Assembly (NCBI GenBank): GCA_963781935.1
Contig: CAWAHX010000006.1
Coordinates: forward strand, 4,481 to 68,480
Origin: an uncultured Solirubrobacteraceae bacterium
GTDB lineage: Bacteria; Actinomycetota; Thermoleophilia; Solirubrobacterales; Solirubrobacteraceae
Length of the DNA stretch: 64,000 bases
Direction of reading: 5' to 3'
Both the position numbers and the translations under genes were made by a program. How positions within the stretch are numbered: position 1 is the first letter of the stretch; each line of letters begins with the position of its first letter. The notes under the pieces are model-generated. The model searched no databases. It was not told the DNA's origin and saw only the letters and a program-made list of their open reading frames with translations. Positions 1 through 64,000 of this stretch are shown piece by piece.

Positions 1-550
1 GGCGGGTGGCCAGCAGGCCCGCCGAGACGTAGGGAACGTCGCGCACGTACCCCAGCACCGGTGCGCGTGGGTCTGGCGAGCCCTGGCCGAAGCCGGTGAT
101 GCTGCCGTCGGCGAAGAGCACCCCGCCGGCCTCCTCGACCGCCCCGTCGGCGGTGAGCAGCATTCCGCCCACGACGCCGGCGTCCGGCGTGTCGCGGAGC
201 GTGCGGACGAGCGGCCTCAGCCAGCCGCGCAGCAGGCGCGTCCTGTCGTCGACGATGACGAGCAGCTCACCGCGTGCGGCCTCGGCACCGCGGGTGATCG
301 CGCCGATCGCGCCCGTGGCGGCATCCGCCCGGATGTGCGTCAGCCTGAGGTGCTCCGACCAGGCGCCGGCGACTGCGGCGGCCGCGTCCGTCGTTCCCGC
401 GTCGGCGATGACGATCTCGATCGCATCGGCGACGGGCGTCGTCTCCGCGATGGAATCGCAGGCAGCCGTCGAGCTGCTGCTCGCGTCGTCGGCCGTGGGG
501 ACGACCACGGAGACCTCCGGGTCTCGTGAGAGGCGCGAGCCCGCAACCAC
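1..550 (-). CDS. Family-2 glycosyltransferase, 5' part only (gene continues past the left window edge)
   Basis: Reverse-strand translation from a GTG near 550 reads SRDPEVSVVVPTADD...IEIVIADAGTTDAAAAVAGAWSEH...GELLVIVDDRTRLLRGWL...GGMLLTADGAVEEAGGVLFADGS. This is the usual GT-A/GT2 N-terminal layout. It is absent from the ORF track because it has no stop inside the window. Confidence 0.55.
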   Translation of the reverse strand, partial: MVAGSRLSRDPEVSVVVPTADDASSSSTAACDSIAETTPVADAIEIVIADAGTTDAAAAVAGAWSEHLRLTHIRADAATGAIGAITRGAEAARGELLVIVDDRTRLLRGWLRPLVRTLRDTPDAGVVGGMLLTADGAVEEAGGVLFADGSITGFGQGSPDPRAPVLGYVRDVPYVSAGLLATR

Positions 551-873
551 TCGACCGTCACCGCGCCGTTCCTCGCCCAGGTCACGACGGCGTCGCGGGC
601 GACCCTGCGGGCCTCGGTCAAGGTCGCGACCGAGGGGTTCTCGTCGAGGACGACGACGTGAACGCCGCGGTCGGGGTGCGACAGACGCTCGCCGGCGGGC
701 CCGAAGATGACGGTGTTGCGCGCAGGCGCGTCAGGGCGCTCGTCACGGACCGGAGCGTCTGTGATCCGGGGCCTCACCCGCATCGTTCCGGTCCAGTCGA
801 GCAGCGACGGATCCTCGATCCCGAAGCGCCAGCGGTAGAGCTCGAGGAGGTCGTCGAAGGCCTGCTCGTGCAC
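340..873 (-). CDS. Hypothetical protein; only the first ~115 codons (873 down to ~530) look coding
   Basis: The protein starts MHEQAFDDLLELYRWRFGIEDPSLLDWTG...VVVLDENPSVATLTEARRVARDAVVTWARNGAVTVEWL with normal composition. It turns Arg/Pro/Ser-rich where the GT2 frame of feature 1..550 begins. GAGAGG lies 8 nt before the GTG start. Confidence 0.4.
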   Translation of the reverse strand: MHEQAFDDLLELYRWRFGIEDPSLLDWTGTMRVRPRITDAPVRDERPDAPARNTVIFGPAGERLSHPDRGVHVVVLDENPSVATLTEARRVARDAVVTWARNGAVTVEWLRARASHETRRSPWSSPRPTTRAAARRLPAIPSRRRRPSPMRSRSSSPTRERRTRPPQSPAPGRSTSG

Positions 874-910
874 GGTCGGAGCCTCTCACAGGCGGGATAC
901 ACTCGCGAGA

Positions 911-2268
911 ATGTCGGGGTCCGAGCTCCTCAGCGTCGTCACCCCGGTCTCGCGTCCCGCGCTTCTGCCCCTCATCGCACCCTCGGTCCCGGTCGGCGCC
1001 GAATGGATCCTCGTCACCGACGGGCCCCACGAGATCCCGCCCGGTCTGCTGGGCCGACGCGGATGTTCGGCTGATCGAGGGTCCCGCCACGCGGCGCTGG
1101 GGTGACGTCCAGCGTCAGATCGGCCTCGAGGCCGCCGGCCGTCCGTTCGTCACCTTCCTCGACGACGACAACGTGATGCTGCCCATGCTCGCGGAGCTCG
1201 TGATCCCGGCTCTCGACGCCTCGGGTCAGCGCCGGCGCCCTCTTCGGTCTGCTGCTCCGTCACCCGGGCGGGTTCTACATCTGGCCGCCACCTTCCAGGA
1301 TCGAGCGCTCGCAGGTGGACACCGCCATGTTCCTCGGGCGGACCGACGCCGCCCGCCGTGTCGGCTGGCCCGATCTGAGCGGCGGCGAATGGCCGGGGCT
1401 CGACGACCAGCGCTGCGGCGACTTCGTCTTCATCCGGGCATTCGACGAGCAGGAAGGCCTGCTGCGGATGCCGGCCATCTACGGCTTTCACGACGGCCTG
1501 GCGGTGATCCGGGAGTTCGCGCCCGACATCCATGCCGGGCTGGAGTGCGGCGAGCCCGTCGGCGATCGCCTGCTCGCGATGCTGCACGGCCACATGTCCC
1601 AGGCGGACGCGCCACCATGGTGGAAGGGCCGCGAAGCCGAGCCGGAGCACGTCGGGACGCCGGGTTCCGTGAGTCAGGAGCTCCTGGAGCTCGCCGGATC
1701 GTCACGTGAGGGGAGCTCGGTGCCCGCGCAGCGAGCACACTTCCAGGCGTGCGTCCGTCGTCTTGCCACGGACCGGCCCGGCCAGCCCGTCCACGTGCTG
1801 GAGATCGGGTTCAACGCAGGTCTCGGGTCGGCGGCCTTCCTCGAGGCGACGCCGCAGGCGCATGTCGTGAGCTTCGACCTCGCCGAGGAGCCGTACGTCG
1901 CCGCCTGCGCGGCGCACCTTCGTGCGCGGTATCCGGACCGGTTGCACCTCGTGATGGGCGACTCCCGTGTGACCTTGCCGCAGTTCGCCGCGGAGGCGGG
2001 CGCGGGCGTCGACCTCGTTCTGATCGACGGCGGGCACGACGAGGCGACCTGCCGGGCGGACGTGCTCAACGCCCGCGCGGTCGCGGCGCCCGGCGCACTG
2101 GTGATCGTCGACGATCTGATGCCCCACAAGGCGTACGGCGCCGGCGTCACGAGAGCATGGGAGGCGCTGCTCGCACGATCAGGTGCTCGCCAGCCCCGAG
2201 ATCTGGTGCTCGAGGCCGGGAGCGACGACGGCGGAGGCGGACACGGGGGAGCCCCCGGAGGGGTGTGA
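911..2268 (+). pseudogene. Glycosyltransferase-like N-domain fused to a class I SAM O-methyltransferase; two frame breaks (~1040 and ~1230)
   Basis: Three frames join colinearly: MSGSELLSVVTPVSRPALLPLIAPSVPVGAEWILVTDGP, then ADADVRLIEGPATRRWGDVQRQIGLEAAGRPFVTFLDDDNVMLP, then ALFGLLLRHPGGFYIWPP...VHVLEIGFNAGLGSAAFL...VDLVLIDGGHDEATC...GALVIVDDL. The last segment carries the SAM-binding fold motifs. A TACACT box lies 7 nt before ATG 911. Confidence 0.55.
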
Positions 2269-2337
2269 GCGGCGCTGGGGCCTGGCGCGGTATGGGGCGC
2301 TCTGAGCCCGCCCGAGCCGCCGCTAGCCTCGAGGCAC

Positions 2338-3625
2338 ATGAACGTCGGAGCACAGATCGCCGCGCCGCGGGGCAGCGTCTACGAGTTCGCGACGGAAGTC
2401 GCGCGCCTGTCGGGCGCCACGAGGATCCTCGACGTCAAGGAGGGCCTCGCACACCGCCGGCTCGAGCTTCCTCGCGCTGTCGTCGCGGACTCCGTGGTCG
2501 TCGCCGACGGCGTTCTGGGCCGACGCGTCGATGCGAACGGGTTGCTGGACGGTCATCGCGCAGCTCGCAGACGACGCCCCGGCCGTGGTGGTGTCCGTGC
2601 CCGGCAATGGTCGCGCGCTCGACGACCTCGTCGCAGTGCTCGAGCGGGCGGGGATGCCACCGACGTTCGCCGGATACACCGTGGACGATTCGCGTGGCCG
2701 GCGGGAGCCGACCACGCTGGCGGTGATCGAGCCACCGGCCGACCGGGTGGCGACAACGCCCCCGAGCGACTTTCGCGTGACCGCGGTGCTGCCGGTGTTC
2801 AACGAAGCCGACATCGTCGAGGCGGCGATCACCAAGCTCGTCGACGGGGGCGTCGACGTCGTCCTCGTCGACAACTGGTCGACCGACGACACGGTCGCCC
2901 GCGCGCAGGCCCTGGGCCTGGGCGAGCGCCTGACGCTGGAACGGTTCCCGCCCAGCGGGCCGACCGGGACCTTCGACTGGCAGGACCTGCTGCACAACAG
3001 CGAGGCGATCGCCGAGCGCCGCGGTGGCTGGATCACGCACCAGGACGTCGACGAGGTCCGCCAGCGGTCCTTGGCCGGGGCTCGGGCTGCGCGACGCCCT
3101 CTGGCAGGTGCACCGCCGCGGGATACAACGCGGTGAAGTTCACGTCTCTGGTGTTCCAGCCCGTGGACGACGGGTTTCAGCCCGGGGACGACTTCGAGCG
3201 GTACTTCCGCCACTTCGAGTTCGGCGATCGCCCGATGCACTTCGTGCAGGTGCGGGCCTGGAACGCCGACGCCGGTCGCGCGGACCTCGCTGGCGGGCGG
3301 GCACGACGCGCGTTTCCCGGGCCGGCGCGTCTTCCCGTACAAGTTCCTGCTGAAGCACTACCCGATTCGCTCTCAGGCACACGGCGAACGGAAGGTGTTC
3401 CGCGAGCGTCAGGCACGCTGGAACGCGGAGGAGCGGGCGCGTGGCTGGCACGTGCACTACGACGGGTTCGAGCCGGAGACGACCTCGTTTCTTCGCGACC
3501 CGGCCGGCCTGCTGGTCATGGACGAAGCGTTCGAGCGCCGCTACCTGACGGAGCGTCTCGCCGGCGTGGGCATTCCGCGTGAGGCGCCGGTCACGCCGCG
3601 GACGACGCAGGAGAGCGCGTCGTAG
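2338..3625 (+). pseudogene. Family-2 glycosyltransferase with N-terminal extension; about four frame breaks (~2525, ~3062, ~3115, ~3300)
   Basis: Segments in different frames are colinear: FRVTAVLPVFNEADIVEAAITKLVDGGVDVVLVDNWSTDDT...GGWITHQDVDEV, then PWPGLGLRDALWQVHRRG, then YNAVKFTSLVFQPVDDGFQPGDDFERYFRHFEF, then RRVFPYKFLLKHYPIRSQAHGERKVFRERQARWN...stop at 3625. A TAGCCT box lies 8 nt before ATG 2338. Confidence 0.55.
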
Positions 3626-4772
3626 CGGCGGGGCGGGGCGCCGGCTCGGCGGCGGGCGTGCCTGCTGCGCTCCACACCCAGAGCAGGGCGACCCAGCTGC
3701 AGGTCGCCATCACGACGTGCACCCACACGAGCCCGGTCGGGAGCTTCAGGGAGTACTGGATGATCCCCAGAAGGCCCTGCAGCGCGAGCAGCACGCCGAC
3801 GGTGGCGATCGGGATCAGCAGGCGGCCGGAGGCGTTGCGGAAGTAGGCGATCGCGAATGCAGCGATCGTCATCAGGCCGAGGATCACGGCGACCGTGCTG
3901 TGATTGCCCACCGCCCAGTCGAGCGTGTCCGAGCCCTTGACGTAGAGCCGCTTGATCAGGTCGTGCGTGCCCTTGCCGCCGCCGTGAGGGCCCGCCGCCG
4001 AGGCGGCGGTGCCGGCAATGACGACGACCGCGCCGACCGGGAGCAGCGCCCGCGCCGCCCACATCGTCAGGCGATCTTCGGCGCCGGCCGCGATGGCCCC
4101 GTCCTCCCACCCCGGCTTGGAGCGCCAGTACAGGGCCCAGGCGGCCACGATGATGAGCAGCGACAGGCTGTAGTGCCCCATGACGAAGCCGGGGCGCAGC
4201 TCGTACAGCACCGTCAGGCCGCCGAGCACCGCCTGCGCGACGACGCCGAGCGGCAACAGGACCGCGAGGACACACAGATCGCGCCGCCGCGGCACGCGGA
4301 AGAAGCTGAAGAACGCGGCCGCGAACGCCGCCAGGCTGACGGGGAACGTGAAGAGCCGGTTGCCGAACTCGATGAATCCGTGCAGGCCCGACGGGTTGTA
4401 GAGGCCCGTCTGCGAGCACTTCGGCCATTTCGGGCACCCCAGGCCCGAGCCCGTCACGCGCACGGCGGCGCCCGTGAAGACGATCACGACGAGCAGGACG
4501 AGCGCCGCCGTGGCGATCTGGTGGTACCGCTCGGGGCTGGTCTGGAGGCGTTGCGCGCATCGCCGTGCATGATGGCGGATCGCGGTCGCGAAGGGCTCAG
4601 GCGGGGCAGGTTCGAACGCGCTGCTGCGCAGCGACGTACAGATGCCAGTCCACACCGGGGGCCTTGTCGCGCACGGTGCGGACGATGGCGCTGCCGGGGG
4701 CCGCAATCGGCGTGGGAGTGACGGTGAACCGCTCGGCGAACCGACGCAGCTGCACGCCGACCGGAGAGCCAC
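3591..4772 (-). CDS. ctaA: Heme A synthase (COX15/CtaA family)
   Basis: Polytopic membrane protein with VRVTGSGLGCPKWPKC and conserved His-containing helices (GHYSL, VGNHST, VWVHVV). The start is uncertain. ORF start 4772 overlaps the upstream gene by 176 nt. There is no in-frame start between 4597 and TM1. An ATG at 4570 lies in another frame, so a 5' frame break is possible. Confidence 0.8.
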   Translation of the reverse strand: MALRSACSCVGSPSGSPSLPRRLRPPAAPSSAPCATRPPVWTGICTSLRSSAFEPAPPEPFATAIRHHARRCAQRLQTSPERYHQIATAALVLLVVIVFTGAAVRVTGSGLGCPKWPKCSQTGLYNPSGLHGFIEFGNRLFTFPVSLAAFAAAFFSFFRVPRRRDLCVLAVLLPLGVVAQAVLGGLTVLYELRPGFVMGHYSLSLLIIVAAWALYWRSKPGWEDGAIAAGAEDRLTMWAARALLPVGAVVVIAGTAASAAGPHGGGKGTHDLIKRLYVKGSDTLDWAVGNHSTVAVILGLMTIAAFAIAYFRNASGRLLIPIATVGVLLALQGLLGIIQYSLKLPTGLVWVHVVMATCSWVALLWVWSAAGTPAAEPAPRPAATTRSPASSAA

Positions 4773-6336
4773 GGCCCGTCGTCACGGACACCGAGTCTCC
4801 GGGGTGGATACGCACCACGAAGGACGGCGCTCCGGAGCCCGACGGTGTGAACGTGATGCAACGCCCGGCTTGCGCGAGGGCACCGCCCGTCGGCTCCTCC
4901 ACCGTCAGGACGGCGCCAGCGGCTGCCGCGTTCTGGGGCCCGTTTGCCGGGGCGAGCGGCACGATGCCCTCTGCACGGGCGACAGCCGCGTCCGCCGCTT
5001 GCCGACGACTCTCCGGCGCCTTGCCGGCGAGCCAACCGAGGCCGCCTGAGGCGCTCCCGAAGCGGCGCGTGGCCGCCAGGTAGGACCCGATCCGAAGGAT
5101 CTCCGTCGCGCGCGGGTCGACGAGGAGATCCGCGCGCGACGCTGCGCCCCCGACCTCGATTCCGGCCAGCTCGCCTCGCAGCGGCTCCCAGATCCCGCGC
5201 AGGAATCGCGTTGAGTCCCGCAGATGGAAGAGGTTCCCGAACGTCAGACCGACTACCACGACCACTGCCGTGGCGGTCATCCACGGTGTCCACCGCTGAG
5301 GCGCGGGCAACATCTCGGCCGCAACCAGCATCAGCACAATCGCTCCGAACGAGATGTAGCGGGGCGCACCAGGCTCGTGGAACTGTGCCCTGGTCACGGC
5401 CGTCAGCGTCCAGAAGCCGAGCCCGGCGACAAGCAGTGCCGCCAGCCTCGGCGACGGAAGTGGCGCACGGGCGTCGCCACGACGCAGGATGGCGACTGCG
5501 CCGATCCCTCCGGCGAGGATCACAGGTCCGTAACCGGCGGCCAACCCGGTGATCCCGGCCGCGGCCGCCGACGCCGCGTCGACGACATACTGAACCGCGT
5601 ACTGAACGTTGCTCCCGATCGCGTCGCTCCCGTCGCTGTATCCAGCCCTCCAGAGCAGGTACAGCCCGAGCGGAACGGCGAAGATCCACCAACGCCTCCG
5701 GCGACCCGGTTCGAGGAGCACCTCAACCGCCACTCCGAGCAGGATCGGAATGCCCATTCCCGCCGTCGCCAGCGACGCAGTAATGAGAATGCAGGCCCAG
5801 ATGTCGCGGCGTTTGGATGGCTGGTCGAGCAGCACGAACGCTCCCAGCCCGAACGCGAGCGCGCCGACCTGGCTGAGCTGGAAGGGGAGCAGAATGTTCT
5901 CTGCGCTCGCTGACATGAACAGCAGCAGGAACGCAGGGATCAGCGCCGCCCAGCCACCGAGCCGGCGACGGACGAGCACGTAGACGAGCACCACGCAGGC
6001 AAGGTGGGTGATGAGCACGGAGAGCCGATACGGCCAGTAGTGCCCGAGGCCGACGGTCGACCAGAGCGTCTTGTAAACCAGCACGGGGATCAACGAGAGG
6101 TGACCGTTGTGTGGTCGCAGGTAGGTATCCAACCCGCCCCCTTGGCGCACCGACAGGAACGTCCACTCGTCCCCGTAGAAACCGAGTGGACGGCCGAGCC
6201 AGAGGATCCCGATACCGCCGACCACGACGGCCGCCACGAGGATCGCAGTCTGGATACTGATCCGCCCTGCGATCAGGCGCGTCGGGGCCGCCGCCCGGCC
6301 GGTTGTCTCTGGGGAAGCGGCCTCAGCGGACATCAC
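4597..6336 (-). CDS. Large polytopic membrane protein, GT-C-like (putative polyprenol-phosphate-sugar dependent glycosyltransferase) with C-terminal extracytoplasmic domain
   Basis: Intact 579-aa ORF with many hydrophobic spans. An acidic motif, FYGDEWTF, follows TM1 directly, as in the first loop of GT-C enzymes. There is a soluble beta-rich C-terminus. The likely start is ATG 6333, with TAGCCT 7 nt upstream. Confidence 0.55.
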   Translation of the reverse strand: MMSAEAASPETTGRAAAPTRLIAGRISIQTAILVAAVVVGGIGILWLGRPLGFYGDEWTFLSVRQGGGLDTYLRPHNGHLSLIPVLVYKTLWSTVGLGHYWPYRLSVLITHLACVVLVYVLVRRRLGGWAALIPAFLLLFMSASAENILLPFQLSQVGALAFGLGAFVLLDQPSKRRDIWACILITASLATAGMGIPILLGVAVEVLLEPGRRRRWWIFAVPLGLYLLWRAGYSDGSDAIGSNVQYAVQYVVDAASAAAAGITGLAAGYGPVILAGGIGAVAILRRGDARAPLPSPRLAALLVAGLGFWTLTAVTRAQFHEPGAPRYISFGAIVLMLVAAEMLPAPQRWTPWMTATAVVVVVGLTFGNLFHLRDSTRFLRGIWEPLRGELAGIEVGGAASRADLLVDPRATEILRIGSYLAATRRFGSASGGLGWLAGKAPESRRQAADAAVARAEGIVPLAPANGPQNAAAAGAVLTVEEPTGGALAQAGRCITFTPSGSGAPSFVVRIHPGDSVSVTTGRGSPVGVQLRRFAERFTVTPTPIAAPGSAIVRTVRDKAPGVDWHLYVAAQQRVRTCPA

Positions 6337-6404
6337 GCTCAGGCTACCTCAGCAACTCAATGCCGTCCTCGCGGGCGCGCAGGACCGCCGATAGGGTCCG
6401 GGAG

Positions 6405-7187
6405 ATGCCCCCCGCCGCGCTCTACGCCGAACCGATCACCGTCGACGACATATCGGAGTGCTTCTTCTACCACGTCATGGACGTACCCGGCGGCGGTGTC
6501 GTGGGCTACAACGAGGTCAAGGCGTCCTTCGATCTTCGGGGCCATGAGGCCGAGTATCTCGGCCACGTGGCGTTTGACGGGCGGCGAGTCCTGGAGATCG
6601 GCCCAGCCAGCGGGTTTCTGACTTTTGCGATGGAGTCGATGGGCGCCGAGGTGGTCGCGGTAGAGCTCGGCGAAGACAACGAGTGGGATGTCGTGCCACA
6701 CGCCGAGCTCGACCTCGCCGCCATCCAGAACGGACGCCAGGACATGTTGCGGCGGCTGCGCAACGGCTTCTGGTGGGCGCACGCCCGCACGGACAGCAGA
6801 GCGAAGGTGCACTACGGCGACGTCTACGCGCTCCCCGGCGAGCTCGGCCGCTTCGACGTGGCGGTCCTTGCGGCAGTCCTCCTTCATACCCGCGAGCCGC
6901 TGCGCATCATCGAGGGCTGCGCGGGGCTGAGCGACCGAATCGTGATCACGGAGATGTCATACCCGGAGCTGGGCAGCACGGCGGTGACCCGCTTTCACCC
7001 GCAGGCCGGGTCAACCAAGTGGGACACGTGGTGGGACTTCACACCCGAGTACCTCGTCCGGTTCCTCGAAGTCCTGGGCTTCCGCCGTTTCGCCGTCACG
7101 CACCACACGCAGCGTCTCGTCGTCCCTGGCGGGGAACACGAGATCCGGATGTTCACCGTGGTGGCTGATCACGGATCGGTCAGCTGA
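6405..7187 (+). CDS. Class I SAM-dependent methyltransferase
   Basis: Motif I is RVLEIGPASGFLTFAMESMGAEVVAVE, with a later DVAVLAAVLLH. The start is taken at ATG 6405 because it is preceded by TAGGGT at 7 nt. The ORF-track start 6303 would overlap the divergent gene. Confidence 0.6.
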   Translation: MPPAALYAEPITVDDISECFFYHVMDVPGGGVVGYNEVKASFDLRGHEAEYLGHVAFDGRRVLEIGPASGFLTFAMESMGAEVVAVELGEDNEWDVVPHAELDLAAIQNGRQDMLRRLRNGFWWAHARTDSRAKVHYGDVYALPGELGRFDVAVLAAVLLHTREPLRIIEGCAGLSDRIVITEMSYPELGSTAVTRFHPQAGSTKWDTWWDFTPEYLVRFLEVLGFRRFAVTHHTQRLVVPGGEHEIRMFTVVADHGSVS

Positions 7188-10100
7188 CGCGATTGATCTC
7201 GACCAACTCCGGGTTGCACCGGTAGTACTCGAAGAACGCCTCCACCGCGGCCGGGGGTGCCAGGTCGACCCCGCGGATGCGAAACGGGCGTCCCCCGCCG
7301 GCGACGACCTGAGGGCCGAATCGCAGATCGAGCGCCTGCACGTGGTTGGCGTGCAGTGGGTAGAACGTCGAGGAGAGGAACTCGTCGACGCCCGGCGCCC
7401 TCGGCGCCCTTCCAGTCGGCAGCCCCAGCAACGCCAGCGCCTCGTCGGCCATGTAGCCGAGCAGGACGTCGGTCGGGTGATTCATCGTGAAGAACAGCAG
7501 CTCTTCGCGGAAGCGCTCCTCGATGTAGGACGTGACCTGGACGTCGCAGCCCTCCCCTCGAAGGGCCAGCTCAGCGGTCGCAGCATTCGCCCACGCGACG
7601 GCATCCGACGGGCGCGCGGGGTCGGCCAGCCGCGCGCATGTCTCCTCGACGCCTGCGCCGTCGACGAAGGCCTGCAGGATCACGCGGTCGTGGTAGTCGA
7701 ACGGGCCGTCGACAACGGGGCGCCCCTCCGCGTCACGCAGGTAGAACATGTCCGGCACGTAGCCCGCCCAGAACGTGCTGGGCCAGCGAACGACGGTCGC
7801 CGATCCCGCGATTGCCGCCAGCTGCGCCGTGCCCAAGCCGATGCCGTCGCGATACCCGTCGTCGACCTTCTGCAGGAGCGCCACGGAGGCGCCTTCCACG
7901 GCGCGGTGGAGCTCGGGGATCTGCTCGTCGGGAATCTCGTGCACCGCCGGAAAGGACACGAGCTCGAACCGTTCGGCGAACGCCTCGTTCATCGAGAGAA
8001 GCGTCTCCAAGCCGATCGCCTGGCAGTTGCCGACGACGATGGCACGCTCTCGGACGCGGCGCCCGACGGGAGGAGTGTCGGGTGCCGACGAGCCCACCAG
8101 CCGCTCGAGCGCCGCTCGCTGCGCCTCAGGCGAGCACTCGCGCCGCACGATCTCCTGACCCTCTTCGGAGAGGCGCGCCCACAGATCGGCGTCTCGGTGC
8201 AGCTTCACGATGCGCGACGCGAATCCCGCCGCGTCGTCGCCGATCAGCAGGCCTTCACCGTCCGTGGCGCCGAGGCCTTCGGCTCCGAGTGTCGTCGTGA
8301 CGACCGGGAGGCCGGCGGCGAGCGCCTGCGTGACCTTGCCCTTGACGCCCGCGCCGTAGCGCACCGGGGCCGCGGAGACGAGCGCACCGCGCAGCAGAGG
8401 GTCGAGATCCGCCACCCACCCCGCGACCACGACGTTCGGCGACTCCAGCTCGGTGACCGCGACCGGCGGATTGGAGCCGGCGATCGTCAGGGCGACGTCC
8501 GGCAGCTCCTGCCACACCAGGGGCATGACCTCCTGCGCCAGATAGCGCACCGCGTCGATGTTCGGCTCGTGCTCGAACCCGCCGACGAACAGCACGCCAT
8601 GACGTGACCCGCGGCCGGGGACCGTCGGCCACACCTCGTTGGCGAGCGGAACGACCGCCGCCGCGGCACCGGTCATCGACTCGACGAGCTCCTGCTCCTC
8701 ACGGCTGACGACGAGTGTCACGTCCGTCGCTCTGGCCAGGCCCAGCTCCACGTGACGGAACGCGTCGGACACCCGGCTTGCGACATCGCCCGCGTGCTCG
8801 CTGCGGCGCCGCTCGCGGAGGAAGTGCAGATCGACCGTGTCGTAGGCGAGGATCGCATCAGGCGCGTGACGGCGGACCAGATGCAGGTAGCGCGGGGCCA
8901 CCTCCGGGCGACTCAGGATCACGAGCCGCAGGCGGGGCGAGAGATCCTCGAGGAGCCGGCGGATGTCGGTCGCGCCGACGAGGACCTCGATGCCCATCCC
9001 CTGGAGCTCGCCCATGTACGGCTCGGCAGGTTCGAGGTTGTCGGGGAGGAACGTGACGCGGTAGCCCATCTCCACGAAGTTCTTCAGGAGATGGAACATC
9101 CGCAGTGAACCCGCATCGTGATCGGCGCGCGGAATCCGGTAGTCGACGACGAGGACGCTCGAGCCGCGGCGCCGGTCGGCCGCGAACGCGGCCAGCTCCT
9201 GCGACGGGCCGGCGACCTGCTCGGCCAGCTCGGCCCGCCACTTCTCCGCGAACTTGGGCTGGTTGAGCACCTGGTGGCGCTTGCCGCCGGCGGACTCGTC
9301 GGTGCCCATTGATCCGCCCTCGAGATGGATGACGAGCGACCGCGGCTCGTACATCACCTCGAAGCCGCGGGCGCGCGCTGCGAAGCAGAGGTCGACGTCC
9401 TCCCAGTAGCCCGGGGAGAAGCGCTCGTCGAATCCACCGATCTCTCGCCAGAGATCGGCGCGGATCAGCAGCGCCGCCGCCGAGCCGTAGTCCACCGGGC
9501 GGGCGAAGTTGTAGACCGGCGCTCCCATGTCGCCCCCGCGACCGTAGTTCCACGCCGTGCCGTCCTGCCAGACGATCGAGCCCGCCTCCTGCAGCGTTCC
9601 GTCGGCGTACACGAGCTTCGCGACGGCGACCCCGACCGTCGGAGCGGACTCGACCCGATCGATCAGTGCCTGCAGCCAGCCGAGCTGGGGCTGGGTGTCG
9701 TTGTTGAGCAGGACGATGTACCGCCCGCGGGCCTCCGCGGCCCCCCGGTTGACGCTGTGCAGGAAGTTCAGGTTCGCCTTGTTGACGATCACGCGGATGC
9801 CTTCGACGCGCGCGAGCAGGGCCTTCGTCTCGGCATCGGCGGCGTCATCCACCACGATCACCTCGTAGGCCACGTCGCCTGACGCGTGCAGGATGCTGCT
9901 CAGGCACTTCTCGGTGATCGCGGCGTCCGAGTGGACGGGCACGACGATCGAGACGTCGGGCCGGTCGAACAGCGGCAGCGTCAGCAGCGGCTCGAGGGGT
10001 TGCGGCGCCGCAGGCGCGACCGGCTCCGGGGAACGGGCGGCGCGCAGCCTGGCACCCGCGCGCCCGAGGGATCGCAGCCCGGCACTGAGCGCCCGGGACG

Positions 10101-11187
10101 GTGCCGAGCGGTCGCCGCCCATGAGCCCGTAGACCTTCATGCGGATCGTCATGAAGATCCGCCACATGACGGATTCCTCGACCCGGGCGAGCGCGCGCCG
10201 AGTCTCCGCCATCTCGGCCTCGCGACGACTCAGCTCAGCAGCCGTCTCGTCGATCAGGCGCTCGTTGCGCCGCCGCGTCTCGTCAGCCAGCCGTGCCATC
10301 CGGGTGGCCTGGGCGACCGCATCTTCACGACGGGACCGAGCCTCCTCAAGCTCAGCCGCGATGACCCGCCGCGCCTCACTGCGTTCGTCGTCGTCGTCGC
10401 GCTGCTGCTCGCGAAGGAGCCCGAGCCCGACGTCCGACAGCGTCGACTCGGACGGCACGTCGGGCAGCGCTTCACGCGCCGCGATCATCAGGACGTACAA
10501 CACCGGCGGCGCCCCAGCGACCCGCCAACCGTCTCCGTCGCGCTCGATCCGGAACGAGCGCGCGTCGCCACGCTCGCCCTCAAGCGCTTCGATCCGAGAG
10601 CCCTCGATCGTGTGCTGCGAGAAGATCCGCCGGTGCGTGAAGCGCGCTCCGACGAGGGCTTCGAATTCCGGCCGCGAGAGCTCGCGCGCGTGGAATGGAT
10701 TGGGAGGGACCCCACGCTCGGCGTAGGCGTCGCGGTCCGGCGTCGAGATGATCAGGAGGCCGCCGGGCGCGAGCACACGATCGAGCTCGGCGAGGACCCG
10801 CTCCTGGTCGTCGATGTGCTCGATCACCTCGAGGGCGACGACGGCGTCGATCGAATCGTCGGCGACGGACGAGAGGTCCAGCGCCGAGGCCACGCGAAAC
10901 TCCAGATTGCCGGCCGCATAGTTCGCGCGCGCGTGGTCGATGGCATCGGACGCGATGTCGATCCCCACCACCGAGGCGGCCTCCTCCGCCAGCAGCGCCG
11001 CGCCGAAGCCCTCGCCGCTGCCGACGTCCAGGACGCGACGGCCCGCCACCAGCGCCTGCGCCCAGAGATAGCGGTGGTAATGCTCGTAGACGACGGCGAT
11101 ATCCGGCGCCCAGGGCACGCAGCGCTCGCCCGTCCACTCGATGAGGCGGGGCGCTCCCGCGGGACCTTCCGGCATCAGTCGTTTCAT
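7180..11187 (-). CDS. Five-module glycan assembly protein: SAM methyltransferase, coiled coil, GT2, GT4, WcbI-like C-terminal domain
   Basis: One uninterrupted ORF. It reads IEWTGERCVPW...VLDVGSGEGFGAALLA...LEVIEHI (methyltransferase). Next comes a charged heptad-rich stretch, EARRVIAAELEEARSRREDAVAQATRMARLADETRRRNERLIDETAAELSRREAEMAETRRAL. Then DVSIVVPVHSD...YEVIVVDDAADAE...VLLNNDT...YWEDVDLC (GT2). Then VLFVGGFEHEPNIDAV...GAGVKGKVTQALAAGLPVVTT (GT4). It ends with IVVGNCQAIG...FFTMNHPT (WcbI-like, from memory). The start is taken at ATG 11187. Confidence 0.8.
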   Translation of the reverse strand: MKRLMPEGPAGAPRLIEWTGERCVPWAPDIAVVYEHYHRYLWAQALVAGRRVLDVGSGEGFGAALLAEEAASVVGIDIASDAIDHARANYAAGNLEFRVASALDLSSVADDSIDAVVALEVIEHIDDQERVLAELDRVLAPGGLLIISTPDRDAYAERGVPPNPFHARELSRPEFEALVGARFTHRRIFSQHTIEGSRIEALEGERGDARSFRIERDGDGWRVAGAPPVLYVLMIAAREALPDVPSESTLSDVGLGLLREQQRDDDDERSEARRVIAAELEEARSRREDAVAQATRMARLADETRRRNERLIDETAAELSRREAEMAETRRALARVEESVMWRIFMTIRMKVYGLMGGDRSAPSRALSAGLRSLGRAGARLRAARSPEPVAPAAPQPLEPLLTLPLFDRPDVSIVVPVHSDAAITEKCLSSILHASGDVAYEVIVVDDAADAETKALLARVEGIRVIVNKANLNFLHSVNRGAAEARGRYIVLLNNDTQPQLGWLQALIDRVESAPTVGVAVAKLVYADGTLQEAGSIVWQDGTAWNYGRGGDMGAPVYNFARPVDYGSAAALLIRADLWREIGGFDERFSPGYWEDVDLCFAARARGFEVMYEPRSLVIHLEGGSMGTDESAGGKRHQVLNQPKFAEKWRAELAEQVAGPSQELAAFAADRRRGSSVLVVDYRIPRADHDAGSLRMFHLLKNFVEMGYRVTFLPDNLEPAEPYMGELQGMGIEVLVGATDIRRLLEDLSPRLRLVILSRPEVAPRYLHLVRRHAPDAILAYDTVDLHFLRERRRSEHAGDVASRVSDAFRHVELGLARATDVTLVVSREEQELVESMTGAAAAVVPLANEVWPTVPGRGSRHGVLFVGGFEHEPNIDAVRYLAQEVMPLVWQELPDVALTIAGSNPPVAVTELESPNVVVAGWVADLDPLLRGALVSAAPVRYGAGVKGKVTQALAAGLPVVTTTLGAEGLGATDGEGLLIGDDAAGFASRIVKLHRDADLWARLSEEGQEIVRRECSPEAQRAALERLVGSSAPDTPPVGRRVRERAIVVGNCQAIGLETLLSMNEAFAERFELVSFPAVHEIPDEQIPELHRAVEGASVALLQKVDDGYRDGIGLGTAQLAAIAGSATVVRWPSTFWAGYVPDMFYLRDAEGRPVVDGPFDYHDRVILQAFVDGAGVEETCARLADPARPSDAVAWANAATAELALRGEGCDVQVTSYIEERFREELLFFTMNHPTDVLLGYMADEALALLGLPTGRAPRAPGVDEFLSSTFYPLHANHVQALDLRFGPQVVAGGGRPFRIRGVDLAPPAAVEAFFEYYRCNPELVEINRVS

Positions 11188-11233
11188 AGCAGGATCGGCC
11201 CGCGTCGGAGGACCGCATCGTCGGAGCACCCAG

Positions 11234-11239
11234 TACGTT
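11234..11239 (+). promoter_or_regulatory. Candidate -10 box TACGTT, 9 nt upstream of the wzt ATG (leaderless-type)
   Basis: TANNNT hexamer in a 61-bp divergent intergenic region. There is no purine-rich SD at proper spacing. Confidence 0.4.
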
Positions 11240-11248
11240 GGAGTACTC

Positions 11249-12502
11249 ATGAGCGCCGTGCAAGAGGCCTACAGCGCACGCCAGGACGACCTCGCCGGCG
11301 CCGGCGTGGCGGTCAGCGTCGACAACCTCACCAAGACCTTCCGCCTGCCGCGTCAGCAGGTCAACACGCTCAAGGAGCGTGTCATCCATCCTTTGCGCTC
11401 GCGTGAGTACGACGAGTTCGCGGCGCTGAAGGACATCACGGTGGACATCGCCCGGGGAGAGTTCTTCGGGATCGTCGGTCGCAACGGCTCGGGAAAGAGC
11501 ACGCTGCTCAAGTGCCTCGCCGGCATCTACCAGCCCAACCACGGCTCGGTGCAGGTGAACGGCGGCCTCTCCCCGTTCATCGAGCTCGGCGTCGGGTTCA
11601 ACCCTGACCTCGCGGCCCTGGACAACGTCATCATCAACGCCGTGATGATGGGCATGTCCCGATCGGACGCTCGGGAGCGATTCGACGAGGTGATCGCCTT
11701 CGCCGAGCTCGAGGAGTTCGTCGACCTCAAGCTCAAGAACTACTCCTCGGGGATGGCGGTCCGCCTGGGGTTCGCCACCGCGATCCAGGCCGAGGCGGAG
11801 GTGCTGCTCGTCGACGAGGTCCTCGCCGTGGGAGACGCCGCCTTCCAGCAGAAGTGCTTCGAGGAGTTCAAGCGTCTGAAGGACGAGGGACGGACGATCG
11901 TCTTCGTGACGCATGACATGGGCGCCGTGCAGAGGTTCTGCGACCGTGCACTCCTGATCGAGCGCGGCGAGATGCGGGCCCTCGGCGATCCGCGCGACAT
12001 CGCCCGCGAGTACAACGAGCTCAACTTCGGGCGGCTCGTGCACGACAGCGTCGAGGAGAGCGGCCGCTACGGCGACCATGCCGCCGCCGAGATCGTCCAG
12101 TCGTGGGTCGAGAACGACAAGCGCGAGCGCGTGAACGACATCGCCCAAGGTCAGCGGCTGACGCTGGCCCTCGCGATGAACTTCCACGAGCAGATCGACG
12201 AGCCGATCTTCGGCTTCGCGCTGCGCAACGCCATGGGCCACACCGTCTTCGCCACGACGAGCGAATGGCAGGACGACTCCGTCGGGACGTTCTACGGCGG
12301 GCAGGGCGTCATCGTGCGCGTCAGCTTCGACGTGTGGCTCGCGCCCGGGCTCTACAACCTCACGCCGTCCGTGGCCCGGCCGGGCTCGGGCGCCAACGCG
12401 CTCGATCTGCGCGAGGACCTCGTCCAGTTCTACATACACGCGGTTCGCCAGACCGGCGGCGTCGTCGACCTCCCCCACACGTACGAGGTCGAGATCCTGT
12501 GA
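11249..12502 (+). CDS. wzt: O-antigen/teichoic-acid type ABC exporter ATPase with C-terminal glycan-binding domain (Wzt-like)
   Basis: Walker A is GRNGSGKST, the ABC signature is YSSGMAVRLGF, and Walker B is VLLVDEVLAVGD. An extra ~150-aa C-terminal module (IVQSWVENDKRERVNDIAQGQRLTLALAMNF...GLYNLTPSV) has the alternating pattern of Wzt_C beta-sandwiches. The stop overlaps the next start (GTGA). Confidence 0.85.
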   Translation: MSAVQEAYSARQDDLAGAGVAVSVDNLTKTFRLPRQQVNTLKERVIHPLRSREYDEFAALKDITVDIARGEFFGIVGRNGSGKSTLLKCLAGIYQPNHGSVQVNGGLSPFIELGVGFNPDLAALDNVIINAVMMGMSRSDARERFDEVIAFAELEEFVDLKLKNYSSGMAVRLGFATAIQAEAEVLLVDEVLAVGDAAFQQKCFEEFKRLKDEGRTIVFVTHDMGAVQRFCDRALLIERGEMRALGDPRDIAREYNELNFGRLVHDSVEESGRYGDHAAAEIVQSWVENDKRERVNDIAQGQRLTLALAMNFHEQIDEPIFGFALRNAMGHTVFATTSEWQDDSVGTFYGGQGVIVRVSFDVWLAPGLYNLTPSVARPGSGANALDLREDLVQFYIHAVRQTGGVVDLPHTYEVEIL

Positions 12503-13376
12503 CCGACGTCCTCGAGAAGCCGAAGCCCGGGAAGAAGCCTCGGAGATCGCCGGCCGTTTCCCTCCCCGACATGGGCCAGCTGGGCCGCAGCGCCGAACTG
12601 CGCCGGATCGGCACGCTCACGTGGACCCTGGCCATCACCGACTGGCGGCTGCGGTTCTACGGCTCGGTACTCGGGATCCTGTGGACGCTCGTCAAGCCGT
12701 TCGCGTTCTTCGGCGTGATCTACGTCGTCTTCACCCAGATCGCCAGCCTCGACACGAACGTCGAGTACTACGCCCCGTACATCCTCTTCGCGATGGTGCT
12801 GTTCAACTTCTTCGGCGAAGTCACCGGCATGTCGGTGCAGGCCTTCCCCTTCCGCGAGAACCTGCTGCGCAAGATGCATTTCCCGCCGCTCGTGATCCCG
12901 CTGTCGATCGCCGTCACCGCGCTGCTGAATCTCGGCATGACGCTCGTGGCGGTCGTGATCTTCGCGCTGATCAGCGGCGTGACGCCGACCTGGACATGGC
13001 TCGAGTTTCCGTTCCTGATCATCCTGCTGACGACGCTCGCGCTGGGGATCGGCATGTCGCTGAGCACGCTGTACGTGCGTTTTCGTGACATCCAGCCGAT
13101 ATGGGACGTCGTCGGGCAGATCCTCTTCTACATGTCAGCCGTGCTGTACGTCGCCACCTCGGTGCCCGGGAAGTACTTCCAGGCATTCCTGTGCAACCCG
13201 CTGGCGGCGATCAACACGGAGATGCGCCACGTGCTGCTGGACCATTCGGCACCGTCGATCTTCGAGGCCATGCCGAACGGCAAGTGGCTCATACCCTCGG
13301 GGTGATCATCTTCTTCTTCGTCAGCGGGGCATGGATCTTCGCCCGCGAGAGCCCTCGCGTCGCCGAGAACCTCTGA
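12499..13376 (+). CDS. wzm: ABC-2 type polysaccharide exporter permease (Wzm-like); single frame break near 13285
   Basis: Multiple TM spans follow GTG 12499 (LRFYGSVLGILWTLVKPFAFFGVIYVVF...). The last TM and tail, LGVIIFFFVSGAWIFARESPRVAENL, lie in the frame of ORF 13101..13376. One extra C in the CCC run near 13285 would restore a continuous frame. Confidence 0.75.
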
Positions 13377-13399
13377 GAAGCAGACCCGCGCCGCCCTAC

Positions 13400-15319
13400 T
13401 CAGCTCTTCGGGACCAGGAGCTGCCAGGGCCCGACCTGCGCGGCAGGTGTGAACTCGTTGAACAGATATCGCAGCGCAGGCCCGTTCGGTACCGGGCGCC
13501 CCTGCAGCCAGAACTGAGCCTGCTGATCGTTACGGAAAGCGCACGGTCGGGGCGAAGCCCTGAGCTGCTTGACGACTCTGCGTTGGGTGGCGTCATCGAG
13601 CTGGACGTACCACGAACCGGGAAGGGTGGGGATCGGATCGTCGATGTGCGCCCAGAGATAGAGGCTGTCCAAGCCGGGGTAGCTGATCAGCGTGGTGCAT
13701 CCGTTGTCCCGTAGCGCCTTCACCAAGCCCGTGTATGTGTCGCGCTCTGCCACCGAGAGCCTGAGCCGCGATGCCTCGGGGAATGGGAGGGGTTTGCGGT
13801 CTCCGTAGCTGATGCCGGAGGCGATCACCGGACGGAGGACCAACGACCACAGAGCCAGCACGACAAGAGCCCCCAGCAACACCCTGGCGACGTAGGACGA
13901 CCGGTCAGCGGCCACGCCGCGCTCGAGCAACCCTGCCCTCAGCGCGTGCCAGCCGTCGGCGATGCACAGCGCGCCGACGGGGCCGAACATGATCGTGGCG
14001 GCCGCCACCTGCGTCCCGGCGACGGGATACACCTGCAGGACCTCCGCAACCGCGAGCGCCGGGAACAGCACGCGGATCAGGCGCCCTCGCGGCGTGAGCG
14101 TGATGCCACTGGGCGGCACCGCCGCCACCCATGCAAGCGCCATCGGGATCATAAGCGGCGGGCCGCTGGCCGAGGCCCATACGGGGCCGAACTTCGCCGC
14201 CGCGAGCCAGATCGACACGCCGGCGCCGATCCGCAGCACCCCTGCCACCATGGCTGACCCGGGGCCGAGACGAACCGTGAGCAGGGCGCCGCTGAGCCCG
14301 GCCACCGCGCACAGGACCGACGACGACGGGAGGGCGAACGGGATGCTGAAGACATCCGCCTGTTCGAGAGCACGACCGATGATGCCGTTGTAAGCGTCGC
14401 CCAACGACGCGCCGGTGACCAAGAGTACGGCGAGCGTCGCGATGACCAAGGCGACGAAGCCGACGATGGTCCCGAGCACCCATCGGCTGAGAGCGCCGTC
14501 GTCCTCTCCGCTGGGTGGACGGAGGGATCTCGCGGCAACCACGACCGCAGCGAACCCGAGCGTCGCCCAGACGATGAGGTCACGGATGTAATCGTGTCGC
14601 GCGTGGCTGTAGGTGAGGAGCAACGGGAGCGCGATGAAGAACCCGAGCACGAGCCGACGCAGGCCGGCCCGCCGGTGGAGCCCGCTACAGGTGCAGACCG
14701 CAGCGGCCGCGACGGCCGCGACGGCGAACAGCCCGAGGTTGACCTTCGTCAGGACCAGAGCCCCGAGGAGCGCACCGGTCAGGATGCCGAGCAGCAGCCC
14801 GCGGTGCTCCGGAACAGTTACCAGTACCAGCGCGAGCGCGGACAGCAGCAGCACGCACAGACCAACCGGATGCATCGGCTCGTTGACCAGCGCGTAGAGC
14901 TCGTTGAACGCCACGGCGGCGGCGACGAGGCCGAGGCTCAGGCGCCCCGTCAGGCGCATCGCGGTCACGCCGAGCATCACGCTGGCCGTGACCCAGATGA
15001 CCGCCACGATCGAGCGGCTGGCATCGTTGGTGATCGACCTGCCGGTCAGCGCGAAGAGCCCGCCGAACACCTCGTAGTAGAACGGCCCGTACTGTGAGAA
15101 GACGTCCCGGTAGAGCGTGTGGCCGTCGACAAAACTCTTGAGTGTGACCAGGAGCGTGCCCTCGTCATCCCAAGGTGCGAAGAACGTGAAGACCGCCCAA
15201 TACGCGCCGACCGCCGCAACGACGGCGAAGGCGCTGAACGCACTGAAGGTGACGGCACGTGGGTGCCCCCGCAGTGCGGAGCCGACCTTCGACAAACGAT
15301 CTGTCGCCGCGGCGCCCAT
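13400..15319 (-). CDS. Large polytopic membrane protein, GT-C-like, with C-terminal soluble domain
   Basis: The real start is ATG 15319 (MGAAATDRLSK...), overlapping the upstream stop (TAATG). FAPWDDEGTL follows TM1 directly, and more than 10 hydrophobic spans follow. The N-terminal 236 aa of track ORF 13400..16027 is a shadow of the epimerase gene. Confidence 0.6.
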   Translation of the reverse strand: MGAAATDRLSKVGSALRGHPRAVTFSAFSAFAVVAAVGAYWAVFTFFAPWDDEGTLLVTLKSFVDGHTLYRDVFSQYGPFYYEVFGGLFALTGRSITNDASRSIVAVIWVTASVMLGVTAMRLTGRLSLGLVAAAVAFNELYALVNEPMHPVGLCVLLLSALALVLVTVPEHRGLLLGILTGALLGALVLTKVNLGLFAVAAVAAAAVCTCSGLHRRAGLRRLVLGFFIALPLLLTYSHARHDYIRDLIVWATLGFAAVVVAARSLRPPSGEDDGALSRWVLGTIVGFVALVIATLAVLLVTGASLGDAYNGIIGRALEQADVFSIPFALPSSSVLCAVAGLSGALLTVRLGPGSAMVAGVLRIGAGVSIWLAAAKFGPVWASASGPPLMIPMALAWVAAVPPSGITLTPRGRLIRVLFPALAVAEVLQVYPVAGTQVAAATIMFGPVGALCIADGWHALRAGLLERGVAADRSSYVARVLLGALVVLALWSLVLRPVIASGISYGDRKPLPFPEASRLRLSVAERDTYTGLVKALRDNGCTTLISYPGLDSLYLWAHIDDPIPTLPGSWYVQLDDATQRRVVKQLRASPRPCAFRNDQQAQFWLQGRPVPNGPALRYLFNEFTPAAQVGPWQLLVPKS

Positions 15320-16278
15320 TACTCGTTCGACTCCGCGTATCGCGCGCCCGCGGACGGGCTTCCGCGCAGCCACTCTGCCAGCCTGCGCAGGCCCTCGGGC
15401 AACAGCGTCGATGCACTCCACCCCAACTCGCGTCCGGCCCGCGTCGGATCGGCGACCCACGTCGTCGTGTCCCAGCCGCGCGCGTCCATCGTCCCCCAAG
15501 CCGGTGTCGCGACGACACCGAAGACATCCTGCACGGTACCCACCAGGTCCTCGAGGGACGTCTGCGTCCCCGTACCGATGTTGAACACCCCCCCAGGCTC
15601 GACGTCGTCGGCCGTCGCCGCGCGAACGAACGCATCGCAGACATCGCCCACCCAGACATAGTCGCGCGCGATCGTCCTGTCGACCAGGGGAGGCCAGCGC
15701 CCCTCGAGCGCGCGCGCCACCAGCCTCGGCATCAGGCGACCGGGCTCCTCCCAGGGTCCGTACACCGAGTACAGGCGAAGCGTCACGGCGCGCTGGGCGT
15801 GTTCGGCGGCGGCAAGCCGGCAAAGATGCGTTGCGGCGGCCTTGGCCACCGCATAGTGGGAGTTCGGCTCGACGCGCTCGTCCTCCCTCGGGGCGTGGTC
15901 CACGTACCCGTACTCGGACGACGAGCCCGCGTTGACGACCACCGCGCCGATGTCGCGCGCGGCGACCAGGAGCGCCTCGGTGGCCGCGACATTGATTGCG
16001 AGGATCTGTCTGAAGTCCGTCTGCCACGAGTAGGCGCCATGGGCGGCGAGGTGAAACACCCAGTCAGGATGCTCATCGACCAGGATTCGGCGCACCTCTC
16101 CGGCATCCTCGACGTCGACCGCGGCGAGGCGCACCTCGCGTGGGCGGCTCCCGTCCAGCCGCCACGGCTCCCTGCCGGGCCGGTGGGTGGCGACGACATC
16201 GTGGTCCAGTGCTGCCAGGTGCCGAACCAGGTTCGCCCCGATGAACCCGTCCCCGCCGGTCACCAGTGCGCGCGCCAT
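15319..16278 (-). CDS. NAD-dependent sugar epimerase/dehydratase (SDR)
   Basis: Rossmann motif in MARALVTGGDGFIGANLV, then SSSEYG and YAVAKAAA (catalytic S...YxxxK). GGAG lies 10 nt before ATG 16278. Confidence 0.8.
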   Translation of the reverse strand: MARALVTGGDGFIGANLVRHLAALDHDVVATHRPGREPWRLDGSRPREVRLAAVDVEDAGEVRRILVDEHPDWVFHLAAHGAYSWQTDFRQILAINVAATEALLVAARDIGAVVVNAGSSSEYGYVDHAPREDERVEPNSHYAVAKAAATHLCRLAAAEHAQRAVTLRLYSVYGPWEEPGRLMPRLVARALEGRWPPLVDRTIARDYVWVGDVCDAFVRAATADDVEPGGVFNIGTGTQTSLEDLVGTVQDVFGVVATPAWGTMDARGWDTTTWVADPTRAGRELGWSASTLLPEGLRRLAEWLRGSPSAGARYAESNE

Positions 16279-16324
16279 CAGGTGCACGCTCCGGTGCAGG
16301 CGCCGAGGCTTGTCGATCGGCCTG

Positions 16325-17267
16325 TCACCGCGGCGACGAGAAGGCCCCGAGCCGGCCGGACTCGAGGAAGGTCTCATAGCCGAAGACCTCGAGGTACTGC
16401 CACGCACGGGTACCGATCTCCCGCTGCTCCTCGTCCGAGAGCTCCGCCGCCGTCGCAACGTTCGCCTGCGGCGTGGCAGCCCGGATGGTGCCCCAGGGGT
16501 AGACCTCGTCCAGCACCTTGGCGTTCCAGCTCGGGCCGGCGAGGCTGTCAGCCGCTCGCAGGCCGAGTTCGGCGAGCAGCGCCCCAAGGGTTCCGGCCGG
16601 ATCGGCCATGACGTCCTCGATGCGGACGATGTGAACACGCCCGGGATGGCGTTCGCGCTCGAGAAGCGCATAGTGCTGATTGATGTTCCAGCGCAGGATG
16701 TATCCCTCGAGGCTCAGCGGGACGGGCCGCTTCTTCGTGTCGGCGTACGCCGACCAGGGATTGCGAACGACGTGCAGGACGTGCGCCTCCGGAAGGTCCG
16801 CGACGATCTGCGCGGCGTCGACGTGATGATCGGGCTGTAGCCGACGTATACCTGCTCCGTCGCCCCGTGACGCTCGCGTCCTTCCATGCTTCGAACGTCG
16901 CGCGGAAGAACGCGGCGACGTTGTCTGCTCGTGACCGGCCGCTCTGCTCCGATGATGCGCGCGATAGATCTCGCAGCGCTCGTCGTCGTCCATGTCGAAC
17001 GGCTCGTGACGGAACTTGCAGACGTTGGGCGTTCTCGATCGGACCTTGCCCTCCTCGTCGATGATCGCCTCGATAGTCCTGCTCAGGCGTCGCATCCAGC
17101 AGCGAACACCGGCCATCGGTACTTCGACCGGGAACATCGCACTGAAGCCGTCGGTGACGTGCCGCGTGCCGATCTGCGACTCGAACGGGTAGACGTAGCA
17201 GCTGCGGGTGGCCGTCGAGGAAGCGGTGCGTGGTGTTCCCGCCGTTCTCGTACATCGCGCCGATCAT
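16325..17267 (-). pseudogene. Sulfotransferase-family protein, at least 3 frame breaks (~17195, ~16945, ~16850)
   Basis: Colinear pieces alternate between two frames: MIGAMYENGGNTTHRFLDGHPQL, then FPVEVPMAGVRCWMRRLSRTIEAIIDEEGKV...YRAHHRS, then ADNVAAFFRATFEAWKDAS, then AQIVADLPEAHVLHVVRNPWSAYADTKKR...HPGRVHIVRIEDVMADP. The assignment rests on general resemblance to bacterial sulfotransferases, recalled from memory. Confidence 0.45.
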
Positions 17268-17285
17268 CAGGAGGCGGAATCGGAT

Positions 17286-18393
17286 TCATGAGTTTCGGTC
17301 TTCTCCCAGCTCGTATTCGAACGCGTACGAACAGCTGCTCCGCAACACCGCAGGACGCCCGCGTTGCCGACCTCTTGGGGAAGCCGCCAGGTGAACGAGG
17401 CATCCACGCTTCGACCGCGAAGACCTGGTTGCCCTCGGGCCAGACGAGACTCCCGAGCAGCACGCCACTCCTCGCATCGACCGCGTGGACGCCGCACACG
17501 CTGCCGTCGACGTCGAGACCGGGCGCATAACTGCGGAAGCGAGGTATGACCCGCGACGTGCCGACGAACATCAGATCGCCGTGCGAAGCACAGACCCGCG
17601 TGTCCAACCCGGCAAGCCGCGCCACCGGCCGGAAACGACCGTCCTCGACCAGCCCGACCTCGCCGTAGCCGCTGTTGTCCACCCACAGCTGGCTCCCGTG
17701 GAGCCGGGCCGAGTGCGGGCGCGTCAGCCCGGTCGCGACGGGCTCCCGCGTCGCGCCGGAGAAGATCACCCCGCGTCCGTCGACCGGGAAGTTGCGGTGC
17801 CCCGGCCGTCGCGGACCGATCGTGGCGGCCGAGGCCGAGAAGTACGACGCGCCGAGGTCGCGACCCGCGGCGATCGAGTTGAGCTGGAGATGGTTGCGCG
17901 AGAACACCGGCCCGCATCCGTCTCGATCGCCCGCGGCCACCAGACGCGCTCGACACGTCCGTCTCCGGGCAGGGCGACGACCGCGTTCTCGCCGACGGCG
18001 TTGGCGTGCAGGACGCCGTCGATCAGCGCGAGATCGTGCAGGTACAGAGCGCCCGGGCAGGAACTGCGAGCGAGACGCGGCACCAGCGGCCTGCCGTCGG
18101 GCACGCGACCCGGCCGATCCAGTCGCTCGCGAAGGGCGCACGCGGGAACGAAGGTGTAGACCTGGTTCGGGTTGCGCGTGCTGGCGATGTACACGCGGCC
18201 GCGGGCTGCGGTCGACCGCGAGTCCGGACGGATGCGGCATCGAGAGGTACGTCATGAGCGGCCGGCCCCTGGGCGCGACAGCGCCAGGACGAGGTGCTCG
18301 TACTCGCGCGTGACGAGCAGCGTGAGCCGACCGCTCGGCCAGGAGATCCCAGAACCTCCCCTCTGCGCGGCTTCGCAGGAGCACGGGGTCCAC
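17286..18393 (-). pseudogene. TIGR03032/DUF4915-like beta-propeller protein of unknown function, at least 4 frame breaks
   Basis: Pieces alternate between three frames: VTLLVTREYEHLVLAL, then VYIASTRNPNQVYTF...LYLHDLALIDGVLHANAVGENAVVAL, then FSRNHLQLNSIAAG...RGVIFSGATREPVATGLTRPHSARLHGSQLWVDNSGYGEVGLV...GDLMFVGTS. The PHS.R and NSG.GE motifs match my recollection of that family. Confidence 0.4.
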
Positions 18394-18495
18394 CGGCCCT
18401 GCAGGCTCCCACTGCGCGACGATCTGCGCGGGGTCGCGGAGCGCGCGACCGTGTCCCTCCCAGCGTCGTTCGCGCGGCGTTGGGCCGCCCGCGCT

Positions 18496-19191
18496 TCACC
18501 GTGCGAGCCCTCGCCGGACCCTGAACGCGCCGCGGTACATCCGGACCGCCGACCAGTACCCGGTCGTCGACCGGCCCCCCAGCCGCTCGGTGCTCAGGAT
18601 CGGCACCTCGAGAACGGGATACCCCGCCTGTTGGCACACGACGCTGAACTCGAGATCGATCAGGTCGTCGTCGTGCTGCAGCGCGAGAAGGCGATCGAAC
18701 GAGCGTGGAAAGACCTTCGGAGTCCCGTTGATGTCCCACCACGCGAGATCGAAGAGCGCGCGCGCCTGCAGGTTGTAGAGCAGCGACCCGAGCCGGCGAC
18801 GACGGCTGTCGCGGATCTTCCGATTGGCCTTCAGCACGACCTGCGGATACGCCCGCGCGTAGGCGACGTGAAGCGCGAGAACCTCCGTGGAGGTGCGAGC
18901 CGAGTTCGTGTAACAGAGCAGGTCGCCGGCGGCCTGGCGAAGCCCGAAGCGCACGGCACGGCCCCAACCGCCGGCGGGCAGGTCGAATGCGCGGACACCG
19001 CTGTGCTCGGCGGCGAGCCGCTGTGCGACCGCGGGCGTCGCATCCCGGCAGCCGTTGCTCACGAGCAGGATCTCGTACGGCCACCCGAGCCGCTCGAGCA
19101 TCTCACGATGCCCCAGCACGACCCTTTCAAGGTGTTCCGCCTGGTCGTGCACGGGCAGGACCAGCGAGAACATGCTCTCGCTCGACGTCAT
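18496..19191 (-). CDS. Family-2 glycosyltransferase
   Basis: Intact 231-aa ORF: FSLVLPVHDQAEHLERVV...YEILLVSNGCRDATPAVA...INGTPKVFPRS. Confidence 0.8.
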   Translation of the reverse strand: MTSSESMFSLVLPVHDQAEHLERVVLGHREMLERLGWPYEILLVSNGCRDATPAVAQRLAAEHSGVRAFDLPAGGWGRAVRFGLRQAAGDLLCYTNSARTSTEVLALHVAYARAYPQVVLKANRKIRDSRRRRLGSLLYNLQARALFDLAWWDINGTPKVFPRSFDRLLALQHDDDLIDLEFSVVCQQAGYPVLEVPILSTERLGGRSTTGYWSAVRMYRGAFRVRRGLAR

Positions 19192-20123
19192 CCGGTCGAC
19201 GTGCCGCTGAGACTGAGCGCGCTCGCGACCCTCGCGGCCAACCGCCCGGGGCTGAGGCCGAAACGGTCCTCGAGAAACGCCTGCGAGCCCGCCTGGGCGA
19301 CCGGCATGGCGTCGACGGCGGCCCGGTGCAGTCGCGCCCGCAGTCCGCGCTCCGCGATCAGCTCGGCGACCGCGGATCCGAGCCCTCCGTTACGGTAGTG
19401 CGACTCCACGGTCAGGGCCACCGGGATGTCGGCGAGCAAATCGGCGAGGTCGTCGGCGGGCTCCGGGTTCAGCGAGGACACGACGGCGACGGTCGTGGCT
19501 ATCCCCTGCTCGGTCAGCAGCTCGCGGGCAGCGACAGCCGCGTGCCCGATCGACCCGATCGCGATGATCGCCGCATCCTTGCCGTCGCCGATGAGCTCGG
19601 CTCGCCCGTGCCGGAACCGCTCGCCGAGCCCCGGCAACGGCGCCCCCACCTTGCTGATGCGGAAGTAGAGCGGGCCGGCGTGGTCGGCGGTCGCGTCGAT
19701 CGCCGCTCGCGCCTGGGGGCCGTCGGCCGGCGCGATGACGCCGATCCCGGGCTGCGTCCGCATCACGGCGTAGTCCTCGAGCGCAAAGTGCGTGATCCCG
19801 TTGTGGCCATAGTCGAATCCGCCCCCGACGCCCACGATCCGCACCGGCAGGCGGTGGAGCGCCGCACCATTGCGGATGAACTCGTATGGCCGCAGGCTTG
19901 CGAAGGTGGCGATTGAATATGTGAAAGGGACCATCCCCGCCTCCGCCAGCCCCGTGGCGACCCCGGTCATGTTCTGTTCTGCGACGCCGCAATTGACGAA
20001 CCTGTCGGGAAAGCGCTCGGCGAACGGCTCGAGGACCGAGAACCCGAGATCGCCGGTGAGGAGCATGACGCGCTCATCGCGGGCGGCGAGCGCCACGAGC
20101 GCGTCCAGGAACGCCCCTCTCAC
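19188..20123 (-). CDS. Transketolase C-terminal (pyrimidine-binding) subunit
   Basis: FLDALVALAARDERVMLLTGDLG...FVNCGVAEQNMTGVATGLA...ATFASLRPYEFIR...GITHFALEDYAVMR. GTG 20123 overlaps the upstream stop (GTGA). Confidence 0.8.
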   Translation of the reverse strand: MRGAFLDALVALAARDERVMLLTGDLGFSVLEPFAERFPDRFVNCGVAEQNMTGVATGLAEAGMVPFTYSIATFASLRPYEFIRNGAALHRLPVRIVGVGGGFDYGHNGITHFALEDYAVMRTQPGIGVIAPADGPQARAAIDATADHAGPLYFRISKVGAPLPGLGERFRHGRAELIGDGKDAAIIAIGSIGHAAVAARELLTEQGIATTVAVVSSLNPEPADDLADLLADIPVALTVESHYRNGGLGSAVAELIAERGLRARLHRAAVDAMPVAQAGSQAFLEDRFGLSPGRLAARVASALSLSGTSTG

Positions 20124-20980
20124 GCCACCGTCTCGGCTGTCGCGGTGGCGAGCTCCGAGAGCGCCTGACGATATTGGTCCTGGTCGAGCGGGAGATAGTG
20201 CCACTCGATTCGCGACTCCATGAATGACACCCCCTTCCCGAATGTGGTCTGGGCCATGATCGCGTGGGGCTTGCCGTCGCGAGCCGATGCCCTCTTCAGC
20301 GCCTCGGCGAGCAACTCGTGATCGTGACCGTCGACGACCTGGACGTCCCATCCGAAGACAGAGAAGCAGTCCTCTGCGGCTCCGAGATCGATCACGTCCT
20401 TCGTGTATCCGAGCGCCTGCTGCCCGTTGATGTCGAAGATCGCGACGAGGCTGTCGAGGTGATGGTGGGCGGCGAACATCGCGGCCTCCCAGACCGATCC
20501 CTCGTTGAGCTCGCCATCGCTCGCCAGCACGTAGGTGCGCCGCTCGGACCGCTGCACGCGGGCGGCGAGCGCCGCGCCGGCGCCGATCGACAGACCGTGG
20601 CCGAGTGAACCGGTGCAGAAGTCGACACCCTCGAGCTCGCTCTCCGGGTGGACGCCCAGGAGGGTGCCGTCGGCGCAGAACTCGTCTAGGTCAGCCTCCG
20701 GGATGCGGCCGGTGCCGGCGAGCGCGGCGTACAGCGCCAGAGCGGCATGTCCCTTGGAGAGCACGAAGCGATCGCGGTCCGGGCCGTCGGCCAGCAACGG
20801 ACCCGCGTAGAGCGCGCCGATCAGATCCGCCACTGAAAGTGCTGAGCCGATGTGGCCGACGTTCGCCCGGCGTGACTGCTCGATCACCGCACGCCTGATG
20901 TAGTCGGAGAGACCAGCGGGGTCGGGGTTGTGCACTGCGATGGCAGGATACAGTCTCAGGACCGCGTCGAGGACGCCCAC
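20120..20980 (-). CDS. Transketolase N-terminal (ThDP-binding) subunit
   Basis: GHIGSALSVADLIGALY...VLSKGHAALALYAAL...GSLGHGLSIGAG...LASDGELNEGSVWEA (ThDP motif GDG-like...NE). An alternative and probably better start is GTG 20935, which has TATCCT 9 nt upstream. Confidence 0.8.
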   Translation of the reverse strand: MGVLDAVLRLYPAIAVHNPDPAGLSDYIRRAVIEQSRRANVGHIGSALSVADLIGALYAGPLLADGPDRDRFVLSKGHAALALYAALAGTGRIPEADLDEFCADGTLLGVHPESELEGVDFCTGSLGHGLSIGAGAALAARVQRSERRTYVLASDGELNEGSVWEAAMFAAHHHLDSLVAIFDINGQQALGYTKDVIDLGAAEDCFSVFGWDVQVVDGHDHELLAEALKRASARDGKPHAIMAQTTFGKGVSFMESRIEWHYLPLDQDQYRQALSELATATAETVA

Positions 20981-21222
20981 CGGTAGAAACCCGCAGACTG
21001 CTACGACACCGATGTGGTCGGGTCGGAAACCGGCGGTATAGAGGGCTATCGACGGCCCGACGCTCCTGCGATGGGACCGCCTTGATGTTCTTCCGGCGGC
21101 CAGCCGCGAGGAGAACCGCGCGCCTCATGGATGAAGGCGCGATCTCACCCCATACGGCAGTCCGGGCTTCCTCGTCGTGCCACGAAGGCGGAACCGGCAG
21201 AGGCGTGCGTCGTTCATGTTCC

Positions 21223-22069
21223 CTACGGTCCTCCCGCTTCGGGGGGACGGTCTGCGGGCGCGCTCTTCGGAGTGCCTGCCCGCCAGCCGCCGCGCTCGAC
21301 GTCAGCACGCCGGTAGTCACCGCGGCTCATGTGGTGTTCCATCCAGACCATCAGCACGATGTACAGGTAGCGGCTACCCATCTCCTGCAAATGAAGCTTG
21401 CTCTCGCCGCTGGTCCTGTTCGTCCAGGAGATGGGGACCACCGCGTACGAGTTACCTCGCACGACGGCCTTCAGCGGCAGTTCCACGGTCAAATTGAAGT
21501 GGTTGGAGACCAGCGGCTGTACGGAGTCGATGACCTCGCGCCGGTAGGCCTTGAAGGCGTTCGTCGTGTCGTTGTACCCGTGACCGAACAGCAGTCGGAT
21601 GAACACGTTCACTCCCCGGTTCATGAGCAGCTTGAACCGCGGGTAGTCGGTGACGCGTGAGCCGGTCATGAACCTCGATCCGAATGCGCAGTCATAGCCC
21701 TCCCGGAGCACGTTGTAATAGGCCACCAGGTCCTCCGGGGCATCGGAGAGGTCAGCCATCGACGATCGCCACGGCGTCGCCGGTGTAGGCCGCGAGTCCG
21801 GCGCGCACGGCAAAGCCAAAGCCGTTCGGCCCGTTGTTGCGTACGCAGCGAACCCCGGAGTCGGAGTCCGCGAGCCGCCCCACGATCGCACCGGTCGCAT
21901 CGGTCGATCCGTCATCGATGACGAGGATCTCGTAGTCGATCCGCTCCTGTGCAAGCCGCTCGGCGAACGCCGTCACGGTGGCCTCGATCGAGCCCTCCTC
22001 GTTGTGCGCAGGTATGACGACCGACAGGCGCAGCGACTCTCGCTGGGTCAGCGCGCCGTGGTCAGCCAC
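21223..22069 (-). CDS. Family-2 glycosyltransferase (DPM1-like); one frame break near 21760
   Basis: [20 protein letters not shown]...[18 protein letters not shown]...[10 protein letters not shown]...GDAVAIV is continued in another frame by [15 protein letters not shown]...[13 protein letters not shown]...[10 protein letters not shown]. Confidence 0.65.
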
Positions 22070-23121
22070 TGATCGACGTTGTGATCGTGGATCTGCTGCA
22101 GCACGTCCTCGATACCGAACGTAATGTCCCACCCCGGGTGATCGCGCTTGAACGCTGCGAGGTCGCTGATCCACCAGCGGTGATCGCCGACCCGCGCCTC
22201 TTCGGACAGCGTGTAGTCGAGCTCGCGACCGGCGATCCGCTGGCAGATCTCGATCGCCTCGAGCATCGACACGTTGCTCCGGCGCCCGCCTCCGAGGTTG
22301 TAGACCGCTGCGGGCTTGGGATTGGCATGGAACGCCTCGAAGGCGCGCACTACGTCGCCGGCGTGAATGTTGTCGCGAACCTGCTTGCCGCCGTAGCCGA
22401 AGATCGTGTAAGGGGCGCCGGTCACGGTGCAGCGCATCAGATACGCCAGGAAGCCGTGGAGCTCTGCACCGGCGTGCTGGGGACCGGTGAGGCAGCCGCC
22501 CCGGAAGCAGACGGTCGGCATGTCGAAATATCGGCCGTACTCCTGGACCAGCAGATCCGCGGCGACCTTGGAGACGCCGAACAGTGAATGCGTGCAGGTG
22601 TCGATCGACATCTCGAGGTCAACGCCGCCATACCAACGGTGGTCTTCGGGCAGCTCGAGCCGTGTCGCGTGGTCCTCGAGCGGCAGGAAGTTCGGGCGGT
22701 CGCCGTAGACCTTGTTCGTCGAGGTGAAGATGAACGTCGCGTCGGGGGTGTGCTCGCGCGCGGCCTGGAGCAGGTTCAGCGTCCCGTTCGCATTGACGGT
22801 GAAGTCCGTCTGCGGGTCGGACGCGGCCCAGTCGTGCGAGGGCTGCGCTGCGGTGTGGACGATCAGCTCGATGTCCTTGGCGTGCTCGGCGAAGATCGCC
22901 GCGACGGCATCGGTGTCGCGAATGTCGATGTCCGTGGCACGGAACGTCTCGAGGTCCGCCTGCAGCGCCGCCGTGACGTGCCGAGTGGACGCCTCCGGTC
23001 CGAAGAAGGCGGACCGCATGTCGTTGTCGATCCCGACGACGTCGAACCCCAGTTGGGTGAAATGCCGCACGGCCTCGGATCCGATCAGGCCACCGGATCC
23101 GGTGATGATGGCGATGGGCAT
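22048..23121 (-). CDS. NAD-dependent sugar epimerase (CDP-paratose-2-epimerase-like SDR)
   Basis: [38 protein letters not shown], and the long insertion [25 protein letters not shown]. The start is ATG 23121, and the upstream part of the track ORF is a shadow frame. TAACCT lies 10 nt upstream. Confidence 0.8.
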
Positions 23122-23131
23122 GACCACGATC

Positions 23132-23137
23132 AGGTTA
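23132..23137 (-). promoter_or_regulatory. Candidate -10 box TAACCT for the epimerase operon (10 nt before ATG 23121)
   Basis: TANNNT in the 56-bp divergent intergenic region, with no SD. Confidence 0.4.
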
Positions 23138-23162
23138 GAGACTCCCAGCCCTGCAGCGCTCC

Positions 23163-23168
23163 TAGACT
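23163..23168 (+). promoter_or_regulatory. Candidate -10 box TAGACT (9 nt before GTG 23178)
   Basis: TANNNT in the same 56-bp divergent region, with no SD. Confidence 0.4.
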
Positions 23169-23177
23169 GACGTCTCC

Positions 23178-24239
23178 GTGGCCCAGCACACCCAGGAGCG
23201 TCGACGGATCCGGCGATTGGCCGGGCTCGCGATCTCCCTCGTCTCGCTCGCCGGCGTCGTCTGGTGGGCTCTGCGGCAGCCGACGCCGAAGTTTCCGAGC
23301 GACGCCGGCGGCTGGGCGATCGTCGCCGCAGCCGTCGTCCTCTACGGCGTAGCGACGGTCGCACGCGGGTGGCGCTGGCATGTGATCCTGCGCCATGCCG
23401 GGATCGGGCACAAGACCGTCGACGCGATGGGGATCACCACAATCGGCTATATGGGGAACACCGTCCTCCCAGCTCGCGGCGGCGAGGTCCTGCGCATCAT
23501 CGTGATGGGCGAGCACTCCACCGGGCGGCGGCGGGAGGTCCTCGGCTCGATCGTTCCCGAGCGCATCCTCGATGCAGCGGCACTGGCGGTGCTGTTCGCG
23601 ATCCTGACCTTGATCGAAGCGGACAGGTCGCCGACAGGCCCGGCCACGGGCGTGATCGCGGCCGCGGCTACGGTGGCCGGAGCCGTCGCGCTCTTCGTCT
23701 ACCACCGCCTGCGTGTGGCCGGGCATTTCGAGCGGTTCGCCACCCGGGTCAGGCCCGTGGCCGGCGCCTCACGGCTGCTGATCACTCCTTGGGGCTTTGC
23801 GCTGTTCGTGCTCACGGCGGTCGTCTGGCTGCTGGAAGGCACCATCTTTGTGCTGTGCGCGCGCTCGTTGGACGTACACCTGAGCCTCATCGAGGGCTTT
23901 CTGTCGGTCGTGCTCGCGAGCTTCTTCTCTCTGATCCCGGCGGCGCCGGGCTACGTCGGCACCTACGACGCCGCAGTGCTCTTCGCGCTGAAGGCGGCCG
24001 GCGTGACCGGATCGGCCGCGCTCGGCGTGACACTGCTCTTCCGCTTCGTCATCTTCGTGCCGATCACCGCCGTCGGCTTGGTCCTGCTGCTCACCCGCTA
24101 CGGCGGCATCGCGATGCTGCGTTCAGCCGAGCGCGGAGAGAACGACGGCTTCGTTGTCCCGGATCCAACGGACGATGTCCTCGAGGATGACGCGGGGACT
24201 GCGGCGCGGGCGCCAAGCGGTGTGGGCGAACAGCGCTGA
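23178..24239 (+). CDS. Flippase-like membrane protein (lysylphosphatidylglycerol-synthase TM-region / UPF0104 family)
   Basis: Polytopic, with RGWRWHVIL...[19 protein letters not shown]...[16 protein letters not shown], typical of that family. The 3' end overlaps the convergent epimerase gene by 117 nt, so the last ~35 codons may not be genuine. Confidence 0.65.
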
Positions 24240-25184
24240 GCAGTCCGACAGGTACACAGGTACGTCGCCGGGACGGGTCTCGGCGACGCTGTCGATCTCC
24301 ATGTCGATGCCGGTCAGCTCGCGGCAGATCGCTGTCGTCTCCAGCAGCGAGAGGCTGCCTTCGCGTCCGCCGCCGACGTTGAACGTCGTCCCATCCCAGT
24401 GCTCGGCGCGCTGTACCTGGTCCTCGATCAGGTCGACCAGGTCGTCGACGTGGATCAGGTCGCGCACCTGCTTTCCGGTGCCGCCGTAGCCGATGTACGA
24501 GAGCGGCCGGCCGAGGACGAAGCTCAGCATCCAGTGTGTGAAGACACCCTGGTCCACCTTCCCCATCTGCCAGGGCCCGGCGACGACGCCGCAGCGATTC
24601 GTCACCGTCCGAATGCCGTGCGCGGCGGCGCACTCGGTCACGAGCAACTCGGCGGACAGCTTTGTCGCGCCGTAGAGCGTCCGCGCACCGGCAAGTGGGA
24701 AGTCCTCAGCGATGCCGCGCGACGACACGCCGGTGAACGGCTGTTCGTCGAGCAACTCGAAGCGGGTCTCCGCTTCCCGCAACGCCAGAGCCTCCTGCGC
24801 AGCGACGGGATACACCCGGCTCGTCGAGAGGAAGACCACCTGGGCGCCGTGGCGCGCAGCGAGCTCCAGGCAGTGATGTGCGCCGACGAGGTTCGTCTGG
24901 ACGAGGTAATCGCTGCCGCCGTCGACTGAGGCCATCACGGATGGCTCGGCGGAGCACTCGATCAACACGTCCATTGCGCCGATGGCGGCCAGCTCCCCTG
25001 GATGTCGCACATCGGCGTGAACGAAGGAGACACCAGCCGCCCGCAACCGCGGGAGGTTCAGCTCGGACCCGCGCCGGTAGAGGTTGTCGGCCGCGACGAT
25101 GTCCCACTCGGGATGACGCGCGGCGAACGCCAGCGCGATCGATGAGCCGATGAAGCCGGCTCCCCCGGTGATGAGAATCCGCAC
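24123..25184 (-). CDS. NAD-dependent sugar epimerase (second CDP-paratose-2-epimerase-like SDR)
   Basis: MRILITGGAGFIGSSIA, LSTSRVYP, YGATKLSAELL, CGVVAGPWQMGKVDQGVFTHWM. Intact 353-aa ORF. Confidence 0.8.
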   Translation of the reverse strand: MRILITGGAGFIGSSIALAFAARHPEWDIVAADNLYRRGSELNLPRLRAAGVSFVHADVRHPGELAAIGAMDVLIECSAEPSVMASVDGGSDYLVQTNLVGAHHCLELAARHGAQVVFLSTSRVYPVAAQEALALREAETRFELLDEQPFTGVSSRGIAEDFPLAGARTLYGATKLSAELLVTECAAAHGIRTVTNRCGVVAGPWQMGKVDQGVFTHWMLSFVLGRPLSYIGYGGTGKQVRDLIHVDDLVDLIEDQVQRAEHWDGTTFNVGGGREGSLSLLETTAICRELTGIDMEIDSVAETRPGDVPVYLSDCSALFAHTAWRPRRSPRVILEDIVRWIRDNEAVVLSALG

Positions 25185-25206
25185 GTGCGGGAGCCTAGCC
25201 CGCGAG

Positions 25207-25765
25207 CTAGAACGGAAGCTGAGGCGCGAACTCCGCCAGGGTCGGAGCGTCGGCGTCGCGCTCGGAGAAGATCAGCTCGGCATCCGGAAGTGGCCACTGC
25301 ACGCCAATGCCGGGGTCGCGGAAGGAGATCCCGCGCTCGACGTCGGGGCTGTAGTACGGCGCTCTGCTTGTAGAGCACGTCGGCGACCTCGCTCGTCACG
25401 CAGAAGCCGTGCGCGAAGCCGATCGGCGCGTACAGCACGCGCATGCTGTCGTCGCTCAGCTCGAACGCCTCCCACTCGCCGTAGGTCGGCGAGGCGCGCC
25501 GCAGGTCGACGAGGACGTCGATGATCGTGCCGCGCCCGCAGCGCACGAGCTTCGCCGCGCCCGCGCCGATCTGGAAGTGCAGTCCGCGGACCGTGCCGTA
25601 GCGCGAGCGGGAATGGTTGTCCTGGATGAACTCGTCGGCGATTCCCAGTTCGGCCAGCGCATCCTGGCGGTAGGTCTCGGCGAAGAAGCCGCGATCGTCC
25701 CCGAACACGGCGGGGACCAGCAGCAGCGGGCCCTGGAGCCGCGTCGGAACGATCTCGAAGCCCAT
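25207..25765 (-). CDS. rmlC: dTDP-4-dehydrorhamnose 3,5-epimerase family cupin; one frame break near 25372
   Basis: LLLVPAVFGDDRGFFAETY...QDNHSRSRYGTVRGLHFQ...AKLVRCGRGTIIDVLVDLR...APIGFAHGF...DVLYKQS is continued in another frame by APYYSPDVERGISFRDPGIGVQWPL, ending at TAG 25207. GGGAGG lies 8 nt before ATG 25765. Confidence 0.7.
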
Positions 25766-25833
25766 CGGGCAATCCTCCCAGATGACACCGCAGCCCGACG
25801 TGCACCTCACCTGAATCGCTACGCTTGACCGAC

Positions 25834-26097
25834 ATGACGGACGACCCGCGCGACGCCGAGATCGCCCGCCTGAACGCCCGTGTCGAGCAGCTTCACGGAG
25901 AGCTGCTCGAACAGCAGCGCCGGACGAACGCCGTCGTGGCCGACGCCCAGGAGCAGCTCTACTGGCTCGAGCGCTGGCACATCGACCTGAACGACCTGAT
26001 GGCCCGGCGCGGAGCGAACACGTTCCGCGAGATCGTCAGGTTGGCCCGCGGCGTGTTTCGCCGGATTCGCAGCTGGAAGCGACGGCTGACCGGCTGA
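25834..26097 (+). CDS. Small (87 aa) coiled-coil protein, translationally coupled to the following glycosyltransferase
   Basis: MTDDPRDAEIARLNARVEQLHGELLEQQRRTNAVVADAQEQLYWLERWHIDLNDLM. TACGCT lies 8 nt before ATG 25834. The stop overlaps the next ATG (ATGA-type junction at 26095-26099). Confidence 0.5.
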   Translation: MTDDPRDAEIARLNARVEQLHGELLEQQRRTNAVVADAQEQLYWLERWHIDLNDLMARRGANTFREIVRLARGVFRRIRSWKRRLTG

Positions 26098-28226
26098 TGA
26101 CTCGCAGCGTCTCCGTCGTCGTCCCGGTCAAGAACGGCGAGCGCTACCTGCAGGAGCTCCTCACGGCGGTCAGCGGCCAGGCCGCCGACGCCGAGAGCCT
26201 CCAGATCCTCGTCATCGACTCCGGGTCGACCGACTCCAGCGTGACGATCGCACGCGCCGCCGGCGCCGACGTCGTGGAGATCGACGCGGAGACGTTCTCG
26301 CACGGCAGCACGCGCAACCTGGGGGCCGAGCAGACCACCGGGGAGATCATCTGCTTTCTGACGCAGGACGCGACGCCCGTTCCGGGGTGGCTGCAAGCCG
26401 TGCAGGACAGCTTCGATCTCGATGATCGCGTCGGCGCGGTCTACGGCCCGCATCTCGTGCGCCCCGACACGTCGCCGATGATCGCGCGCGAGCTCACGGA
26501 GTTCTTCGCCGGCCACGCGCGCAACGGTGGCGCGACCGTGCAGCGCGCCGGCGACGAGCCGTTCCTGTCCAATGTCAACGCGGCGTACCTGCGCAGGTGC
26601 TGGGAGGAGATCCGCTTCGACGACGTCCCGTACGCGGAGGATCAGGCCTTCGGCAGGGCGATGCTCGCGCGCGGATGGGCGAAGGTCTTCAACCCTCAGG
26701 CGGCGGTCCTGCACGCGCACGACTATCCACCACTGGAGTTCATGCGGCGCTACTTCGACGAGTACCGCGGGCTGCGCGAGACGACCGGGCACGTCGAGGC
26801 GTTCGGCCTGCGGTCCGGCGCCGGGCACGTTCGCTCCCTCGTCGCCCAGGACCGCCAGTGGATGCGTGCTCAGGGGTTCGGCGATCGCGAGGTCGCCCGG
26901 TGGACGGCCCGGTCGGCGATCCACCACGCCGGACGGCGCGTGTTCTCGGCCGCGGGCTCGCGTGCGGAGCGCCTGCCCTCGCCGGTTCAGCGCCGGCTCT
27001 CGCTCGAGGGCCGCGGAGCCGCCACCGGAGCCACCACGACCGCGGCAGGCGGCCCGCCGACCACCGAGCAGCGCCCGGCGATGATCGACCGCCCGGTCTA
27101 CGCCGACATCGTCGACTACCTGCGCAACGGGTCCGCACCGCTGCTCGATCCCGTGCCGGGGATGGCGGAGAGCGAGGCCCTCCATCTCGCCTTCGTGATT
27201 CCGGAGTTCCGTCGCGGGAGCGGCGGGCACAACTCGATCTTCCAGCAGATCCTCGAGCTCGAGCGGATGGGCCACACGTGCTCGATCTGGGTGCACGACT
27301 CCGTCGGCCTGCACAAGCACGAATGGGACGCCGTCCTGCGCCACGACATCCGTGAATGGTTCGCGCCCGTTCAGGCCCCGGTGCGCAAGGGCTTCGAGCA
27401 CTGGATCGGCGCGGACGTCGTACTCGCGACCGGCTGGCAGACCGTGTACCCGATGCTCCAGCTGCCCGGGTGCCGTGCGCGTGCGTACCTCGTCCACGAT
27501 CACGAGAACGAGTTCTACGCGACGTCGGTCGAATCGCGATGGGCGCAGGACACCTACCGGTTCGGTCTCTACTGCATCGCCGGGAGCCCGTGGCTGAGCG
27601 ACCTGATGACCGGCCTCTACGGCGCACAGGCCAACGTGTTCCCATTCGGGGTCGATCACGAGGTGTACTTCCCACGCCCGATCGAGCGTGAACCGGAGAC
27701 GGTCGTGTTCTACGGCCGCGGCGTCACCCAGCGCCGGGCGGTCGCGCTGGGGATGCTGGCGCTGGACGAGCTGAAGCGCCGGCGCCCTGGCCTGCGCGTC
27801 GTGATCTTCGGCGACCCCGACCCGCCGCACACGAGCTTCCCTTACGAGCACGCGGGTGTGGCGACCCCCGAGGAGCTGGCGTTCCTGTACTCGCAGGGCA
27901 CCGTCGGGCTCGTTCTGTCGCTGACGAACTACTCGCTGATCCCGCAGGAGATGCTCGCCTGCGGAATGCCCTGCGTCGACCTCGCCGGCTACAGCAGCGA
28001 ATCCGTCTTCGGATCCGATGGCCCGGTCGAGCTTGCGGAGTTCGATCCTGGTGACCTCGCCGCGGCAATCGAGCGGCTGCTCGACGATCCTGAGCGCTGG
28101 GAGCGGGACTCGGCGCGCGGCATCGAGTTCGTCCGTGACCGGACGTGGAGAGCCGCGGCGGAGGCGGTCGACGCCGGCGTGCGCAAGGCGCTCTCGCTGC
28201 GCGAGCAGGATCCGGCCGCGTCGTGA
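26097..28226 (+). CDS. Bifunctional glycosyltransferase (N-terminal GT2, C-terminal GT4/WsaF-like)
   Basis: Intact 709-aa ORF: SVSVVVPVKNGERYLQELL...LVIDSGSTDSS...CFLTQDATP (GT2), then LHLAFVIPEFRRGSGGHNSIFQQILELERMGH...VFYGRGVTQRRAV...LIPQEMLACGMPCVDL (GT-B). Confidence 0.8.
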   Translation: MTRSVSVVVPVKNGERYLQELLTAVSGQAADAESLQILVIDSGSTDSSVTIARAAGADVVEIDAETFSHGSTRNLGAEQTTGEIICFLTQDATPVPGWLQAVQDSFDLDDRVGAVYGPHLVRPDTSPMIARELTEFFAGHARNGGATVQRAGDEPFLSNVNAAYLRRCWEEIRFDDVPYAEDQAFGRAMLARGWAKVFNPQAAVLHAHDYPPLEFMRRYFDEYRGLRETTGHVEAFGLRSGAGHVRSLVAQDRQWMRAQGFGDREVARWTARSAIHHAGRRVFSAAGSRAERLPSPVQRRLSLEGRGAATGATTTAAGGPPTTEQRPAMIDRPVYADIVDYLRNGSAPLLDPVPGMAESEALHLAFVIPEFRRGSGGHNSIFQQILELERMGHTCSIWVHDSVGLHKHEWDAVLRHDIREWFAPVQAPVRKGFEHWIGADVVLATGWQTVYPMLQLPGCRARAYLVHDHENEFYATSVESRWAQDTYRFGLYCIAGSPWLSDLMTGLYGAQANVFPFGVDHEVYFPRPIEREPETVVFYGRGVTQRRAVALGMLALDELKRRRPGLRVVIFGDPDPPHTSFPYEHAGVATPEELAFLYSQGTVGLVLSLTNYSLIPQEMLACGMPCVDLAGYSSESVFGSDGPVELAEFDPGDLAAAIERLLDDPERWERDSARGIEFVRDRTWRAAAEAVDAGVRKALSLREQDPAAS

Positions 28227-28987
28227 GGCCTCGTCTGGGCCTGGGGCTCGGCCGGCCGGTGATCAGGCTCCGTCAGGCATTTCGCGCCCGCATCGTCGGC
28301 TCGTCGCCGATCCCGGACACGGTTCGGCGCGACGTGGCGCTGCGCTATCTGCGCGGCTCGGGAATCGAGATCGGGGCGCTGAACCGCCCGATGCGCGTCC
28401 CCTCCTCGGTCGGCGTCCGCTACGTCGACCACGAGCGGCGCGACAGCCTGATAGCGCGCTATCCGGAGTTCGCGGGCCAGCCGATCGTGGAGCCCGACAT
28501 CCTCGACGACGGCGCCACCCTTGTGACCCTGCCGGACGGCTCCGAGGACTTCGTGATCGCGAACCACGTCATCGAGCACCTCGAGAACCCTGTCGGCGCG
28601 TTGCGCGCATGGCTGCGCGTCCTGCGACCCGGTGGCGTGATCTTCATGTGCGTCCCCGAGAAGCGCCGGACGTTCGACGCGGAGCGCCCCTCGACGCAGG
28701 TCGAGCACCTCCTGCGCGACGACGCTGACGGCCCGCAGTGGTCGCGCCGCAGCCACTACGAGGAGTGGGCGCGACTTGCCGAGCATGTCCCTGAGGCGGA
28801 CGTGCCCGAGCGCGTCGCGCAGCTCGAGGGCCAGAGCCGTGACGTGCACTTCCACGTATGGGCGTTCGAGGACATCGCCGCCACTCTGGTGGCGCTCCGG
28901 GACGGCCCGAACGGGTTGCCGTTCGACATCGAGCTGCTGCAGGCCAACTGGAACGAGACGATCTGCGTGCTGCGCCGCGTGGCCTGA
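28223..28987 (+). CDS. Class I SAM-dependent methyltransferase
   Basis: IEIGALNRPM...DFVIANHVIEHLENPVGALRAWLRVLRPGGVIFMCVP. GTG 28223 overlaps the upstream stop (GTGA). Confidence 0.7.
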   Translation: MRPRLGLGLGRPVIRLRQAFRARIVGSSPIPDTVRRDVALRYLRGSGIEIGALNRPMRVPSSVGVRYVDHERRDSLIARYPEFAGQPIVEPDILDDGATLVTLPDGSEDFVIANHVIEHLENPVGALRAWLRVLRPGGVIFMCVPEKRRTFDAERPSTQVEHLLRDDADGPQWSRRSHYEEWARLAEHVPEADVPERVAQLEGQSRDVHFHVWAFEDIAATLVALRDGPNGLPFDIELLQANWNETICVLRRVA

Positions 28988-28991
28988 GCGG

Positions 28992-31412
28992 TCAGCTGGG
29001 GCGGACGACCTCGAGCCAGTCGAGCGGCCGGTCACAGAGCGAACGCCACTGCGCCACGGGCACCGTCGTCAGCTGCGAGCCCTCGCCCTGAGTCAGCACG
29101 ATGCGATCCAGCCACGCCGGCGCACCGTTGCCGGGCTCGAGCCCGCCGCCAAGGCGGACCAGCTCGATGACGTGGCGCCCAGGGGAGAGCCTGACGTCGA
29201 GTGGCGTTGCGTAGTTCCCCTCCCCGCCCGTCTGCTGCGCGACCGAGCCGATCTGGCGGCCGTCGACGCTGACGTGCACCGCACGCGTGATCTGACCCTT
29301 CAGCCAGACCCGCCAGAGCCCCGCGCGCGGGACGTTGACGCGAGCCGTGAGGCGCCCGGGGCCAAGCAGCGACACCGCCCCACCCTGAAGTTCCCCCCAC
29401 GCGGGGCTTCTCGGCTGACGGCTTGGCCTGATGACGACCGGCTGCGGGCGAACGGCGGCGAGCAGCCCCCCGCCGGCCCTGCGCGCGAGAGCCGCCGCCG
29501 ACGCCACCTCGGAGCAGCGCGCGATCCCCGTCGCAGAGGCATCCGACTGCAACCCGACATGGCGCAGGATCATGTGAGCCCGAGCCGGATCGCGCTCCCA
29601 GACGTCGTAGTAGGTGCCGCGGCGCACGAGGCGGTAGTTACTCGGCGGCCGGCTGGCCTCCGCGGAGCGCCGCACGACGATCAGCCGCTGGTTGCGCAGG
29701 CTCGCGGCCGGAACCTGGTCCAGATCGACCGATTGCCCGTATCCGGCGCCGCCGCCACCGACGAGCTCCTTGAAGTTCCCCGGCCCGAAAGCGAACCCCG
29801 GGCCGGTCGCGCTGGAGTCCTTCAGCGCGTAGAACGCGAACTCGTCGAAGTCCGGAAGGTACGTGGCACCGCGGTGGGCGAACTGCTTGCCGATCGAGAT
29901 GAGCTCGTTGTAGCGCGCGGTGGGCGCGCGATTCGTGTCGTGGTACAGGAGCGCGTCGGACCACAGCACCCCGGTCGCCAGCACGACCGTCAGGACGACG
30001 GCCTCCAGCCGGCGTCGCGTGGTGACCAGGGACGCGACCCCGGACCAGGCGAACACGGCGAGGACCGGGGAGGTCAGCATCACGAGCTTCGCGTCGGTCC
30101 ACGTCGTGCCGCGATCGGTGAGCACCTTCCAGATCAGGAGCAGCCCCACGAGCCACGCGAGCATCACCCAGGCGTTGCGACGGACGAGCTGCACCCCGCC
30201 GAGCGCCACGGCGATGAGCACGGCGCCGATCAGCGCGAATGTCATCCACAGGTGCTTGGGCGGATCGACGCGGTACTGGCCGTGCAGCCAGACGCCCAGC
30301 GCCTGCACCGCATGGAGCGGCTGCAGCAGATTGCCGGGATCGCTGGCGAACGCGGTGTTGTCCTGTGACAGGCCGCTGGCGAGCCGGTACATCGATGTTG
30401 CGTCCAGCACGGTAGGGAGCGCCGCGAGGGCGGCCGCCGCCGCCGTCGCGACAACAAGCCAGGCGACGTTGGCCACGGTGATCCGGCCGGCGCGGACGGC
30501 ACCCACGAGCAGCACGGCGAGGATGGCGAGGGCGACGGCGATCCACGCGGCGAACGCGATGCCGATCGCCGCCAGCCCCGCCGCCGCGACGACCGCGAAG
30601 GGGATGCCCGTGCGCCACCCGCGTAGGAGCCACAGCCGGTGCTCGACCAGGAGCGCGCCCAGCAGGCAGATCAGCGGAAGCGCCGTGATCTCCTTGATCG
30701 ACCCCTGCAGCGTGTAGGCGTACACGAGCGCCGGCGTTGCGCACAACACCGCCGCCACGGCACCCCACGACGCGCCGAGCCCGGCTCGGCGGACCAGCAC
30801 GTACAGCGACGGGACGCTGAGTGCCACGAGGGTGGCGAGCAGCGGCTGATAGAGCCAGATGAGCGACTCGGAGAACAGGCCGCCGAGGCCGCCGAGCAGC
30901 GTGTGCCCGCCGGACGGATAGCCCAGGCCGAAGTACCCGTGGAGATACTGCGCGTAGGACGAGTCGTTGCCGAGCGACCCGAGGCCGCGACCGTACTCGA
31001 CGATCCGCTCAGCGCCCGCGAGGTGCGTTCCCGTCGTCGTGTCGAGGAGATACCCGGGGACGGTCACGCGACCGCCGAAGAGCACCGGCGCGATCACCAG
31101 GACGTATGCGCCCACAGTGCCGATCGCCACCGCGCGCGCACGGTGCACCCCATGCCAGAGCTCGACGACGCGTCCCCGGCGAAGCAGATACCCGGCGATG
31201 CCCGCGACAGCCAGGACGAACGGCGTCAGCGGAGCGGAGAACCCCCATCGCGTCGTGATCTGGCTGAGGCAGATCAGCCCGCCGATGCCCACCAGCGCCA
31301 GCAGGATCCCCCGGATCCGCCAGCCCCCTGCGGCCTCGAGCAGCAAGCCCACACCGAGGGCCAGCCCGACGACGACCGCCGGGAAGACGACCGTGGCGAC
31401 GATGAGGCTCAA
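28992..31412 (-). CDS. Large (806 aa) polytopic membrane protein with C-terminal carbohydrate-binding-module-like domain
   Basis: Intact ORF. About 14 hydrophobic spans are followed by a soluble region ending GLWRVWLKGQITRAVHVSVDGRQIGSV...VRLSPGRHVIELVR, a beta-sandwich-like pattern. The TTG start overlaps the upstream stop (TTGA). Confidence 0.6.
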   Translation of the reverse strand: MSLIVATVVFPAVVVGLALGVGLLLEAAGGWRIRGILLALVGIGGLICLSQITTRWGFSAPLTPFVLAVAGIAGYLLRRGRVVELWHGVHRARAVAIGTVGAYVLVIAPVLFGGRVTVPGYLLDTTTGTHLAGAERIVEYGRGLGSLGNDSSYAQYLHGYFGLGYPSGGHTLLGGLGGLFSESLIWLYQPLLATLVALSVPSLYVLVRRAGLGASWGAVAAVLCATPALVYAYTLQGSIKEITALPLICLLGALLVEHRLWLLRGWRTGIPFAVVAAAGLAAIGIAFAAWIAVALAILAVLLVGAVRAGRITVANVAWLVVATAAAAALAALPTVLDATSMYRLASGLSQDNTAFASDPGNLLQPLHAVQALGVWLHGQYRVDPPKHLWMTFALIGAVLIAVALGGVQLVRRNAWVMLAWLVGLLLIWKVLTDRGTTWTDAKLVMLTSPVLAVFAWSGVASLVTTRRRLEAVVLTVVLATGVLWSDALLYHDTNRAPTARYNELISIGKQFAHRGATYLPDFDEFAFYALKDSSATGPGFAFGPGNFKELVGGGGAGYGQSVDLDQVPAASLRNQRLIVVRRSAEASRPPSNYRLVRRGTYYDVWERDPARAHMILRHVGLQSDASATGIARCSEVASAAALARRAGGGLLAAVRPQPVVIRPSRQPRSPAWGELQGGAVSLLGPGRLTARVNVPRAGLWRVWLKGQITRAVHVSVDGRQIGSVAQQTGGEGNYATPLDVRLSPGRHVIELVRLGGGLEPGNGAPAWLDRIVLTQGEGSQLTTVPVAQWRSLCDRPLDWLEVVRPS

Positions 31413-32529
31413 CGGTCGCGGCGCAGGCCGATGATGCTCAGCAGGAACGACGAGAAGAAGATCTGGATCCCGCAGATGATCAGCGTCGCGGCGGCGAGCG
31501 CCAGGCGCTCCTCAGAGAGCTCACCGAAGCCGCGGCTGATCCATTGCACGACGATCACGGTCGAGCAGATGAGGCCGATGAGCGTGATGACGCCACCGAG
31601 CATGAGGCCGTGCTCGAGCCGGAAGCGCGCACGCATGCGATCGAACCACGGGTCCTGCTCACCGAGGAAGTACGTGCCGTAGGCGTGTGCGCACAGCCCG
31701 AGCGAGACGACCTGCGTGCCGACGATCACGAACAACGCGCCGGCGATCTCCGCGTGGATGCCCCACGGTCGCCCGATGAAGTTCACCTGCACGAGCGAGG
31801 TGAGCATCACGAGCGCGCCGAACACGGTCATCACGAGCCCGGGGATCAGGAACAGGTGGTTCGGGCTGTGGACCAGCAGGAACCGCAGGTGGCGCCAGCC
31901 GTCGCGGAAGGTCGAGAGCTTCGACTCGCCGCCGCGCGGGTGGTACTCGATCGGGAACTGGCGGATGTCGAGCCCGCGCTTGCGCCGCCCGGATCACCAT
32001 CTCGGAGGCGAACTCCATGCCCGGGCGTGCGCAGGTCGAGGACCTCGAGCTTCGAGCGGCGCACCGCGCGCATGCCGCAGTGGACGTCGCGCACGCCGGT
32101 CTTGTAGAGCAGGTTGAGGAAGCCCGACAGGATCGGGTTGCCGACGTACCGGTGCAGCCACGGCATCGCGCCCGGGCTGGATGTTGTCCATCCGGTCGCC
32201 CATCACGAGGTCGGCGCCGTCGTCGAGCTCGCGCGACGAAGTTCGGGATCTCGGCGAAGTCGTAGGTGAGGTCGGCGTCGCCCATCACGATGTACGTCCC
32301 GCGCGCCGCGGCGAACCCGGCGAGGTACGCGCTGCCGTAGCCGCGGCGCGGCTCGGTGACGACGCGCGCACCGGCCGCCGTGGCGAGCGCGGCGCTGTCG
32401 TCCGTCGGAGCCGTTGTCGGCCACGACGACCTCGCCCGAGATGCCCGCGTCGGCGAGCGCCTCGAGCGCCGCGTGGACGCACTCCTCGATGTTCTCGGCC
32501 TCGTTGAGGCACGGGATCACGACACTCAC
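31409..32529 (-). pseudogene. Polyprenol-phosphate glycosyltransferase (GT2 with C-terminal TM helices, GtrB/ArnC-like); about 5 frame breaks
   Basis: Colinear pieces in three frames: MSVVIPCLNEAENIEECV...GEVVVADNGS, then VVTEPRRGYGSAYLAGF...MGDADLTYDFAEIPNFV, then MGDRMDNIQPG, then MPWLHRYVGNPILSGFLNLLY...VHCGMRAV, then GMEFASEMVIRAA, then KRGLDIRQFPIEYHPRGGESKL...four TM helices...LRRDR. Breaks are near 32405, 32235, 32165, 32010 and 31975. Confidence 0.6.
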
Positions 32530-32734
32530 GAGGAACGCGTCCTCGTGGTGGCAACGGGCGCGGCGGGACGTGTCGTCTGCTCGAGGGTGCTCATGCCGAG
32601 TGAGGCCGTTGCGGTGCGGCCCGAGAGCTACAACGCGCGGCCCGGGCGAAAGTTACGCCCGGTGGGGGACGTCGAGGATAGCCCGCGAGCGCCGCGCGGC
32701 GAGCGCGCGCGGCGTTGTCAGGAGACTGATCGCC

Positions 32735-33899
32735 GTGCGCGTCTGCCTGGCCTACGACTGCCTCTACCCGTGGACGGTGGGCGGCGCCGAGCGCTGGTAT
32801 CGCAGCCTCGCCGAGCGGCTCGTGCGGGAGGGCCACGAGGTCACGTACCTCACGCGCCGCCAATGGGACGCGGGCGACGAGCCGCAGATCCCCGGGGTGC
32901 GGGTGGTCGTGGTGTCGCGCTCCGACGAGCTCTACGGGCCGGACGGCAACCGCCGCGTCGGCCCGCCGGTGCGGTTCGGATGGGGCGTCCTGCGTCACCT
33001 GCTGCGCCACGGCCGCCGCTACGACGCGGTGCATCTGTGCTCGTTCCCGTACTTCTCGGTCCTCGCCGCCGCCGCCGCGCGGCCGCTCGGGCGCTACCGG
33101 CTGGTGGTCGACTGGTTCGAGGTCTGGAGCGCCGGCTACTGGCGGGAGTACCTGGGCCCGGTCGGCGGCCGCATCGGCCGTGCCGTCCAGCTTCTGTGCG
33201 CCCGCGTTCCCCAGCAGGCCATCTGCTTCTCACGCCTGTTCGCGGCCCGGCTTCAGGCGGAGGGTCTGCGGCGGCCGCCGCAGATCGTCGGCGGGTTGTA
33301 CGGCGGCGACCTGACCGCGCCCGAGCCGCATGCCGCTGAGCCGCTCGTCCTCTTCGCCGGCCGCCAGATCGCGGAGAAGCGCGCGCCGGCCGTGGTGGCC
33401 GCGATCGCTCGCGCGCGAGCCCGTGGCCTCGATGTCCGTGGGCTGATCCTCGGCGACGGCCCCGAGCACGCGCTCGTCAAGGCGGAGATCGCCGCTCACG
33501 ACCTCGAGGGGGTCGTCAGCGCCCCCGGGTTCGTCGACCACGACAAGCTCGAGCAGGCGATGCGCGATGCGCTGTGCCTGTTGCATCCGTCGACCCGCGA
33601 GGGCTACGGCCTCGTCGTGATCGAGGCCACGGCGCACGGGACGCCGGTCATCGTGGTCGCCGGTGAGGACAACGCGGCGGTCGAGCTCATCGAGCCTGGC
33701 GTGAACGGCCTGGTCTGCGCGTCGGCGGACCCGGACGACCTCGCCGACGCCCTCCTGGCTGTCCACCGTGCGGGCCCGGCGCTGCGCGAGAGCACGTGCC
33801 GGTGGTTTGCGGCCAACGCCCCGTCGCCTGTCGATCGAGACGTCGCTCGACCTGGTCGCCGCAACCTATGCGGGCGACCCGCCGACCGCGCGCACGTAG
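32735..33899 (+). CDS. GT4-family glycosyltransferase; one frame break near 33825
   Basis: VRVCLAYDCLYPWTVGGAERW...LVLFAGRQIAEKR...LHPSTREGYGLVVIEATAHGTPVIV (EX7E region). AGGAG lies 8 nt before GTG 32735. The last ~24 codons (SIETSLDLVAATYAG...) are in another frame and end at TAG 33897-33899. Confidence 0.7.
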
Positions 33900-35002
33900 C
33901 TCGCCGCCGTCAGCTCGGCCGTCCGCTCCCAGGTGAACGCGCGCGGCCTGCCGGACGCCTGCCGCTCCGAGCCGCTGCGCGAGCTGCGGGTCCCCCAGGA
34001 CGCGCTCGAGCGCATCACGCAGTCCGGGCGCATCATCCGGATCGACCAGCAGCGCGGCGTCGCCGGCGACCTCCGGAAGCGATGACCGGTTCGACGTCAC
34101 GACCGGGACGCCGCGCGCCATCGCCTCCAGCACCGGAAGGCCGAAGCCCTCGTAGCGGGAGGGCAGCGCGACCACGTCGGCGAGCGCGTAGAGGCCCTCG
34201 AGGTCGGCCGCGTCGAGCCACGCAGGGAAGCACACGCGATCGTGGAGGCCCAGCGCGTCGGCACGGCCACGCAGCTCCTCGTCGTACGCCGTCCGGTATC
34301 CGGGGACCACGAGCGCCGGCCGCTGCTCGGCCGGCATCAGGGCGAGCGCCTCGAGCACGGCCGTGAGGTTCTTGTGGGGTCGCCGCGCCCCGGGGCTGAG
34401 CACCACCCGTCCGGCCGGGATGCCGAGCCGCCTGCGCAGCTCGGCGGCGTCCGTGGCGATCTCGGGCCGCGGCGGCGCGGCGGCCAGCGGGACCACGTCG
34501 ATGCGCTCGCGCGGCACGCCCAGCTCGCCCACCAGGTCGTCCGCGGTGGACGCGGCGTCGACGATCACGCGCCGCGAGCGGCGGGCCGCCGCCGGCACGA
34601 GCACGCGCATCCCGAGCGCACGCAGGCCGAAGTGCGCCTCGGGCACCTTGCAGGTAGTTGAGGTCGTGGATCGTCGTCACGCGCACCTGCCTGCCCGCGC
34701 AGCGGCGCCGTGCTCGCGAGGCTGTGGATCACGTCCGCGCCGACCCGCGTCGCGATCCGCGGGACGTACTGCTGCTCCCCGCGCACCCATTCGATGCGGT
34801 TGCGCGCGCGGACAGGGACGACCTCCATCGGACAGACCTCTCCCCAGGGTCCGTCGCCGGCCTCGGCCGCCTCCCGGTTCACGAGGCAGGTGATGCGCAG
34901 ATCGTCGCGCGCCGCCAGGCGCGGCACGAGCTCGCGAGCGTAGACCTCCATGCCTCCGACCTCGCCGGGAACGAGGTAGACGAGGTTCAGGGCGACGTGC
35001 AT
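33866..35002 (-). pseudogene. GT4-family glycosyltransferase; two frame breaks (~34670, ~33950)
   Basis: MHVALNLVYLVPGEVGGMEVYAREL...ADVIHSLAST, then VTTIHDLNYL...VLSPGARRPHKNL...ALPSRYEGFGLPVLEAMARGVPVVTS, then FTWERTAELTAASYV. It overlaps the convergent GT4 gene by 34 nt. Confidence 0.65.
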
Positions 35003-35035
35003 AGGAAGGTGTGGCGAGGGGGCGACCGGCACGCC

Positions 35036-35041
35036 TAACCT
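35036..35041 (+). promoter_or_regulatory. Candidate -10 box TAACCT, 9 nt before GTG 35051
   Basis: TANNNT in the 48-bp divergent region. Its complement gives TAGGTT for the opposite strand. Confidence 0.35.
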
Positions 35042-35050
35042 ACTACCCGC

Positions 35051-35977
35051 GTGCCGGCCTCCGACCTCGTCTCAATCGGGATACCGACCTACGGCCGAGC
35101 GGACCGCCTCGAGCGCGCTGTGCGCTCGGTCCTGGCCCAGGACCATCGCGAGCTCGAGCTGATCGTCGCCGACGACGCGTCGACGGACGACACGCCGCAG
35201 ACGTGCGCACGCCTCGCGGCCGAGGACTCGCGCGTGCGCGTCGTGCGGCACGAGCGCAACCTCGGCCACGCTCGCAACTTCCGCTGTGTGTTCGAGCTCG
35301 CGACCGGGCCATGGTTCATGTGGCTCTCCGACGACGACTGGATCGATCCGCGCTACGTCTCGCGCTGCCTCGGCGTCCTGCAGACCGACCCGGGGGCCGT
35401 GCTCGTCGGGGGCCGCGCGCGCTACTACGACGGTGAGCGCTTCGTCGCCCAGGAGCGCGCGACGAACCTGCGCAGCCCGCGCGCCGCCGCGCGCGTCGCG
35501 CGCTACTTCGCCCGGGTCGACCTCAACGGCCCGCTCTACGGCATCGCGCGGCACGAGACGCTGCGGCGCGCGCCGTTCGAGGCGGTGATCGGCGGCGACT
35601 GGCTCGTCGTCGGGCAGCTCGCCGCGCTCGGCACCGTGCAGACGCTCGAGGACGTCCACGTGAACCGCTCGGCGACCGGCCTGTCCTCGGATTCGCACGC
35701 GCTCACGAGCGGCGAGTTCGGCCTCACCGGCTTCGATGCGCGTCAGCACCACGTGCTGATCGCGCGCACCGTCGCCGGGCGGATCGTGCGCGGCGAAGGC
35801 ACGTTCGGCGCCATCGGCCGGGCGCCGCTGCGCGCGCTCGTGGCGCTCGTCTCCGCGGGCGCGATCCTCGCCCGCTTCTCGCTGCTGGGGATCGTCCGCC
35901 GCGGGCTCGATCGCTTCGGTCTGCTGCCCGCCGCGCGCCGGCTGATCGCTCCGCTGCGGGCCGCCCGCCACCGCTGA
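35051..35977 (+). CDS. Family-2 glycosyltransferase
   Basis: LVSIGIPTYGRADRLERAVRSVLAQ...LELIVADDASTDDT...FMWLSDDD. Intact 308-aa ORF. Confidence 0.8.
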   Translation: MPASDLVSIGIPTYGRADRLERAVRSVLAQDHRELELIVADDASTDDTPQTCARLAAEDSRVRVVRHERNLGHARNFRCVFELATGPWFMWLSDDDWIDPRYVSRCLGVLQTDPGAVLVGGRARYYDGERFVAQERATNLRSPRAAARVARYFARVDLNGPLYGIARHETLRRAPFEAVIGGDWLVVGQLAALGTVQTLEDVHVNRSATGLSSDSHALTSGEFGLTGFDARQHHVLIARTVAGRIVRGEGTFGAIGRAPLRALVALVSAGAILARFSLLGIVRRGLDRFGLLPAARRLIAPLRAARHR

Positions 35978-35986
35978 GCGCCGGCT

Positions 35987-36757
35987 TCAGGCGCGGCGCA
36001 GGACGAACGTCATCGCCTCGCCGCGCCCGAGCGCCGCACTGATCGGCGACTGCACCTTGTAGACGACGTCCTTGACGCTCGCGGGCCGGCCGATGACGTA
36101 GTTCGTCGTCTCGAAGTCGAGCAGCTCGAGGCCGAGCGGCTCGATCGCGTGCAGGAACGACTCGCGGGTGAACTGCCAGTAGTGCTCGTGCGGATGCAGC
36201 GAGACCCAGTGCTCGCGCCGCAGCCGCGCCATCCAGGAGCCGAAGTTCGGCACGCCGACGACGAGCAGCCCGCCCGGCCTCAGCCGCTCGGCGCCGTAGC
36301 GCAGGTCGCCGACCGGATCGAGCAGGTGCTCGACGACGTGGTTGAACACGACGACGTCGTACTGCGCGGTCGCGGGAACGGCGAAGACGTCTCCGGCCAG
36401 CACGTCGAGCCCGAACTCGTCGCGTGCGTGACGCGCCGCGTCCGGCGAGATCTCGACGCCGGCGACGGTCCACCCGCGCTGCTCGGCGGCGGTGAGCAGC
36501 AGTCCGCTGCCGGTCCCGACGTCGAGCAGACGGCCCGGCGGCGTGTGGCGCTCGATCAGGTCGAGCAGGTCGTTGAAGACCGCGAGGAACTCGTCACGCC
36601 GCTCGTAGTAGCTCTGCGTCGCCGTGAAGTAGTCGAAGGAGTACTCCGGGGGCTCAGCGATCTCGATGCGGACCTGCCCGCACGGGCAGCGGACGACCGG
36701 GGCCCCGGCCGCCGTGAAGAGCACGTCGGCCTGCTCGCTCCCGCAGATGCACTTCAC
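35987..36757 (-). CDS. Class I SAM-dependent methyltransferase with N-terminal Cys-rich motif
   Basis: VKCICGSEQ...VRCPCGQ (zinc-ribbon-like), then RLLDVGTGSGLLLTAAEQRGW...VVVFNHVVEHLLDP...LRPGGLLVVGVP. GTG 36757 overlaps the upstream stop (GTGA). Confidence 0.75.
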   Translation of the reverse strand: MKCICGSEQADVLFTAAGAPVVRCPCGQVRIEIAEPPEYSFDYFTATQSYYERRDEFLAVFNDLLDLIERHTPPGRLLDVGTGSGLLLTAAEQRGWTVAGVEISPDAARHARDEFGLDVLAGDVFAVPATAQYDVVVFNHVVEHLLDPVGDLRYGAERLRPGGLLVVGVPNFGSWMARLRREHWVSLHPHEHYWQFTRESFLHAIEPLGLELLDFETTNYVIGRPASVKDVVYKVQSPISAALGRGEAMTFVLRRA

Positions 36758-37602
36758 CTTCCGGCTCCGCTGCCGGGTCGCTCGAGCTCGGCCTCGAGCT
36801 CCGCGTAGCGCTCGCGCACGGCATCGCCCTGCTGAAGCTCCCACAGCATCGCCTGCGCGGAGAACAGCGCGAACGGCTGGAAGATCGCCTCGATGATCCC
36901 GGGCATCCCGTCGCGGAACCCGGTGCGCCGGACCATCCGCCGGCCGAAGTCGAGCGCCATGACCTTCGTGAACGTCCATGCGGTCACCGGCGGCGCCCCG
37001 GCGGCGTGGAGGGCGGCGGCCTGGAGCTGCCCATAGCGGATCGCCTTGACGAGGTTCTCCTGCATCGAGCGGTGCGAGAAATGCCAGCGCTCGGCCCGCA
37101 GCTCGGCGATCCGGTCCGCCGGAACGTCGAGCTGCTCGTGGACGCTGCCGTGGTAGCGGGCGTGGTCGCGGCGGACGATCTTGACGTGGGTCTCGACCCA
37201 CCCGCCGTGCTCCATCCGCACGCCCCAGAAGAAGTTCACGGTCGGTGAGCGGTACGCGAGGATCCGGCCCTCGTCGCGGGCGAGCGCCTGCTGGAGCTCG
37301 GCGGCGAGCGCCGGCGTCACACGCTCGTCGCCGTCGCAGTAGACGATCCAGTCGCCGGTCGCCGCATCGACGCCCGCATTCTTCAGCTGCGCGTAGTCCT
37401 CGAACGGCACCACGAGCACTTTGTCGGTGTACCGCCGCGCGACCTCGGCGGTCCCATCCTCGGTGCGGTCGTCGACCACGACGACGATCTCGTCGCAGAA
37501 CGCCAGCAGGCGCAGCGCACCGTCGAGCATCGCCGCCTCGTCGCGCACCGCCAGCACCGCCGAGATCGTCGAGCGCCGTGGCTCGGAGGGAGTCTCAGAC
37601 AC
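36754..37602 (-). CDS. Family-2 glycosyltransferase
   Basis: TISAVLAVRDEAAMLDGAL...EIVVVVDDRTEDGT...VYCDGDERV...HFSHRSMQENLVKAIRYG. Intact ORF. Confidence 0.8.
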   Translation of the reverse strand: MSETPSEPRRSTISAVLAVRDEAAMLDGALRLLAFCDEIVVVVDDRTEDGTAEVARRYTDKVLVVPFEDYAQLKNAGVDAATGDWIVYCDGDERVTPALAAELQQALARDEGRILAYRSPTVNFFWGVRMEHGGWVETHVKIVRRDHARYHGSVHEQLDVPADRIAELRAERWHFSHRSMQENLVKAIRYGQLQAAALHAAGAPPVTAWTFTKVMALDFGRRMVRRTGFRDGMPGIIEAIFQPFALFSAQAMLWELQQGDAVRERYAELEAELERPGSGAGR

Positions 37603-37612
37603 CGGCCGGAGT

Positions 37613-39118
37613 CTAGGCGCGCCGACGGGCGAGCATGCCGCCGAGCCGGCTGCGGACGGCGTGCGTCATCTCCGGCGGCACGAGCCGCAAGGCGAGCACC
37701 AGGCCGATGTAGACGGCGGCGGCCAGGACCGCGAGGACGATGTCCGGCACCCCCGGAACAGCTGCGACAGCCGCGGCCGGGACCGCCGCGAGCGCCGTCA
37801 GCCCGAGTTGGCGGAACGGCAGGTCGCGCCCGGGGCCGGCCCTCCAGAGGGCGACGAACGCGGCGAGCGCGTACGCGAGGTCTCCGGCGACGGCGGCGAA
37901 CGCGGCGCCCTTCGCCTGATGCAGCGGGATCAGGATCAGGCCCGCGACGAGCAGGGTCAGGAGCCCGGTGCCGACGGCGATCGCCAGGTCCCGCGCGCGA
38001 CCGAGGCCGATCAACGTCGGGATCCAGGCGGCGACGAGGAAGATCGTCACCGCCGCGAGGCACTGGATCTGCAGCACCGGCACGGCCGGCTCGTACTCCG
38101 GGCCGCCGAGCACGAGCACGATCGGCTTGGCCGCGATCGCCAGCGTGAGCGCGAGCAGCACACCACCGATGGCCATCACCTCCGTCGTGCGCCCGGTCAT
38201 GTACCGCAGGCGCTCCAGGTCGTCGCGGGCGGCGACGCTGAGCACCGGGAGGACGACGGAGATCAGCAGGAACGGCAGACCGGCGAGGATCTCCACGACA
38301 CGCGTCGACGTCACGAAGTAGCCGACCTGGTCGGCGTTCCCGGAGACGACGGACATCAGGATCACCAGCAGGCGGATGTAGAGGATCCCGAGGACGCTCG
38401 CCAGCGCCACCGGCAGGCCGACCGTGGCGAGCGCCCGCAGGCGCTCGCGCCCCCAGCGGGGCGCCACGAAGTGGTGACGGGCGAGCAGCAGCGGCGTCAC
38501 CGCGATCAGCACGACACCCACGAGCACCGAGGCGCCGAAGAACGGCAGCAGCCCCGCGCCGGCCACGGCGAGCACCACGAACGCGAGGAACAGCACGGCC
38601 TGCCGCAGGACCTCGTTGGCCGCGATCGTCCCGTTGCGCAGCTCGACGCTCAGCGGCAGCAGCATGGCCGCCTGGACGCTGGCGAGGAAGATCCCGATGC
38701 CCGCGATCAGCGTTCCCAGCACGAGCTGATGGTCGTATCCCGCGACGACGGCGAAGACGACCGCGACGACGACCCCGATCCCCGTGAGCACGATCCTCAG
38801 CCCCAGGATGTGCGAGAGCAGCTCGCGCCGCGCCGCGGCGTCGTCGAGCAGGGCGAGCTCCCGCGACCCGGTCAGGCTCAGCCCGGCATCGCTGATCCCG
38901 TACACGATGCTGACCAGCGCGAGAACCGTGCCGTAGCGGCCGAAGTTCGCGACGCCGAGGTAGCGCAGCAGGATGATCGCGCCGGCCGCGGTGAGCACGT
39001 TCGCGATGACGAAGCCGGCGACGCGCTGGGCGCCGCCGCGGACCACGCGCCCGCCGACCTGGTCGTCGGCGAGGACATCAGGTGGGCGGAGCCCAGCGTC
39101 AGCTCCTGCGTCGGCCAC
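37613..39118 (-). CDS. wzx: Polysaccharide/oligosaccharide flippase (MOP superfamily, Wzx-like)
   Basis: Intact 501-aa ORF with about 12-14 TM spans. The N-terminus RVVRGGAQRVAGFVIANVLTAAGAIILLRYLGVANFGRYG is typical of polysaccharide biosynthesis (PST) flippases. TACGCT lies 6 nt before GTG 39118. Confidence 0.7.
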   Translation of the reverse strand: MADAGADAGLRPPDVLADDQVGGRVVRGGAQRVAGFVIANVLTAAGAIILLRYLGVANFGRYGTVLALVSIVYGISDAGLSLTGSRELALLDDAAARRELLSHILGLRIVLTGIGVVVAVVFAVVAGYDHQLVLGTLIAGIGIFLASVQAAMLLPLSVELRNGTIAANEVLRQAVLFLAFVVLAVAGAGLLPFFGASVLVGVVLIAVTPLLLARHHFVAPRWGRERLRALATVGLPVALASVLGILYIRLLVILMSVVSGNADQVGYFVTSTRVVEILAGLPFLLISVVLPVLSVAARDDLERLRYMTGRTTEVMAIGGVLLALTLAIAAKPIVLVLGGPEYEPAVPVLQIQCLAAVTIFLVAAWIPTLIGLGRARDLAIAVGTGLLTLLVAGLILIPLHQAKGAAFAAVAGDLAYALAAFVALWRAGPGRDLPFRQLGLTALAAVPAAAVAAVPGVPDIVLAVLAAAVYIGLVLALRLVPPEMTHAVRSRLGGMLARRRA

Positions 39119-39154
39119 GGCCTGAGCGTACCCCCGACGCAGGAGCGCCGGGCG

Positions 39155-39934
39155 CTACGTGCCCGACCCGACGGTGACGGCGTAGTTCCCGCTGCCCTTC
39201 GGCTCGAGCAGGCGCTGGGGCCCGAGACCGCCGAGGAACGCATCGGGGTCGACGCCCTGCCGACGCAGCTCGGGCTCGTGGACCTCGAGCACGAGCGTCC
39301 GGACGCGCCGCGCGACGTCGCTGCCCCCCAGCGCCGCGGCCTCGCCACCCTCGATGTCCACCTTCATGACGTTCGGCTCGAAGCCGAGCCGCTCGCAGAC
39401 CCCGTCGAGCGTCGCCATCTCGACCTCCACCTCGCCGTCGCTGGCGATGTGCCCCACGGAATCGCCGCTGGCGGCGAAGCGCACGGTGCCCTCATGGTCG
39501 CCCAGGGCGATGGGGAGCACGGTGACGTTCGTGGCCCCGTTGGCCTCGATGTTGCGCTGCAGCAGGCTCCGGGCCCGCGCGTCGGGCTCGAAGGCGACGA
39601 CCCGCCCGTCCGGCCCGACCCGGCGGGACGCGAGGAGGGTGTAGGGCCCGACGAAGGCACCGACGTCGAAGAACACGTCACCCGGCCGAAGCGCCCCGGT
39701 GAGCTCCTCGACCATCGGCCGCTCCCACGTCCCGCGGTGTGCCGCGTGCGCCCACCAGACCAGCTCGGGCCGGTCGGCCTCGGCGAAGACGAACGTCTCC
39801 GGCCCGATGGGCAGCGAGGCACTGCCCCTGAGCTTCCAGAGCGGCCAGGGCCACCGGTGAAGGTGCGCCCAGCCGACTGCGAACTGCAGCCCGCGGCGTA
39901 CGCGATGCCCCCTGGACTCTGCGGGTGAGTTCAC
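39155..39934 (-). CDS. FkbM-family methyltransferase
   Basis: VFFDVGAFVGPYTLLASRRV...VVAFEPDARARSLLQRNIEANG...VMKVDIEGGEAAAL. Confidence 0.75.
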   Translation of the reverse strand: MNSPAESRGHRVRRGLQFAVGWAHLHRWPWPLWKLRGSASLPIGPETFVFAEADRPELVWWAHAAHRGTWERPMVEELTGALRPGDVFFDVGAFVGPYTLLASRRVGPDGRVVAFEPDARARSLLQRNIEANGATNVTVLPIALGDHEGTVRFAASGDSVGHIASDGEVEVEMATLDGVCERLGFEPNVMKVDIEGGEAAALGGSDVARRVRTLVLEVHEPELRRQGVDPDAFLGGLGPQRLLEPKGSGNYAVTVGSGT

Positions 39935-39942
39935 GGCGGAGC

Positions 39943-39948
39943 ACTCTA
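39943..39948 (-). promoter_or_regulatory. Candidate -10 box TAGAGT, 8 nt before GTG 39934
   Basis: The 37-bp divergent intergenic region holds two back-to-back TANNNT boxes. There is no room for a 5'UTR or SD. Confidence 0.45.
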
Positions 39949-39956
39949 ACGAGCGC

Positions 39957-39962
39957 TAGCCT
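39957..39962 (+). promoter_or_regulatory. Candidate -10 box TAGCCT, 9 nt before the gmd ATG 39972
   Basis: The same CTAGCCT-N8/9-ATG arrangement recurs at 2324, 44789 and 50979. Confidence 0.45.
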
Positions 39963-39971
39963 GTCGCCGCG

Positions 39972-41985
39972 ATGCCCAAGACCGCACTCATCACCGGGAT
40001 CACCGGCCAGGACGGCTCATACCTCGCCGAGCTGCTGCTCGAACAGGGGTACGACGTCCATGGCATGGTCCGCCGCTCGTCGACCGAGAAGTTCGACCGG
40101 GTCGAGCACATCCGCGACCGCATCACGCTGCACCAGGGCGACCTGCTCGACCAGCGCTCGCTGGTCGACACACTGCGTGCCAGCAAGCCGGACGAGATCT
40201 ACAACCTCGCCGCGATGAGCTACGTCGCCGCGTCATGGGTCCAGCCGACGCTGACCGCGGAGTTCACCGGCGTGGGCGTCACGCGGATCCTCGAGGCGAT
40301 GCGCGAGGTCTGCCCCGAGGCCCGCTTCTACCAGGCGTCCTCGAGCGAGATGTTCGGCAAGGTGCTCGAGATCCCGCAGACCGAGAACACGCCGTTCTAC
40401 CCCCGCTCGCCGTACGGCGTCGCCAAGGCCTACGGGCATTTCATCACGGTGAATTACCGTGAGTCATACAATTTGCACGCGACGTCCGGAATTTTGTTCA
40501 ATCACGAGTGCGTGCGTTCCACGACGCCCCTGCTGGTGCGCGAGCGCGGGACGGTCTCCGTCAGGACCGCCGCGGACCTTGCGCCGTACAGGCCCAAGGG
40601 CCCCAGCACCCAGTCGTTCGAGCTGCCGAACCTGACCGAGGTCTGGGACGGCGCAGACTGGACGCCGATCACGGCGGTCACGGCCACCCGCCGTCGCAGC
40701 ACGGACCCAGACCACCGCCTGCTCGCGGTGGAGACCCGGGCGGGCGTCGTCGAGGTCACGTCGCATCACCACATGCTCGATGCCGACCACGAGCAGGTCG
40801 TCGCCGGCGACGTCGCGGAAGGTGACCGGCTCGCCATCTGGGGTGAGGGCCCGTTCCTCGAGGACGCGACCCCTGACATCGCGCCGTGGACCGCAGTCAC
40901 CCCACAGCTCGCGGAGCTGCTCGGGTTGCTCGCGGCCGATGGGCACGTCGGGACCGACGGACGCCACGTCCAGTTCACGAACAACGACGAGACGCTGCGA
41001 CTGCGGGTATCCGAGCTGTGGTCCCGCTGCTTCCTGGGCAGCTCACGTGGCTGGAGCGGCCAGTCGGGGTTCAGTGACGCGGCGGTCGGCCAGCTTGGCC
41101 TGACCGGAGCGCCGGGGGCCGCGCCGTGGCTGCGAGACCAGCTCTACACGAAGCGCAGCCTGAAACAGGTTCCGCCGATCGTGCTCAATGCGGACCCGGT
41201 GGCCCACGAGGCGTTCCTCGCCGGCTATTACGCGGGCGATGGCCTCAAGCGGGGGAAGGGAGCGTCGATCAAGACCAACAGCCCCGTCCTGGCGCTCGGC
41301 CTCACGTGGCTCTATGCGCTGCGTGGCCAACAGGCCACCGTGTACGCCGAGCATCGCGACAACCGGACGTACTACCAGCTGAACCTCGCATCCTTGGATC
41401 GGGTCGGCGCAAAGGGTCAGCACCTGCGCAAGGATCCCGCCGAGGTGCGCCGCATCATCGAGCTCGAGGCCACCGTTGACGACGACTTCGTGTTCGACAT
41501 CGCGACGGAGAGCGGCGTGTTCGCGGCCGGTGTCGGGCGCGTGATCGTCCACAACTCGCCCCGCCGCGGGCTGGAATTCGTGACACGCAAGATCACCTGG
41601 CACGCCGCGGCGATCAAGCTCGGCAAGCGCGAGCGAGCTCGGGCTGGGCAACCTCGACGCCGAGCGCGACTGGGGCTACGCGAAGGACTACGTCGAGGCG
41701 ATGTGGCTGATGCTCCAGCAGGACGCGGCCGAGGACTACGTGATCGCCACGAACAACACGAACTCCGTGCGCGAGTGCGTCGAGATCGCGTTCGACGAGG
41801 CGGGGCTCGGGAGCTGGGAGCCCTACGTGGACCTCGACCCGAGCATGGTCAGGCCGGCCGAGGTCGACCAGCTGATCGGGGACTACTCCAAGGCGAAGGC
41901 CGACCTCGGGTGGGAGCCGAAGACCACCTTCGAGGAGCTCATCCGCCTGATGACGCGGGCGGACCTCGAACTGCTCTCACGATGA
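39972..41985 (+). CDS. gmd: GDP-mannose 4,6-dehydratase interrupted by an intein; the C-extein also carries a 1-nt frame break near 41634
   Basis: N-extein 39972..40508: [16 protein letters not shown]...ASSSEMFG...[10 protein letters not shown]...GILFNHE. C-extein 41556..41985: [14 protein letters not shown]...AIKLGK, then in the other frame [29 protein letters not shown]...[23 protein letters not shown]. The rest of track ORF 39972..42725 is read-through in a wrong frame. Confidence 0.85.
40509..41555 (+). mobile_element. Class-1 intein (349 aa) with LAGLIDADG homing-endonuclease domain
   Basis: Cys1 in [10 protein letters not shown] (block A), [12 protein letters not shown] (block B), [15 protein letters not shown] and [13 protein letters not shown] (dodecapeptide motifs), and [23 protein letters not shown] followed by Ser+1 (blocks F/G). 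It is in frame with the N-extein. Confidence 0.85.
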
Positions 41986-42725
41986 ACGAGCGCGCGTGGA
42001 CGAATGAGGCGGCCGACGTCGCCGGAGGCAATCAGGGCCGCATCCACGGCAGCGACATCAACCTGCGCTCGCGCCCGCAGATGGCCGAGTACGAGGCGGC
42101 CGCCGACCGCATCGCCCGCGCCGGGCACCGCAAGGTGCTCGACTGGGGTTGCGGCTACGGGCAGCTGACGCGGATGCTGCGCGATCGCGGCGTGGACGTG
42201 ACGTCGATCGACTGGGACCCGGAGGTCGACGGCGTCGTCACGCGGCCGCTGCCGGCCTTCCCCGGGCTCGATGCACTGGCCACGAGCGACCCGGTGCTGC
42301 TGCCGTTCGAGGACGCGAGCTTCGACGCGGTGCTCTCGATGGGCGTGCTCGAGCACGTGCACGACCCGGGCGCGAGCCTCGACGAGCTGCGACGCGTCCT
42401 CGTGCCCGGTGGGACGGTCTACTGCTACAAGCTGCCGAACGAGCACTCCTACCTCGAGGCGATCGCCCGCCGCAGCGGCATGTACCACCACGGGCAGCTC
42501 GAGAACGACCGGCTCTACACGGTGGCGAGCGCCCGGGAGCTCTTCGAGCGTCACGGCTTCGAGGTTCTCGACGTGCGCCGAGCGAACATGCTGCCGCTGA
42601 CGCTGCCGGGCCGCGCGGCGACCGCCGCCGCACCGCTGATCTGGGGCGCGAACCGCGCGCTCGCCGCCGTCCCCGGCCTCAACGGGGTCGCCACGAACGT
42701 GCAGATCGTCGCCCGCACGCGCTGA
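41982..42725 (+). CDS. Class I SAM-dependent methyltransferase
   Basis: ATG 41982 overlaps the gmd stop (ATGA). [23 protein letters not shown]...[16 protein letters not shown]...[10 protein letters not shown]. Confidence 0.75.
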
Positions 42726-42740
42726 CCCGGGCCATCGCCC

Positions 42741-43499
42741 TCAGTGGGCGAGGAAGTTCCAGATCGGCTCGCTGAACACCGCCTCGAACTGCGTGCGCGT
42801 GTACGGACCGACGCCGGCCAGGTCGAAGATCCGCAGCGCACAGTCGCCCACGAGCAGGTCGTGGAGCTCGCCGGGGGTGCCCCCGTAGTGCTCGATGCCA
42901 CCCTGCCCGTGCTCGAAGACCACGAGCGGGCGGTGCCGGGCGAGCGTCTCGCGGGCGCCGCGGAAGACCTCGAGCTCGGCGCCTTCGACGTCCACCTTCA
43001 CGAACGCCGGAGCCAGCCCGGCCGGCAGGGCGTCGTCAAGGCGCTCGGTGCGCACGCCGATCTCTCGCACCTCCTCCTCGCCGGGCAGGTCGCGCAGGCG
43101 CAGGCCGCTGTAGCCGGGGGACGACACCACGTGCTGGAAGGTCGTCTCGCCCGCCTCGTTCGCGAGCGCCGCACACCGCAGCTCCACGCCGCCGATCCCT
43201 CCGAACTCACGCTCCAGCCCTGCGAACAGGTCTGGAAGCGGCTCGTAGGCGAGGTGGCGACCGCCGGGCGAGAGACGCACGATCTCGCGCAGGAGCTCAC
43301 CGGTGTGCGCCCCGACCTCCACGGTGTCGGAGTCGGGACGCAGCCGTGCGGCCACGAGCAGCTTCATCGCCGCGTGATCGCGCAGGTCACGGCGCAACCC
43401 CGCGTCGGTGAGCGCGTGAAGACGCTTGACGTGCTCCTCCACGCCGAAGCGCTCGGCGGTGGTCATGATGGCGCGGCGCGCGCGGGCGGTGGACGGCAT
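42741..43499 (-). CDS. FkbM-family methyltransferase
   Basis: VEVGAHTGELLREIVRLSP...LAYEPLPDLFAGLEREF...FVKVDVEGAELEVFRGA. Confidence 0.75.
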   Translation of the reverse strand: MPSTARARRAIMTTAERFGVEEHVKRLHALTDAGLRRDLRDHAAMKLLVAARLRPDSDTVEVGAHTGELLREIVRLSPGGRHLAYEPLPDLFAGLEREFGGIGGVELRCAALANEAGETTFQHVVSSPGYSGLRLRDLPGEEEVREIGVRTERLDDALPAGLAPAFVKVDVEGAELEVFRGARETLARHRPLVVFEHGQGGIEHYGGTPGELHDLLVGDCALRIFDLAGVGPYTRTQFEAVFSEPIWNFLAH

Positions 43500-43508
43500 C
43501 CCCGCAGC

Positions 43509-44729
43509 CTAGATGCGCAGCCAGCGTTCGAGGCTGGCGTGCATCACCCGGGCCATGGCGGACCAGTCGTACCGGGCCAGCACCCGCTCGCGGCCACTGG
43601 CCGCGAGGCGCTCCGCCAGCTCGCGATCCTCCAGGAGCCGCACCACCGCTCGGGCGAACTCGTCCGGGTCGCCGGCGACGAGCAGGTCCGTCCCCGGGCG
43701 AACGTCGATCCCGGCGGCCGCCAGCGGGGTCGCGACGAGCGGACGGCCGGCGGCGAGCGCCTCGACGACCTTGAGGTTCGTGCCGCTGCCCGAGCGGATC
43801 GGGGCGATCGACACGGCCGTCCCGGAAAGCCGCGGTCGCAGGTCGTCGACCCAGCCGAGGACCTCGATGGCGGGGTCCTCGGCCAGACGCGCGACGGCCG
43901 GCGGGGCGCCGCGACCGACGACCGAGAGGCGGACGTCCGGGCGGCGAGCGCACACCAGCGGCAGCACCTCGCGCACGAACCAGCTCACCGCCTCGGCGTT
44001 CGGGGGGTAGGACATCGTCCCGGTGAACAGCAGGGTGTCCGGCTCGCCGCCGGCGATCGGCAGATCGCCGAAGTGTGCGCCGTCCACACCGTTCGGCACG
44101 ACGTCGACCGGGAGCCCGGGCAGCATCGCGGCGATCTCGTCGCGCTCGGGGTCGGACATCGCCCAGCCGTGCGAGTAGCGCGGGGCGTGCCGGTGCACCA
44201 GGCGCTGGAAGCGGCGCTCCTCGGCCGCCAGGCGAGCGGCGGTGAGGCCGCGCGCCCCGGCCCGGCGGTTGCGGTAGTAGGTCCACTGGGTGTTCTGGAA
44301 CACGAGCCCGGCCGGAAGCCGGGGCGGGAGCCGCCCGGCCCAGGCCATCGCGAAGTCGTGCTCGACGATCACGCCGTCCAGGCCCCCGCGGTCGAGCACG
44401 TCGGCGACCGTTCCGGCGATCTCCCCCCAGAACACCTCGGCCTGCCAGCTGAGCCATGGAAGCCGTGCGGCGGCCAGCGTCAGCCCGGGGCGCCGCAGGA
44501 CCGCACGCGCCGCCTCGCTGACGTGACCGTCGGGCCGGCGCACGAGCCGCAGCGTGACGCCGTCGTCAAGCAGGCCGGCGGCGCGCTGCGCCTGATCGTC
44601 GTGGGCGGGCGCGACCACGGTGAGCTCGACCCCCAGCCGGGCCAGACCCGCCACCTGCTGATGAAGACGCATGCCACCGCCCGTCCCACCCGGATCGGGC
44701 GCCTCAGGCGTCAGCCAGAGCAGTCTCAT
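43509..44729 (-). CDS. GT4-family glycosyltransferase
   Basis: MRLLWLTPEAPDPGGTGGGMRLH...LLFTGTMSYPPNAEAV...GSGTNLKVVEALAAGRPLVAT. Intact 406-aa ORF. Confidence 0.8.
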   Translation of the reverse strand: MRLLWLTPEAPDPGGTGGGMRLHQQVAGLARLGVELTVVAPAHDDQAQRAAGLLDDGVTLRLVRRPDGHVSEAARAVLRRPGLTLAAARLPWLSWQAEVFWGEIAGTVADVLDRGGLDGVIVEHDFAMAWAGRLPPRLPAGLVFQNTQWTYYRNRRAGARGLTAARLAAEERRFQRLVHRHAPRYSHGWAMSDPERDEIAAMLPGLPVDVVPNGVDGAHFGDLPIAGGEPDTLLFTGTMSYPPNAEAVSWFVREVLPLVCARRPDVRLSVVGRGAPPAVARLAEDPAIEVLGWVDDLRPRLSGTAVSIAPIRSGSGTNLKVVEALAAGRPLVATPLAAAGIDVRPGTDLLVAGDPDEFARAVVRLLEDRELAERLAASGRERVLARYDWSAMARVMHASLERWLRI

Positions 44730-44788
44730 CCGCCGGGCACGTCGGGCACCGGCCGCACTCTAGATCGAAGTCGCGCCACGTGGCGGGC

Positions 44789-44794
44789 TAGCCT
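44789..44794 (+). promoter_or_regulatory. Candidate -10 box TAGCCT, 9 nt before ATG 44804
   Basis: GGCTAGCCT-N9-ATG, with no SD. The opposite strand carries TAGAGT at 44761-44766. Confidence 0.4.
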
Positions 44795-44803
44795 CTGCCG
44801 CGC

Positions 44804-45889
44804 ATGCCCGTCCCGCTCTTCGACACGCGCACGCCGCTGCTCCCACTGCGCGCCGAGCTCGACGCCGCCATCGCCCGCGTCATCGACTCGGGCATGTTCA
44901 TCCTCGGCCCCGAGGTCGCGGCCTTCGAGCAGGAGTTCGCCGCCTACTGCGGCGTCCCACACGCCGTCGGCGTGGCGAACGGCACCGAGGCGCTGACGAT
45001 CGCGCTGCGCGCGCTCGGGGTCGGGCCCGGCGACGAGGTGATCGTCCCGTCGTTCACGTTCTACGCGACCGCCGAGGCGGTGCCGCCGACCGGCGCGCGC
45101 CCGGTGTTCTGCGACGTCGATCCCGACACGATGTGCGTGACCGCCGACACCGTGCGCGCAGCGCTGACGCCGCGCACGAAGGCGGTCGTCGCGGTCCACC
45201 TGTTCGGGAACATCGCTCCGATCGCGCGAGATCGCGGCGCTCGGCCTGCCCGTGATCGAGGATGCGGCTCAAGGCGCGGGCAGCACCAGCACGGCCGGCC
45301 GCCCCGGGCTCGCTGGGGACGATCGCCACCTTCAGCTTCTTCCCGTCGAAGAACCTCGGCGCGTTCGGCGACGGCGGGGCGATCACCACGAGCGACGGCG
45401 ACCTCGCCGACCGCGTGCGGATGCTGCGCTTCCACGGCTCGTGGGACAAGGTCACCTACGAGCACGTGGGCTACAACTCGCGCCTGGACGAGCTGCAGGC
45501 GGCGATCCTGCGCGTCCAGCTCCCCCACCTCGACGCATGGGCGGACGGACGCCGTGCCGCCGGCCGTCACTACGAGCAGGCGGGCCTCGGCGACCTGGTC
45601 GACCTCCCCGTGCCGGCGCCCGGCTCGCAGCCCGCCTGGCATCTCTACGTCGTGCGCAGCCGGCGCGCCGACGCGCTCGCCGACGCGCCTCAAAGCCGCC
45701 GGGCACGGCGCGAAGGCCTACTACCGCACGCCGGTGCACCGCCAGCCCGCGATGCTCGAGTACGCCGCCGGGGCGGAGCTGCCCGTCACCGACGAGCTCG
45801 CCCGCACGCACCTGGCGATTCCGATGAGCCCCGTGCTCAGCGCGCAGATGGCCGGCGAGGTCGTCGCCGCCGCCCGCACCGCCGGGTAG
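44804..45889 (+). pseudogene. DegT/DnrJ/EryC1/StrS-family PLP sugar aminotransferase; three frame breaks (~45228, ~45308, ~45690)
   Basis: FILGPEVAAFEQEFAAYCGVPHAVGVANGTEALTIAL...VIVPSFTFYATAEAV, then IAALGLPVIEDAAQ, then SLGTIATFSFFPSKNLGAFGDGGAITT (catalytic Lys), then AKAYYRTPVHRQPAM...LAIPMSPVL. Each break can be repaired by removing a single C. Confidence 0.7.
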
Positions 45890-45940
45890 CACGAAGGGGC
45901 GGTTGCCCGCCCTTTCCACCTCCAATGTATATCCGACAGG

Positions 45941-45959
45941 GGGGCTTGAAACAAGCCCC
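45941..45959. promoter_or_regulatory. Perfect 8-bp-arm palindrome GGGGCTTG-AAA-CAAGCCCC, resembling the rifamycin-associated element (RAE)
   Basis: It lies 60 nt upstream of the Rox-like monooxygenase ATG, in the only clearly A+T-richer intergenic stretch of the window. CATAAT (45971-45976) follows, and AGGAG precedes the ATG. Confidence 0.5.
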
Positions 45960-46018
45960 GGGTCGTGCCGCATAATCGCCCGCCGCATCCCAGAACCCAC
46001 GGAAAAGGCAGGAGCGAC

Positions 46019-47522
46019 ATGACGACCGAGCATGCGGTGGTGATCGCCGGAGGCGGTCCGGCGGGGATGATGCTGGCGGCTGAGCTGGCGTTGGCGAAGG
46101 TCGACGTCGCGGTCGTCGAGCGGCGTCCCGATCACGTGCTCGTCGGCTCACGCGCCGGCGGCTTTCACTCGCGCACGATCGAGGTGCTCGATCAGCGTGG
46201 GGTCGCTGATCGGTTCCTCGCAGAGGGTCAGGTGGCTCAGGTCGCGACGTTCGCCACCACCGCGCTGGACATGAGCGATTTCCCGACACGTCATCCGTAT
46301 TCGCTCGGGATCTGGCAGAACCAGATCGAGCGGATCATGGCCGCCTGGATCGCCGAGCTGCCGGTGCAGATCCGTTACGGGACCGAGGTGACGGGCTTCG
46401 CGCAGGACGACAGCGGCGTCGACGTCCACCTGTCAGACGGTCGCTCGCTGCGGACGCACTACCTCGTCGGATGCGACGGAGGACGCAGCGCCATCCGCAA
46501 GGCCGCCGGCATCGAGTTCCCCGGGTGGGATCCGACGACCAGCAACCTGATCGCCGAGGTCGAGATGACCGAGGAGCCGGAGCTGGGCATCCGCCGCGAT
46601 GACAAGGGCATACACGGACTCGGCAGACTGGGATACGAGATCCGCGACGGCGAGGTGGTCTACATGGACGGCGGGCCTGTGCGGGTCATGGTCACCGAAC
46701 GGCACCTCGGACCTGCCGGCGAGCCCACCCTGCGCGATCTGAGCGAGGCACTCATCGACGTGTACGGCACCGACTTCGGAGTCCACGATCCGACGTGGAT
46801 CTCGAGGTTCACCGACATGACCCGTCAGGCGGCCACCTACCGCGCGGGACGAGTCCTGCTCGCCGGCGACTCGGCGCACGTGCAGTACCCGGCGGGTGGA
46901 CAGGGCCTCGGCCTCGGTGTGCAGGATGCGGTGAATCTGGGATGGAAACTGGCCCAGGTGGTCAACAGCGACCTCCCCGGCGAGCCTTCTGGACACCTAC
47001 CAGGACGAGCGCCACCCGGTTACCGCCCGCGCGCTGCGGCACACCATGGCTCAGGCCGTGCTCCAGCGCCCCGACGAGCGCATCCAGGCGCTGGCCGCTG
47101 TCATTTCGGAGCTGGCGATCATGGACGAGCCTCGCAAAAGGCTCGCCGGGATCATCTCCGGGCTGGACATTCGGTACGACCTCGGCGAGGGACATCCGCT
47201 GCTCGGACGCCGGATGCCCGATCTGGACCTCGTGACCGCCGACGGCCCGCTGCGGGTGTTCACCCTGCTGCACGATGCCCGGCCGGTGCTGCTGAACTTC
47301 GGTGAGCCCGGCGGCTTCGACATCGCGCCGTGGGCGGACCGGGTTCCGTTGATCGATGCCGACTACGCCGGTGAGTGGGAGCTCCCGGTACTTGGCGCGG
47401 TCACCGCTCCCACCGCCGTGCTGGTCCGGCCCGACGGATACGTCGCGTGGGTGGGAGACCTGGGCGACGAGGTGCTGCCCGTCGCGCTCACCACCTGGTT
47501 CGGACAGCCCTCTGCGGCGTAG
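46019..47522 (+). CDS. Class A FAD-dependent monooxygenase (PheA/TfdB family, Rox/rifampicin-monooxygenase-like); one frame break near 46963
   Basis: HAVVIAGGGPAGMMLAAELALA (GxGxxG), YLVGCDGGRSAIRK, VLLAGDSAHVQYPAGGQGLGLGVQDAVNLGWKLA. It continues in the frame of ORF 47046..47522: LLDTYQDERHPV...IRYDLGEGHPLLGRRMPD...AVLVRPDGYVAWVG. Confidence 0.7.
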
Positions 47523-47540
47523 GCGTAGCGTGCCGCTGAC

Positions 47541-48371
47541 ATGGAGCGCGCCTTCCCCAGACCCGCCGCCGCCGACGCGGCGGGAGTGACCGAGCTCGTC
47601 GCGGCACTCGAGTCCCTGCTCTACGGACAGAGCACGTTTTCGCAGGCCGATCTGGAGGACGAGTGGTCGGACCTCGACCTCGAGCAGAACGCAGTCGTCG
47701 TCCGCGACGGCGACCGGATCGTCGCCTACGGCGCGGTGCGCGAGGCAGGCGAGCTGTGTCAGGCCGAGGGGTATGTCCACCCCGACGCACACGGGCAAGG
47801 AATCGGGAGGCTGATCGCGACCGGGCTCGAGGAGGACGCGGTCCGCCGCGGCGCGCGCAGGGTCCACAACCGCGTCTACGAGACCGACACCGCCGCCCGC
47901 AGGCTGCTCGCATCGCTCGGCTATGGCGCCGTGCGCGTCTTCCGCGAGATGCGCATCGAGCTCGAGGCGCCGCCGCCCGCACCCGCGTGGCCGGACGGGC
48001 TGCGCGTCGTCCCCTTCGACCCGCAGCATGATGCGCTCGAGTTCCACGCCGCGCACCAGGAGGCGTTCGCGGACCACTGGGAGTACGCGCCACGCGACTT
48101 CGAGTCGTGGTCGAACTGGTACCTGGGGAGCGAGCGCTTCGACCGGACGCTCTGGTGTGTCGTCCGCGCCGGGGACGAGATCGTCGCCGGGACGATCTGT
48201 ACGGGCGACACATACGGCGGCGGTTTCGTCCACGTGCTCTTCACGCGCCGCCCGTGGCGCAACCAGGGTGTCGGCGCGGCGCTCCTCGGCGACTCGTTCG
48301 GGCGCTTCTGGGAGCGCGGCGAGCACAGCGTCGGGCTCGGCGTCGACGCGGCGAGCGACACCCCCGCCTAG
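47541..48371 (+). CDS. GNAT-family N-acetyltransferase (two GNAT-like halves)
   Basis: VHPDAHGQGIGRLIATGL and FTRRPWRNQGVGAALLG are acetyl-CoA binding Q/RxxGxG/A motifs. TAGCGT lies 9 nt before the ATG. Confidence 0.75.
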   Translation: MERAFPRPAAADAAGVTELVAALESLLYGQSTFSQADLEDEWSDLDLEQNAVVVRDGDRIVAYGAVREAGELCQAEGYVHPDAHGQGIGRLIATGLEEDAVRRGARRVHNRVYETDTAARRLLASLGYGAVRVFREMRIELEAPPPAPAWPDGLRVVPFDPQHDALEFHAAHQEAFADHWEYAPRDFESWSNWYLGSERFDRTLWCVVRAGDEIVAGTICTGDTYGGGFVHVLFTRRPWRNQGVGAALLGDSFGRFWERGEHSVGLGVDAASDTPA

Positions 48372-49078
48372 CGCCAGCGCTCGAGCAGCTCGTCGTCGCG
48401 GACGTCGCGGACCTTGCGCGCCGGCGTGCCGACCATGAAGGCGCGCGGCTGGACGTCCTTCGTCACGATCGCGCCGGCGGCGATGAACGCCTCCTCGCCG
48501 ATCTCGACGCCCGGCGTCAGCACCGCGCCGCCGCCGACCCTGCACGCGCGCCGCAGCGTCGCACCGCGCATCTCGTAATCCGGCCCGCAGCGCGCCATCG
48601 TGTCGTCGTTCGTGGTCATCGCTCCGGGCCCGACGAAGACGTCGTCCTCGACGACCGAGTGGCCGGTCACGTAGACGTTGGTCTGCAGCTTGACGCGCGC
48701 GCCGATGACGACCTCGTTGTCCACCATCGTGCCGCGGCCGACCACCGTGCCCGCACCGATGCTGCTGCGCTCGCGCACGGTCGACTGGTCGCCGACGATC
48801 GCCTCGTCCCCGATCGTGGTGCCCGCGTAGATCACGGCTCCGGTGCACACCGTCACGCGCGCGCCGATCCGCAGCGGCTCCAGCGCGTCACGAGAAGCCG
48901 TCGACGAGCGCGCCAGGCGCGGCGTCTTCCCGAGCACCGCGCCCGGCTCGATCACGCAGCCCTCACCGATCACGGTGCCGTCGAAGACCACGACGTTCGG
49001 CCCGAACAGCGTCCCCTCGCCGATCGTGACGCCCACGCCGAGCGTCAGGTTCACCGCGTCGCCGACGCCGAGCAGCAT
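48368..49078 (-). CDS. Left-handed beta-helix (hexapeptide-repeat) sugar N-acyltransferase
   Basis: Repeated [LIV]-G-x-x-x-x hexads: VTIGEGTLFGPNVVVFDGTVIGEGCVIEPGAVLG...IGDEAIVGDQSTV...IGAGTVVGRGTMV. Confidence 0.8.
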   Translation of the reverse strand: MLLGVGDAVNLTLGVGVTIGEGTLFGPNVVVFDGTVIGEGCVIEPGAVLGKTPRLARSSTASRDALEPLRIGARVTVCTGAVIYAGTTIGDEAIVGDQSTVRERSSIGAGTVVGRGTMVDNEVVIGARVKLQTNVYVTGHSVVEDDVFVGPGAMTTNDDTMARCGPDYEMRGATLRRACRVGGGAVLTPGVEIGEEAFIAAGAIVTKDVQPRAFMVGTPARKVRDVRDDELLERWR

Positions 49079-49081
49079 CGT

Positions 49082-50059
49082 TCAGGTCCCCTCTGTCGCG
49101 GCCAGCTCGGCCAGGTCGAGCTGCACCATCTCGCCGATCATCGCCTCGAAGGAGATCGCGGCGTCCCACCCGAGCACGCGCCGCGCCAGCGACGGGTCGC
49201 CGACGAGCGGCACCGGCTCGCGCGGCCGCACGAACTCCGGATCGACGCGCACGTGCCGCTCGACGCCGCCCGTCACGCCGGCGGCGGCGAATGCCGTCTC
49301 GACGAGGTCGCGGACCGTGTGGCCGATGCCGCTGGCCAGCACGTAGTCGCCGGGCGCGTCGGCCTGCAGCGCGAGGTGCGCGCCGGCGACGATGTCGCGC
49401 GCGTCGGACCAGTCGCGCACCGCGTCGAGATCGCCGAGGACGAGCTCGTCCTGGAGCCCGAGGGCGATCGCGGCCGCGCCGCGCGTGACCTTGCGGGGCA
49501 GGAAGTGCGGCGGACGGCGAGGCGACTCGTGGTTGAACGTGATGCCCGAGCAGGCGAACAGGCCGTGGCGCTCGCGCAGCGTCCGCACGAGGCCGTGGGC
49601 GGCGAGCTTCGCGACGCCGTACGGCGTGCGCGGGCGCATCGGCGATCCCTCGTTCTGCGGACTCGTGACGGCGTCCCCGAACAGCTCGCTCGACGTCGAC
49701 ACCCAGACGCGCGGACGCTCGTCCAGCGCCAGCGCGGCGGCGAGCACGGTCGCTGTGCCGCCCGCGATCGCGGCGACCGTCTCGGTCGGGTCATCCCATG
49801 AGTCCGGCACGAACGTCGGCGCGGCCAGGTGATAGAGCTCGTCCGGGCGGGCGTCGGCGATGCTGCCGCGCAGCGAGTCGGGCTCGCGCAGGTCCACGGC
49901 GACGAACGCCACCTGGTCCCGGATCGCCGCGATGTTCGGCGCCTGATCGGTCCCGGCACGGTCGAGCCCCGTCACCTCATAGCCCGCGGCAAGCAGGCGC
50001 TCCGCGAGATATGACCCGTCCTGCCCCGCGATTCCGGTGATGAGCGCGCGTCGTGGCAT
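49082..50059 (-). CDS. GDP-mannose 4,6-dehydratase family, second divergent paralogue (intein-free)
   Basis: [73 protein letters not shown]. Intact 325-aa ORF. TAGGCT lies 9 nt before ATG 50059. Confidence 0.8.
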   Translation of the reverse strand: MPRRALITGIAGQDGSYLAERLLAAGYEVTGLDRAGTDQAPNIAAIRDQVAFVAVDLREPDSLRGSIADARPDELYHLAAPTFVPDSWDDPTETVAAIAGGTATVLAAALALDERPRVWVSTSSELFGDAVTSPQNEGSPMRPRTPYGVAKLAAHGLVRTLRERHGLFACSGITFNHESPRRPPHFLPRKVTRGAAAIALGLQDELVLGDLDAVRDWSDARDIVAGAHLALQADAPGDYVLASGIGHTVRDLVETAFAAAGVTGGVERHVRVDPEFVRPREPVPLVGDPSLARRVLGWDAAISFEAMIGEMVQLDLAELAATEGT

Positions 50060-50068
50060 CGGCGCCGG

Positions 50069-50074
50069 AGCCTA
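50069..50074 (-). promoter_or_regulatory. Candidate -10 box TAGGCT, 9 nt before ATG 50059
   Basis: TANNNT in the divergent intergenic region 50060..50149, with no SD. Confidence 0.4.
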
Positions 50075-50149
50075 CCCGGGCCCACCCTCACGACCGCGAC
50101 TTCTTCGGTTCTCCTGCGTTTCTGCTGCCATAGTTCGTAGGACCTCCCC

Positions 50150-50981
50150 GTGACCGCCCACCCTCAGACTCCGGGCCCCGCCCCGCGCGCCGATCGCGCC
50201 AAGCCGACGCTCCCCGCCAGCGTCGAGCTGCTGGGCGTGCCGCTGGCGCTGATCGATTACGACGGCGTGCTCGACTGGATGGACGCCTCGATCGACGCCG
50301 GCGCCCGCGAGTACGTGTGCGTCGCGGCCACGCACACCGTCATGGCGTGCGACGAGGACCCGCAGCTGCGGGAAGCCGTGCGCGGGGCGAGCATGACGGT
50401 CCCCGACGGGCAGCCGCTCGTGTGGGCGCTCCGGGCGCTCGGCCGCGGCGACGGGCTCGACGGCCGGGTGTACGGCCCCGAGCTGATGGCGCGAGCGTGT
50501 GAGCGCGCCGCCCGGACGGGAACGAAGATGTTCCTCTACGGCGGGCGCAACGAGGGGACGCTCGTGCAGCTCACGCTGAACCTGCGCCGCCGCTATCCGG
50601 GCCTCCAGATCGTCGGCGGCCACGTTCCGCCGTTCCGGCCGCTGACCGATGACGGAGGAGGTCGCGGTCATCCGTGAGATCGACCGCTCCGGCGCCGACA
50701 TCGTCTGGGTCGGGATCGGCGTTCCCAAGCAGGAGAAGTGGATGGCGCGGATGCGACCGCGCCTGCAGGCGCCGGTGCTCGTGGGCGTGGGCGCCGCGTT
50801 CGACTTCCACGCCGGCCTGGTGCCCCAGGCACCCAGGTGGATCCAGTCCGCCGGCCTGGAATGGGCCTACCGGCTGGCCCGTGAGCCGCGCCGGCTCTGG
50901 CGGCGCTACCTGCGCTACAACCCGCGGTTCGTCATCGGTTTCATGCGTGAATACGTGCGCTACCGGCGGGGCACGCACTAG
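50150..50981 (+). CDS. WecB/TagA/CpsF-family (GT26) glycosyltransferase; one frame break near 50650
   Basis: VELLGVPLALIDYDGVLDWM...TVPDGQPLVWAL...MFLYGGRNEG...GGHVPPFRPLT is continued in another frame by EEVAVIREIDRSGADIVWVGIGVPKQEKWM...GVGAAFDFHAG. Confidence 0.7.
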
Positions 50982-50993
50982 CCTGAGACCCGT

Positions 50994-52262
50994 ATGGACT
51001 ACGACGTAGCGATCATCGGCTGCGGGCGGGTCGGGCTGCCGCTCGCGCTCTCGTTCGCCGACCACGGCCTGCGCACGCTCGGCATCGACAACGACGCCGC
51101 CCGCCTCGACGCCGTCCGTGAGGGCCGGATGCCGTTCGACGAGCCCGGCGCACCCGAGGTGCTGGCGCGTGTCGGGCAGGCCGGGACGATCGCCTGGTCG
51201 GACCGCGTGGCCGACGCCGCCCGTGCGCGCAGCATCGTGATCACGCTCGGCACCCCGTCGCACTCGCACATCGAGATCGACCTGAGCCACATCCGCTCGG
51301 TGCTCGACGACCTGATGGGGGTGCTGGGGGAGGGTCAACTGCTGGTGCTGCGGTCCACCATCGCGCCCGGGACGACCGCATTCGTCGCCGGGTACATCGA
51401 GAAGCACCGCGGCCTGGTCGCCGGGCGCGACATCAGCGTCGCCCACGTCCCCGAGCGGATCGCCGCCGGAAAGTTCTTCGCCGAGATCGACACGCTGCCG
51501 TGCATCGTCGGCGGCATCGGGGAGCGTTCCGGTGAGGCCGCGGCGGCGCTGTTCGAGACACTCGGCGCGCCGATCGTGCAGACGACGCCGATCGACGCCG
51601 AGCTCGCGAAGATCTGGACGAACATCCTGCGCTACGCGACCTTCGCGCTCCCGAATCGCCTGATGGTCGAGTGCGAGCAGTACGGGGCGAACGTCTACGA
51701 CGTGATCGACCTGATCAACCGCGACTACCCGCGCGGCGGGATCGCACTGCCCGGCATGACCGCGGGAACCTGCCTGCGCAAGGACTTCGCCTTCAGCGAG
51801 GAGCGCTCGAACGCCCCCGGCATGCTGCTCGCGGTCTCGCGCGTCAACGAGTCGGTCCCGCTGTTCCTCGTCGACGGCCTCAAGCGCCGACTCGGGTCGC
51901 TGAACGGCCGCAAGGTCGCCGTGCTGGGCCTCGCCTTCAAGGCGGACACCGACGACGAGCGCGACTCGCTGTCGCACAAGCTGATCCGGCTGCTCGAGCG
52001 TGAGCTGGCCGACGTCGCCGTCCACGACCCGCTCGTCGCGACGCCGACACAGTCGTTCGAGGAGGCGATCCTCGACGCGGACGCAGTCGTCGTCGCAACG
52101 AACCACTCATGCTTCCGCGGCCCCGGCACCCTGCGAGCGATCGCCGACAGCGCGCACACCGGCGCCGTCATCGCCGACCCGTGGAACACGTTCGACCAGG
52201 GTGAGATCTTCGGCGAGGCCGGCGCCCTGGTCGCATCGTCGGCCACGGGCCGCCCGGCCTAG
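50994..52262 (+). CDS. Nucleotide-sugar 6-dehydrogenase (UDP-glucose/GDP-mannose dehydrogenase family)
   Basis: VAIIGCGRVGLPLALSFA (NAD fold), catalytic Cys in GGIALPGMTAGTCLRKD, VAVLGLAFKADTDDERDS. Intact 422-aa ORF. Confidence 0.85.
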   Translation: MDYDVAIIGCGRVGLPLALSFADHGLRTLGIDNDAARLDAVREGRMPFDEPGAPEVLARVGQAGTIAWSDRVADAARARSIVITLGTPSHSHIEIDLSHIRSVLDDLMGVLGEGQLLVLRSTIAPGTTAFVAGYIEKHRGLVAGRDISVAHVPERIAAGKFFAEIDTLPCIVGGIGERSGEAAAALFETLGAPIVQTTPIDAELAKIWTNILRYATFALPNRLMVECEQYGANVYDVIDLINRDYPRGGIALPGMTAGTCLRKDFAFSEERSNAPGMLLAVSRVNESVPLFLVDGLKRRLGSLNGRKVAVLGLAFKADTDDERDSLSHKLIRLLERELADVAVHDPLVATPTQSFEEAILDADAVVVATNHSCFRGPGTLRAIADSAHTGAVIADPWNTFDQGEIFGEAGALVASSATGRPA

Positions 52263-52295
52263 CAGGTCTTGCCCGGCGCTACCCTCCGCAGCGCC

Positions 52296-53273
52296 ATGTC
52301 ACGCGTCCTCGTCACCGGCGGTGCCGGCACCATCGGTCAGGCCGTGGTGCGCCGTCTTCTTCGCGATCCGGACTTCGAGGTCCGCGTCTCCGATCAGCGC
52401 GAGGCACCAGGATGGATGCGCGAGGGCTGCGAGGTCCACACCGGCGACCTGCGCGACCGCGCCGAGGCCGGGAAGGCCACGGCGGGCTGCTCCCACGTGA
52501 TCCACCTGGCGGCGATCGTCGGTGGGATCGCGAACTTCCACAAGCTTCCCTACACGCTGACGGACGTGAACTCGTCGCTCTACAACGGCGTGGTCGGTGC
52601 CGCGATCGAGCACCACGTCGAGCGCTTCGTCTACGTGTCGTCCTCGATGGTGTTCGAGAACGCCACGCAGTTCCCGACGCCGGAGAGCCACGTGCGGGAA
52701 TGCCCGGTGCCCCGATCGGCCTACGGCTTCAGCAAGCTCGCCGGCGAGTTCTGGGTGCGCGCCGCGCACGACGAGCACGGCCTGCCGTACACGATCTGCC
52801 GCCCGTTCAACGCGTACGGCCCGGGCGAGATGCCCGAGGACGAGCCGGGCATCGCGCACGCCGTCCCCGACCTGATCAAGAAGTGCCTCGCGCTGCCCGA
52901 GGGCGCGCCGCTGCCGATCTTCGGTGACGGGACCCACACCCGCACGCTGACCCACGTCGACGACATCGCCGACGGCATCGTCACCGCGACCGGCGCGCAG
53001 GCGGCACTGAACGAGGACTTCAACGTCTCCGCCTCCGACGAGCTGACCGTCGCAGAGATCGCCCGCGTCATCTGGGAAGCCTGCGGCCGCGACCCCCAGG
53101 CATTCGCGCTCGAGCACCTCCCGAGCTTCGAGGTCGACGTCGTGCGGCGCTGGCCGGACGTGTCAAAGGCCCGAGAGGTGCTCGGGTGGGAGGCGCAGAT
53201 CGATGTGCGGGATGGGGTGGCGGCGACGGTGGAGTGGCTGCGCGGGGTTGCGCCCCCCGGCGGGGCGGGCTGA
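52296..53273 (+). CDS. NAD-dependent sugar epimerase/dehydratase (SDR)
   Basis: MSRVLVTGGAGTIGQAVV, VSSSMVFE, YGFSKLAGEF. ATG 52296 is preceded by TACCCT at 10 nt. Confidence 0.8.
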   Translation: MSRVLVTGGAGTIGQAVVRRLLRDPDFEVRVSDQREAPGWMREGCEVHTGDLRDRAEAGKATAGCSHVIHLAAIVGGIANFHKLPYTLTDVNSSLYNGVVGAAIEHHVERFVYVSSSMVFENATQFPTPESHVRECPVPRSAYGFSKLAGEFWVRAAHDEHGLPYTICRPFNAYGPGEMPEDEPGIAHAVPDLIKKCLALPEGAPLPIFGDGTHTRTLTHVDDIADGIVTATGAQAALNEDFNVSASDELTVAEIARVIWEACGRDPQAFALEHLPSFEVDVVRRWPDVSKAREVLGWEAQIDVRDGVAATVEWLRGVAPPGGAG

Positions 53274-53642
53274 GGGACGGTTTGTGGAGGGACGTCCTGT
53301 GGTGGGCGCTGAGACTGATCAGAACGCGCCTGCGGCGCGTTCTGTCCTGCCAGGGGGCGTTACAGAGTGACTCGGTGCACCCCTTCGGGGCGCCCCGAGG
53401 ACATCCTTGGCTGGCCTGGGTCGTCCCACCAGCGGCCGGCCCGCAGCACCCGGCGGCTCGAGAGGCGGCCTGGTCGTCCCGCCGGCGGCCACGCCCGCAG
53501 CACCCGGCGGCTCGAGAGGACTGCCCGCAGGGCAGTCCTCTTCAGTCCGTGGTAACGCCCCCTGGCAGGACAGGAATGCCCGCAGGGCATTCCTGATCAG
53601 TCTCACGAGCCCTCCACAGGCCGTCCCTCCACAGGCCGTCCC
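53274..53642. repeat. 369-bp imperfect palindromic element: ~90-bp inverted arms (53274-53363 / 53552-53642) around a 188-bp core
   Basis: The inner 53 bp of the arms are GAGACTGATCAG-[8-bp stem]-TGC-[stem']-CTGTCCTGCCAGGGGGCGTTAC (53311-53363) and its reverse complement (53552-53604). They are identical except for the 8-bp stem cores (AACGCGCC versus GAATGCCC), which are each self-complementary. The outer arms are GGGACGGTTTGTGGAGGGACGTCCTGTGGTGGGC versus the complement of GCCCTCCACAGGCCGTCCCTCCACAGGCCGTCCC. Confidence 0.75.
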
Positions 53643-53667
53643 CCAACGTCGTCCCACCACCAGCCAG

Positions 53668-53779
53668 GCCCGCAGCACCCGGCGGCTCGAGAGGACTGCC
53701 CGCAGGGCAGTCCTCTTCAGTCCGTGGTAACGCCCCCTGGCAGGACAGGAATGCCCGCAGGGCATTCCTGATCAGTCTC
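53668..53779. repeat. Exact 112-bp direct duplicate of 53493..53604 (period 175 bp)
   Basis: The read-out of both copies is identical: GCCCGCAGCACCCGGCGGCTCGAGAGGACTGCCCGCAGGGCAGTCCTCTTCAGTCCGTGGTAACGCCCCCTGGCAGGACAGGAATGCCCGCAGGGCATTCCTGATCAGTCTC. A third partial copy of the first 27 bp lies at 53439-53465. Confidence 0.8.
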
Positions 53780-53796
53780 CGACGTCCCGCCACCCC

Positions 53797-54750
53797 TCAG
53801 GAGCCGGCGGCGGCCTTGAGGTGCTCCAGCACCGCCCGCATCCCATCCTCCAGCCGCGTGTCCGCCGTGAACGCGAGCTCGGCCCTCGCGCGCGAGACGT
53901 CGAGTGAGCTGCGCTGGAGCTCGCCGAGGCGCTCGGGCTCGAAGTCTGCGGAGAAGGTCGCTTCGTCGACGCCGGCGGCCTCGCGCAGCGCGTCGATGAC
54001 GTCGAGCACGGAGGACTCGACCCCGGTGCCGATGTTGTAGGCACCGTGCGCCTGTGGGTGGGCGGCGGCGGCGAGGTTCGCCTGCACGACGTCGCCGACG
54101 TAGGTGTAGTCGCGCAGCGCGCGGCCGTCCCCGTAGACGATCGGGCGCTCCGACTTCAGCAGGCGACCGGCGAAGATCGCGATCACGCCCGCCTCGCCCG
54201 CCGGGTCCTGCCGCGGCCCGTAGACGTTCCCGTAGCGCAGCGTGACGGTCGACAGGCCGTACAGGCGCGAGTACCAGGCGCAGTAGAGCTCGGCGCACTG
54301 CTTGCTCTGGCCGTAGGCCGCCATCGGGAACGGCGTCTCGGTCTCCGGGGTCGGCATCACGTCGGTCTCGCCGTAGATCGCGCCGCCGGTCGACGTGTTC
54401 ACGAGCCGGCGCACGTCGTGCGCGCGCGCGGCCTCGAGCACGTTGATCGTTCCGACGACGTTGATGCCGGCATCCCACGCGGGATCCTCGATCGACTTGC
54501 GCACGTCGATCTGGGCGGCCATGTGAAAGACGGCGTCGGGGCGCTGTGCGGCGAACACCTCGCCGACCGTCTGCGCGTCGCGGATGTCGACCTCGTGCAG
54601 TGAGGCCCCGCGCGTCAGCGCCTGGGAGAGGTTCTCCCGCCGGCCGCTCGACAGGTCGTCGATGACCGCGACCTCGTCCCCGCGGTCGAGGAGGGCATCC
54701 ACGAGGTTCGAGCCGATGAAGCCGGCACCGCCGGTGACGAGAGCGCGCAT
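53797..54750 (-). CDS. UDP-hexose 4-epimerase-like SDR
   Basis: MRALVTGGAGFIGSNLVDALL, NTSTGGAIYG, YGQSKQCAELY. Intact 317-aa ORF. TAGCAT lies 9 nt before ATG 54750. Confidence 0.75.
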   Translation of the reverse strand: MRALVTGGAGFIGSNLVDALLDRGDEVAVIDDLSSGRRENLSQALTRGASLHEVDIRDAQTVGEVFAAQRPDAVFHMAAQIDVRKSIEDPAWDAGINVVGTINVLEAARAHDVRRLVNTSTGGAIYGETDVMPTPETETPFPMAAYGQSKQCAELYCAWYSRLYGLSTVTLRYGNVYGPRQDPAGEAGVIAIFAGRLLKSERPIVYGDGRALRDYTYVGDVVQANLAAAAHPQAHGAYNIGTGVESSVLDVIDALREAAGVDEATFSADFEPERLGELQRSSLDVSRARAELAFTADTRLEDGMRAVLEHLKAAAGS

Positions 54751-54769
54751 AGGGTCGTGATGCTAAGGG

Positions 54770-55891
54770 TCAGCCGTCGTAGACGGCTCGCAGCGCCCGG
54801 GCGACGGCCGGCGGCGACGCCAGCGCCCTCGATCCGGGCGGCGTTGGCCGCACCGGCGGCCGCGTCGCCGTAGCGGCGCGCCGCGAGCTCCGCCAGGCCC
54901 TGGACGTCGCCGGGCGCGGCGAGGTCCTCGTCGCCCAGCAGGTCGGTCAGCGCTCCGACGCGCATGCCCACGACCGGCAGGCCGGCGGCCATCGCCTCGG
55001 CTGCCGACAGGCCGAACGTCTCCGCGAACCGCGACGGCACGATCGCCAGCGCGGCGCCGGCGCGCAGCGCGGCCAGCTCGGCCTCCGGAACGCGGCCGGC
55101 GAACCGCACGTCGGCACCCAGACGGGTCGCGAGCGCCCGCAGCGCGGTCTCGTCGGGGCCGTGACCGGTGACCACGAGTGGCAGTCCTGCGCAGCGCGCA
55201 GGCCTCGATGGCGAGGTCGACGCCCTTGTCGGGCGCCAGGCGCGCGGAGACGATGGCGTATGCGCCGGCCGCGGGCTGTGCGCGCACGGCGGCCGCGGGC
55301 ACGGGGTTGGCGATGACCGTGACCTCACGGCCCTCGAGCGGCGCCCCCATCGCCCGCAGACGGTCGACGGTGAACGAGCTCGGCGTCACCAGCGCGTCCG
55401 CCTGCTCGACCAGCCGGCGCGACCACAGCGGCAGCGCGGCGCCGTAGACGGCCGCCTCCGCGAGCGACCCGCGGCAGCGCAGCCGCACACCCGGCCGCGT
55501 GTCGCGCCCGTGGCAGCGCGTGCAGTCCTGCCCCGGCGGGATCCAGGCACGTGCCGACCGCGCACACGAGGCGGTACTGGTGGAGGTGCAGGACCGTGCG
55601 CGCCCCGGCGTCGCGCGCGGCGGCGAGCGAGCGCCACCCGAGCGCCGGGTTCACGTTGTGTGCGTGGACGACGCGCGCGCCGGTCCGCCGCACCGCCGCG
55701 GTGATCTCGCCCGGGTCCAGGCCGCCGCGCAGCAGACCCGCCGCGGCGCTCCCGCGCGACAGCGCCGCGCTGTCGCGCTCGAGCAGCTCGACGTCCTCCC
55801 CGAGCTCGCCCGGGAGCAGCCTGAGCAGCTCGTCGACGACGCGTTCCTCGCCCCCGAGCGTGCGGTAGCGGTTGTGCAGGAGCAGGATCAC
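54770..55891 (-). pseudogene. GT4-family glycosyltransferase; about 3 frame breaks (~55520, ~55190, ~54830)
   Basis: ILLLHNRYRTLGGEERVVDEL...VVHAHNVNPALG, then DCTRCHGRDT-like Cys-rich piece and ADALVTPSSFTVDRL...AIVSARLAPDKGVDLAIEA, then LPLVVTGHGPDE...IVPSRFAETFGLSAAEAMAAGLPVVG, then ALASPPAVARALRAVYDG followed by stop 54770. Confidence 0.6.
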
Positions 55892-55902
55892 GGGGCCCGG
55901 CC

Positions 55903-55912
55903 AAGGTACCGT
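55903..55912. promoter_or_regulatory. Overlapping divergent candidate -10 boxes (TACCTT on minus, TACCGT on plus) sharing a GGTACC core
   Basis: The 30-bp divergent intergenic region lies between GTG 55891 (minus) and ATG 55922 (plus). The gaps to the starts are 11 and 9 nt. Confidence 0.35.
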
Positions 55913-55921
55913 GAACCGCCG

Positions 55922-57578
55922 ATGCCGCTGGCCACCGCCGTCATCGTCCCGACGCGGGACCGTCCGCAGTACCTCGATGTCGCGCTCGCGTCGATCATGC
56001 CCCAGGCGGCGGAGCTGGGCGCCGAGGTGCTCGTCATCGACGACGGCCCGTCGGCGCCGACGCGCGAGACGGCCGAGCGCCACGGCGCCCGCTACGTCGC
56101 GCACGAGGCCCCGCGGGGACTCAACGCGGCGCGCAACACGGCGATCGCGCAGACCACCGCCGACCTGCTCGTGTTCGTCGACGACGACGTCGCCGCGGCG
56201 CCCGGGCTGGCTGGCGGCGCTGGTGGACGCCGCCGGGCGCCTGCCCGAGGAGGCCGGCGTCCTGACGGGCCCGATCGTGCCGCGCATCGAGGACCATCGG
56301 TTCCGCGCCTGCGGGCGGGAGGGCGGCCCGGTGACCGGGCAGGACTTCGGGCCCGCCGAGACCGACTGCCCGCACGCCTGGGGCGCGAACATGACGATCC
56401 GCCGCTCCGCGATCGAGCGCGCCGGGATGTTCGATGCCGCGCGCGAGCTGTACGGCGACGAGCAGGAGTGGCAGGCGCGCTGGAAGGCGCTGGGCGGCCG
56501 CATCCGATTCATCCCGGCGGCCGCGGTGGACCATCGCCGGGCCGGCGACGATGCACGGCTGCGCTCGCTCTGCCGTGCCGCCCGAATGCGAGGCCGGGCG
56601 AGCCGGCGGTTCGACGAGTTCAAGGGGACGGCTCCGAGCCTGCGCGCCGAGCTGCGCACGCTCGCCGGCTGCGCGCTGCATGGGCCGCGACGCCGCTGCG
56701 CGATGGGTCCGGTGATGACGTGGCACAGCATCGGGCGCCTCGAAGCGCTCTTCGCGCCGCCTGTGAGCCCGGCGCTGCGCGAGGGCGACGACCCGTTCAC
56801 CTCGGGCGCCGGCGGCACCGTCGCGGGGGTTCGGGGCCTGGTGCTGCGAGGTCGTGATGGGGCGCTGGATCTGCGCGAGACGCTGTCGGGGCGCCGGCGC
56901 CGGCTCGACCGCGCGGCGCGCGAGACGCCGCCCCGGCGCCGTGTCCTCGTGCTCGCCGTCGAGCGTCTCGACGTCCCCTCGCTGCTCGCCGGCGCGCGCG
57001 CCGAGCTGGCTCGTTCACGCCACGACGTGCGCATCCTGACGCGCGAGCCGGGCGACCTGGGCAAGTTCGAGAACCTCAACGCGCTGCTCGCGGGTGAGGA
57101 CCTGGCCGGTGAGGACTGGGTCCTCGTGCTGGACGACGACGTGACGCTTCCGCGCGGCTTCCTGGACCGCTTCCTGCACGTCGCCGAGCACGCGGACCTC
57201 GCGCTCGCGCAGCCCGCCCACCGCCTGCACTCACACGCCGCGTGGGACGTCACCTACCGCGTGCCCGGTGCGATCTGGCATGAGACGACGTTCGTCGAGA
57301 TCGGCCCCGTCACCGCATTCCGGCGCGACACGTTCGCGGCGCTGCTGCCGTTCCCGGACCTGCGCATGGGCTGGGGACTCGACAGCCACTGGGCCGCGCT
57401 GGCGCGCGAGCACGGCTGGCGCGTCGGCGTCGTCGACGCGACGCCCGTCGGCCACACCCTGCGCCCCCCGGCGGCGACCTATCCGCGCGAGGCGGCGCTG
57501 GCCGAGGCACGAGCGTTTCTGCAGGACCGCCCATACGTGCGGCGCGACGAGGTCCGCACGCTGGCGGTGCATCGGTGA
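55922..57578 (+). CDS. Protein with two GT-A (GT2-like) domains; one frame break near 56203
   Basis: ATAVIVPTRDRPQYLDVAL...VLVIDDGPS...LLVFVDDDV, then in the frame of ORF 55872..57578 WLAALVDAAG...AWGANMTIRRS. The second domain reads RVLVLAVERLD...WVLVLDDDVTLPRGFL...EIGPVTAFRR. Confidence 0.65.
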
Positions 57579-58747
57579 AGGTCGCCGTCGTCGCCGAGTT
57601 CTACCCGCGTGCCGGCGACCCCGTCCTCGGGATCTGGGCGCACGAGCAGGCACGGGCGGCGCGGGCGGCCGGCGCGGACGTGCGCGTCATCGTCCTGCAC
57701 CGCATCGTCCCGCCCGCCGCGACTGCGCGGCGCGACCTGGCGGGCGCCGCCGTGCGCCTCGCGCGCCAGCCGCGCCGCGCCGTCCTGGACGGCGTCCCCG
57801 TCGAGTACGTCCGCTACGTCTCCCCGCCGAAGGGTCGTTCGTACGCCTCCTGGGGCTCATGGGCCGCGCCGGCGCTCACGCTTGCGCTGCGCCGGCTGCG
57901 GCGGCACTTCGCGTTCGAGGTCGTCCACGCGCACAACGCGGTTCCCGCCGCCGACGCGGTCCTGCGCGCACGCGCCGGCGCACCGCTGGTGATCTCCGAA
58001 CACGGTGCCGACGTCTTCCACACCGCGATTCGGCACCCCACGGGCCGGCGCGCGATCGAACGGGCATTCGGCGAGGCGCGCCTCGTGCTGGCCAACAGCG
58101 GAGGGATCGAGCGCGCCGCGCGGGAGCTGGGCGCCCGCAACACGCGCATCGTGCATCTCGGCACCGACCTGCCGGCGGCGCCGCTGCACCATCCGCTGCA
58201 CGCCACGCTGGTCACCGTCGCCCACCTGGTCCCGCGCAAGCGTCATGCCGACGTCATCCGCGCGCTCTGGGTGCTGCGCGAGCGCCACCCGGATCTGCGC
58301 TACGTCGTGATCGGCGACGGTCCGCAGCGCGAGCCGCTGGAGCACCTCGCGGCGACGCTCGGGCTGCAGGACCGCGTGACCTTCACCGGCCAGCTGCCGC
58401 ATGCCGAGGCGCTCGAGCAGGCCCGCGCCTGCTCGCTGTTCGTCATGCCGAGCGTGGACGAGGCGTTCGGCGTCGCGTACGTCGAGGCGATGGCCGGATG
58501 CCTGCCGGCGATCGGCGCTCTCGGCGAGCCGGGCCCGGCCGAGATCACGCGCCTGGGGGACGGTCTGCGCCTCGTGCCGCCGGGCGACGTCGGCATGCTC
58601 GCCGAGGCGATCGACGTGCTCACCGCCGACCCGCGCTTCCTCGACGAGCTCGGACGGCGCGCACGGGCGACCGTCGAGCGCTCGTTCACCTGGGAGGCGT
58701 GCGGGCGGGCGACGGTCGCCGCCTACGAGGAGGCGCTGCGGCGGTGA
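57575..58747 (+). CDS. GT4-family glycosyltransferase
   Basis: MKVAVVAEFYPRAGDPVLGIW...VVHAHNAVPAA...LVTVAHLVPRKRH...VMPSVDEAFGVAYVEAMAGCLPAIG. The GTG overlaps the upstream stop (GTGA). Confidence 0.8.
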   Translation: MKVAVVAEFYPRAGDPVLGIWAHEQARAARAAGADVRVIVLHRIVPPAATARRDLAGAAVRLARQPRRAVLDGVPVEYVRYVSPPKGRSYASWGSWAAPALTLALRRLRRHFAFEVVHAHNAVPAADAVLRARAGAPLVISEHGADVFHTAIRHPTGRRAIERAFGEARLVLANSGGIERAARELGARNTRIVHLGTDLPAAPLHHPLHATLVTVAHLVPRKRHADVIRALWVLRERHPDLRYVVIGDGPQREPLEHLAATLGLQDRVTFTGQLPHAEALEQARACSLFVMPSVDEAFGVAYVEAMAGCLPAIGALGEPGPAEITRLGDGLRLVPPGDVGMLAEAIDVLTADPRFLDELGRRARATVERSFTWEACGRATVAAYEEALRR

Positions 58748-59828
58748 GCGACCGGCCCGTCCTGTTCGTCACGAACCACGTCCCGCCGGACCGCGTCGGC
58801 GCATTCCAGGCGCTGCACGAGGCCGAGGGCATCGAGCTCGCGCTGTTCGGCGGACGCCTGCATCACGCGACCGCGGGCGTGCGGGACCCCGGCGTGCCCC
58901 ACTCGCCACATCACGCCAGCGCGAAGCCCATTCGCTGGCGGCGAGCGGCCGGCACCGGGCGGTGATCGCCTCGAGCGCGGGGCGCGTCGCGCTGCCGGCG
59001 ACGTACGCGGGCGCGCGCCGCGCACACGTGCCGTTCGTCTACTGGACCGGCATCTGGGCGCAGATCCGCACACCCGCGCACATCGCCGCGATCCCGATGG
59101 TGCGCACGATCGAGCGTCGCGCCGACGCCGTCGTCACCTACGGCACGCACGTCAGCGACTACGTGACGAGCCATGGCGCCCGCAACGTGCACGTCGCGCC
59201 GCAGGCGGTCGACAACGACTTCTGGAGTGCACCGGCCGACGCGCTCGCCGCGCGTGAGGCGTGTCGTACCGACGGCTTCCTGGCGCTCTACGCGGGGCGC
59301 CCGGAGCCCGCCGGCAAGGGGCTCGCGGTGCTGCTCGAGGCGTGGCGGCACGAGCGACCTCGCCGCCGCCGGCGGCCGTCTCGCCCTGGCGGGCGTGCCG
59401 CCCGGTGCGTGCACCGCGCAGCCGGGCGTCATCGCCCTCGGGAGCCTCGACCCCCCACAACTGCGCAACTTGTACGCCGCCGCCGACGTTCTCGTGGTGC
59501 CGTCGATACCGACGGCCGACTTCCGCGAGCCGTGGGGACTCGTCGTCAACGAGGCCATGAACCAGCGCACACCGATCATCGCCACCGACGCCGTCGGCGC
59601 CGCCGCCGGCGGCCTGGTGCGCGACCGCGTCACCGGACTGGTCGTGCCCGCCGGCGACGTTCCGGCGCTGGCGACGGCCCTGTGCGAGCTGCACGCGGAC
59701 TCCGGCGCTGGCCTCGCGCCTGGGCGATGCCGGCGCTCACGCGGTCGCGCCGCGCGACCTATGCGGCCTGGGCGCAGGGCTTTTCGCGAGCGCTGGCAAC
59801 CGTCTCGGCAAGCCGGGGCTCCTGCTAG
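58744..59828 (+). pseudogene. GT4-family glycosyltransferase; at least 3 frame breaks (~58905, ~59355, ~59710)
   Basis: VSDRPVLFVTNHVPPDRVGAFQAL, then AVIASSAGRVALPATYAGARRAHVPFVYWTG...ADAVVTYGTHVSDYV...FLALYAGRPEPAGKGLAVLLEAW, then VLVVPSIPTADFREPWGLVVNEAMNQRTPIIATD, then YAAWAQGFSRALATV followed by stop 59828. GTG 58744 overlaps the upstream stop. Confidence 0.55.
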
Positions 59829-59829
59829 C

Positions 59830-60423
59830 GTGCCGCGAGTGCCGACAGCCCTGCTGCGCCGCGCACTCGTGGCCACGGCGATGCTGCTGTTCCTGCTCGT
59901 CCCCGCCGCTGCGCACGCGAACTACAAAGATCTCCTCAAGGACGCCTGCCGTGACCAGAAGGTCAACGGCACGTACAGCCAGAAGGACTATCGCGACGCG
60001 CTGGACAACCTGCCGGCGGACGCGGACCAGTACACGGACTGCCGCGCGGTCCTGCGTGCGGCGCAGCTGGCGGCCGCCGGCGCGCAGGGATCGTCCGGTG
60101 GTGGCGGTGGTGGCGGCGGCGGGTCCAGCCAGCCGAGCTCCGTGCCCGCCGCCGGCGGCGATCCGCTCGCGACCGCGACGCCGGCCGAGAAGGCCGCGGT
60201 CGCGACGGCCACCAAGCAGGCCGCGCAGACCAGCCACGGCCCCGTCGAGGTCGGCGGCGTGCGGATCGAGCCGAGCGCGCTCGGAGCCGGGCGACCCGTG
60301 GCGGCATCGATCTCCGATCTCCCCGCCCCGCTGCTCGCCGCGCTCGGCCTGCTCGCGCTCGCCGTGCTCGCCGCCATCGCCCTCGTCGTGATACCGCGTG
60401 TCCGCGCCCGTCGCGATACCTGA
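59830..60423 (+). CDS. Small exported protein: signal peptide, Cys pair, Gly9 run, Ala/Ser/Pro/Thr-rich linker, C-terminal TM anchor
   Basis: ALLRRALVATAMLLFLLVPAAAHA (signal-like), ...ACRDQKV...DCRAVL..., SSGGGGGGGGGSSQPSSVPAAGGDPLATATPAEKAAVATATKQAAQTS, ...LLAALGLLALAVLAAIALVVIPRVRARR. The start may be GTG 59839, with TAGCGT 7 nt upstream. Confidence 0.5.
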   Translation: MPRVPTALLRRALVATAMLLFLLVPAAAHANYKDLLKDACRDQKVNGTYSQKDYRDALDNLPADADQYTDCRAVLRAAQLAAAGAQGSSGGGGGGGGGSSQPSSVPAAGGDPLATATPAEKAAVATATKQAAQTSHGPVEVGGVRIEPSALGAGRPVAASISDLPAPLLAALGLLALAVLAAIALVVIPRVRARRDT

Positions 60424-62542
60424 TCTGGCGCCGGCCGGCGCCTTCCACGGCGGCGATGTCGCGGGGCCCGCGCCCCGCGGCTCGCGCCTGGCGCTGGTCA
60501 CCGGGCCGCTGCTGACGCTCGCCTTCGCCGGCGCGCTCATCGCCGTCGCGCTCAGCGCGGGCGGCGGCCTGCAGCTGCAGCCGCTGACGAGGACGATGAT
60601 CGCGATCGACCTCGCGGCCGGCGCGCTGTGCGTGGCAGCGATCCTCGTGGGGCGACCGGTACGCAAGGCGTGGGGCTCCGGGACGCTGACACTGTTCGCG
60701 GCGTTCGCGGTGCTCACCGGCCTGTCGATCACCTGGGCGATCCAGCCCTCGGGCGCCTGGGTGGAGGCGAACCGCACGCTCTCGGCGTTCGCCGCGATGG
60801 CCGGCGGTGTCGCGCTCGTGCGCCTCGCACCGGGCCGCTGGCGATCGCTGATCGGCGGCGTCCTGATCGCCACGGTCGTGATCAGCGCCTACGCGCTGCT
60901 GACCAAGGTCTTCCCCAAGGAGCTCGCCCCGGACGAGACGTACGCCCGCCTGCGCGAGCCGTTCGGATACTGGAACACGGTCGGCCTGATCGCCGCGCTC
61001 GGCGTTCCTCCGGCGATCTGGCTGGGCGCGCGCCGCGACGGCCATGCCGGCCTGGCGGCGCTCGCCTACCCGGCGCTCGGGGTGCTGATCACCGCCATCC
61101 TGCTCGCGTACTCGCGCGGCTCGCTGCTCGCCGCCGGCCTCGGAATGGCGGTCTGGTTCGCCGTCGTGCCCCTGCGCCTGCGCGGCGCGACCGTCCTGAT
61201 CCCGAGTCTCCTGCTGTCGCTGATCGGGGGCTACTGGGCGTTCCACCAGGACGGGCTGAGCAAGGATCAGGCCGCCATCGCGCTGCGCGTGAACGCCGGG
61301 CAGGAGCTCGGCGTCCTGCTGGTCGTCCTGATCGTCGTGCTGGCGATCGTCGGCCTGCTCGCAAGCTTCCTGCGCGACCGGCGCGTCTGGCCCGAGCGCA
61401 CGCGCCGCGCCTGGGGCATCGCGTTGATCGTCGCACTCGCGCTGTGCCCCGTCATCCTCGCCGGCGCGCTCGCCACGACCGACCGCGGCCTGAGCGGGAG
61501 CGTCTCGCACGCCTGGACGTCGCTGACGGACCCGAATGCCAACACACCCGCGAACGACCCGAGCAGACTCACGGCGATCGGCAGCGTCCGCTCGCGCTAC
61601 TGGCGCGACGCGATCGCGGTGTTCAAGGCGCGTCCGGTGGTCGGTGTCGGCGCGGGCGGCTACGCCACCGCGCGCCTGCGCTTCCGCAAGGACGACCTCG
61701 ATGTCCTGCATGCGCACGGCTACCTCGTGCAGACCGCGGCCGACCTCGGCATCGCCGGACTCGCGCTGACGCTCGCCCTGCTCGCCGCGTTCCTCGCGGC
61801 CGCGATCCGCACCACCGGGCCGTGGCGCGGCCCGCAGGCGCGGCCGCCGACGGCGGAACGGGCCGGGCTGCTGACGCTCCTGTGCGTGGTCGTCGTCTTC
61901 GGCATCCACTCGCTGGTCGACTGGACGTGGTTCGTACCCGGGCCGCTGACACTGGCCCTGCTGTGCGCCGGCTGGCTCGCCGGACGCGGACCGTCGCTGG
62001 AAGTTCCGTCGCCTGATGGCGGCGCACGAGCGCGGCTGCACGAGCGCGTGCGGTCGCCTGCCCGCGTCATCACCTGCGTCCTGGTGGTCGCCGTCGCGAT
62101 CACCGCGGCGTACTCGGCGATGGGGCCCCAGCGGGCGGTCGACCAGATCGACGAGGCGCTCGTCGCGCTCGCAGACGGCAACACGGCCAAGGCGCGCACG
62201 CTCGCCCAGGAGGCGCGCGACACGAACCCGCTCTCCATCGATCCACTCTTCACGCTCGCGACGATCGAGAACGCCGCCGGCCGCAACCCCGCGGCGCTCA
62301 CGGCGATCCAGAGCGCCGTCAAGCTGCAGCCGGCGAACGCGGACACGTGGGTCCGGCTGGCACAGCTGGAGCTCGGCCCGGAGAACGACCCGCAGGCCGC
62401 GCTGCGCGACATCGGCCCGGCGCTGTTCCTGGACCCGCGCTCGTTGACGGCGCAGGCGACGTTCCTCGCCGCCTACCGCCAGCAGGCCGCGGTGCAGGCC
62501 AAGAGGGCGAAGACCAAGGCGAAGGCCAAGAGCTCGAAGTAG
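60398..62542 (+). CDS. Wzy_C-domain membrane protein (O-antigen ligase / polymerase / O-oligosaccharyltransferase family) with C-terminal TPR repeats
   Basis: About 12 TM spans. The Wzy_C signature region is LLAYSRGSLLAAGLGMAVWF...AHGYLVQTAADLGIAGL. The C-terminus has TPR-like repeats: NTAKARTLAQEARDTNPLSIDPLFTLATIENAAGRNPAALTAIQSAVKLQPANADTWVRLAQLEL. Confidence 0.75.
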   Translation: MSAPVAIPDLAPAGAFHGGDVAGPAPRGSRLALVTGPLLTLAFAGALIAVALSAGGGLQLQPLTRTMIAIDLAAGALCVAAILVGRPVRKAWGSGTLTLFAAFAVLTGLSITWAIQPSGAWVEANRTLSAFAAMAGGVALVRLAPGRWRSLIGGVLIATVVISAYALLTKVFPKELAPDETYARLREPFGYWNTVGLIAALGVPPAIWLGARRDGHAGLAALAYPALGVLITAILLAYSRGSLLAAGLGMAVWFAVVPLRLRGATVLIPSLLLSLIGGYWAFHQDGLSKDQAAIALRVNAGQELGVLLVVLIVVLAIVGLLASFLRDRRVWPERTRRAWGIALIVALALCPVILAGALATTDRGLSGSVSHAWTSLTDPNANTPANDPSRLTAIGSVRSRYWRDAIAVFKARPVVGVGAGGYATARLRFRKDDLDVLHAHGYLVQTAADLGIAGLALTLALLAAFLAAAIRTTGPWRGPQARPPTAERAGLLTLLCVVVVFGIHSLVDWTWFVPGPLTLALLCAGWLAGRGPSLEVPSPDGGARARLHERVRSPARVITCVLVVAVAITAAYSAMGPQRAVDQIDEALVALADGNTAKARTLAQEARDTNPLSIDPLFTLATIENAAGRNPAALTAIQSAVKLQPANADTWVRLAQLELGPENDPQAALRDIGPALFLDPRSLTAQATFLAAYRQQAAVQAKRAKTKAKAKSSK

Positions 62543-62551
62543 CTGGCCGCC

Positions 62552-63160
62552 TCAGCGCGCGACGGCCTGCAGCGCCCGGCGAGCCGGCGGCAGGCCCCCG
62601 GCCGCGCGCACGACGACGTCCGCGAACCCGGCGTCGGTCAGAACGCCGCGCAGGGTGCGCGCGGTGAAGAAGCGCAGGTGGTCGCCGCGCGGATCGAGCC
62701 GACGCTCCAGCGGCGCGCCCCTGAGCGCCTCGGCGGCGAGCGTCAGGCGTGCCTGGTTGGGCGTCGTCACGAGCGCCGTGCCGCCCCACCGCAGGACGCG
62801 CCGGATCTCCGCCAGCAGCCCCACCACGTCGGCGACGTGCTCCAGCGTCTCGCCCGCCCAGACGACGTCGAAGGCATCCTCCTCGAACGGCAGGGGCGCA
62901 CCTTCGACGAGCTTCTGGATGCGAGCCTCCGGGGCGCGCGCCGCCGCCCGGCGACACGCCTCGGCGGCGACGTCCGCCGCTACGACGTCTGCGCCCGCGG
63001 CGGTCAGGGCGGCGGCGAACGCTCCGTCGCCGCAACCCAGGTCCAGGACGCGGTCGCCGGCGGAGACATGGCCGAGCAGGAAGTCCCGGCGCTCGGCGAA
63101 GCGCTCGGGCCGGGCGTCGTCCGGGACGCCGGCCCAGACCGCCTCGCGCCAGTCGTCCAC
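62552..63160 (-). CDS. Class I SAM-dependent methyltransferase
   Basis: RVLDLGCGDGAFAAALTAAGADVVAADV...FDVVWAGETLEHVADV...LRWGGTALVTTP. Confidence 0.75.
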   Translation of the reverse strand: MDDWREAVWAGVPDDARPERFAERRDFLLGHVSAGDRVLDLGCGDGAFAAALTAAGADVVAADVAAEACRRAAARAPEARIQKLVEGAPLPFEEDAFDVVWAGETLEHVADVVGLLAEIRRVLRWGGTALVTTPNQARLTLAAEALRGAPLERRLDPRGDHLRFFTARTLRGVLTDAGFADVVVRAAGGLPPARRALQAVAR

Positions 63161-63170
63161 CGGCGCGCGG

Positions 63171-64000
63171 CTAGAAGGCGCCGCGGCCTCGCAGGACCGC
63201 GGGGATCGTCTTCACGAGGATCGAGAGGTCGAGCGAGACCGACCAGTGCTCGAGGTACAGGAAGTCCAGGCGCACCAGATCGTCGAAGTCGAGCTCCGAG
63301 CGGCCGGAGACCTGCCACAGGCCCGTGATCCCGGGCAGCACGAGGTAGCGCTTGCGGTGCCAGTCCTCGAGCTGCTCGTAGTCGCGCTGGGGCAGCGGCC
63401 GCGGTCCGACGAGCGACATGTCGCCGCGCAGGACGTTCCACAGCTGCGGCAGCTCGTCGAGCGAGAACCGGCGCAGCAGACGGCCCACCGCCGTCACGCG
63501 CGGATCGTCGCGGATCTTGAACAGCGCGCCGTCGGCCTCGTTGAGGATCTCCAGCTCGTCCTGGCGCTCGTCGGCGTCGGTGAACATCGTGCGGAACTTC
63601 ATGCACGGGAACGGCTCCCCGCCGATCCCGGGCCGCCACGAGCGATAGATCAGCCCCCCGCGCGAGGTGGTCGCGACGGCGATCGCGCAGGCGGCCAGCA
63701 GCGGGCTCAGCACCAGCAGGAGCAGCCCGGAGCCCAGCACGTCGAACGTCCGCTTGACGGCGAAGTCCAGGCCCTCGAACTGCGGTGAGCGAAGCTCGAA
63801 GAGCGGCACGGCCTCGCCGGGAACGAAGTCGGCGCGATGGATCAGGACCTCCATCGTCGACGGGGCGACGCGCACCCGAACGCCACGCTGATGACAGGTG
63901 TCGACGAGATCGACGGCCTGGCGCTGGGGGAAGGCGGGGTCGGCGATGATGACCTCGTCGATGCCCTCGCGCTCGATGACCTCGGGCAGATCGTCCAGTG
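63171..64000 (-). CDS. Polyprenyl-phosphate glycosyl-1-phosphate transferase (WbaP/exopolysaccharide initiating sugar transferase), 3' part; gene continues past the right window edge
   Basis: KRTFDVLGSGLLLLVLSPLL...GGEPFPCMKFRTM...DPRVTAVGRLLRRFSLDELPQLWNVLRGDMSLVGPRP...PGITGLWQVSGRS. The upstream frame stays open to position 64000 (IDEVIIADPA...). Confidence 0.85.
   Translation of the reverse strand, partial: LDDLPEVIEREGIDEVIIADPAFPQRQAVDLVDTCHQRGVRVRVAPSTMEVLIHRADFVPGEAVPLFELRSPQFEGLDFAVKRTFDVLGSGLLLLVLSPLLAACAIAVATTSRGGLIYRSWRPGIGGEPFPCMKFRTMFTDADERQDELEILNEADGALFKIRDDPRVTAVGRLLRRFSLDELPQLWNVLRGDMSLVGPRPLPQRDYEQLEDWHRKRYLVLPGITGLWQVSGRSELDFDDLVRLDFLYLEHWSVSLDLSILVKTIPAVLRGRGAF

Follow-up and report, generated by a model that had tools for sequence, protein, structure and literature searches.

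What does a TANNNT hexamer signify when it lies a few nucleotides upstream of one start codon after another? The question is raised by a 64,000-nt stretch of a contig from an uncultured Solirubrobacteraceae bacterium (hereafter the window), which contains a tightly packed sugar-polymer (polysaccharide-biosynthesis) gene cluster of a soil actinobacterium. An earlier note had listed 24 starts headed by such a box and interpreted the hexamer as a −10 element of leaderless or near-leaderless mRNAs.

Box sites in the window

All 24 listed hexamers, gaps and start codons were exact on re-checking. The window contains 52 TANNNT hexamers (24 on the plus strand and 28 on the minus strand), and listing them all revealed a 25th head, GTG 25184 on the minus strand. 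The observed frequency is 0.0004 per position, about 7-fold below the chance estimate of 0.003 given in the note, so that the 24 sites account for 46% of all occurrences. Genes were called with a motif-blind caller, and a box was counted at a gap of 6–11 nt between hexamer and start codon. A wider set comprised the window and 80 related Solirubrobacterales loci (1129 genes). The sites, each spanning hexamer to start codon, are as follows.

898..913, plus: TACACT, gap 7, ATG 911; coordinates exact, the weakest case; putative start of a 64-aa ORF that scores poorly as coding sequence (6.0) and has no Pfam match; perhaps the 5′ end of a GT2-like gene with a frameshift
2324..2340, plus: TAGCCT, gap 8, ATG 2338; head of a gene frameshifted further downstream (first 60 codons score 20.3, frame shift thereafter); no in-frame start upstream
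6392..6407, plus: TAGGGT, gap 7, ATG 6405, methyltransferase-like; blind caller agrees
11234..11251, plus: TACGTT, gap 9, ATG 11249, Wzt-type ABC ATPase (Pfam ABC_tran and Wzt_C); blind caller agrees
23163..23180, plus: TAGACT, gap 9, GTG 23178, LPG_synthase_TM protein; Pfam domain from residue 15; blind caller, TTG 23217
25820..25836, plus: TACGCT, gap 8, ATG 25834, 87-aa ORF; coding score 35, no Pfam match; blind caller, TTG 25825
35036..35053, plus: TAACCT, gap 9, GTG 35051, GT2; profile position 1 at residue 8; stop 4 codons upstream; blind caller agrees
39957..39974, plus: TAGCCT, gap 9, ATG 39972, GDP-mannose dehydratase with intein; domain position 1 at residue 6; box kept in loci L001, L002, L003 and L006 (gaps 10, 10, 9 and 7)
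44789..44806, plus: TAGCCT, gap 9, ATG 44804, DegT aminotransferase, frameshifted later; domain from residue 17; stop 4 codons upstream; orthologue gaps 8, 8, 9, 9 and 6
47526..47543, plus: TAGCGT, gap 9, ATG 47541, GNAT; 18 nt past the stop of the preceding gene; blind caller agrees
50979..50996, plus: TAGCCT, gap 9, ATG 50994, UDP-glucose/GDP-mannose dehydrogenase; TAG also terminates the WecG gene upstream; domain position 3 at residue 5; box conserved in 53/79 orthologues, modal gap 10
52280..52298, plus: TACCCT, gap 10, ATG 52296, NAD epimerase; profile position 1 at residue 4; orthologue gaps 9, 10, 7, 8, 10 and 9
55907..55924, plus: TACCGT, gap 9, ATG 55922, GT2, frameshifted later; GT2 position 2 at residue 7; hexamer overlaps that of GTG 55891; orthologue gaps 9, 9, 9, 7 and 12
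59826..59841, plus: TAGCGT, gap 7, GTG 59839, signal-peptide protein; score of 33.7 over the first 60 codons; TAG also ends the preceding ORF 58401..59828; box conserved in L002 and L003, gap 7
6331..6346, minus: TAGCCT, gap 7, ATG 6333, membrane protein; blind caller, adjacent GTG 6336
20933..20950, minus: TATCCT, gap 9, GTG 20935, transketolase N-terminal subunit; Transketolase_N profile position 7 at residue 11; blind caller, GTG 20980
23119..23137, minus: TAACCT, gap 10, ATG 23121, NAD epimerase; profile position 2 at residue 5; blind caller, GTG 23127, 2 codons upstream
25182..25197, minus: TAGGCT (25197-25192), gap 7, GTG 25184, NAD epimerase; absent from the note; sole start of the ORF; profile position 1 at residue 3
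37600..37615, minus: TAGACT, gap 7, GTG 37602, GT2; TAG is the stop of the preceding gene 37613..39118; domain from residue 19, which the alternative start would truncate; box conserved in L003
39116..39130, minus: TACGCT, gap 6, GTG 39118, Wzx-like flippase; sole start; blind caller agrees
39932..39948, minus: TAGAGT, gap 8, GTG 39934, FkbM methyltransferase; sole start; blind caller agrees
43497..43511, minus: TAGGCT, gap 6, ATG 43499, FkbM methyltransferase; stop 3 codons upstream; TAG is the stop of the preceding gene 43509..44729; blind caller agrees
50057..50074, minus: TAGGCT, gap 9, ATG 50059, GDP-mannose dehydratase; domain position 1 at residue 6; box in 64/89 members of the orthologue cluster, modal gap 6
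54748..54765, minus: TAGCAT, gap 9, ATG 54750, GalE-like epimerase; profile position 1 at residue 3; TAG is the stop of the preceding GT4 ORF; orthologues TACCCT 9, TAGCAT 9, TACGAT 6, TAGCAT 8 and TACCAT 10
55889..55908, minus: TACCTT, gap 11, GTG 55891, GT4, frameshifted later; first 60 codons score 36.5; GT4-typical N-terminus; orthologue gaps 9, 11, 11 and 10

Some of these start codons were picked with the help of the motif, and six (6333, 20935, 23121, 23178, 25834 and 37602) lie 1–15 codons off the choice of the blind caller; at 20935 and 37602, Pfam domain boundaries favour the start given in the note. Six heads (911, 2338, 44804, 55922, 55891 and 59839) belong to genes apparently frameshifted in this assembly. 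Among motif-blind calls, TANNNT was present at the counted gaps in 12 of 46 window genes (binomial p = 1.6e-21), against an expectation of 0.5 from control offsets or 0.87 from shuffles (maximum 6 in 2000). The earlier judgement that the pattern is far beyond chance is confirmed, and the observation is stronger than had been claimed. In the wider set, 321 of 1129 genes carried a box, with 67, 47, 53, 61, 75 and 18 cases at gaps of 6, 7, 8, 9, 10 and 11 nt, respectively (control offsets, mean 3.9 per position). The local consensus is TA[G/A]NCT.

With a gap of 9 nt, a TAG or TAA that opens the hexamer shares the reading frame of the start codon, and 8 of 11 gap-9 sites have such a triplet; together with the use of the motif in picking some starts, this might point to chance, base composition or an artefact of taking the first ATG or GTG after an in-frame stop. 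That explanation is the most improbable of those considered. Given TA, the probability of T at the sixth position is ~0.8 at gaps 6–10 versus 0.15–0.25 elsewhere, and the out-of-frame gaps 7, 8 and 10 are enriched as much as the in-frame ones. Together with the blind calls and conservation of the box in orthologues, these features refute it; the third hexamer base is also G or A at similar frequency across gap classes (66–83%).

Promoter-like position and context of the box

As the note had maintained, SD sites are lacking: a 4-mer SD core occurs in the spacer at just 3 of the 24 sites, namely 11249 (GGAG, 5 nt upstream), 2338 (GAGG, 3 nt) and 6405 (GGGAG, 0 nt). In the wider set, the frequency of the SD core is approximately zero in box genes, and the core is enriched, at spacers of 5–10 nt, only in genes without a box. 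The SD-led starts that the note had set apart are real at 25765 (minus strand), 46019, 32735 and 32529, and weak at 16278. TTG is the start codon of only 4 of 321 box genes, versus 8% of the genes without a box. Such a bias would follow from a transcription start site (TSS) at a purine that opens the start codon.

In the wider set, gaps have a sharp floor at 6 nt, the canonical distance from −10 box to TSS, with only 2 cases at 5 nt. The box is found in 32% of divergent heads and in 37–53% of same-strand genes with 6–150 nt of space, but in only 6–7% of genes that overlap their neighbour or have more than 150 nt of upstream space. Divergent starts at 55891/55922, 39934/39972, 23121/23178 and 6333/6405, which lie 30, 37, 56 and 71 nt apart, respectively, have a box each, and these distances do not accommodate 5′UTRs with SD sites. 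Orthologues retain T1, A2 and T6, whereas the bases in between and the flanking sequence vary. Within genes, TANNNT occurs about 3-fold less often than expected on both strands (0.32 of the synonymous-shuffle expectation in sense and 0.31 in antisense), indicating a DNA-level signal; TANNNG and TANNNC occur at 0.9–1.0 of expectation. Neither a −35 nor an extended −10 element was detected, which counts against promoters, although such an absence is typical of actinobacteria.

SD absence, the 6-nt floor, orthologue conservation, avoidance on both strands and the actinobacterial taxon all support the interpretation in the note, and the boxes are very probably sigma-A-type −10 elements giving leaderless or near-leaderless mRNAs. 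From known actinobacterial promoters, we infer that sigma would bind the hexamer and where transcription would start; "leaderless" is a status predicted for the box genes from sequence. Housekeeping −10 elements would be set directly before start codons, RNA polymerase would melt DNA at the hexamer, and transcription would begin at the A or G of ATG or GTG, or a few nucleotides upstream. The resulting mRNA would have no 5′UTR, or one of at most ~4 nt, without an SD site, and the ribosome and initiator tRNA would bind AUG or GUG directly, at or beside the 5′ end. Such a layout would give many genes of the cluster their own promoter within very short intergenic spaces, including those of the closely spaced divergent pairs and those where the box reuses the TAG stop of the previous gene.

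The fixed short distance to the start codon also resembles SD spacing, and 50 of the 321 boxes overlap the preceding stop codon and would therefore be present in polycistronic RNA. The hexamer might thus be a non-SD ribosome-binding or translation-enhancer element in longer 5′UTRs from upstream promoters, but this is improbable: the equal avoidance in antisense is not predicted for an mRNA signal, a promoter upstream of the boxes in the 30–37-nt divergent spacers would fall inside the neighbouring gene, the minimum gap is that of a −10 element, and the box matches exactly the actinobacterial −10 consensus derived from experimental mapping (PMC3898074). Since the upstream stop serves as TA(G/A) in 5 of 25 window boxes, as in those 50 overall, a termination-reinitiation (translational coupling) signal was also considered. 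It is still less probable, being contradicted by the 140 of 321 boxes that precede divergent genes, with the same spacing and no upstream ORF on that strand; moreover, the conserved T at position 6 plays no part in termination.

Gaps of 9–10 nt

Long box-to-start spacing is a real deviation from the known layout. Gaps of 9–10 nt occur at 13 of the 24 sites listed in the note and in 15 of 58 orthologue clusters, whereas the same pipeline found 1 in 54 in Streptomyces, Nonomuraea and Rhodococcus. The description of a modal gap of 9 nt, longer than usual, therefore holds for the window, but not order-wide: with orthologues de-duplicated, gaps peak at the canonical 6 nt and tail off up to 10 nt, and the 9-nt mode is a feature of the window, of its nearest relatives and of particular gene families. 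At gaps of 9–10 nt, a leader of strictly 0 nt would call for an uncommon choice of start site; at the same time, no spacer position is enriched in purines, so that a TSS within the spacer is not visible either.

There is close to an even chance that the mRNAs of this class have the first base of the start codon, A or G, as their 5′ end, with a discriminator 2–3 nt longer than usual. The RNA polymerase-sigma of this lineage might tolerate a long discriminator via pre-scrunched open complexes, like those of E. coli rrnB P1. Consistent with this, TTG starts are excluded across all gap classes, a pyrimidine directly precedes the start codon in 77% of the gap-9 class, giving the Y(−1)R(+1) pattern of a TSS located there, and the canonical TSS positions 7–8 after the hexamer lack purine enrichment (0.30 and 0.46). 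Of the leaderless mRNAs of S. clavuligerus, 92.8% have a UTR of 0 nt (PMC6614810). However, the gap-10 class shows no such preference for a pyrimidine ahead of the start codon, and the near-absence of such gaps from the controls means that a hypothetical lineage-specific polymerase property is needed.

It is also plausible, if clearly short of even odds, that the TSS lies at the usual 6–8 nt past the hexamer and that long-gap mRNAs have leaders of 1–4 nt, translated without an SD site. In D. deserti, 13% of mRNAs have a TSS that is "very close to" the start codon without coinciding with it, and mRNAs of this kind are efficiently translated (PMC4007540). The upper cut-off of ~10–11 nt agrees with a maximum leader length that can be tolerated, and raw ATG usage climbs with the gap (49% at 6 nt, 92% at 10 nt). 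This trend, however, was not significant once orthologues were collapsed (p = 0.24), spacer positions 6–9 are not purine-enriched, and actinomycetes with mapped TSSs have few short leaders (7% of S. clavuligerus leaderless mRNAs; PMC6614810).

Comparison with known architectures

In the literature, we found no TSS data for this organism or its class. Across Actinomycetota, the same signal has been linked to mapped TSSs and leaderless mRNAs (PMC3898074, PMC3890552, PMC6614810, PMC3160421, PMC6028130). The published architecture (PMC3160421, PMC3898074, PMC6028130) has the same motif, missing SD, RTG-only starts and sharp 6-nt floor; in M. tuberculosis, its box-to-start gaps are 6–8 nt (PMC6028130). 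A box abutting the start codon has been documented in detail before (Zheng 2011; Cortes 2013; GeneMarkS-2 group C), and the novelty therefore lies in its occurrence in a new lineage.

Boxes and start codons in the window

The earlier note listed 24 start codons preceded at 6-11 nt by a TANNNT hexamer (box), and on re-check every hexamer, every gap (the nucleotides between box and start codon) and every start codon was exact (24/24). The window has a G+C content of 71.0% and is poor in the dinucleotide TA (0.0094), and a census of its 64 kb counted 52 TANNNT (24 plus-strand, 28 minus-strand), or 0.0004 per position; the 0.003 per position that the note had allowed for chance was too generous to chance. 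The 24 sites make up 46% of all TANNNT in the 64 kb, and one head (a box with its start codon, named by the coordinate of the latter) absent from the list brings the share to 25/52 hexamers. This head and two hexamers at other distances from a start codon are as follows (TSS, transcription start site).

25197-25192, minus strand: TAGGCT, gap 7 nt, start codon GTG 25184
44757-44762, minus strand: TAGAGT, 27 nt upstream of ATG 44729 (GT4), outside the 6-11-nt range; possible short-leadered promoter
35037-35042, minus strand: TAGGTT, 4 nt from GTG 35032 (GT4 N-terminal fragment), a distance that a canonical TSS would not fit

The gene that GTG 25184 opens has no other start; it encodes an NAD epimerase, with the Pfam domain beginning at residue 3. 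All 25 window heads start with ATG or GTG.

Because part of the listed starts had been picked with the motif's help, we built a motif-blind caller, which was self-trained on codon usage, took the start with the maximal coding score and ignored upstream sequence. It called 46 genes in the window, 12 of which carried TANNNT at gap 6-11 (binomial p = 1.6e-21), compared with an expected 0.5 from control offsets and 0.87 from shuffles (maximum 6). Six more claimed starts differed from the blind calls by 1-15 codons, and another six lie in genes with a downstream reading-frame change, which the caller skipped for that reason. Pfam independently backs most of the claimed starts: position 1-3 of a Rossmann, GT2 or dehydrogenase profile falls at residues 3-8 for 39972, 50059, 52296, 54750, 23121, 35051, 50994 and 55922, and an in-frame stop often lies just 3-4 codons upstream of the claimed start. 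Domain boundaries also side with the listed starts at 20935 and 37602, the former being a case in which the motif had been put forward as an aid to start choice. The sole doubtful start is 911: its ORF is just 64 aa long, scores weakly and has no domain. For about 25 window genes, the true start is either identified or confirmed by the box.

By their Pfam domains, these genes show the window to be a putative cluster for cell-envelope polysaccharide or glycan biosynthesis. It encodes functions for export and assembly (a Wzt/Wzm ABC exporter, a Wzx-like flippase and a Wzy_C protein), many GT2 and GT4 glycosyltransferases, FkbM and other methyltransferases, and enzymes of sugar-nucleotide metabolism (two GDP-mannose dehydratases, a UDP-sugar dehydrogenase and epimerases). 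One dehydratase gene contains an intein.

40509-41555, plus strand: intein of 349 aa in ORF 39972..42725, GDP-mannose 4,6-dehydratase (Gmd)

The intein carries a LAGLIDADG homing-endonuclease domain (LAGLIDADG_3, E = 2.8e-11) and interrupts the enzyme's conserved NHE|SPRRG motif, with the first junction reading ...FNHE/CVRS.... In 15 other Solirubrobacterales loci, the orthologue is about 666 aa long, as would be expected if it also comprised Gmd and an intein. About ten window genes switch frame in mid-gene, so that Pfam domains are divided between adjacent ORFs. These switches are either indel errors of a long-read metagenome-assembled genome (MAG) or pseudogenes; the closest relatives of the window are Nanopore MAGs.

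Window genes with a mid-gene frame switch, with the split domain where assigned
2338-3660
21223-22174
33687-35032
41555-41990: Gmd C-extein in frame +1, 41584-41985
44804-45960
45965-47522: FAD hydroxylase, 45965/47046
50150-50981: WecG, 50150/50649
54615-55891
55922-57578
58400-60423

The box as a candidate -10 element

Scanning species-representative genomes with the protein of gene 50994 yielded 80 related loci (1.42 Mb in total), nearly all from Solirubrobacteraceae or Solirubrobacterales MAGs, plus Paraconexibacter, with a top amino acid identity of 94%. These relatives assign the window's source to Solirubrobacterales (class Thermoleophilia, Actinomycetota). The blind caller predicted 1129 genes in the window and these loci. 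The earlier note had proposed a genome-wide count of TANNNT against distance to the start codon; the count over this set revealed a clear positional peak: 321 of the 1129 genes had a box, with 67, 47, 53, 61, 75 and 18 occurrences at gaps of 6, 7, 8, 9, 10 and 11 nt, respectively, against about 4 per position in controls (mean 3.9 at offsets 14-59). The main peak, at gaps 6-10, places the first T of the box at -12 to -16. Since orthologues are common among the loci, we grouped the proteins into 301 clusters; 58 clusters had the motif in at least half of their members, and the cluster-weighted share of genes was about 18%.

The consensus of the box is TA(G/A)NCT, with C at hexamer position 5 in 63-85% (TAnnCT). 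Neither a -35 element nor a TGN extended -10 element was visible in the sequence logos. The gap distribution has a sharp floor at 6 nt, which equals the canonical distance from the -10 element to the TSS. TTG starts are nearly excluded from motif genes (4/321, compared with 66/800 in other genes), the pattern that a purine TSS at the start codon's first base would produce. The box genes also lack Shine-Dalgarno (SD) sequences, as had been claimed: in motif genes, the frequency of GGAG or GAGG is close to zero over spacers of 5-14 nt, and of the 24 sites only 11249 has a GGAGG-like core 5-10 nt from the start codon (GGAG at 5 nt), whereas in all other genes the SD core reaches a maximum of 0.03-0.05 at 5-10 nt. 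The minority of SD-led genes that the note had named was recovered at 25765 (minus strand), 46019, 32735 and 32529, and weakly at 16278; a further SD-led start was confirmed at 508 (minus strand).

Genomic context points in the same direction. Boxes favour genes with room for a promoter of their own over overlapping internal genes: 32% of divergent heads carry one, as do 37-53% of same-strand genes whose upstream space measures 6-150 nt, compared with 7% of overlapping genes, 6% of genes 0-5 nt apart and 6-7% of genes with more than 150 nt upstream. Several divergent pairs have start codons as little as 30 nt (55891/55922), 37 nt (39934/39972), 56 nt or 71 nt apart, with a box on each; such spaces are too small for a pair of conventional promoters that each have a 5'UTR and an SD site. 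In the two tightest cases the boxes are back to back.

55903-55912: TACCTT (minus strand) and TACCGT (plus strand), sharing 2 bp on a GGTACC palindrome in the 30-nt intergenic region
39943-39962: TAGAGT (minus strand) and TAGCCT (plus strand), 8 bp apart in the 37-nt region

The arrangement of these two pairs suggests mutually exclusive divergent transcription, because it leaves no room for two polymerases at once.

At orthologous heads T1, A2 and T6 are kept, and the inner bases and flanks vary; in the family of 54750, for example, the boxes read TAGCAT, TACCCT, TACGAT, TAGCAT and TACCAT. One locus (L003) has N-termini 99-100% identical to those of the window at many genes and, around its positions 9975-10000, upstream of the 50994 orthologue, reads GGCGAGCCT in place of the window's TAGCCT (50979-50984); either the box was lost or one of the two assemblies is in error here.

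In 5 of the 25 window heads and 50 of the 321 motif genes, the TAG of the box is also the stop codon of the upstream gene.

TAG triplets shared by a window box and an upstream stop codon
50979-50981
59826-59828
37613-37615
43509-43511
54763-54765

We considered whether the 9-nt gap might be a mere artefact of in-frame TAG stop codons, and rejected this on three grounds: the sixth base after TA is T in about 80% at gaps 6-10 and in 15-25% elsewhere, out-of-frame gaps are enriched no less than in-frame gaps, and G or A occupies hexamer position 3 at similar rates across the gap classes.

TANNNT is also avoided inside genes. In the coding regions of the window and the 80 loci, it was found on the sense strand at 0.32 of the expectation from synonymous-codon shuffles (411 compared with 1277-1293) and on the antisense strand at 0.31 (340 compared with 1102), with ratios of 0.9-1.0 for TANNNG and TANNNC, 0.6 for TANNNA and 0.85 for TA overall. 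This threefold depletion points strongly to spurious -10 boxes being selected against. Such selection predicts equal avoidance on both strands, as found, and the avoidance on both strands argues against a translation signal at the mRNA level. Selection against stray TANNNT implies potent promoter activity of the hexamer on its own in Solirubrobacterales. Taken together, consensus, gap floor, start codons, absence of SD sequences, genomic context and conservation support the proposal of the earlier note that the boxes are probably -10 elements of leaderless or near-leaderless mRNAs.

The distance between box and start codon

The note had described a modal gap of 9 nt as longer than usual. This holds for the window, where 11 of the 24 sites have a 9-nt gap, and against the actinomycete controls, where only 1 of 54 gaps was 9-10 nt, but not across the order, where the orthologue-weighted mode is 6 nt: weighted counts at 6, 7, 8, 9 and 10 nt were 18.3, 10.4, 9.7, 7.9 and 5.6, and 21, 10, 10, 7 and 8 clusters, respectively, had these modal gaps. 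An apparent order-wide bimodality, with raw peaks at 6 and 10 nt, vanished with orthologue weighting. The controls consisted of 300 kb each of Rhodococcus jostii pRHL1, Nonomuraea gerenzanensis and Streptomyces rimosus, run through the same pipeline, and gave gaps of 5 nt (3), 6 (21), 7 (15), 8 (11), 9 (0), 10 (1) and 11 (3); pRHL1 by itself had just 10 motif genes. A Deinococcus plasmid peaked at 5-6 nt, although this control is noisy, has 61.5% G+C and contains many transposases.

Gaps of 9-10 nt characterize 15 of the 58 clusters, compared with 1/54 in the controls (Fisher p = 2e-4, or 0.002 with Deinococcus added), and 13 of the 24 window sites (p = 1e-7 against the controls and 0.002 against the other Solirubrobacterales small clusters). 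The gap is specific to the gene family and kept across species: UDP-sugar dehydrogenase, GT4, GT2 and GalE-like families have 9-11 nt, and Gmd (the cluster containing 50059) and a regulator-like family have 6 nt. The base before the hexamer did not differ between short-gap and long-gap boxes of the window. The long spacing is a real, lineage-enriched deviation in a sample centred on one type of gene neighbourhood. Solirubrobacterales may possess a distinct, conserved leaderless-type promoter class with the start codon 9-10 nt from the -10 box, a class that would comprise more than half of the window boxes and about a quarter of the orthologue clusters, and essentially none in Streptomyces, Nonomuraea and Rhodococcus; we put this forward tentatively, as possible but on the doubtful side.

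Two readings of the long gap were weighed. In the first, which we give nearly an even chance, the TSS stays at the start codon and the discriminator is 2-3 nt beyond its usual length. The exclusion of TTG favours it, as does the 77% pyrimidine before the start codon in the gap-9 class, which would create Y(-1)R(+1) there. Purines are, moreover, unenriched at spacer positions 7-8 (0.30 and 0.46), and a search of the spacer positions for a purine enrichment that would mark a TSS within the spacer found none. In the second reading, a credible one that we nevertheless place somewhat below even, transcription starts 6-8 nt past the box and leaves leaders of 1-4 nt. Its support comes from Deinococcus deserti, where the 13% of mRNAs whose TSS is 'very close to' the start codon are translated well (PMC4007540), and from the upper cut-off of the gap at about 10-11 nt, which suits a limit on leader length. 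The window gave no matches in Rfam and tRNA scans, and hence no RNA genes with which to calibrate the distance from -10 element to TSS. The idea that a longer gap makes ATG obligatory was dropped: the raw ATG share rises from 49% to 92%, a trend due to large orthologue families, and p = 0.24 after collapsing orthologues.

If transcripts of the 9-10-nt class start exactly at AUG, the sigma-A discriminator would here routinely extend 2-3 nt beyond that of any characterized housekeeping promoter class; if they have leaders of 2-4 nt, Solirubrobacterales ribosomes would routinely initiate on near-leaderless mRNAs. The spacing bears both on the reach of RNA polymerase from the -10 box to the start and on the 5' nucleotides tolerated in SD-independent initiation. 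Under both readings, the family-conserved spacing could be a parameter for tuning expression.

Comparison with known systems

E. coli promoters of the rrnB P1 type have a long discriminator, with the TSS farther than usual from the -10 hexamer; rrnB P1 itself drives a leadered rRNA and includes a -35 element as well as an UP element. Should the long-gap genes start exactly at AUG, rrnB P1 might offer a mechanistic analogue, as a lead only, and the likeness would concern the distance from -10 element to TSS rather than regulation by the initiating NTP or ppGpp.

The closest counterparts are the leaderless genes of Mycobacterium tuberculosis, Corynebacterium glutamicum and Streptomyces, which likewise combine a TANNNT -10 element, no conserved -35 element, no SD sequence and an adjoining ATG or GTG, belong to the same phylum and account for 20-40% of genes or operons (PMC3160421, PMC3898074, PMC3890552, PMC6614810, PMC6028130). 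Zheng et al. identified TANNNT about 12 bp (first T) before start codons as the -10 box of leaderless genes and estimated the share of such genes in Actinobacteria and Deinococcus-Thermus at more than 20% (PMC3160421); the host phylum, Actinomycetota, is thus among the lineages in which this architecture is frequent. GeneMarkS-2 models it as 'group C', which includes 90% of Actinobacteria (PMC6028130). TSS maps reported TANNNT 7-12 bp upstream of 73% of TSSs and no -35 consensus in M. tuberculosis (PMC3898074), 33% leaderless mRNAs in C. glutamicum (PMC3890552), and a 5'UTR of exactly 0 nt in 92.8% of the leaderless mRNAs of Streptomyces clavuligerus (PMC6614810).

Two features depart from these systems. 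In the literature the spacing is around 6 nt (MetaGeneMark-2 gives 6 nt as the bacterial mean; a Pribnow box 6-8 nt from gene starts in M. tuberculosis, PMC6028130), unlike the 9-10 nt of 13/24 window sites and 15/58 clusters, and the Solirubrobacterales hexamer is TAnnCT, unlike the TAGCGT or TACAGT of our controls. D. deserti shares the TAnnnT -10 box, and 60% of its TSSs lie at or very near AUG/GUG (47% exactly, 13% very close), with very short leaders still translated efficiently (PMC4007540). It belongs to another phylum, however, and its near-leaderless class has been mapped, whereas here such a class is one of two readings of the long gaps.

Solirubrobacterales are abundant soil bacteria with almost no genetics, and a literature search on leaderless transcription in Solirubrobacter, Conexibacter, Rubrobacter and Thermoleophilia found nothing relevant. 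The present analysis would therefore extend a well-described architecture, as judged from sequence, to a new lineage, the deep-branching actinobacterial class Thermoleophilia. Annotation of Solirubrobacterales genomes and MAGs should place gene starts by a model of leaderless promoters (TAnnCT, spacer 6-10 nt) rather than an SD model. The leaderless architecture itself is ordinary for Actinomycetota and well described; what is new is only the lineage, the TAnnCT consensus and the 9-10-nt spacing.

Follow-up and report, generated by a model that had tools for sequence, protein, structure and literature searches.

A putative terminator/spacer/polymerase protein with a fused WcbI-family module in a Wzm/Wzt surface-glycan locus of an uncultured actinobacterium

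The window, i.e., the whole analysed stretch of 64,000 nucleotides, encodes a 1335-aa protein that in our judgement is probably the terminator/spacer/polymerase enzyme of a Wzm/Wzt surface-glycan pathway, of the type known from O7 ORF6 and WsaE, with a fused WcbI module that would likely O-acylate the chain. Its four-module core (methyltransferase, helix, GT2, GT4) is conceptually not new; the new part is the WcbI fusion. The WcbI module does not belong to the core design. It was acquired secondarily, when a neighbouring, once separate gene was fused on, and such a fusion has arisen twice independently. The features are listed in Table 1.

Table 1. Features of the 1335-aa protein gene and of its neighbours in the window (positions count from the first nucleotide of the window; residues are those of the 1335-aa protein).
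Feature	Positions	Strand	Basis or remark
Whole gene: methyltransferase, helix, GT2, GT4, WcbI	7180..11187	-	1335 aa plus stop
WcbI-family module, residues 1046-1335	7183..8052	-	Pfam PF18588; PDB 4bqn alignment
Fusion junction, residues 1033-1045, SSAPDTPPVGRRV	8053..8091	-	Three-frame comparison with L017, L018, L020, L021, L048
GT4 (GT-B fold) glycosyltransferase module, residues 677-1032	8092..9159	-	Pfam Glyco_trans_1_4; Foldseek
GT2 (GT-A fold) glycosyltransferase module, residues 410-655	9223..9960	-	Pfam Glycos_transf_2 and Glyco_tranf_2_3; Foldseek
Pro-rich low-confidence linker, residues 380-409	9961..10050	-	AF2 pLDDT <50 at residues 375-396
Two conserved basic amphipathic helices, residues 340-379	10051..10170	-	Columns of alignment A1 and AF2; candidate membrane-interface/docking element
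Single charged 80-residue helix, residues 258-337, ~120 Å	10177..10416	-	AF2; putative coiled-coil spacer/ruler
Class I SAM methyltransferase domain, residues 33-250	10438..11091	-	Pfam; VLDVGSGEGFG SAM motif; candidate chain-capping module
wzt, ABC ATPase with C-terminal Wzt_C carbohydrate-binding domain	11249..12502	+	Pfam ABC_tran and Wzt_C (E 4e-21)
wzm, ABC-2 permease	12499..13305	+	Pfam ABC2_membrane; GTG start overlaps the wzt stop
90-aa coiled-coil/basic-helix protein	25825..26097	+	Conserved companion of the 1335-aa protein gene in related loci
709-aa GT2 plus WsaF-like GT4 transferase	26097..28226	+	Pfam Glycos_transf_2, WsaF_N, WsaF_C

The ORF is intact and its product is 100% identical to one database cluster. 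Its longest frame is 7180-11250 on the minus strand. Since a start at 11250 would overlap the start of wzt and since homologues align only from residue ~4-10 onward, the ATG at 11187, which yields 1335 aa, is the likelier start. The initial annotation had read five modules from this one ORF, and their order holds both in the Pfam matches and, for residues 1-1040, in an AF2 model with a mean pLDDT of 85. With regard to the methyltransferase, the families Methyltransf_11/31/25/23 match residues 45-195 (E 5e-23), the GxGxG motif is intact, and the domain is modelled with pLDDT >90, residues 196-250 forming its small beta subdomain. Residues 17-184 weakly match the WbdD methyltransferase (E 3e-4); a kinase family, as would be expected after the methyltransferase in a WbdD-family protein, was not matched in the Pfam search.

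Both glycosyltransferase modules are recognised by family and by fold. Glycos_transf_2 covers residues 413-546 (E 6e-20) and Glyco_trans_1_4 residues 864-999 (E 1.5e-23), while in the model residues 412-655 form a GT-A domain and residues 677-1032 a GT-B domain with two lobes. The GT2 residues D448, D451, D497, E596, D597 and D599 are invariant in the homologue alignment A1. Foldseek matches of the GT2 module are GT-A enzymes; those of the GT4 module are MshA, BshA, PimB' and methylmannose polysaccharide mannosyltransferase (target-normalised TM-score 0.6-0.73). Searched as a whole against the PDB, the 1-1040 model returned only generic GT-A/GT-B neighbours, i.e., neither a clue to the donor sugar nor a match to a WbbB/WbdD-like protein over its whole length. 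No transmembrane segment was found anywhere in the 1335 residues. The two amphipathic helices are modelled at residues 340-355 and 362-379, reach a hydrophobic moment of at most 0.70, and have the family consensus SVTWxxFQRxRGRLYG...RAL..LR..GR.

The search for the same architecture in other genomes shows that the four-module core is frequent. It has more than 1000 homologues, GTDB genomes yielded 594 relatives, and the design occurs in Actinomycetota (Solirubrobacterales, Acidimicrobiales, and Pseudonocardiaceae including Saccharopolyspora and Amycolatopsis) as well as in Cyanobacteria.

Between the methyltransferase and the amphipathic helices, the AF2 model shows one unbroken helix. This part had been annotated as a charged heptad region of about 80 residues; the helix and its length stand, while the heptads are borderline in this copy (p = 0.14 for windowed a/d occupancy and 0.03 for 3.5-residue power; a simple whole-segment test is not significant, p = 0.12). 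Heptad periodicity is significant in 35/43 homologues. Among homologues the spacer is 53-170 aa long, its sequence is not conserved but its helical character is, and its lengths cluster in classes 3.5 or 7 residues apart, a pattern that includes non-independent kin and has p = 0.06 when only unique lengths are counted. The helix is most likely an oligomeric coiled coil. Its composition (51% charged residues, 15% LIVMFYW) and the weak a/d occupancy of this copy would also suit a helix that only tethers the domains, either as a single stable alpha-helix or by dimerisation, and measures no length; we consider this unlikely, given the significant heptads of most homologues and, with the reservation just made on kinship, the spacing of the length classes.

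The C-terminal domain had been annotated as WcbI-like from its GNCQ...MNHPT motifs, and this assignment is confirmed. PF18588 matches residues 1049-1257 with 154.9 bits (E 2.8e-45; cut-off 29.2; 158.6 bits in the genome search). Cys1055 (nt 8023-8025) and His1237 (nt 7477-7479) align with Cys14 and His201 of Burkholderia pseudomallei WcbI (PDB 4bqn, E 4.5e-10). In 109 aligned rows, i.e., this domain and 108 homologues, the Cys is kept in 99% and the His in 100%. Modelled with AF2 from an alignment of 10 sequences, the domain attained a pLDDT of only 55, too low for a fold search.

What is known of WcbI comes from the B. pseudomallei protein, whose structure is solved, which binds CoA tightly and which is needed for capsule production (PMC4104973). 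In its complexes, Cys14 and His201 contact the thioester/carbonyl of acetyl-CoA (PDB 4bqn/4bqo), and the capsule itself is acetylated, not sulfated. Acetyltransferase activity was not detectable in three assays, and acceptor presentation by an unidentified partner was postulated in the same study (PMC4104973). A literature search returned nothing usable on more recent biochemical work on WcbI or on the order of wcbH and wcbI. The domain studied here shares with that protein PF18588, the equivalents of the Cys/His pair and the setting in an ABC-transporter-dependent glycan pathway. It differs in being joined to a GT4 polymerase module, while B. pseudomallei WcbI is a standalone protein of 312 aa (PDB 4bqn/4bqo; PMC4104973).

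The WcbI module retains the Cys/His pair and is placed on the polymerase side of the spacer, which suggests a role in O-acylation. That is, judging from sequence, the module most likely uses acetyl-CoA to O-acylate the nascent chain that the GT4 module presents. CoA and PAPS both contain a 3'-phospho-ADP moiety, which leaves room for a different function, namely a regulatory or scaffold domain that binds CoA or another 3'-phospho-ADP nucleotide, or a role in sulfation. Among 20 long matches, WcbI domains are fused to sulfotransferases in 4 and to TPR repeats in 5, the island itself contains a sulfotransferase-like gene (16325-17137), and the undetected acetyltransferase activity points the same way. 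We nevertheless hold this function to be improbable. Conservation within the family peaks at the Cys and His, which lie at the thiol/acyl end of the bound CoA rather than at its nucleotide end, the sulfotransferase of the window has no counterpart in the loci with a separate WcbI gene described below, and the modification of the B. pseudomallei capsule is acetylation.

With regard to chain termination, the genomic setting agrees with the annotated one: the gene is divergently paired with wzt/wzm across a spacer of 61 nt. The best PDB match of Wzt is a 404-aa ABC transporter chain (7k2t/8dku; residues 26-377, E 2.5e-66), and a Wzt that carries a carbohydrate-binding module (CBM) adjoins the gene in most related loci with enough flank. 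In one related locus, L001, an extra methyltransferase gene adjoins wzt. [quoted passage not shown] The proposed logic of terminator, spacer and polymerase is thus retained, with the methyltransferase at the far end of the helix, the glycosyltransferases at its near end and a Wzt whose CBM would read the cap.

We propose the following mechanism for this uncultured Solirubrobacterales-like actinobacterium. The enzyme would be a cytoplasmic, peripheral-membrane protein that lengthens a lipid-linked glycan at the membrane by means of its GT2 and GT4 modules; the 709-aa transferase and its 90-aa coiled-coil partner (Table 1) would probably take part in chain extension. The 80-residue helix would hold the SAM methyltransferase ~120 Å away, such that a chain is methylated at its non-reducing end on reaching sufficient length. 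Wzt would then recognise the methyl cap through its Wzt_C domain, and the chain would be exported. The WcbI module, once the product of a translationally adjacent gene, may acylate the nascent chain while it is presented by the GT4 module.

The methyltransferase might instead decorate internal residues, with chain length set, e.g., by the ratio of polymerase to another capping enzyme or by the 90-aa coiled-coil protein. The island holds at least four further methyltransferase-like genes (1315-2268, 6303-7187, 28145-28987, 39155-39934, 42741-43499), and another enzyme could thus make the cap; the gene beside wzt in L001 can be counted on the same side. The invariable distal position of the domain and the adjacency of the CBM-bearing Wzt argue against such decoration, as does the fact that O7 ORF6 and WsaE both cap the chain end (PMC11231755, PMC2943079). 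We therefore give it a small chance and retain capping as the inferred function.

The idea that a single polypeptide does all of the polymerisation fares less well. The gene for the 90-aa protein and that for the 709-aa transferase have orthologues (42-52% and 58-61% identical, respectively) beside and syntenic with orthologues of the 1335-aa protein gene in eight loci (L001, L004, L036, L038, L048, L050, L053, L056), and in L028 an orthologue of the 709-aa transferase lies ~10 kb away. The 709-aa protein is a probable additional polymerase component. Because of these syntenic companions, the 1335-aa protein is probably not an all-in-one polymerase, and the disaccharide repeat that had been predicted from its two glycosyltransferase modules is likewise doubtful. 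For the island's sugar-nucleotide genes, none of the NCBIfam equivalogs was above its cut-off (Gmd was matched sub-threshold only), and the sugar can thus not be named.

The domain order had been annotated as undescribed. This is true of the fusion to WcbI, while the part made of methyltransferase, coil and two glycosyltransferases is known from two systems. First, ORF6 of Klebsiella pneumoniae O7 has been dissected biochemically (Kelly et al. 2024, PMC11231755). Compared by layout, it has the same methyltransferase-containing N-terminal terminator, central coiled coil and two C-terminal polymerising glycosyltransferase modules, its cluster likewise holds wzm/wzt, and an additional standalone glycosyltransferase is required. 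In contrast to the protein studied here, O7 ORF6 has a kinase and a CBM-like domain, makes a methyl-phosphate cap, uses two GT2 modules instead of GT2 and GT4, and is without WcbI. Second, WsaE of Geobacillus stearothermophilus NRS 2004/3a combines an N-terminal O-methyltransferase, which makes a 2-O-methyl cap at the chain terminus, with two rhamnosyltransferase domains (PMC2943079). Compared by description, the likeness extends to a Gram-positive ABC-transporter pathway, in Geobacillus that of the S-layer glycan, and to the partner: WsaE works with a separate WsaF, and the 709-aa companion in the window matches the WsaF_N and WsaF_C families. Differences are that the product of WsaE, a rhamnosyltransferase, is known and that the enzyme has neither a WcbI module nor a demonstrated ruler role.

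A more general likeness exists to WbdD-WbdA of Escherichia coli O9a and K. pneumoniae O3 and to WbbB of K. pneumoniae O12. In these systems a coiled-coil ruler separates the terminator at its far end from the polymerase at its near end, where an amphipathic helix close to the membrane is also located, and the CBM of Wzt reads the cap. WbdD, however, has a kinase and no glycosyltransferases, its polymerase being a separate protein, and the terminator of WbbB is a Kdo transferase instead of a methyltransferase.

The origin of the five-module protein can be read from its relatives. In eight Solirubrobacterales loci, a standalone WcbI gene whose product is 59-64% identical to the fused domain lies beside the orthologue of the 1335-aa protein gene: directly downstream in the five loci used for the junction comparison (Table 1), at a downstream distance of ~1 kb in two more (L053, L056), and upstream in the eighth (L028). 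At the region that matches the junction, the split relatives carry a stop codon and a WcbI start. Alignment A2 shows RERAIVVGNCQ in the fused protein versus MERAVVVGNCQ in the standalone WcbI genes. That is, in the fused gene the stop is lost, the initiator Met of WcbI has become Arg, and the two frames are joined in frame. A point against the proposed explanation is that the loci nearest by core sequence (L023, L038, L004) are without WcbI within 10 kb. Standalone WcbI proteins of the same-family genomes L009-L011 were considered as a source of the fused domain and rejected, being only ~30% identical and encoded in unrelated contexts.

One other fused protein cluster, P0003, was found. In the core tree, the 1335-aa protein groups with L023/L038, while P0003 nests within the clade of split genes; four wrongly picked long-branch ORFs in this tree (L004, L013, L014, L015) are outside the relevant clades. 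A single clade of both fused proteins is rejected by the AU test (p = 1e-9), and with it a single origin of the two. It is very improbable that faulty assembly or sequencing of the 65%-complete MAG produced the five-module ORF from what are two genes in the true genome. The split arrangement is the commoner one, and one wrong base could merge the genes of those relatives in which stop and WcbI start share a frame only 2-3 codons apart; but here two changes are required (loss of the stop, Met to Arg), the junction differs from every split relative over ~15 codons, and the independent fused protein P0003 occurs on three contigs from different samples.

The conserved gene pair and the two independent in-frame fusions at the GT4 end thus form a Rosetta-stone link, from which a testable hypothesis for the partner of WcbI follows. 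Tentatively, and with somewhat less than even confidence, we propose that WcbI proteins are polymerase-docked, Cys/His-dependent O-acyltransferases that are active only with a GT-B module presenting the nascent lipid-linked chain, and that the fusions and the gene pair identify the postulated partner. If true, this dependence on GT-B presentation would explain the inactivity of isolated WcbI. The fused protein, a harmless one from a soil bacterium, would then hold donor site, acceptor-presenting enzyme and product in one polypeptide. With regard to the family as a whole, the terminator/ruler/polymerase design known from enterobacterial O antigens and the Geobacillus S-layer glycan is very widespread, including in Gram-positive Actinomycetota and in Cyanobacteria.

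The window has a G+C content of ~70%, and the first ATG of the longest minus-strand frame (7180-11250) overlaps the start of the divergent wzt. Starting at the ATG at 11187 yields the intact 1335-aa ORF of the initial annotation and leaves 61 nt to wzt; alignments of homologues begin at residue about 4-10. Pfam places the methyltransferase, GT2, GT4 and WcbI modules in the order originally proposed. The gene is a real feature with a secure annotation, while we infer the mechanism of its product from likeness to two characterised systems.

Features of the 1335-aa protein and of the surrounding island
Feature	Position	Strand	Evidence or remark
Big gene, class I methyltransferase	residues 45-195	-	Pfam
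Big gene, GT2	residues 413-546; 410-624 with Glyco_tranf_2_3	-	Pfam
Big gene, Glyco_trans_1_4 (GT4-type)	residues 864-999	-	Pfam
Big gene, WcbI	residues 1049-1257	-	Pfam, 154.9 bits (cut-off 29.2)
wzt	start 11249	+	divergent from big gene; ABC_tran and Wzt_C carbohydrate-binding domain, E 4e-21
wzm	after wzt, GTG start overlapping wzt stop		divergent from big gene
Small companion protein, 90 aa	25825-26097	+	42-52% identical to counterparts in related loci
GT2-WsaF-like transferase, 709 aa	26097-28226	+	58-61% identical to counterparts in related loci
Sulfotransferase-like gene	16325-17137	-	
ORF, 294 aa	6303-7187	+	weak methyltransferase match; convergent with big gene, 8-nt overlap with its stop codon
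ORF, 579 aa	4597-6336	-	coding-like codon bias; no Pfam family found
ORF, 640 aa	13400-15322	-	coding-like codon bias; no Pfam family found
ORF, 806 aa	28992-31412	-	coding-like codon bias; no Pfam family found; relatives at 32-40% identity in five related loci (L014, L017, L025, L028, L038)

In an AlphaFold2 model of residues 1-1040 (alignment of 43 sequences, pLDDT 85), the methyltransferase has a small beta subdomain reaching residue 250. A single unbroken helix (258-337) and two shorter helices (340-355, 362-379) follow, and a disordered Pro-rich linker then leads to a GT-A domain (412-655) and a complete GT-B domain of two lobes (677-1032). Both GT folds are supported by Foldseek, with generic neighbours only. 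No transmembrane segment was found in the protein.

Next, we consider how widespread this architecture is. A database search with the protein gave 1295 matches; nearly all of the best 120 are 990-1150 aa long, combine methyltransferase, GT2 and GT4 at 46-58% identity and, where labelled, come from Solirubrobacteraceae or Conexibacter. Scanning the species genomes of GTDB, we confirmed 594 relatives, with the full-length core in Solirubrobacterales, Conexibacteraceae, Acidimicrobiales, Nostocales, one Chthoniobacterales MAG and Pseudonocardiaceae (Amycolatopsis, Saccharopolyspora spinosa, Lentzea, Saccharomonospora, Actinopolyspora). WsaE likewise joins an N-terminal methyltransferase, which makes a 2-O-methyl cap, to two rhamnosyltransferase domains and has WsaF as partner (PMC2943079). 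Since the literature already holds this logic, the four-module core is a common, known design, and the initial view of the domain order as undescribed fails for modules one to four. Other relatives (Gammaproteobacteria, Desulfobacterales, others) align solely from the coil or GT2 onward, their N-terminus being another methyltransferase, an additional GT domain, an unknown domain or absent. The same GT2-GT4 cassette lies behind a different methyltransferase (locus L061), belongs to a 1535-aa protein with an added GT1-type domain (L062), follows ~550 unannotated aa (L065) or lacks any N-terminal extension (L079, Nostoc; L072, Scytonema), which suggests that its terminator modules are interchangeable.

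The spacer between the invariant D252 and S339 shows no sequence conservation across homologues, and its length ranges from 53-146 aa in 43 and 53-170 aa in 143 homologues. The ~80-residue charged heptad region annotated initially corresponds to the unbroken helix and is unusually charged (R 24%, E 20%, A 20%); its heptad periodicity, significant in 35/43 homologues, is borderline here (p 0.14 and 0.03). Among the 143 homologues, whose kin are not independent, lengths of the region matching window 10177-10430 (-) cluster at 85/92/99 and 103/110/117, i.e., in classes 3.5 or 7 residues apart, and mod-7 classes 1, 4 and 5 hold 113/143 proteins; on unique lengths the clustering has p = 0.06. This hints at a heptad-phase constraint, kin being non-independent. 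After the spacer, conserved Trp/Phe/Arg-rich amphipathic helices (hydrophobic moment up to 0.70) lie where WbdD has its membrane-proximal helix (PMC11231755), so the geometry, with the putative terminator distal and the polymerase proximal, fits the ruler model.

Beside the big gene in its two closest database relatives looked up (L001, L004) lies a gene pair encoding an 86-94-aa protein and a ~700-aa GT2/WsaF-like transferase. The pair recurs in L036, L038, L048, L050, L053 and L056, and is thus a conserved syntenic partner in eight related loci. In the window, the two genes are translationally coupled. The 90-aa protein, a coil with a basic helix behind it, may serve to bring the second transferase to the coiled coil. 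Given this conserved pair, the polymerase is probably a multi-protein complex, as with WsaE/WsaF and with ORF6/ORF7 of Klebsiella pneumoniae O7; an all-in-one polymerase becomes doubtful, and the repeat need not be a disaccharide.

The divergent wzt/wzm pairing holds. Among solved structures, a 404-aa chain (7k2t/8dku) comes closest to Wzt; the match covers residues 26-377 and so extends past the nucleotide-binding domain. The whole window forms a large island of glycan genes. It includes many more transferases and SDR enzymes, along with two Gmd genes, a Wzx-type flippase, a split transketolase and the sulfotransferase-like gene; no sugar-nucleotide pathway for the enzyme could be assigned from the island's genes.

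The C-terminal domain is WcbI-like, as proposed: it retains all top conserved family positions (G-N-C-Q and N-H-P, with Cys at 99% and His at 100%, plus a Tyr-His pair, Gln and Arg), and in an alignment with Burkholderia pseudomallei WcbI its Cys and His match Cys14 and His201. In the crystal structure of that protein, both residues touch the carbonyl of acetyl-CoA, and a disulfide links Cys14 to CoA; its authors saw no activity with GDP-mannose or mannotetraose (PMC4104973). Because WcbI, through the fusion, lies at the spacer's polymerase end, we propose that the module O-acylates the nascent chain during polymerisation, with GT4 as its partner. This reading is tempered by 9/20 long WcbI-containing proteins being fusions to sulfotransferases (4/20; clusters P0151, P0154, P0162, P0194) or TPR repeats (5/20; P0153, P0178, P0181, P0195, P0198). 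The 3'-phospho-ADP moiety common to CoA and PAPS makes a connection of WcbI to sulfation worth testing. The island's sulfotransferase-like gene accompanies the WcbI fusion gene.

Finally, we searched with an HMM built from the window's domain and 108 standalone WcbI homologues. A separate WcbI ORF, always 59-64% identical to the window's domain, lies immediately downstream of the big gene in five related loci (L017, L018, L020, L021, L048), ~1 kb downstream in two (L053, L056) and upstream in one (L028). In such split loci, a stop ends the big gene and the WcbI start M-[ED]-R-x-V-V-V-G-N-C-Q follows a few codons on, at times in frame; the window's junction has no stop and reads R-E-R-A-I-V-V-G-N-C-Q. 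Using the WcbI region as query against 5.8 billion proteins, with candidates of full-protein length, we found only two fused clusters, i.e., the window's own and P0003, the latter on three contigs from different samples. WcbI occurs in 4/401 genomes of the class, was not found in three other genomes of the genus searched, and is present as one domain in total in the source genome (3.3-Mb MAG, 65% complete). In the core-region tree, the window's protein branches together with L023 and L038, both without WcbI nearby, and P0003 falls inside the split-gene clade. A single fused clade is rejected (AU test, p = 1e-9), and the WcbI tree agrees with separate origins at weaker support. The same gene pair has therefore been fused twice, independently, and it is chiefly in this recurrent WcbI-polymerase fusion that the interest of the window's protein lies.

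Follow-up and report, generated by a model that had tools for sequence, protein, structure and literature searches.

A canonical class-1 intein with a LAGLIDADG homing endonuclease, predicted to splice, in the GDP-mannose 4,6-dehydratase of a Solirubrobacteraceae-like actinobacterium

The stretch of DNA analyzed here, 64,000 nucleotides of contig CAWAHX010000006.1 from an uncultured Solirubrobacteraceae bacterium (in the following, the window), contains on the plus strand an open reading frame of 917 amino acids at 39972–42725, as given in a preliminary description of this DNA. The same description stated that this reading frame is not one protein, which was borne out, as it is composed of a GDP-mannose 4,6-dehydratase (GMD), an intein and a separate methyltransferase. 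The N-extein of GMD comprises codons 1–179 (39972–40508, +) and ends with FNHE. It matches positions 1–189 of 332 of the Pfam model GDP_Man_Dehyd (E 1e-83) and displays the GxxGxxG motif at residues 9–15 as well as the catalytic residues S124/E126, Y148, and K152 (124–126 and 148–152). Between E179 and S180 of GMD lies an in-frame insert of 349 codons or 1047 bp (40509–41555, +). The first 80 nucleotides of the C-extein (41556–41635, +) are in frame with this insert, as seen in the sequence and in the comparison with an intein-free sister allele. The remaining C-extein (41637–41985, +) lies in a shifted frame, which is visible in the tblastn frames and a GC3 of 0.92; the open reading frame 41701–41985 therein matches positions 233–332 of 332 of GDP_Man_Dehyd (E 7e-24).

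The insert displays the elements of a complete class-1 intein with an embedded LAGLIDADG homing endonuclease, and this assignment is based on profiles, the predicted fold and an empty allele. It starts with Cys1 of block A, the N-terminal splicing nucleophile (ORF residue 180, TGC at 40509–40511, +). The TxxH motif of block B is T84-S-H-H87 (40758–40769, +), where H86 and H87 are invariant and T84 is at least 90% conserved in an alignment of 28 sequences of the GMD intein family. Two LAGLIDADG motifs follow, at intein residues 134–148 (40908–40952, +) with the catalytic Asp144 (40938–40940) and at residues 236–247 (41214–41249, +) with the catalytic Asp244 (41238–41240); in the predicted model they lie on the helices 132–144 and 230–243, respectively. 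Blocks F-G (41481–41555, +), which align with the C-terminal end of the TliVMA intein (7qsu), finish with His348-Asn349. The last five residues, VIVHN, are residues 345–349, with Asn349 being ORF residue 528 (AAC, 41553–41555), and the next codon encodes Ser+1 (TCG, 41556–41558). The boundaries are exact to the base, since just these 1047 bp are missing from the sister contig L083, where the sequence is ...AAC CAC GAA|TCT CCC CGT.... Thus the 349-residue class-1 intein proposed at 40509–41555 was found with all motifs quoted for it, and the endonuclease domain, which had been described as looking intact, retains in the sequence both motifs and both catalytic aspartates.

Bacterial intein-like (BIL) domains are Hint domains in variable, non-conserved proteins that have neither a +1 nucleophile nor an endonuclease. 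This identity was ruled out here by the highly conserved host site, the invariant Ser+1 and the presence of the endonuclease.

The shifted frame of the C-extein is caused by one extra A at position 41636 (+) in comparison to the intein-free sister allele, where a global alignment of the exteins to L083 leaves a single gap (41636, 'A', '-'). The base lies in the context GAGCG[A]GCTC after 26 in-frame codons of the C-extein, while the reference L083 reads KLGKRERLGLGN. A first repair of the frameshift was therefore replaced, since the sister allele shows KLGKRERLGLGN with this single extra A. The preliminary description had anticipated that the frame needs repair. The extra A interrupts the reading frame of GMD in the window and places the remaining GMD in another frame, which ends with TGA at 41983–41985. 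The original frame continues by chance into a downstream gene that starts at 41982 within an ATGA overlap. This gene encodes a class I SAM methyltransferase (41982–42725, +; Pfam Methyltransf_11/23/25, NCBIfam), which shares only the frame of the N-extein and is no part of GMD; in L083, a homologous methyltransferase gene of 247 amino acids is called separately. The 917-amino-acid reading frame is therefore an artefact, since the extra A shifts the C-extein and the frame of the N-extein is fused to the next gene. This illustrates that one assembly indel together with an intein can yield a false fusion of two genes.

The extra A is probably a single-base assembly error, since the window contains at least 10 further frameshifts, among them in WecG, DegT (three) and a hydroxylase. 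Over 8 kb, the window differs from L083 by approximately 20 single-base indels, some adding and some removing a base. Two further loci, L001 and P0093, lose the reading frame at most a few codons away, but a programmed frameshift or a hot-spot after the intein was ruled out, because 78 of 80 related loci read straight through, the window itself has its many other frameshifts, L001 contains three frameshifts in 430 nucleotides, and in L002 and L083 the neighboring genes are fragmented.

Alternatively, the intein-bearing GMD could be a true pseudogene that has lost its C-terminal 115 residues and whose role is taken over by a paralogue at 49082–50071 (−). Here, the frameshift is indeed present in the sequence as given, L001 and P0093 are frameshifted close to the same spot, and this GMD-like, intein-less paralogue (tblastn; 42–47% identical) is located only about 7 kb away. 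However, the paralogue scores 262 bits against the gmd profile, which is below the cut-off of 415, and the shifted C-extein has a full coding signature (GC3 0.92–1.0) with no further lesions. Furthermore, the frameshifts in unrelated genes of the window, the indels in both directions, which are the pattern of consensus errors, and the 78 of 80 intact loci argue against a pseudogene, which we consider improbable in comparison to an assembly error in an intact gene.

Conceptual splicing and correction of the frame yield a GMD of 321 amino acids, which reaches 428 bits with the TIGR01472 model (gmd, cut-off 415) and passes this cut-off only with both the intein and the extra base removed. It aligns end to end with GMD of P. 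aeruginosa (1rpn) with an E-value of 1.6e-121 and no gap at the junction; both scores were obtained with the first frame repair, which differs in 4 residues from the repair based on L083 (…KLGKRERLGLGN). [quoted passage not shown] The claim that residues 1–179 and the sequence after residue 528 are colinear with GMD is supported by the Pfam matches as well as by the alignment to the P. aeruginosa enzyme, which had been suggested beforehand and is gapless across the intein junction. In intein-free GMDs such as 1rpn or the members of TIGR01472 the loop is contiguous, whereas here the primary translation product has 349 residues inserted into it. R183 (spliced numbering) is located four residues past the junction, and to the equivalent arginine (R190 in BceN) a role in orienting GDP-mannose as well as NADP+ has been ascribed (PMC3584063). 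The intein site is the active-site loop NHE/SPRRG of GMD, four residues before R183. Of the proposal that the insert sits in a conserved nucleotide-binding loop, the conservation of the site holds, while the loop is an active-site loop and not simply a nucleotide-binding one.

A search of the insert with Pfam models for Hint and LAGLIDADG domains, which had likewise been put forward beforehand, gave a divided result. LAGLIDADG_3 matches the intein of the window with 44 bits (cut-off 22.5, E 2.5e-11) and all 28 members of the family alignment. In contrast, Intein_splicing remains sub-threshold (15 bits, cut-off 35.8, E 0.021) and matches 4 of the 28 members at E ≤ 0.01. Owing to these weak matches, the Pfam Hint models were set aside as evidence for the identity of the insert, and the Hint assignment rests on a profile search of the PDB and on structure prediction. 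In the former, the profile of the 28-sequence alignment matched solely inteins, namely 7qsu (5.5e-16; TliVMA intein according to its PDB entry title), PI-PkoII (5e-7) and a TFIIB mini-intein (0.005). The AlphaFold model of the intein has a pLDDT of 90 and a pTM of 0.90, and its best matches in Foldseek are TliVMA (E 5e-21), PhoVMA, PI-PkoII, PI-PfuI and PI-SceI. Over both splicing lobes, the model agrees with crystal structures of inteins, and its middle domain matches the fold of I-SceI and I-DmoI. The insert is therefore predicted to adopt a Hint fold with an endonuclease domain.

The best matches in sequence and fold are the VMA inteins of Thermococcales (TliVMA and PhoVMA; 7qsu, 7qss, and 7qst) and PI-SceI of yeast. 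Like the GMD intein, these contain a Hint domain that is split by a double-motif LAGLIDADG endonuclease as well as Cys1, TxxH and a C-terminal His-Asn. However, the identity in structural alignments to three VMA-intein entries is 18–23%, and the host of the VMA inteins is a V-ATPase subunit, whereas the GMD intein resides in a bacterial SDR sugar dehydratase with Ser at the +1 position. The inteins of family B DNA polymerases (e.g., PI-PkoII, 2cw7, the fourth-ranked fold match) differ in host and site, and these proteins often contain two to four inteins. The hosts were checked for 8 of the 150 matches listed, where all hosts other than GMD were family B DNA polymerases (E approximately 1e-35 to 1e-55). 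With respect to the type of host, the UDP-glucose/GDP-mannose dehydrogenase (UDP-GlcDH), for which 10 inteins in Euryarchaeota have been reported (Novikova et al., 2016, PMC4760082), is similar in being a nucleotide-sugar enzyme. This likeness concerns the host type, since host fold and site are unrelated and the distribution is archaeal.

The same intein is present at the same site of GMD in at least 192 GTDB species genomes as well as in thousands of metagenome proteins. It is therefore not rare but common among soil Thermoleophilia. The best 80 matches all fall within one class, the Thermoleophilia, and members of the family are also found in GMDs labeled Chloroflexota, Beggiatoa and Trebonia. 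Of the best 80 species-level loci, 78 encode an intact precursor, seen as one full-length match in a single frame. Widespread decay of the intein gene had been suggested by database proteins that start at an internal Met or Val or inside the intein; this was rejected, because the DNA of the GTDB loci shows intact genes, and the truncations are artefacts that stem from gene calling and from errors in long reads. A phage origin was also set aside, as one weak partial match was obtained among 50,697 phage records.

In 79 of the 80 related loci the insert is located between FNHE and S(P/E)RRG within one open reading frame, so that it is not a chance pattern. Throughout these 79 loci the terminal Asn, Ser+1 and Glu-1 are invariant (79/79 each). 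Position 1 is Cys in 65 loci and Ser in the other 14, and the penultimate residue is His in 56, Ser in 21 and Lys in 2; one subclade possesses Ser1 together with Ser-Asn in place of Cys1 and His-Asn. The synonymous sites are saturated among these relatives at 55–75% protein identity.

These data also bear on the idea that the insert is a domesticated domain which does not splice and is retained in mature GMD. Such a domain would fit to the very wide distribution, to the label of plain GMD given by every source that names the intein-bearing proteins, and to the sub-threshold Pfam splicing model. However, it would split the active-site loop NHE/SPRRG, with the arginine that orients substrate and cofactor following four residues later, close relatives work without it as ordinary proteins of 321 amino acids, and its predicted fold corresponds to that of inteins that splice. 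Orthologues with a conserved non-splicing insert had been named beforehand as the scenario that would contradict an intein; it fails, as Cys or Ser at position 1, the terminal Asn and Ser+1 are all kept. We therefore assign almost no probability to a retained domain. In contrast, with Cys1, TxxH, the His-Asn end, Ser+1 and a host protein that is restored on removal of the insert, it is very likely that the insert is a canonical class-1 intein with a double-motif LAGLIDADG endonuclease in the GMD of a Solirubrobacteraceae-like actinobacterium, and it is predicted to splice.

Evidence on mobility comes from the empty allele (P0121/L083), which is 98% identical in protein and has DNA flanks of 94.5–98.3% identity. 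The best 120 relatives of the exteins are all without the intein. Among the 23 extein substitutions between the window and L083, 8 lie within −31 to +15 nucleotides of the site and all of these are synonymous (binomial p 7e-7 in comparison to the remaining gene); windows of 46 nucleotides that reach 8 differences make up 1.3% of the 8-kb alignment. In the L083 alignment, four of them are located in the 31 nucleotides of the N-side flank (40478–40508, +), a candidate co-conversion tract or target half-site, and four in the 15 nucleotides of the C-side flank (41556–41570, +). Furthermore, in 67 of 76 loci the extein next to the junctions has the GC3 of the intein (0.85), which is lower than that of the remaining exteins (0.93). 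The empty alleles L083 and L084 carry this dip as well, which a simple model of flanks traveling along with the intein accounts for only in part. At the empty sites, the third positions are AT-rich in L083 and GC-rich in L086 and L087. The exact empty allele and the synonymous cluster point to recent homing or precise loss, with the event running in either direction. A precise loss on the lineage to L083, or local selection that has nothing to do with homing, would also be compatible with the cluster and the dip.

An intein that splices but has an inactive endonuclease would be inherited vertically within the Thermoleophilia, and the empty alleles would be occasional precise deletions. The restriction of the best 80 matches to one class fits to this, as does the low-GC3 patch that the empty L083 and L084 share with occupied alleles, as expected for former intein hosts. 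Nevertheless, many residues of the endonuclease domain are invariant or nearly so at approximately 60% overall identity, and the conservation of the domain (0.72) is on a par with that of the splicing domains (0.72 and 0.76). D244 is invariant in the 28-sequence alignment, where position 144 is Asp or Glu, and a search by motif pattern located the catalytic Asp of motif 1 in 77 of the 79 loci. The clustering of synonymous differences exactly at the site, the occurrence of the same intein in GMDs labeled Chloroflexota, Beggiatoa and Trebonia, and the pairwise identities of intein and extein, which are almost uncorrelated (Spearman 0.08, a low value to which saturation and narrow ranges of identity may contribute), argue for mobility, too. 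An inactive endonuclease is thus rather unlikely, although less so than a pseudogene or a retained domain, and from the sequence we infer that the GMD intein both splices and has endonuclease activity.

According to the established chemistry of class-1 inteins, the gene would be translated as a precursor of approximately 670 amino acids in which the NHE/SPRRG loop is split. Cys1 would undergo an N-S acyl shift, and the resulting thioester would be attacked by Ser+1. Cyclization of Asn349, aided by His348 and the histidine of TxxH, would release the intein, and an O-N shift would result in the normal GMD of 321 amino acids, which would supply GDP-4-keto-6-deoxymannose to the surrounding envelope-glycan gene cluster. 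The freed endonuclease would cut intein-free GMD alleles at the sequence coding for NHE|SPRRG, and repair from the occupied allele would copy in the intein together with a short flanking stretch of extein. It is conceivable but improbable that splicing is conditional (e.g., via a redox-sensitive Cys1, with the Ser1/Ser-Asn variants tuned differently) and gates the output of envelope glycan, so that the intein would be more than a parasite.

Known bacterial inteins are concentrated in proteins of replication and repair and in ATPases (Novikova et al., 2016, PMC4760082). GMD had been regarded beforehand as no classical intein host, and so far this is borne out, since in the literature on inteins in connection with GMD, GDP-mannose, nucleotide sugars and Thermoleophilia no paper describing an intein in GMD was found. 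The host of this canonical intein is thus apparently unreported, and a nucleotide-sugar dehydratase is added as a metabolic host to the known hosts of bacterial inteins. This further reveals a gap in annotation, as a common intein is hidden under plain GMD labels.

To our knowledge, homing of bacterial inteins has rarely been demonstrated directly. Here, the alleles with and without intein in surroundings of approximately 95–98% identity represent a natural pair of substrate and donor. If splicing is conditional, the recoded, AT-rich empty sites would mark an ongoing arms race between endonuclease and target, and the first committed step towards GDP-deoxyhexoses would be under the control of an intein that at least 192 soil Thermoleophilia species have kept with its endonuclease intact.

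The ORF 39972..42725 encodes 917 aa, as previously described, and the claim that it is not one protein holds true, since a part of the GDP-mannose 4,6-dehydratase (GMD), an intein, an out-of-frame stretch and a methyltransferase are found inside. Residues 1-179 match positions 1-189/332 of the Pfam family GDP_Man_Dehyd (E 1e-83), and positions 233-332 are present in a different frame within a 94-aa ORF at 41701-41985 (E 7e-24). A class I methyltransferase covers residues 708-867 (Pfam). The frame plot of GC3 (GC at third codon positions) displays a single unbroken coding frame from 39961 to ~41581, another frame up to 41985 and then the first frame again for the methyltransferase. In comparison to L083, a sister contig with an intein-free GMD allele, the window harbors a single extra A at 41636 (GAGCG[A]GCTC; L083 reads KLGKRERLGLGN over this site). 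The ORF is a chimera: it begins with the N-extein (the GMD part before the intein), the intein and 26 codons of the C-extein, then crosses the rest of the C-extein out of frame and finally enters the next gene, the methyltransferase.

If genuine, the extra A would make the intein-bearing GMD a real pseudogene, which we consider quite improbable. A consensus error is the probable cause, since genes are split elsewhere in the window, indels relative to L083 run both ways and related contigs share this pattern. Here, recognisable genes are interrupted by at least ten additional one-base frameshifts; affected are WecG (50141-50981; Pfam positions 1-81 and 83-168 in two frames), DegT (44792-45975; three shifts), FAD_binding_3 and Rng_hyd_C (45950-47522; two frames) as well as genes near 25355, at 33880-35060 (two shifts) and near 55180. 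Since FAD_binding_3 and Rng_hyd_C normally occur in one protein, they are taken to be parts of a single, split hydroxylase. About 20 single-base indels, some in either direction, separate the window from L083, each having broken genes where the counterpart is intact, and the same breakage is seen in related contigs of one ENA series (ERZ25039470, ERZ25039554, ERZ25039597). A long-read assembler is suggested by the record names (contig_NNNNN), and the window has the appearance of an assembly rich in errors and probably made from long reads; therefore, long ORFs and gene fusions within it are not trustworthy. Two other intein-bearing GMDs from long contigs, locus L001 (7630-7640) and the database protein P0093 (at its C-terminus), carry a frameshift at most a few codons away from this position, after ...AAIKLG. 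These shifts are attributed to error-prone assemblies; alternatively, basecalling might err in this particular sequence context, or GCGAGCGAGC-like repeats might form a mutational hot-spot.

The intein spans 40509-41555 (349 codons), and all hallmarks listed for it in the preliminary description, a Cys start, TxxH, two dodecapeptide motifs, a His-Asn end and Ser+1, are present in the window sequence: block B T84-S-H-H87 at intein residues 84-87, LAGLIDADG motifs at residues 134-148 and 236-247, and His348-Asn349 followed by Ser at the end of the intein at 41555. The proposed Pfam check was borne out for the endonuclease, LAGLIDADG_3 scoring 44 bits (cut-off 22.5), but not for the splicing domain, where Intein_splicing remained sub-threshold (E 0.021); among 28 relatives the two models match 28/28 and 4/28, respectively. 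Therefore, the identity was tested by other means, using a 28-sequence alignment of the intein family (A1) for a profile search of the PDB and an AlphaFold2 model. The profile matched inteins only, the best being 7qsu (TliVMA intein according to the entry title; E 5.5e-16, with the alignment reaching the terminal His-Asn), followed by PI-PkoII (5e-7) and a TFIIB mini-intein (0.005). The model (mean pLDDT 90, pTM 0.90) retrieved with Foldseek the endonuclease-bearing inteins TliVMA (5e-21), PhoVMA, PI-PkoII, PI-PfuI and PI-SceI at the top, and its central domain resembles I-SceI and I-DmoI. Sequence and predicted fold thus argue for a class-1 intein with a LAGLIDADG endonuclease, ordinary in mechanism and architecture compared to the known members, of which Thermococcales VMA and PolB inteins are the nearest relatives with solved structures.

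Joining the exteins and correcting the frame yields a 321-aa protein. This spliced GMD reaches 428 bits with the NCBIfam model TIGR01472 gmd (cut-off 415) and, in the extein alignment suggested earlier, matches P. aeruginosa GMD 1rpn along the full length (E 1.6e-121), gapless at the ...FNHE|SPRRG... junction; both scores were obtained with an initial frame repair that deviates from the L083-supported one at four residues. The insertion point lies between E179 and S180. By numbering offset, R183 corresponds to Arg190 of Burkholderia BceN, which is described as fundamental for orienting GDP-mannose and NADP+ (PMC3584063). Since the junction is close to this residue, the unspliced precursor should be inactive.

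A protein search with the insert gave 239 matches, the best 120 of which are all GMDs bearing the same insert (50-74% identity), labelled Conexibacter, Solirubrobacteraceae, Thermoleophilaceae, Trebonia, Chloroflexota and Beggiatoa sp. PS; none of these 120 carries "intein" in its name. When each GTDB species was scanned through one genome, 192 genomes proved to encode a relative, the best 80 belonging to Thermoleophilia or carrying a phylum or class label only (Actinomycetota, Actinomycetes). The repaired precursor aligns full-length as a single match in a single frame in 78/80 of these loci, and FNHE to S(P/E)RRG is one ORF in 79/80. Orthologues carrying the insert without splicing residues, which would have spoken against an intein, were not seen among these 79 loci: position 1 is Cys (65) or Ser (14), and the terminal Asn and Ser+1 occur in 79/79. 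The penultimate residue is His in 56, Ser in 21 and Lys in two. The endonuclease domain, described as looking intact, retains both LAGLIDADG acidic residues among the relatives and is as conserved (0.72) as the N-terminal (0.72) and C-terminal (0.76) splicing lobes. In the Ser1 subclade (L013-type, among the intein-bearing loci L003-L082; A1) Ser-Asn replaces His-Asn in 14/14 loci, and Cys1 is combined with Ser-Asn in seven further loci and Lys-Asn occurs in two; the residues at both ends of the splice junction thus seem to covary.

An exhaustive profile search retrieved 3,936 cluster representatives at E <= 1e-3, 149 of them at <= 1e-30. For eight matches the host was checked, revealing GMD in three and family B DNA polymerase in the other five. 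Two GMDs from the representatives, P0260 (1087 aa) and P0345 (1043 aa), contain two inteins, the first at NHE|S and the second directly before the catalytic SSE motif (YQAS|S...HN|SSEMFG and FYNAG|C...GN|SSEEFG, respectively); therefore, GMD has at least two intein insertion sites. The strongly Asn/Ile/Lys-rich composition of P0345 suggests an AT-rich source, unlike Thermoleophilia.

The best 120 matches of the spliced GMD are all intein-less 321-aa proteins. The top one (98% identical) is encoded on L083, which has the gene order of the window: FkbM methyltransferase, GMD, methyltransferase, FkbM methyltransferase, glycosyltransferase, acetyltransferase, GMD-like paralogue, WecG, dehydrogenase and epimerase, including the GMD/methyltransferase ATGA overlap. 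DNA identity over window 36720-54450 is 94.5-98.3%, and the alignment is interrupted precisely where the intein lies, 1047 bp being missing from L083 with no target duplication at the insertion site. The GMD genes differ by 23 substitutions, 8/23 of which, all synonymous, lie within -31..+15 nt of the site (binomial p 7e-7 versus the remainder of the gene; of all 46-nt windows in the 8-kb alignment, only 1.3% reach eight, the others partly inside indel-ridden DegT stretches). In 76 occupied loci the junction-adjacent extein GC3 equals that of the intein (0.85), compared to 0.93 for the remaining exteins, and this dip holds in 67/76. It is absent from three empty alleles of other species (0.97) and present in the empty L083 (0.57) and L084 (0.77). 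GMD GC3 is mostly ~1.0 and falls to 0.57-0.73 in ~35 codons around the site in both window (~40435-40510 and 41556-41590) and L083 (3750-3900), where rare A/T-ending codons (GAA TCT CGT CGT GGA) are found. Pairwise intein and extein identities are nearly uncorrelated (Spearman 0.08). Taken together, the empty allele, the synonymous cluster, the GC3 dip and the uncorrelated identities agree with a history in which homing, with short co-conversion tracts, repeatedly added the intein and it was occasionally lost; in the lineage of the window the event may have been either a gain or a loss.

Two further differences to L083 were observed. Window 45885-48360 (~2.5 kb), where a gene resembling FAD-dependent aromatic-ring hydroxylases and one for a GNAT acetyltransferase (47529-48371) are located, is missing from the otherwise 94-98% identical L083 and is a second insertion/deletion polymorphism of the same glycan cluster. 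At 39953, L083 has 23 additional bases; this intergenic point precedes the GMD start by 19 nt and belongs to the promoter region from which GMD and the FkbM methyltransferase gene diverge.

By its gene content, the window is a large envelope-glycan cluster, encoding glycosyltransferases, a Wzx-type flippase, a Wzy_C-domain protein, several SDR epimerases, a UDP-glucose/GDP-mannose dehydrogenase, WecG, a DegT aminotransferase, a NeuD-type acetyltransferase, FkbM and class I methyltransferases and a sulfotransferase. From known pathways, GMD followed by DegT and the NeuD-type acetyltransferase would fit a GDP-perosamine-type branch. A GMD-like SDR paralogue without intein (49082-50071 (-); 42-47% identical to GMD) reaches 262 bits with the gmd model, under the cut-off of 415, and is a candidate second dehydratase or GDP-4-keto-6-deoxymannose reductase. 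A NeuD-type acetyltransferase adjoins it, and in many related loci paralogues of this kind are found beside the GMD that bears the intein.

New are the host and the insertion site. The main tables of Novikova et al. contain UDP-glucose/GDP-mannose dehydrogenase as an intein host and lack GMD (PMC4760082), and full-text literature searches covering GMD, Thermoleophilia taxa and nucleotide sugars revealed no description of this intein. Mechanistically, the GMD intein is unsurprising. It merits recording for its abundance, its location in a metabolic enzyme and the lack of intein annotation in the sources examined, and because the natural pair of occupied and empty alleles provides material for testing homing.
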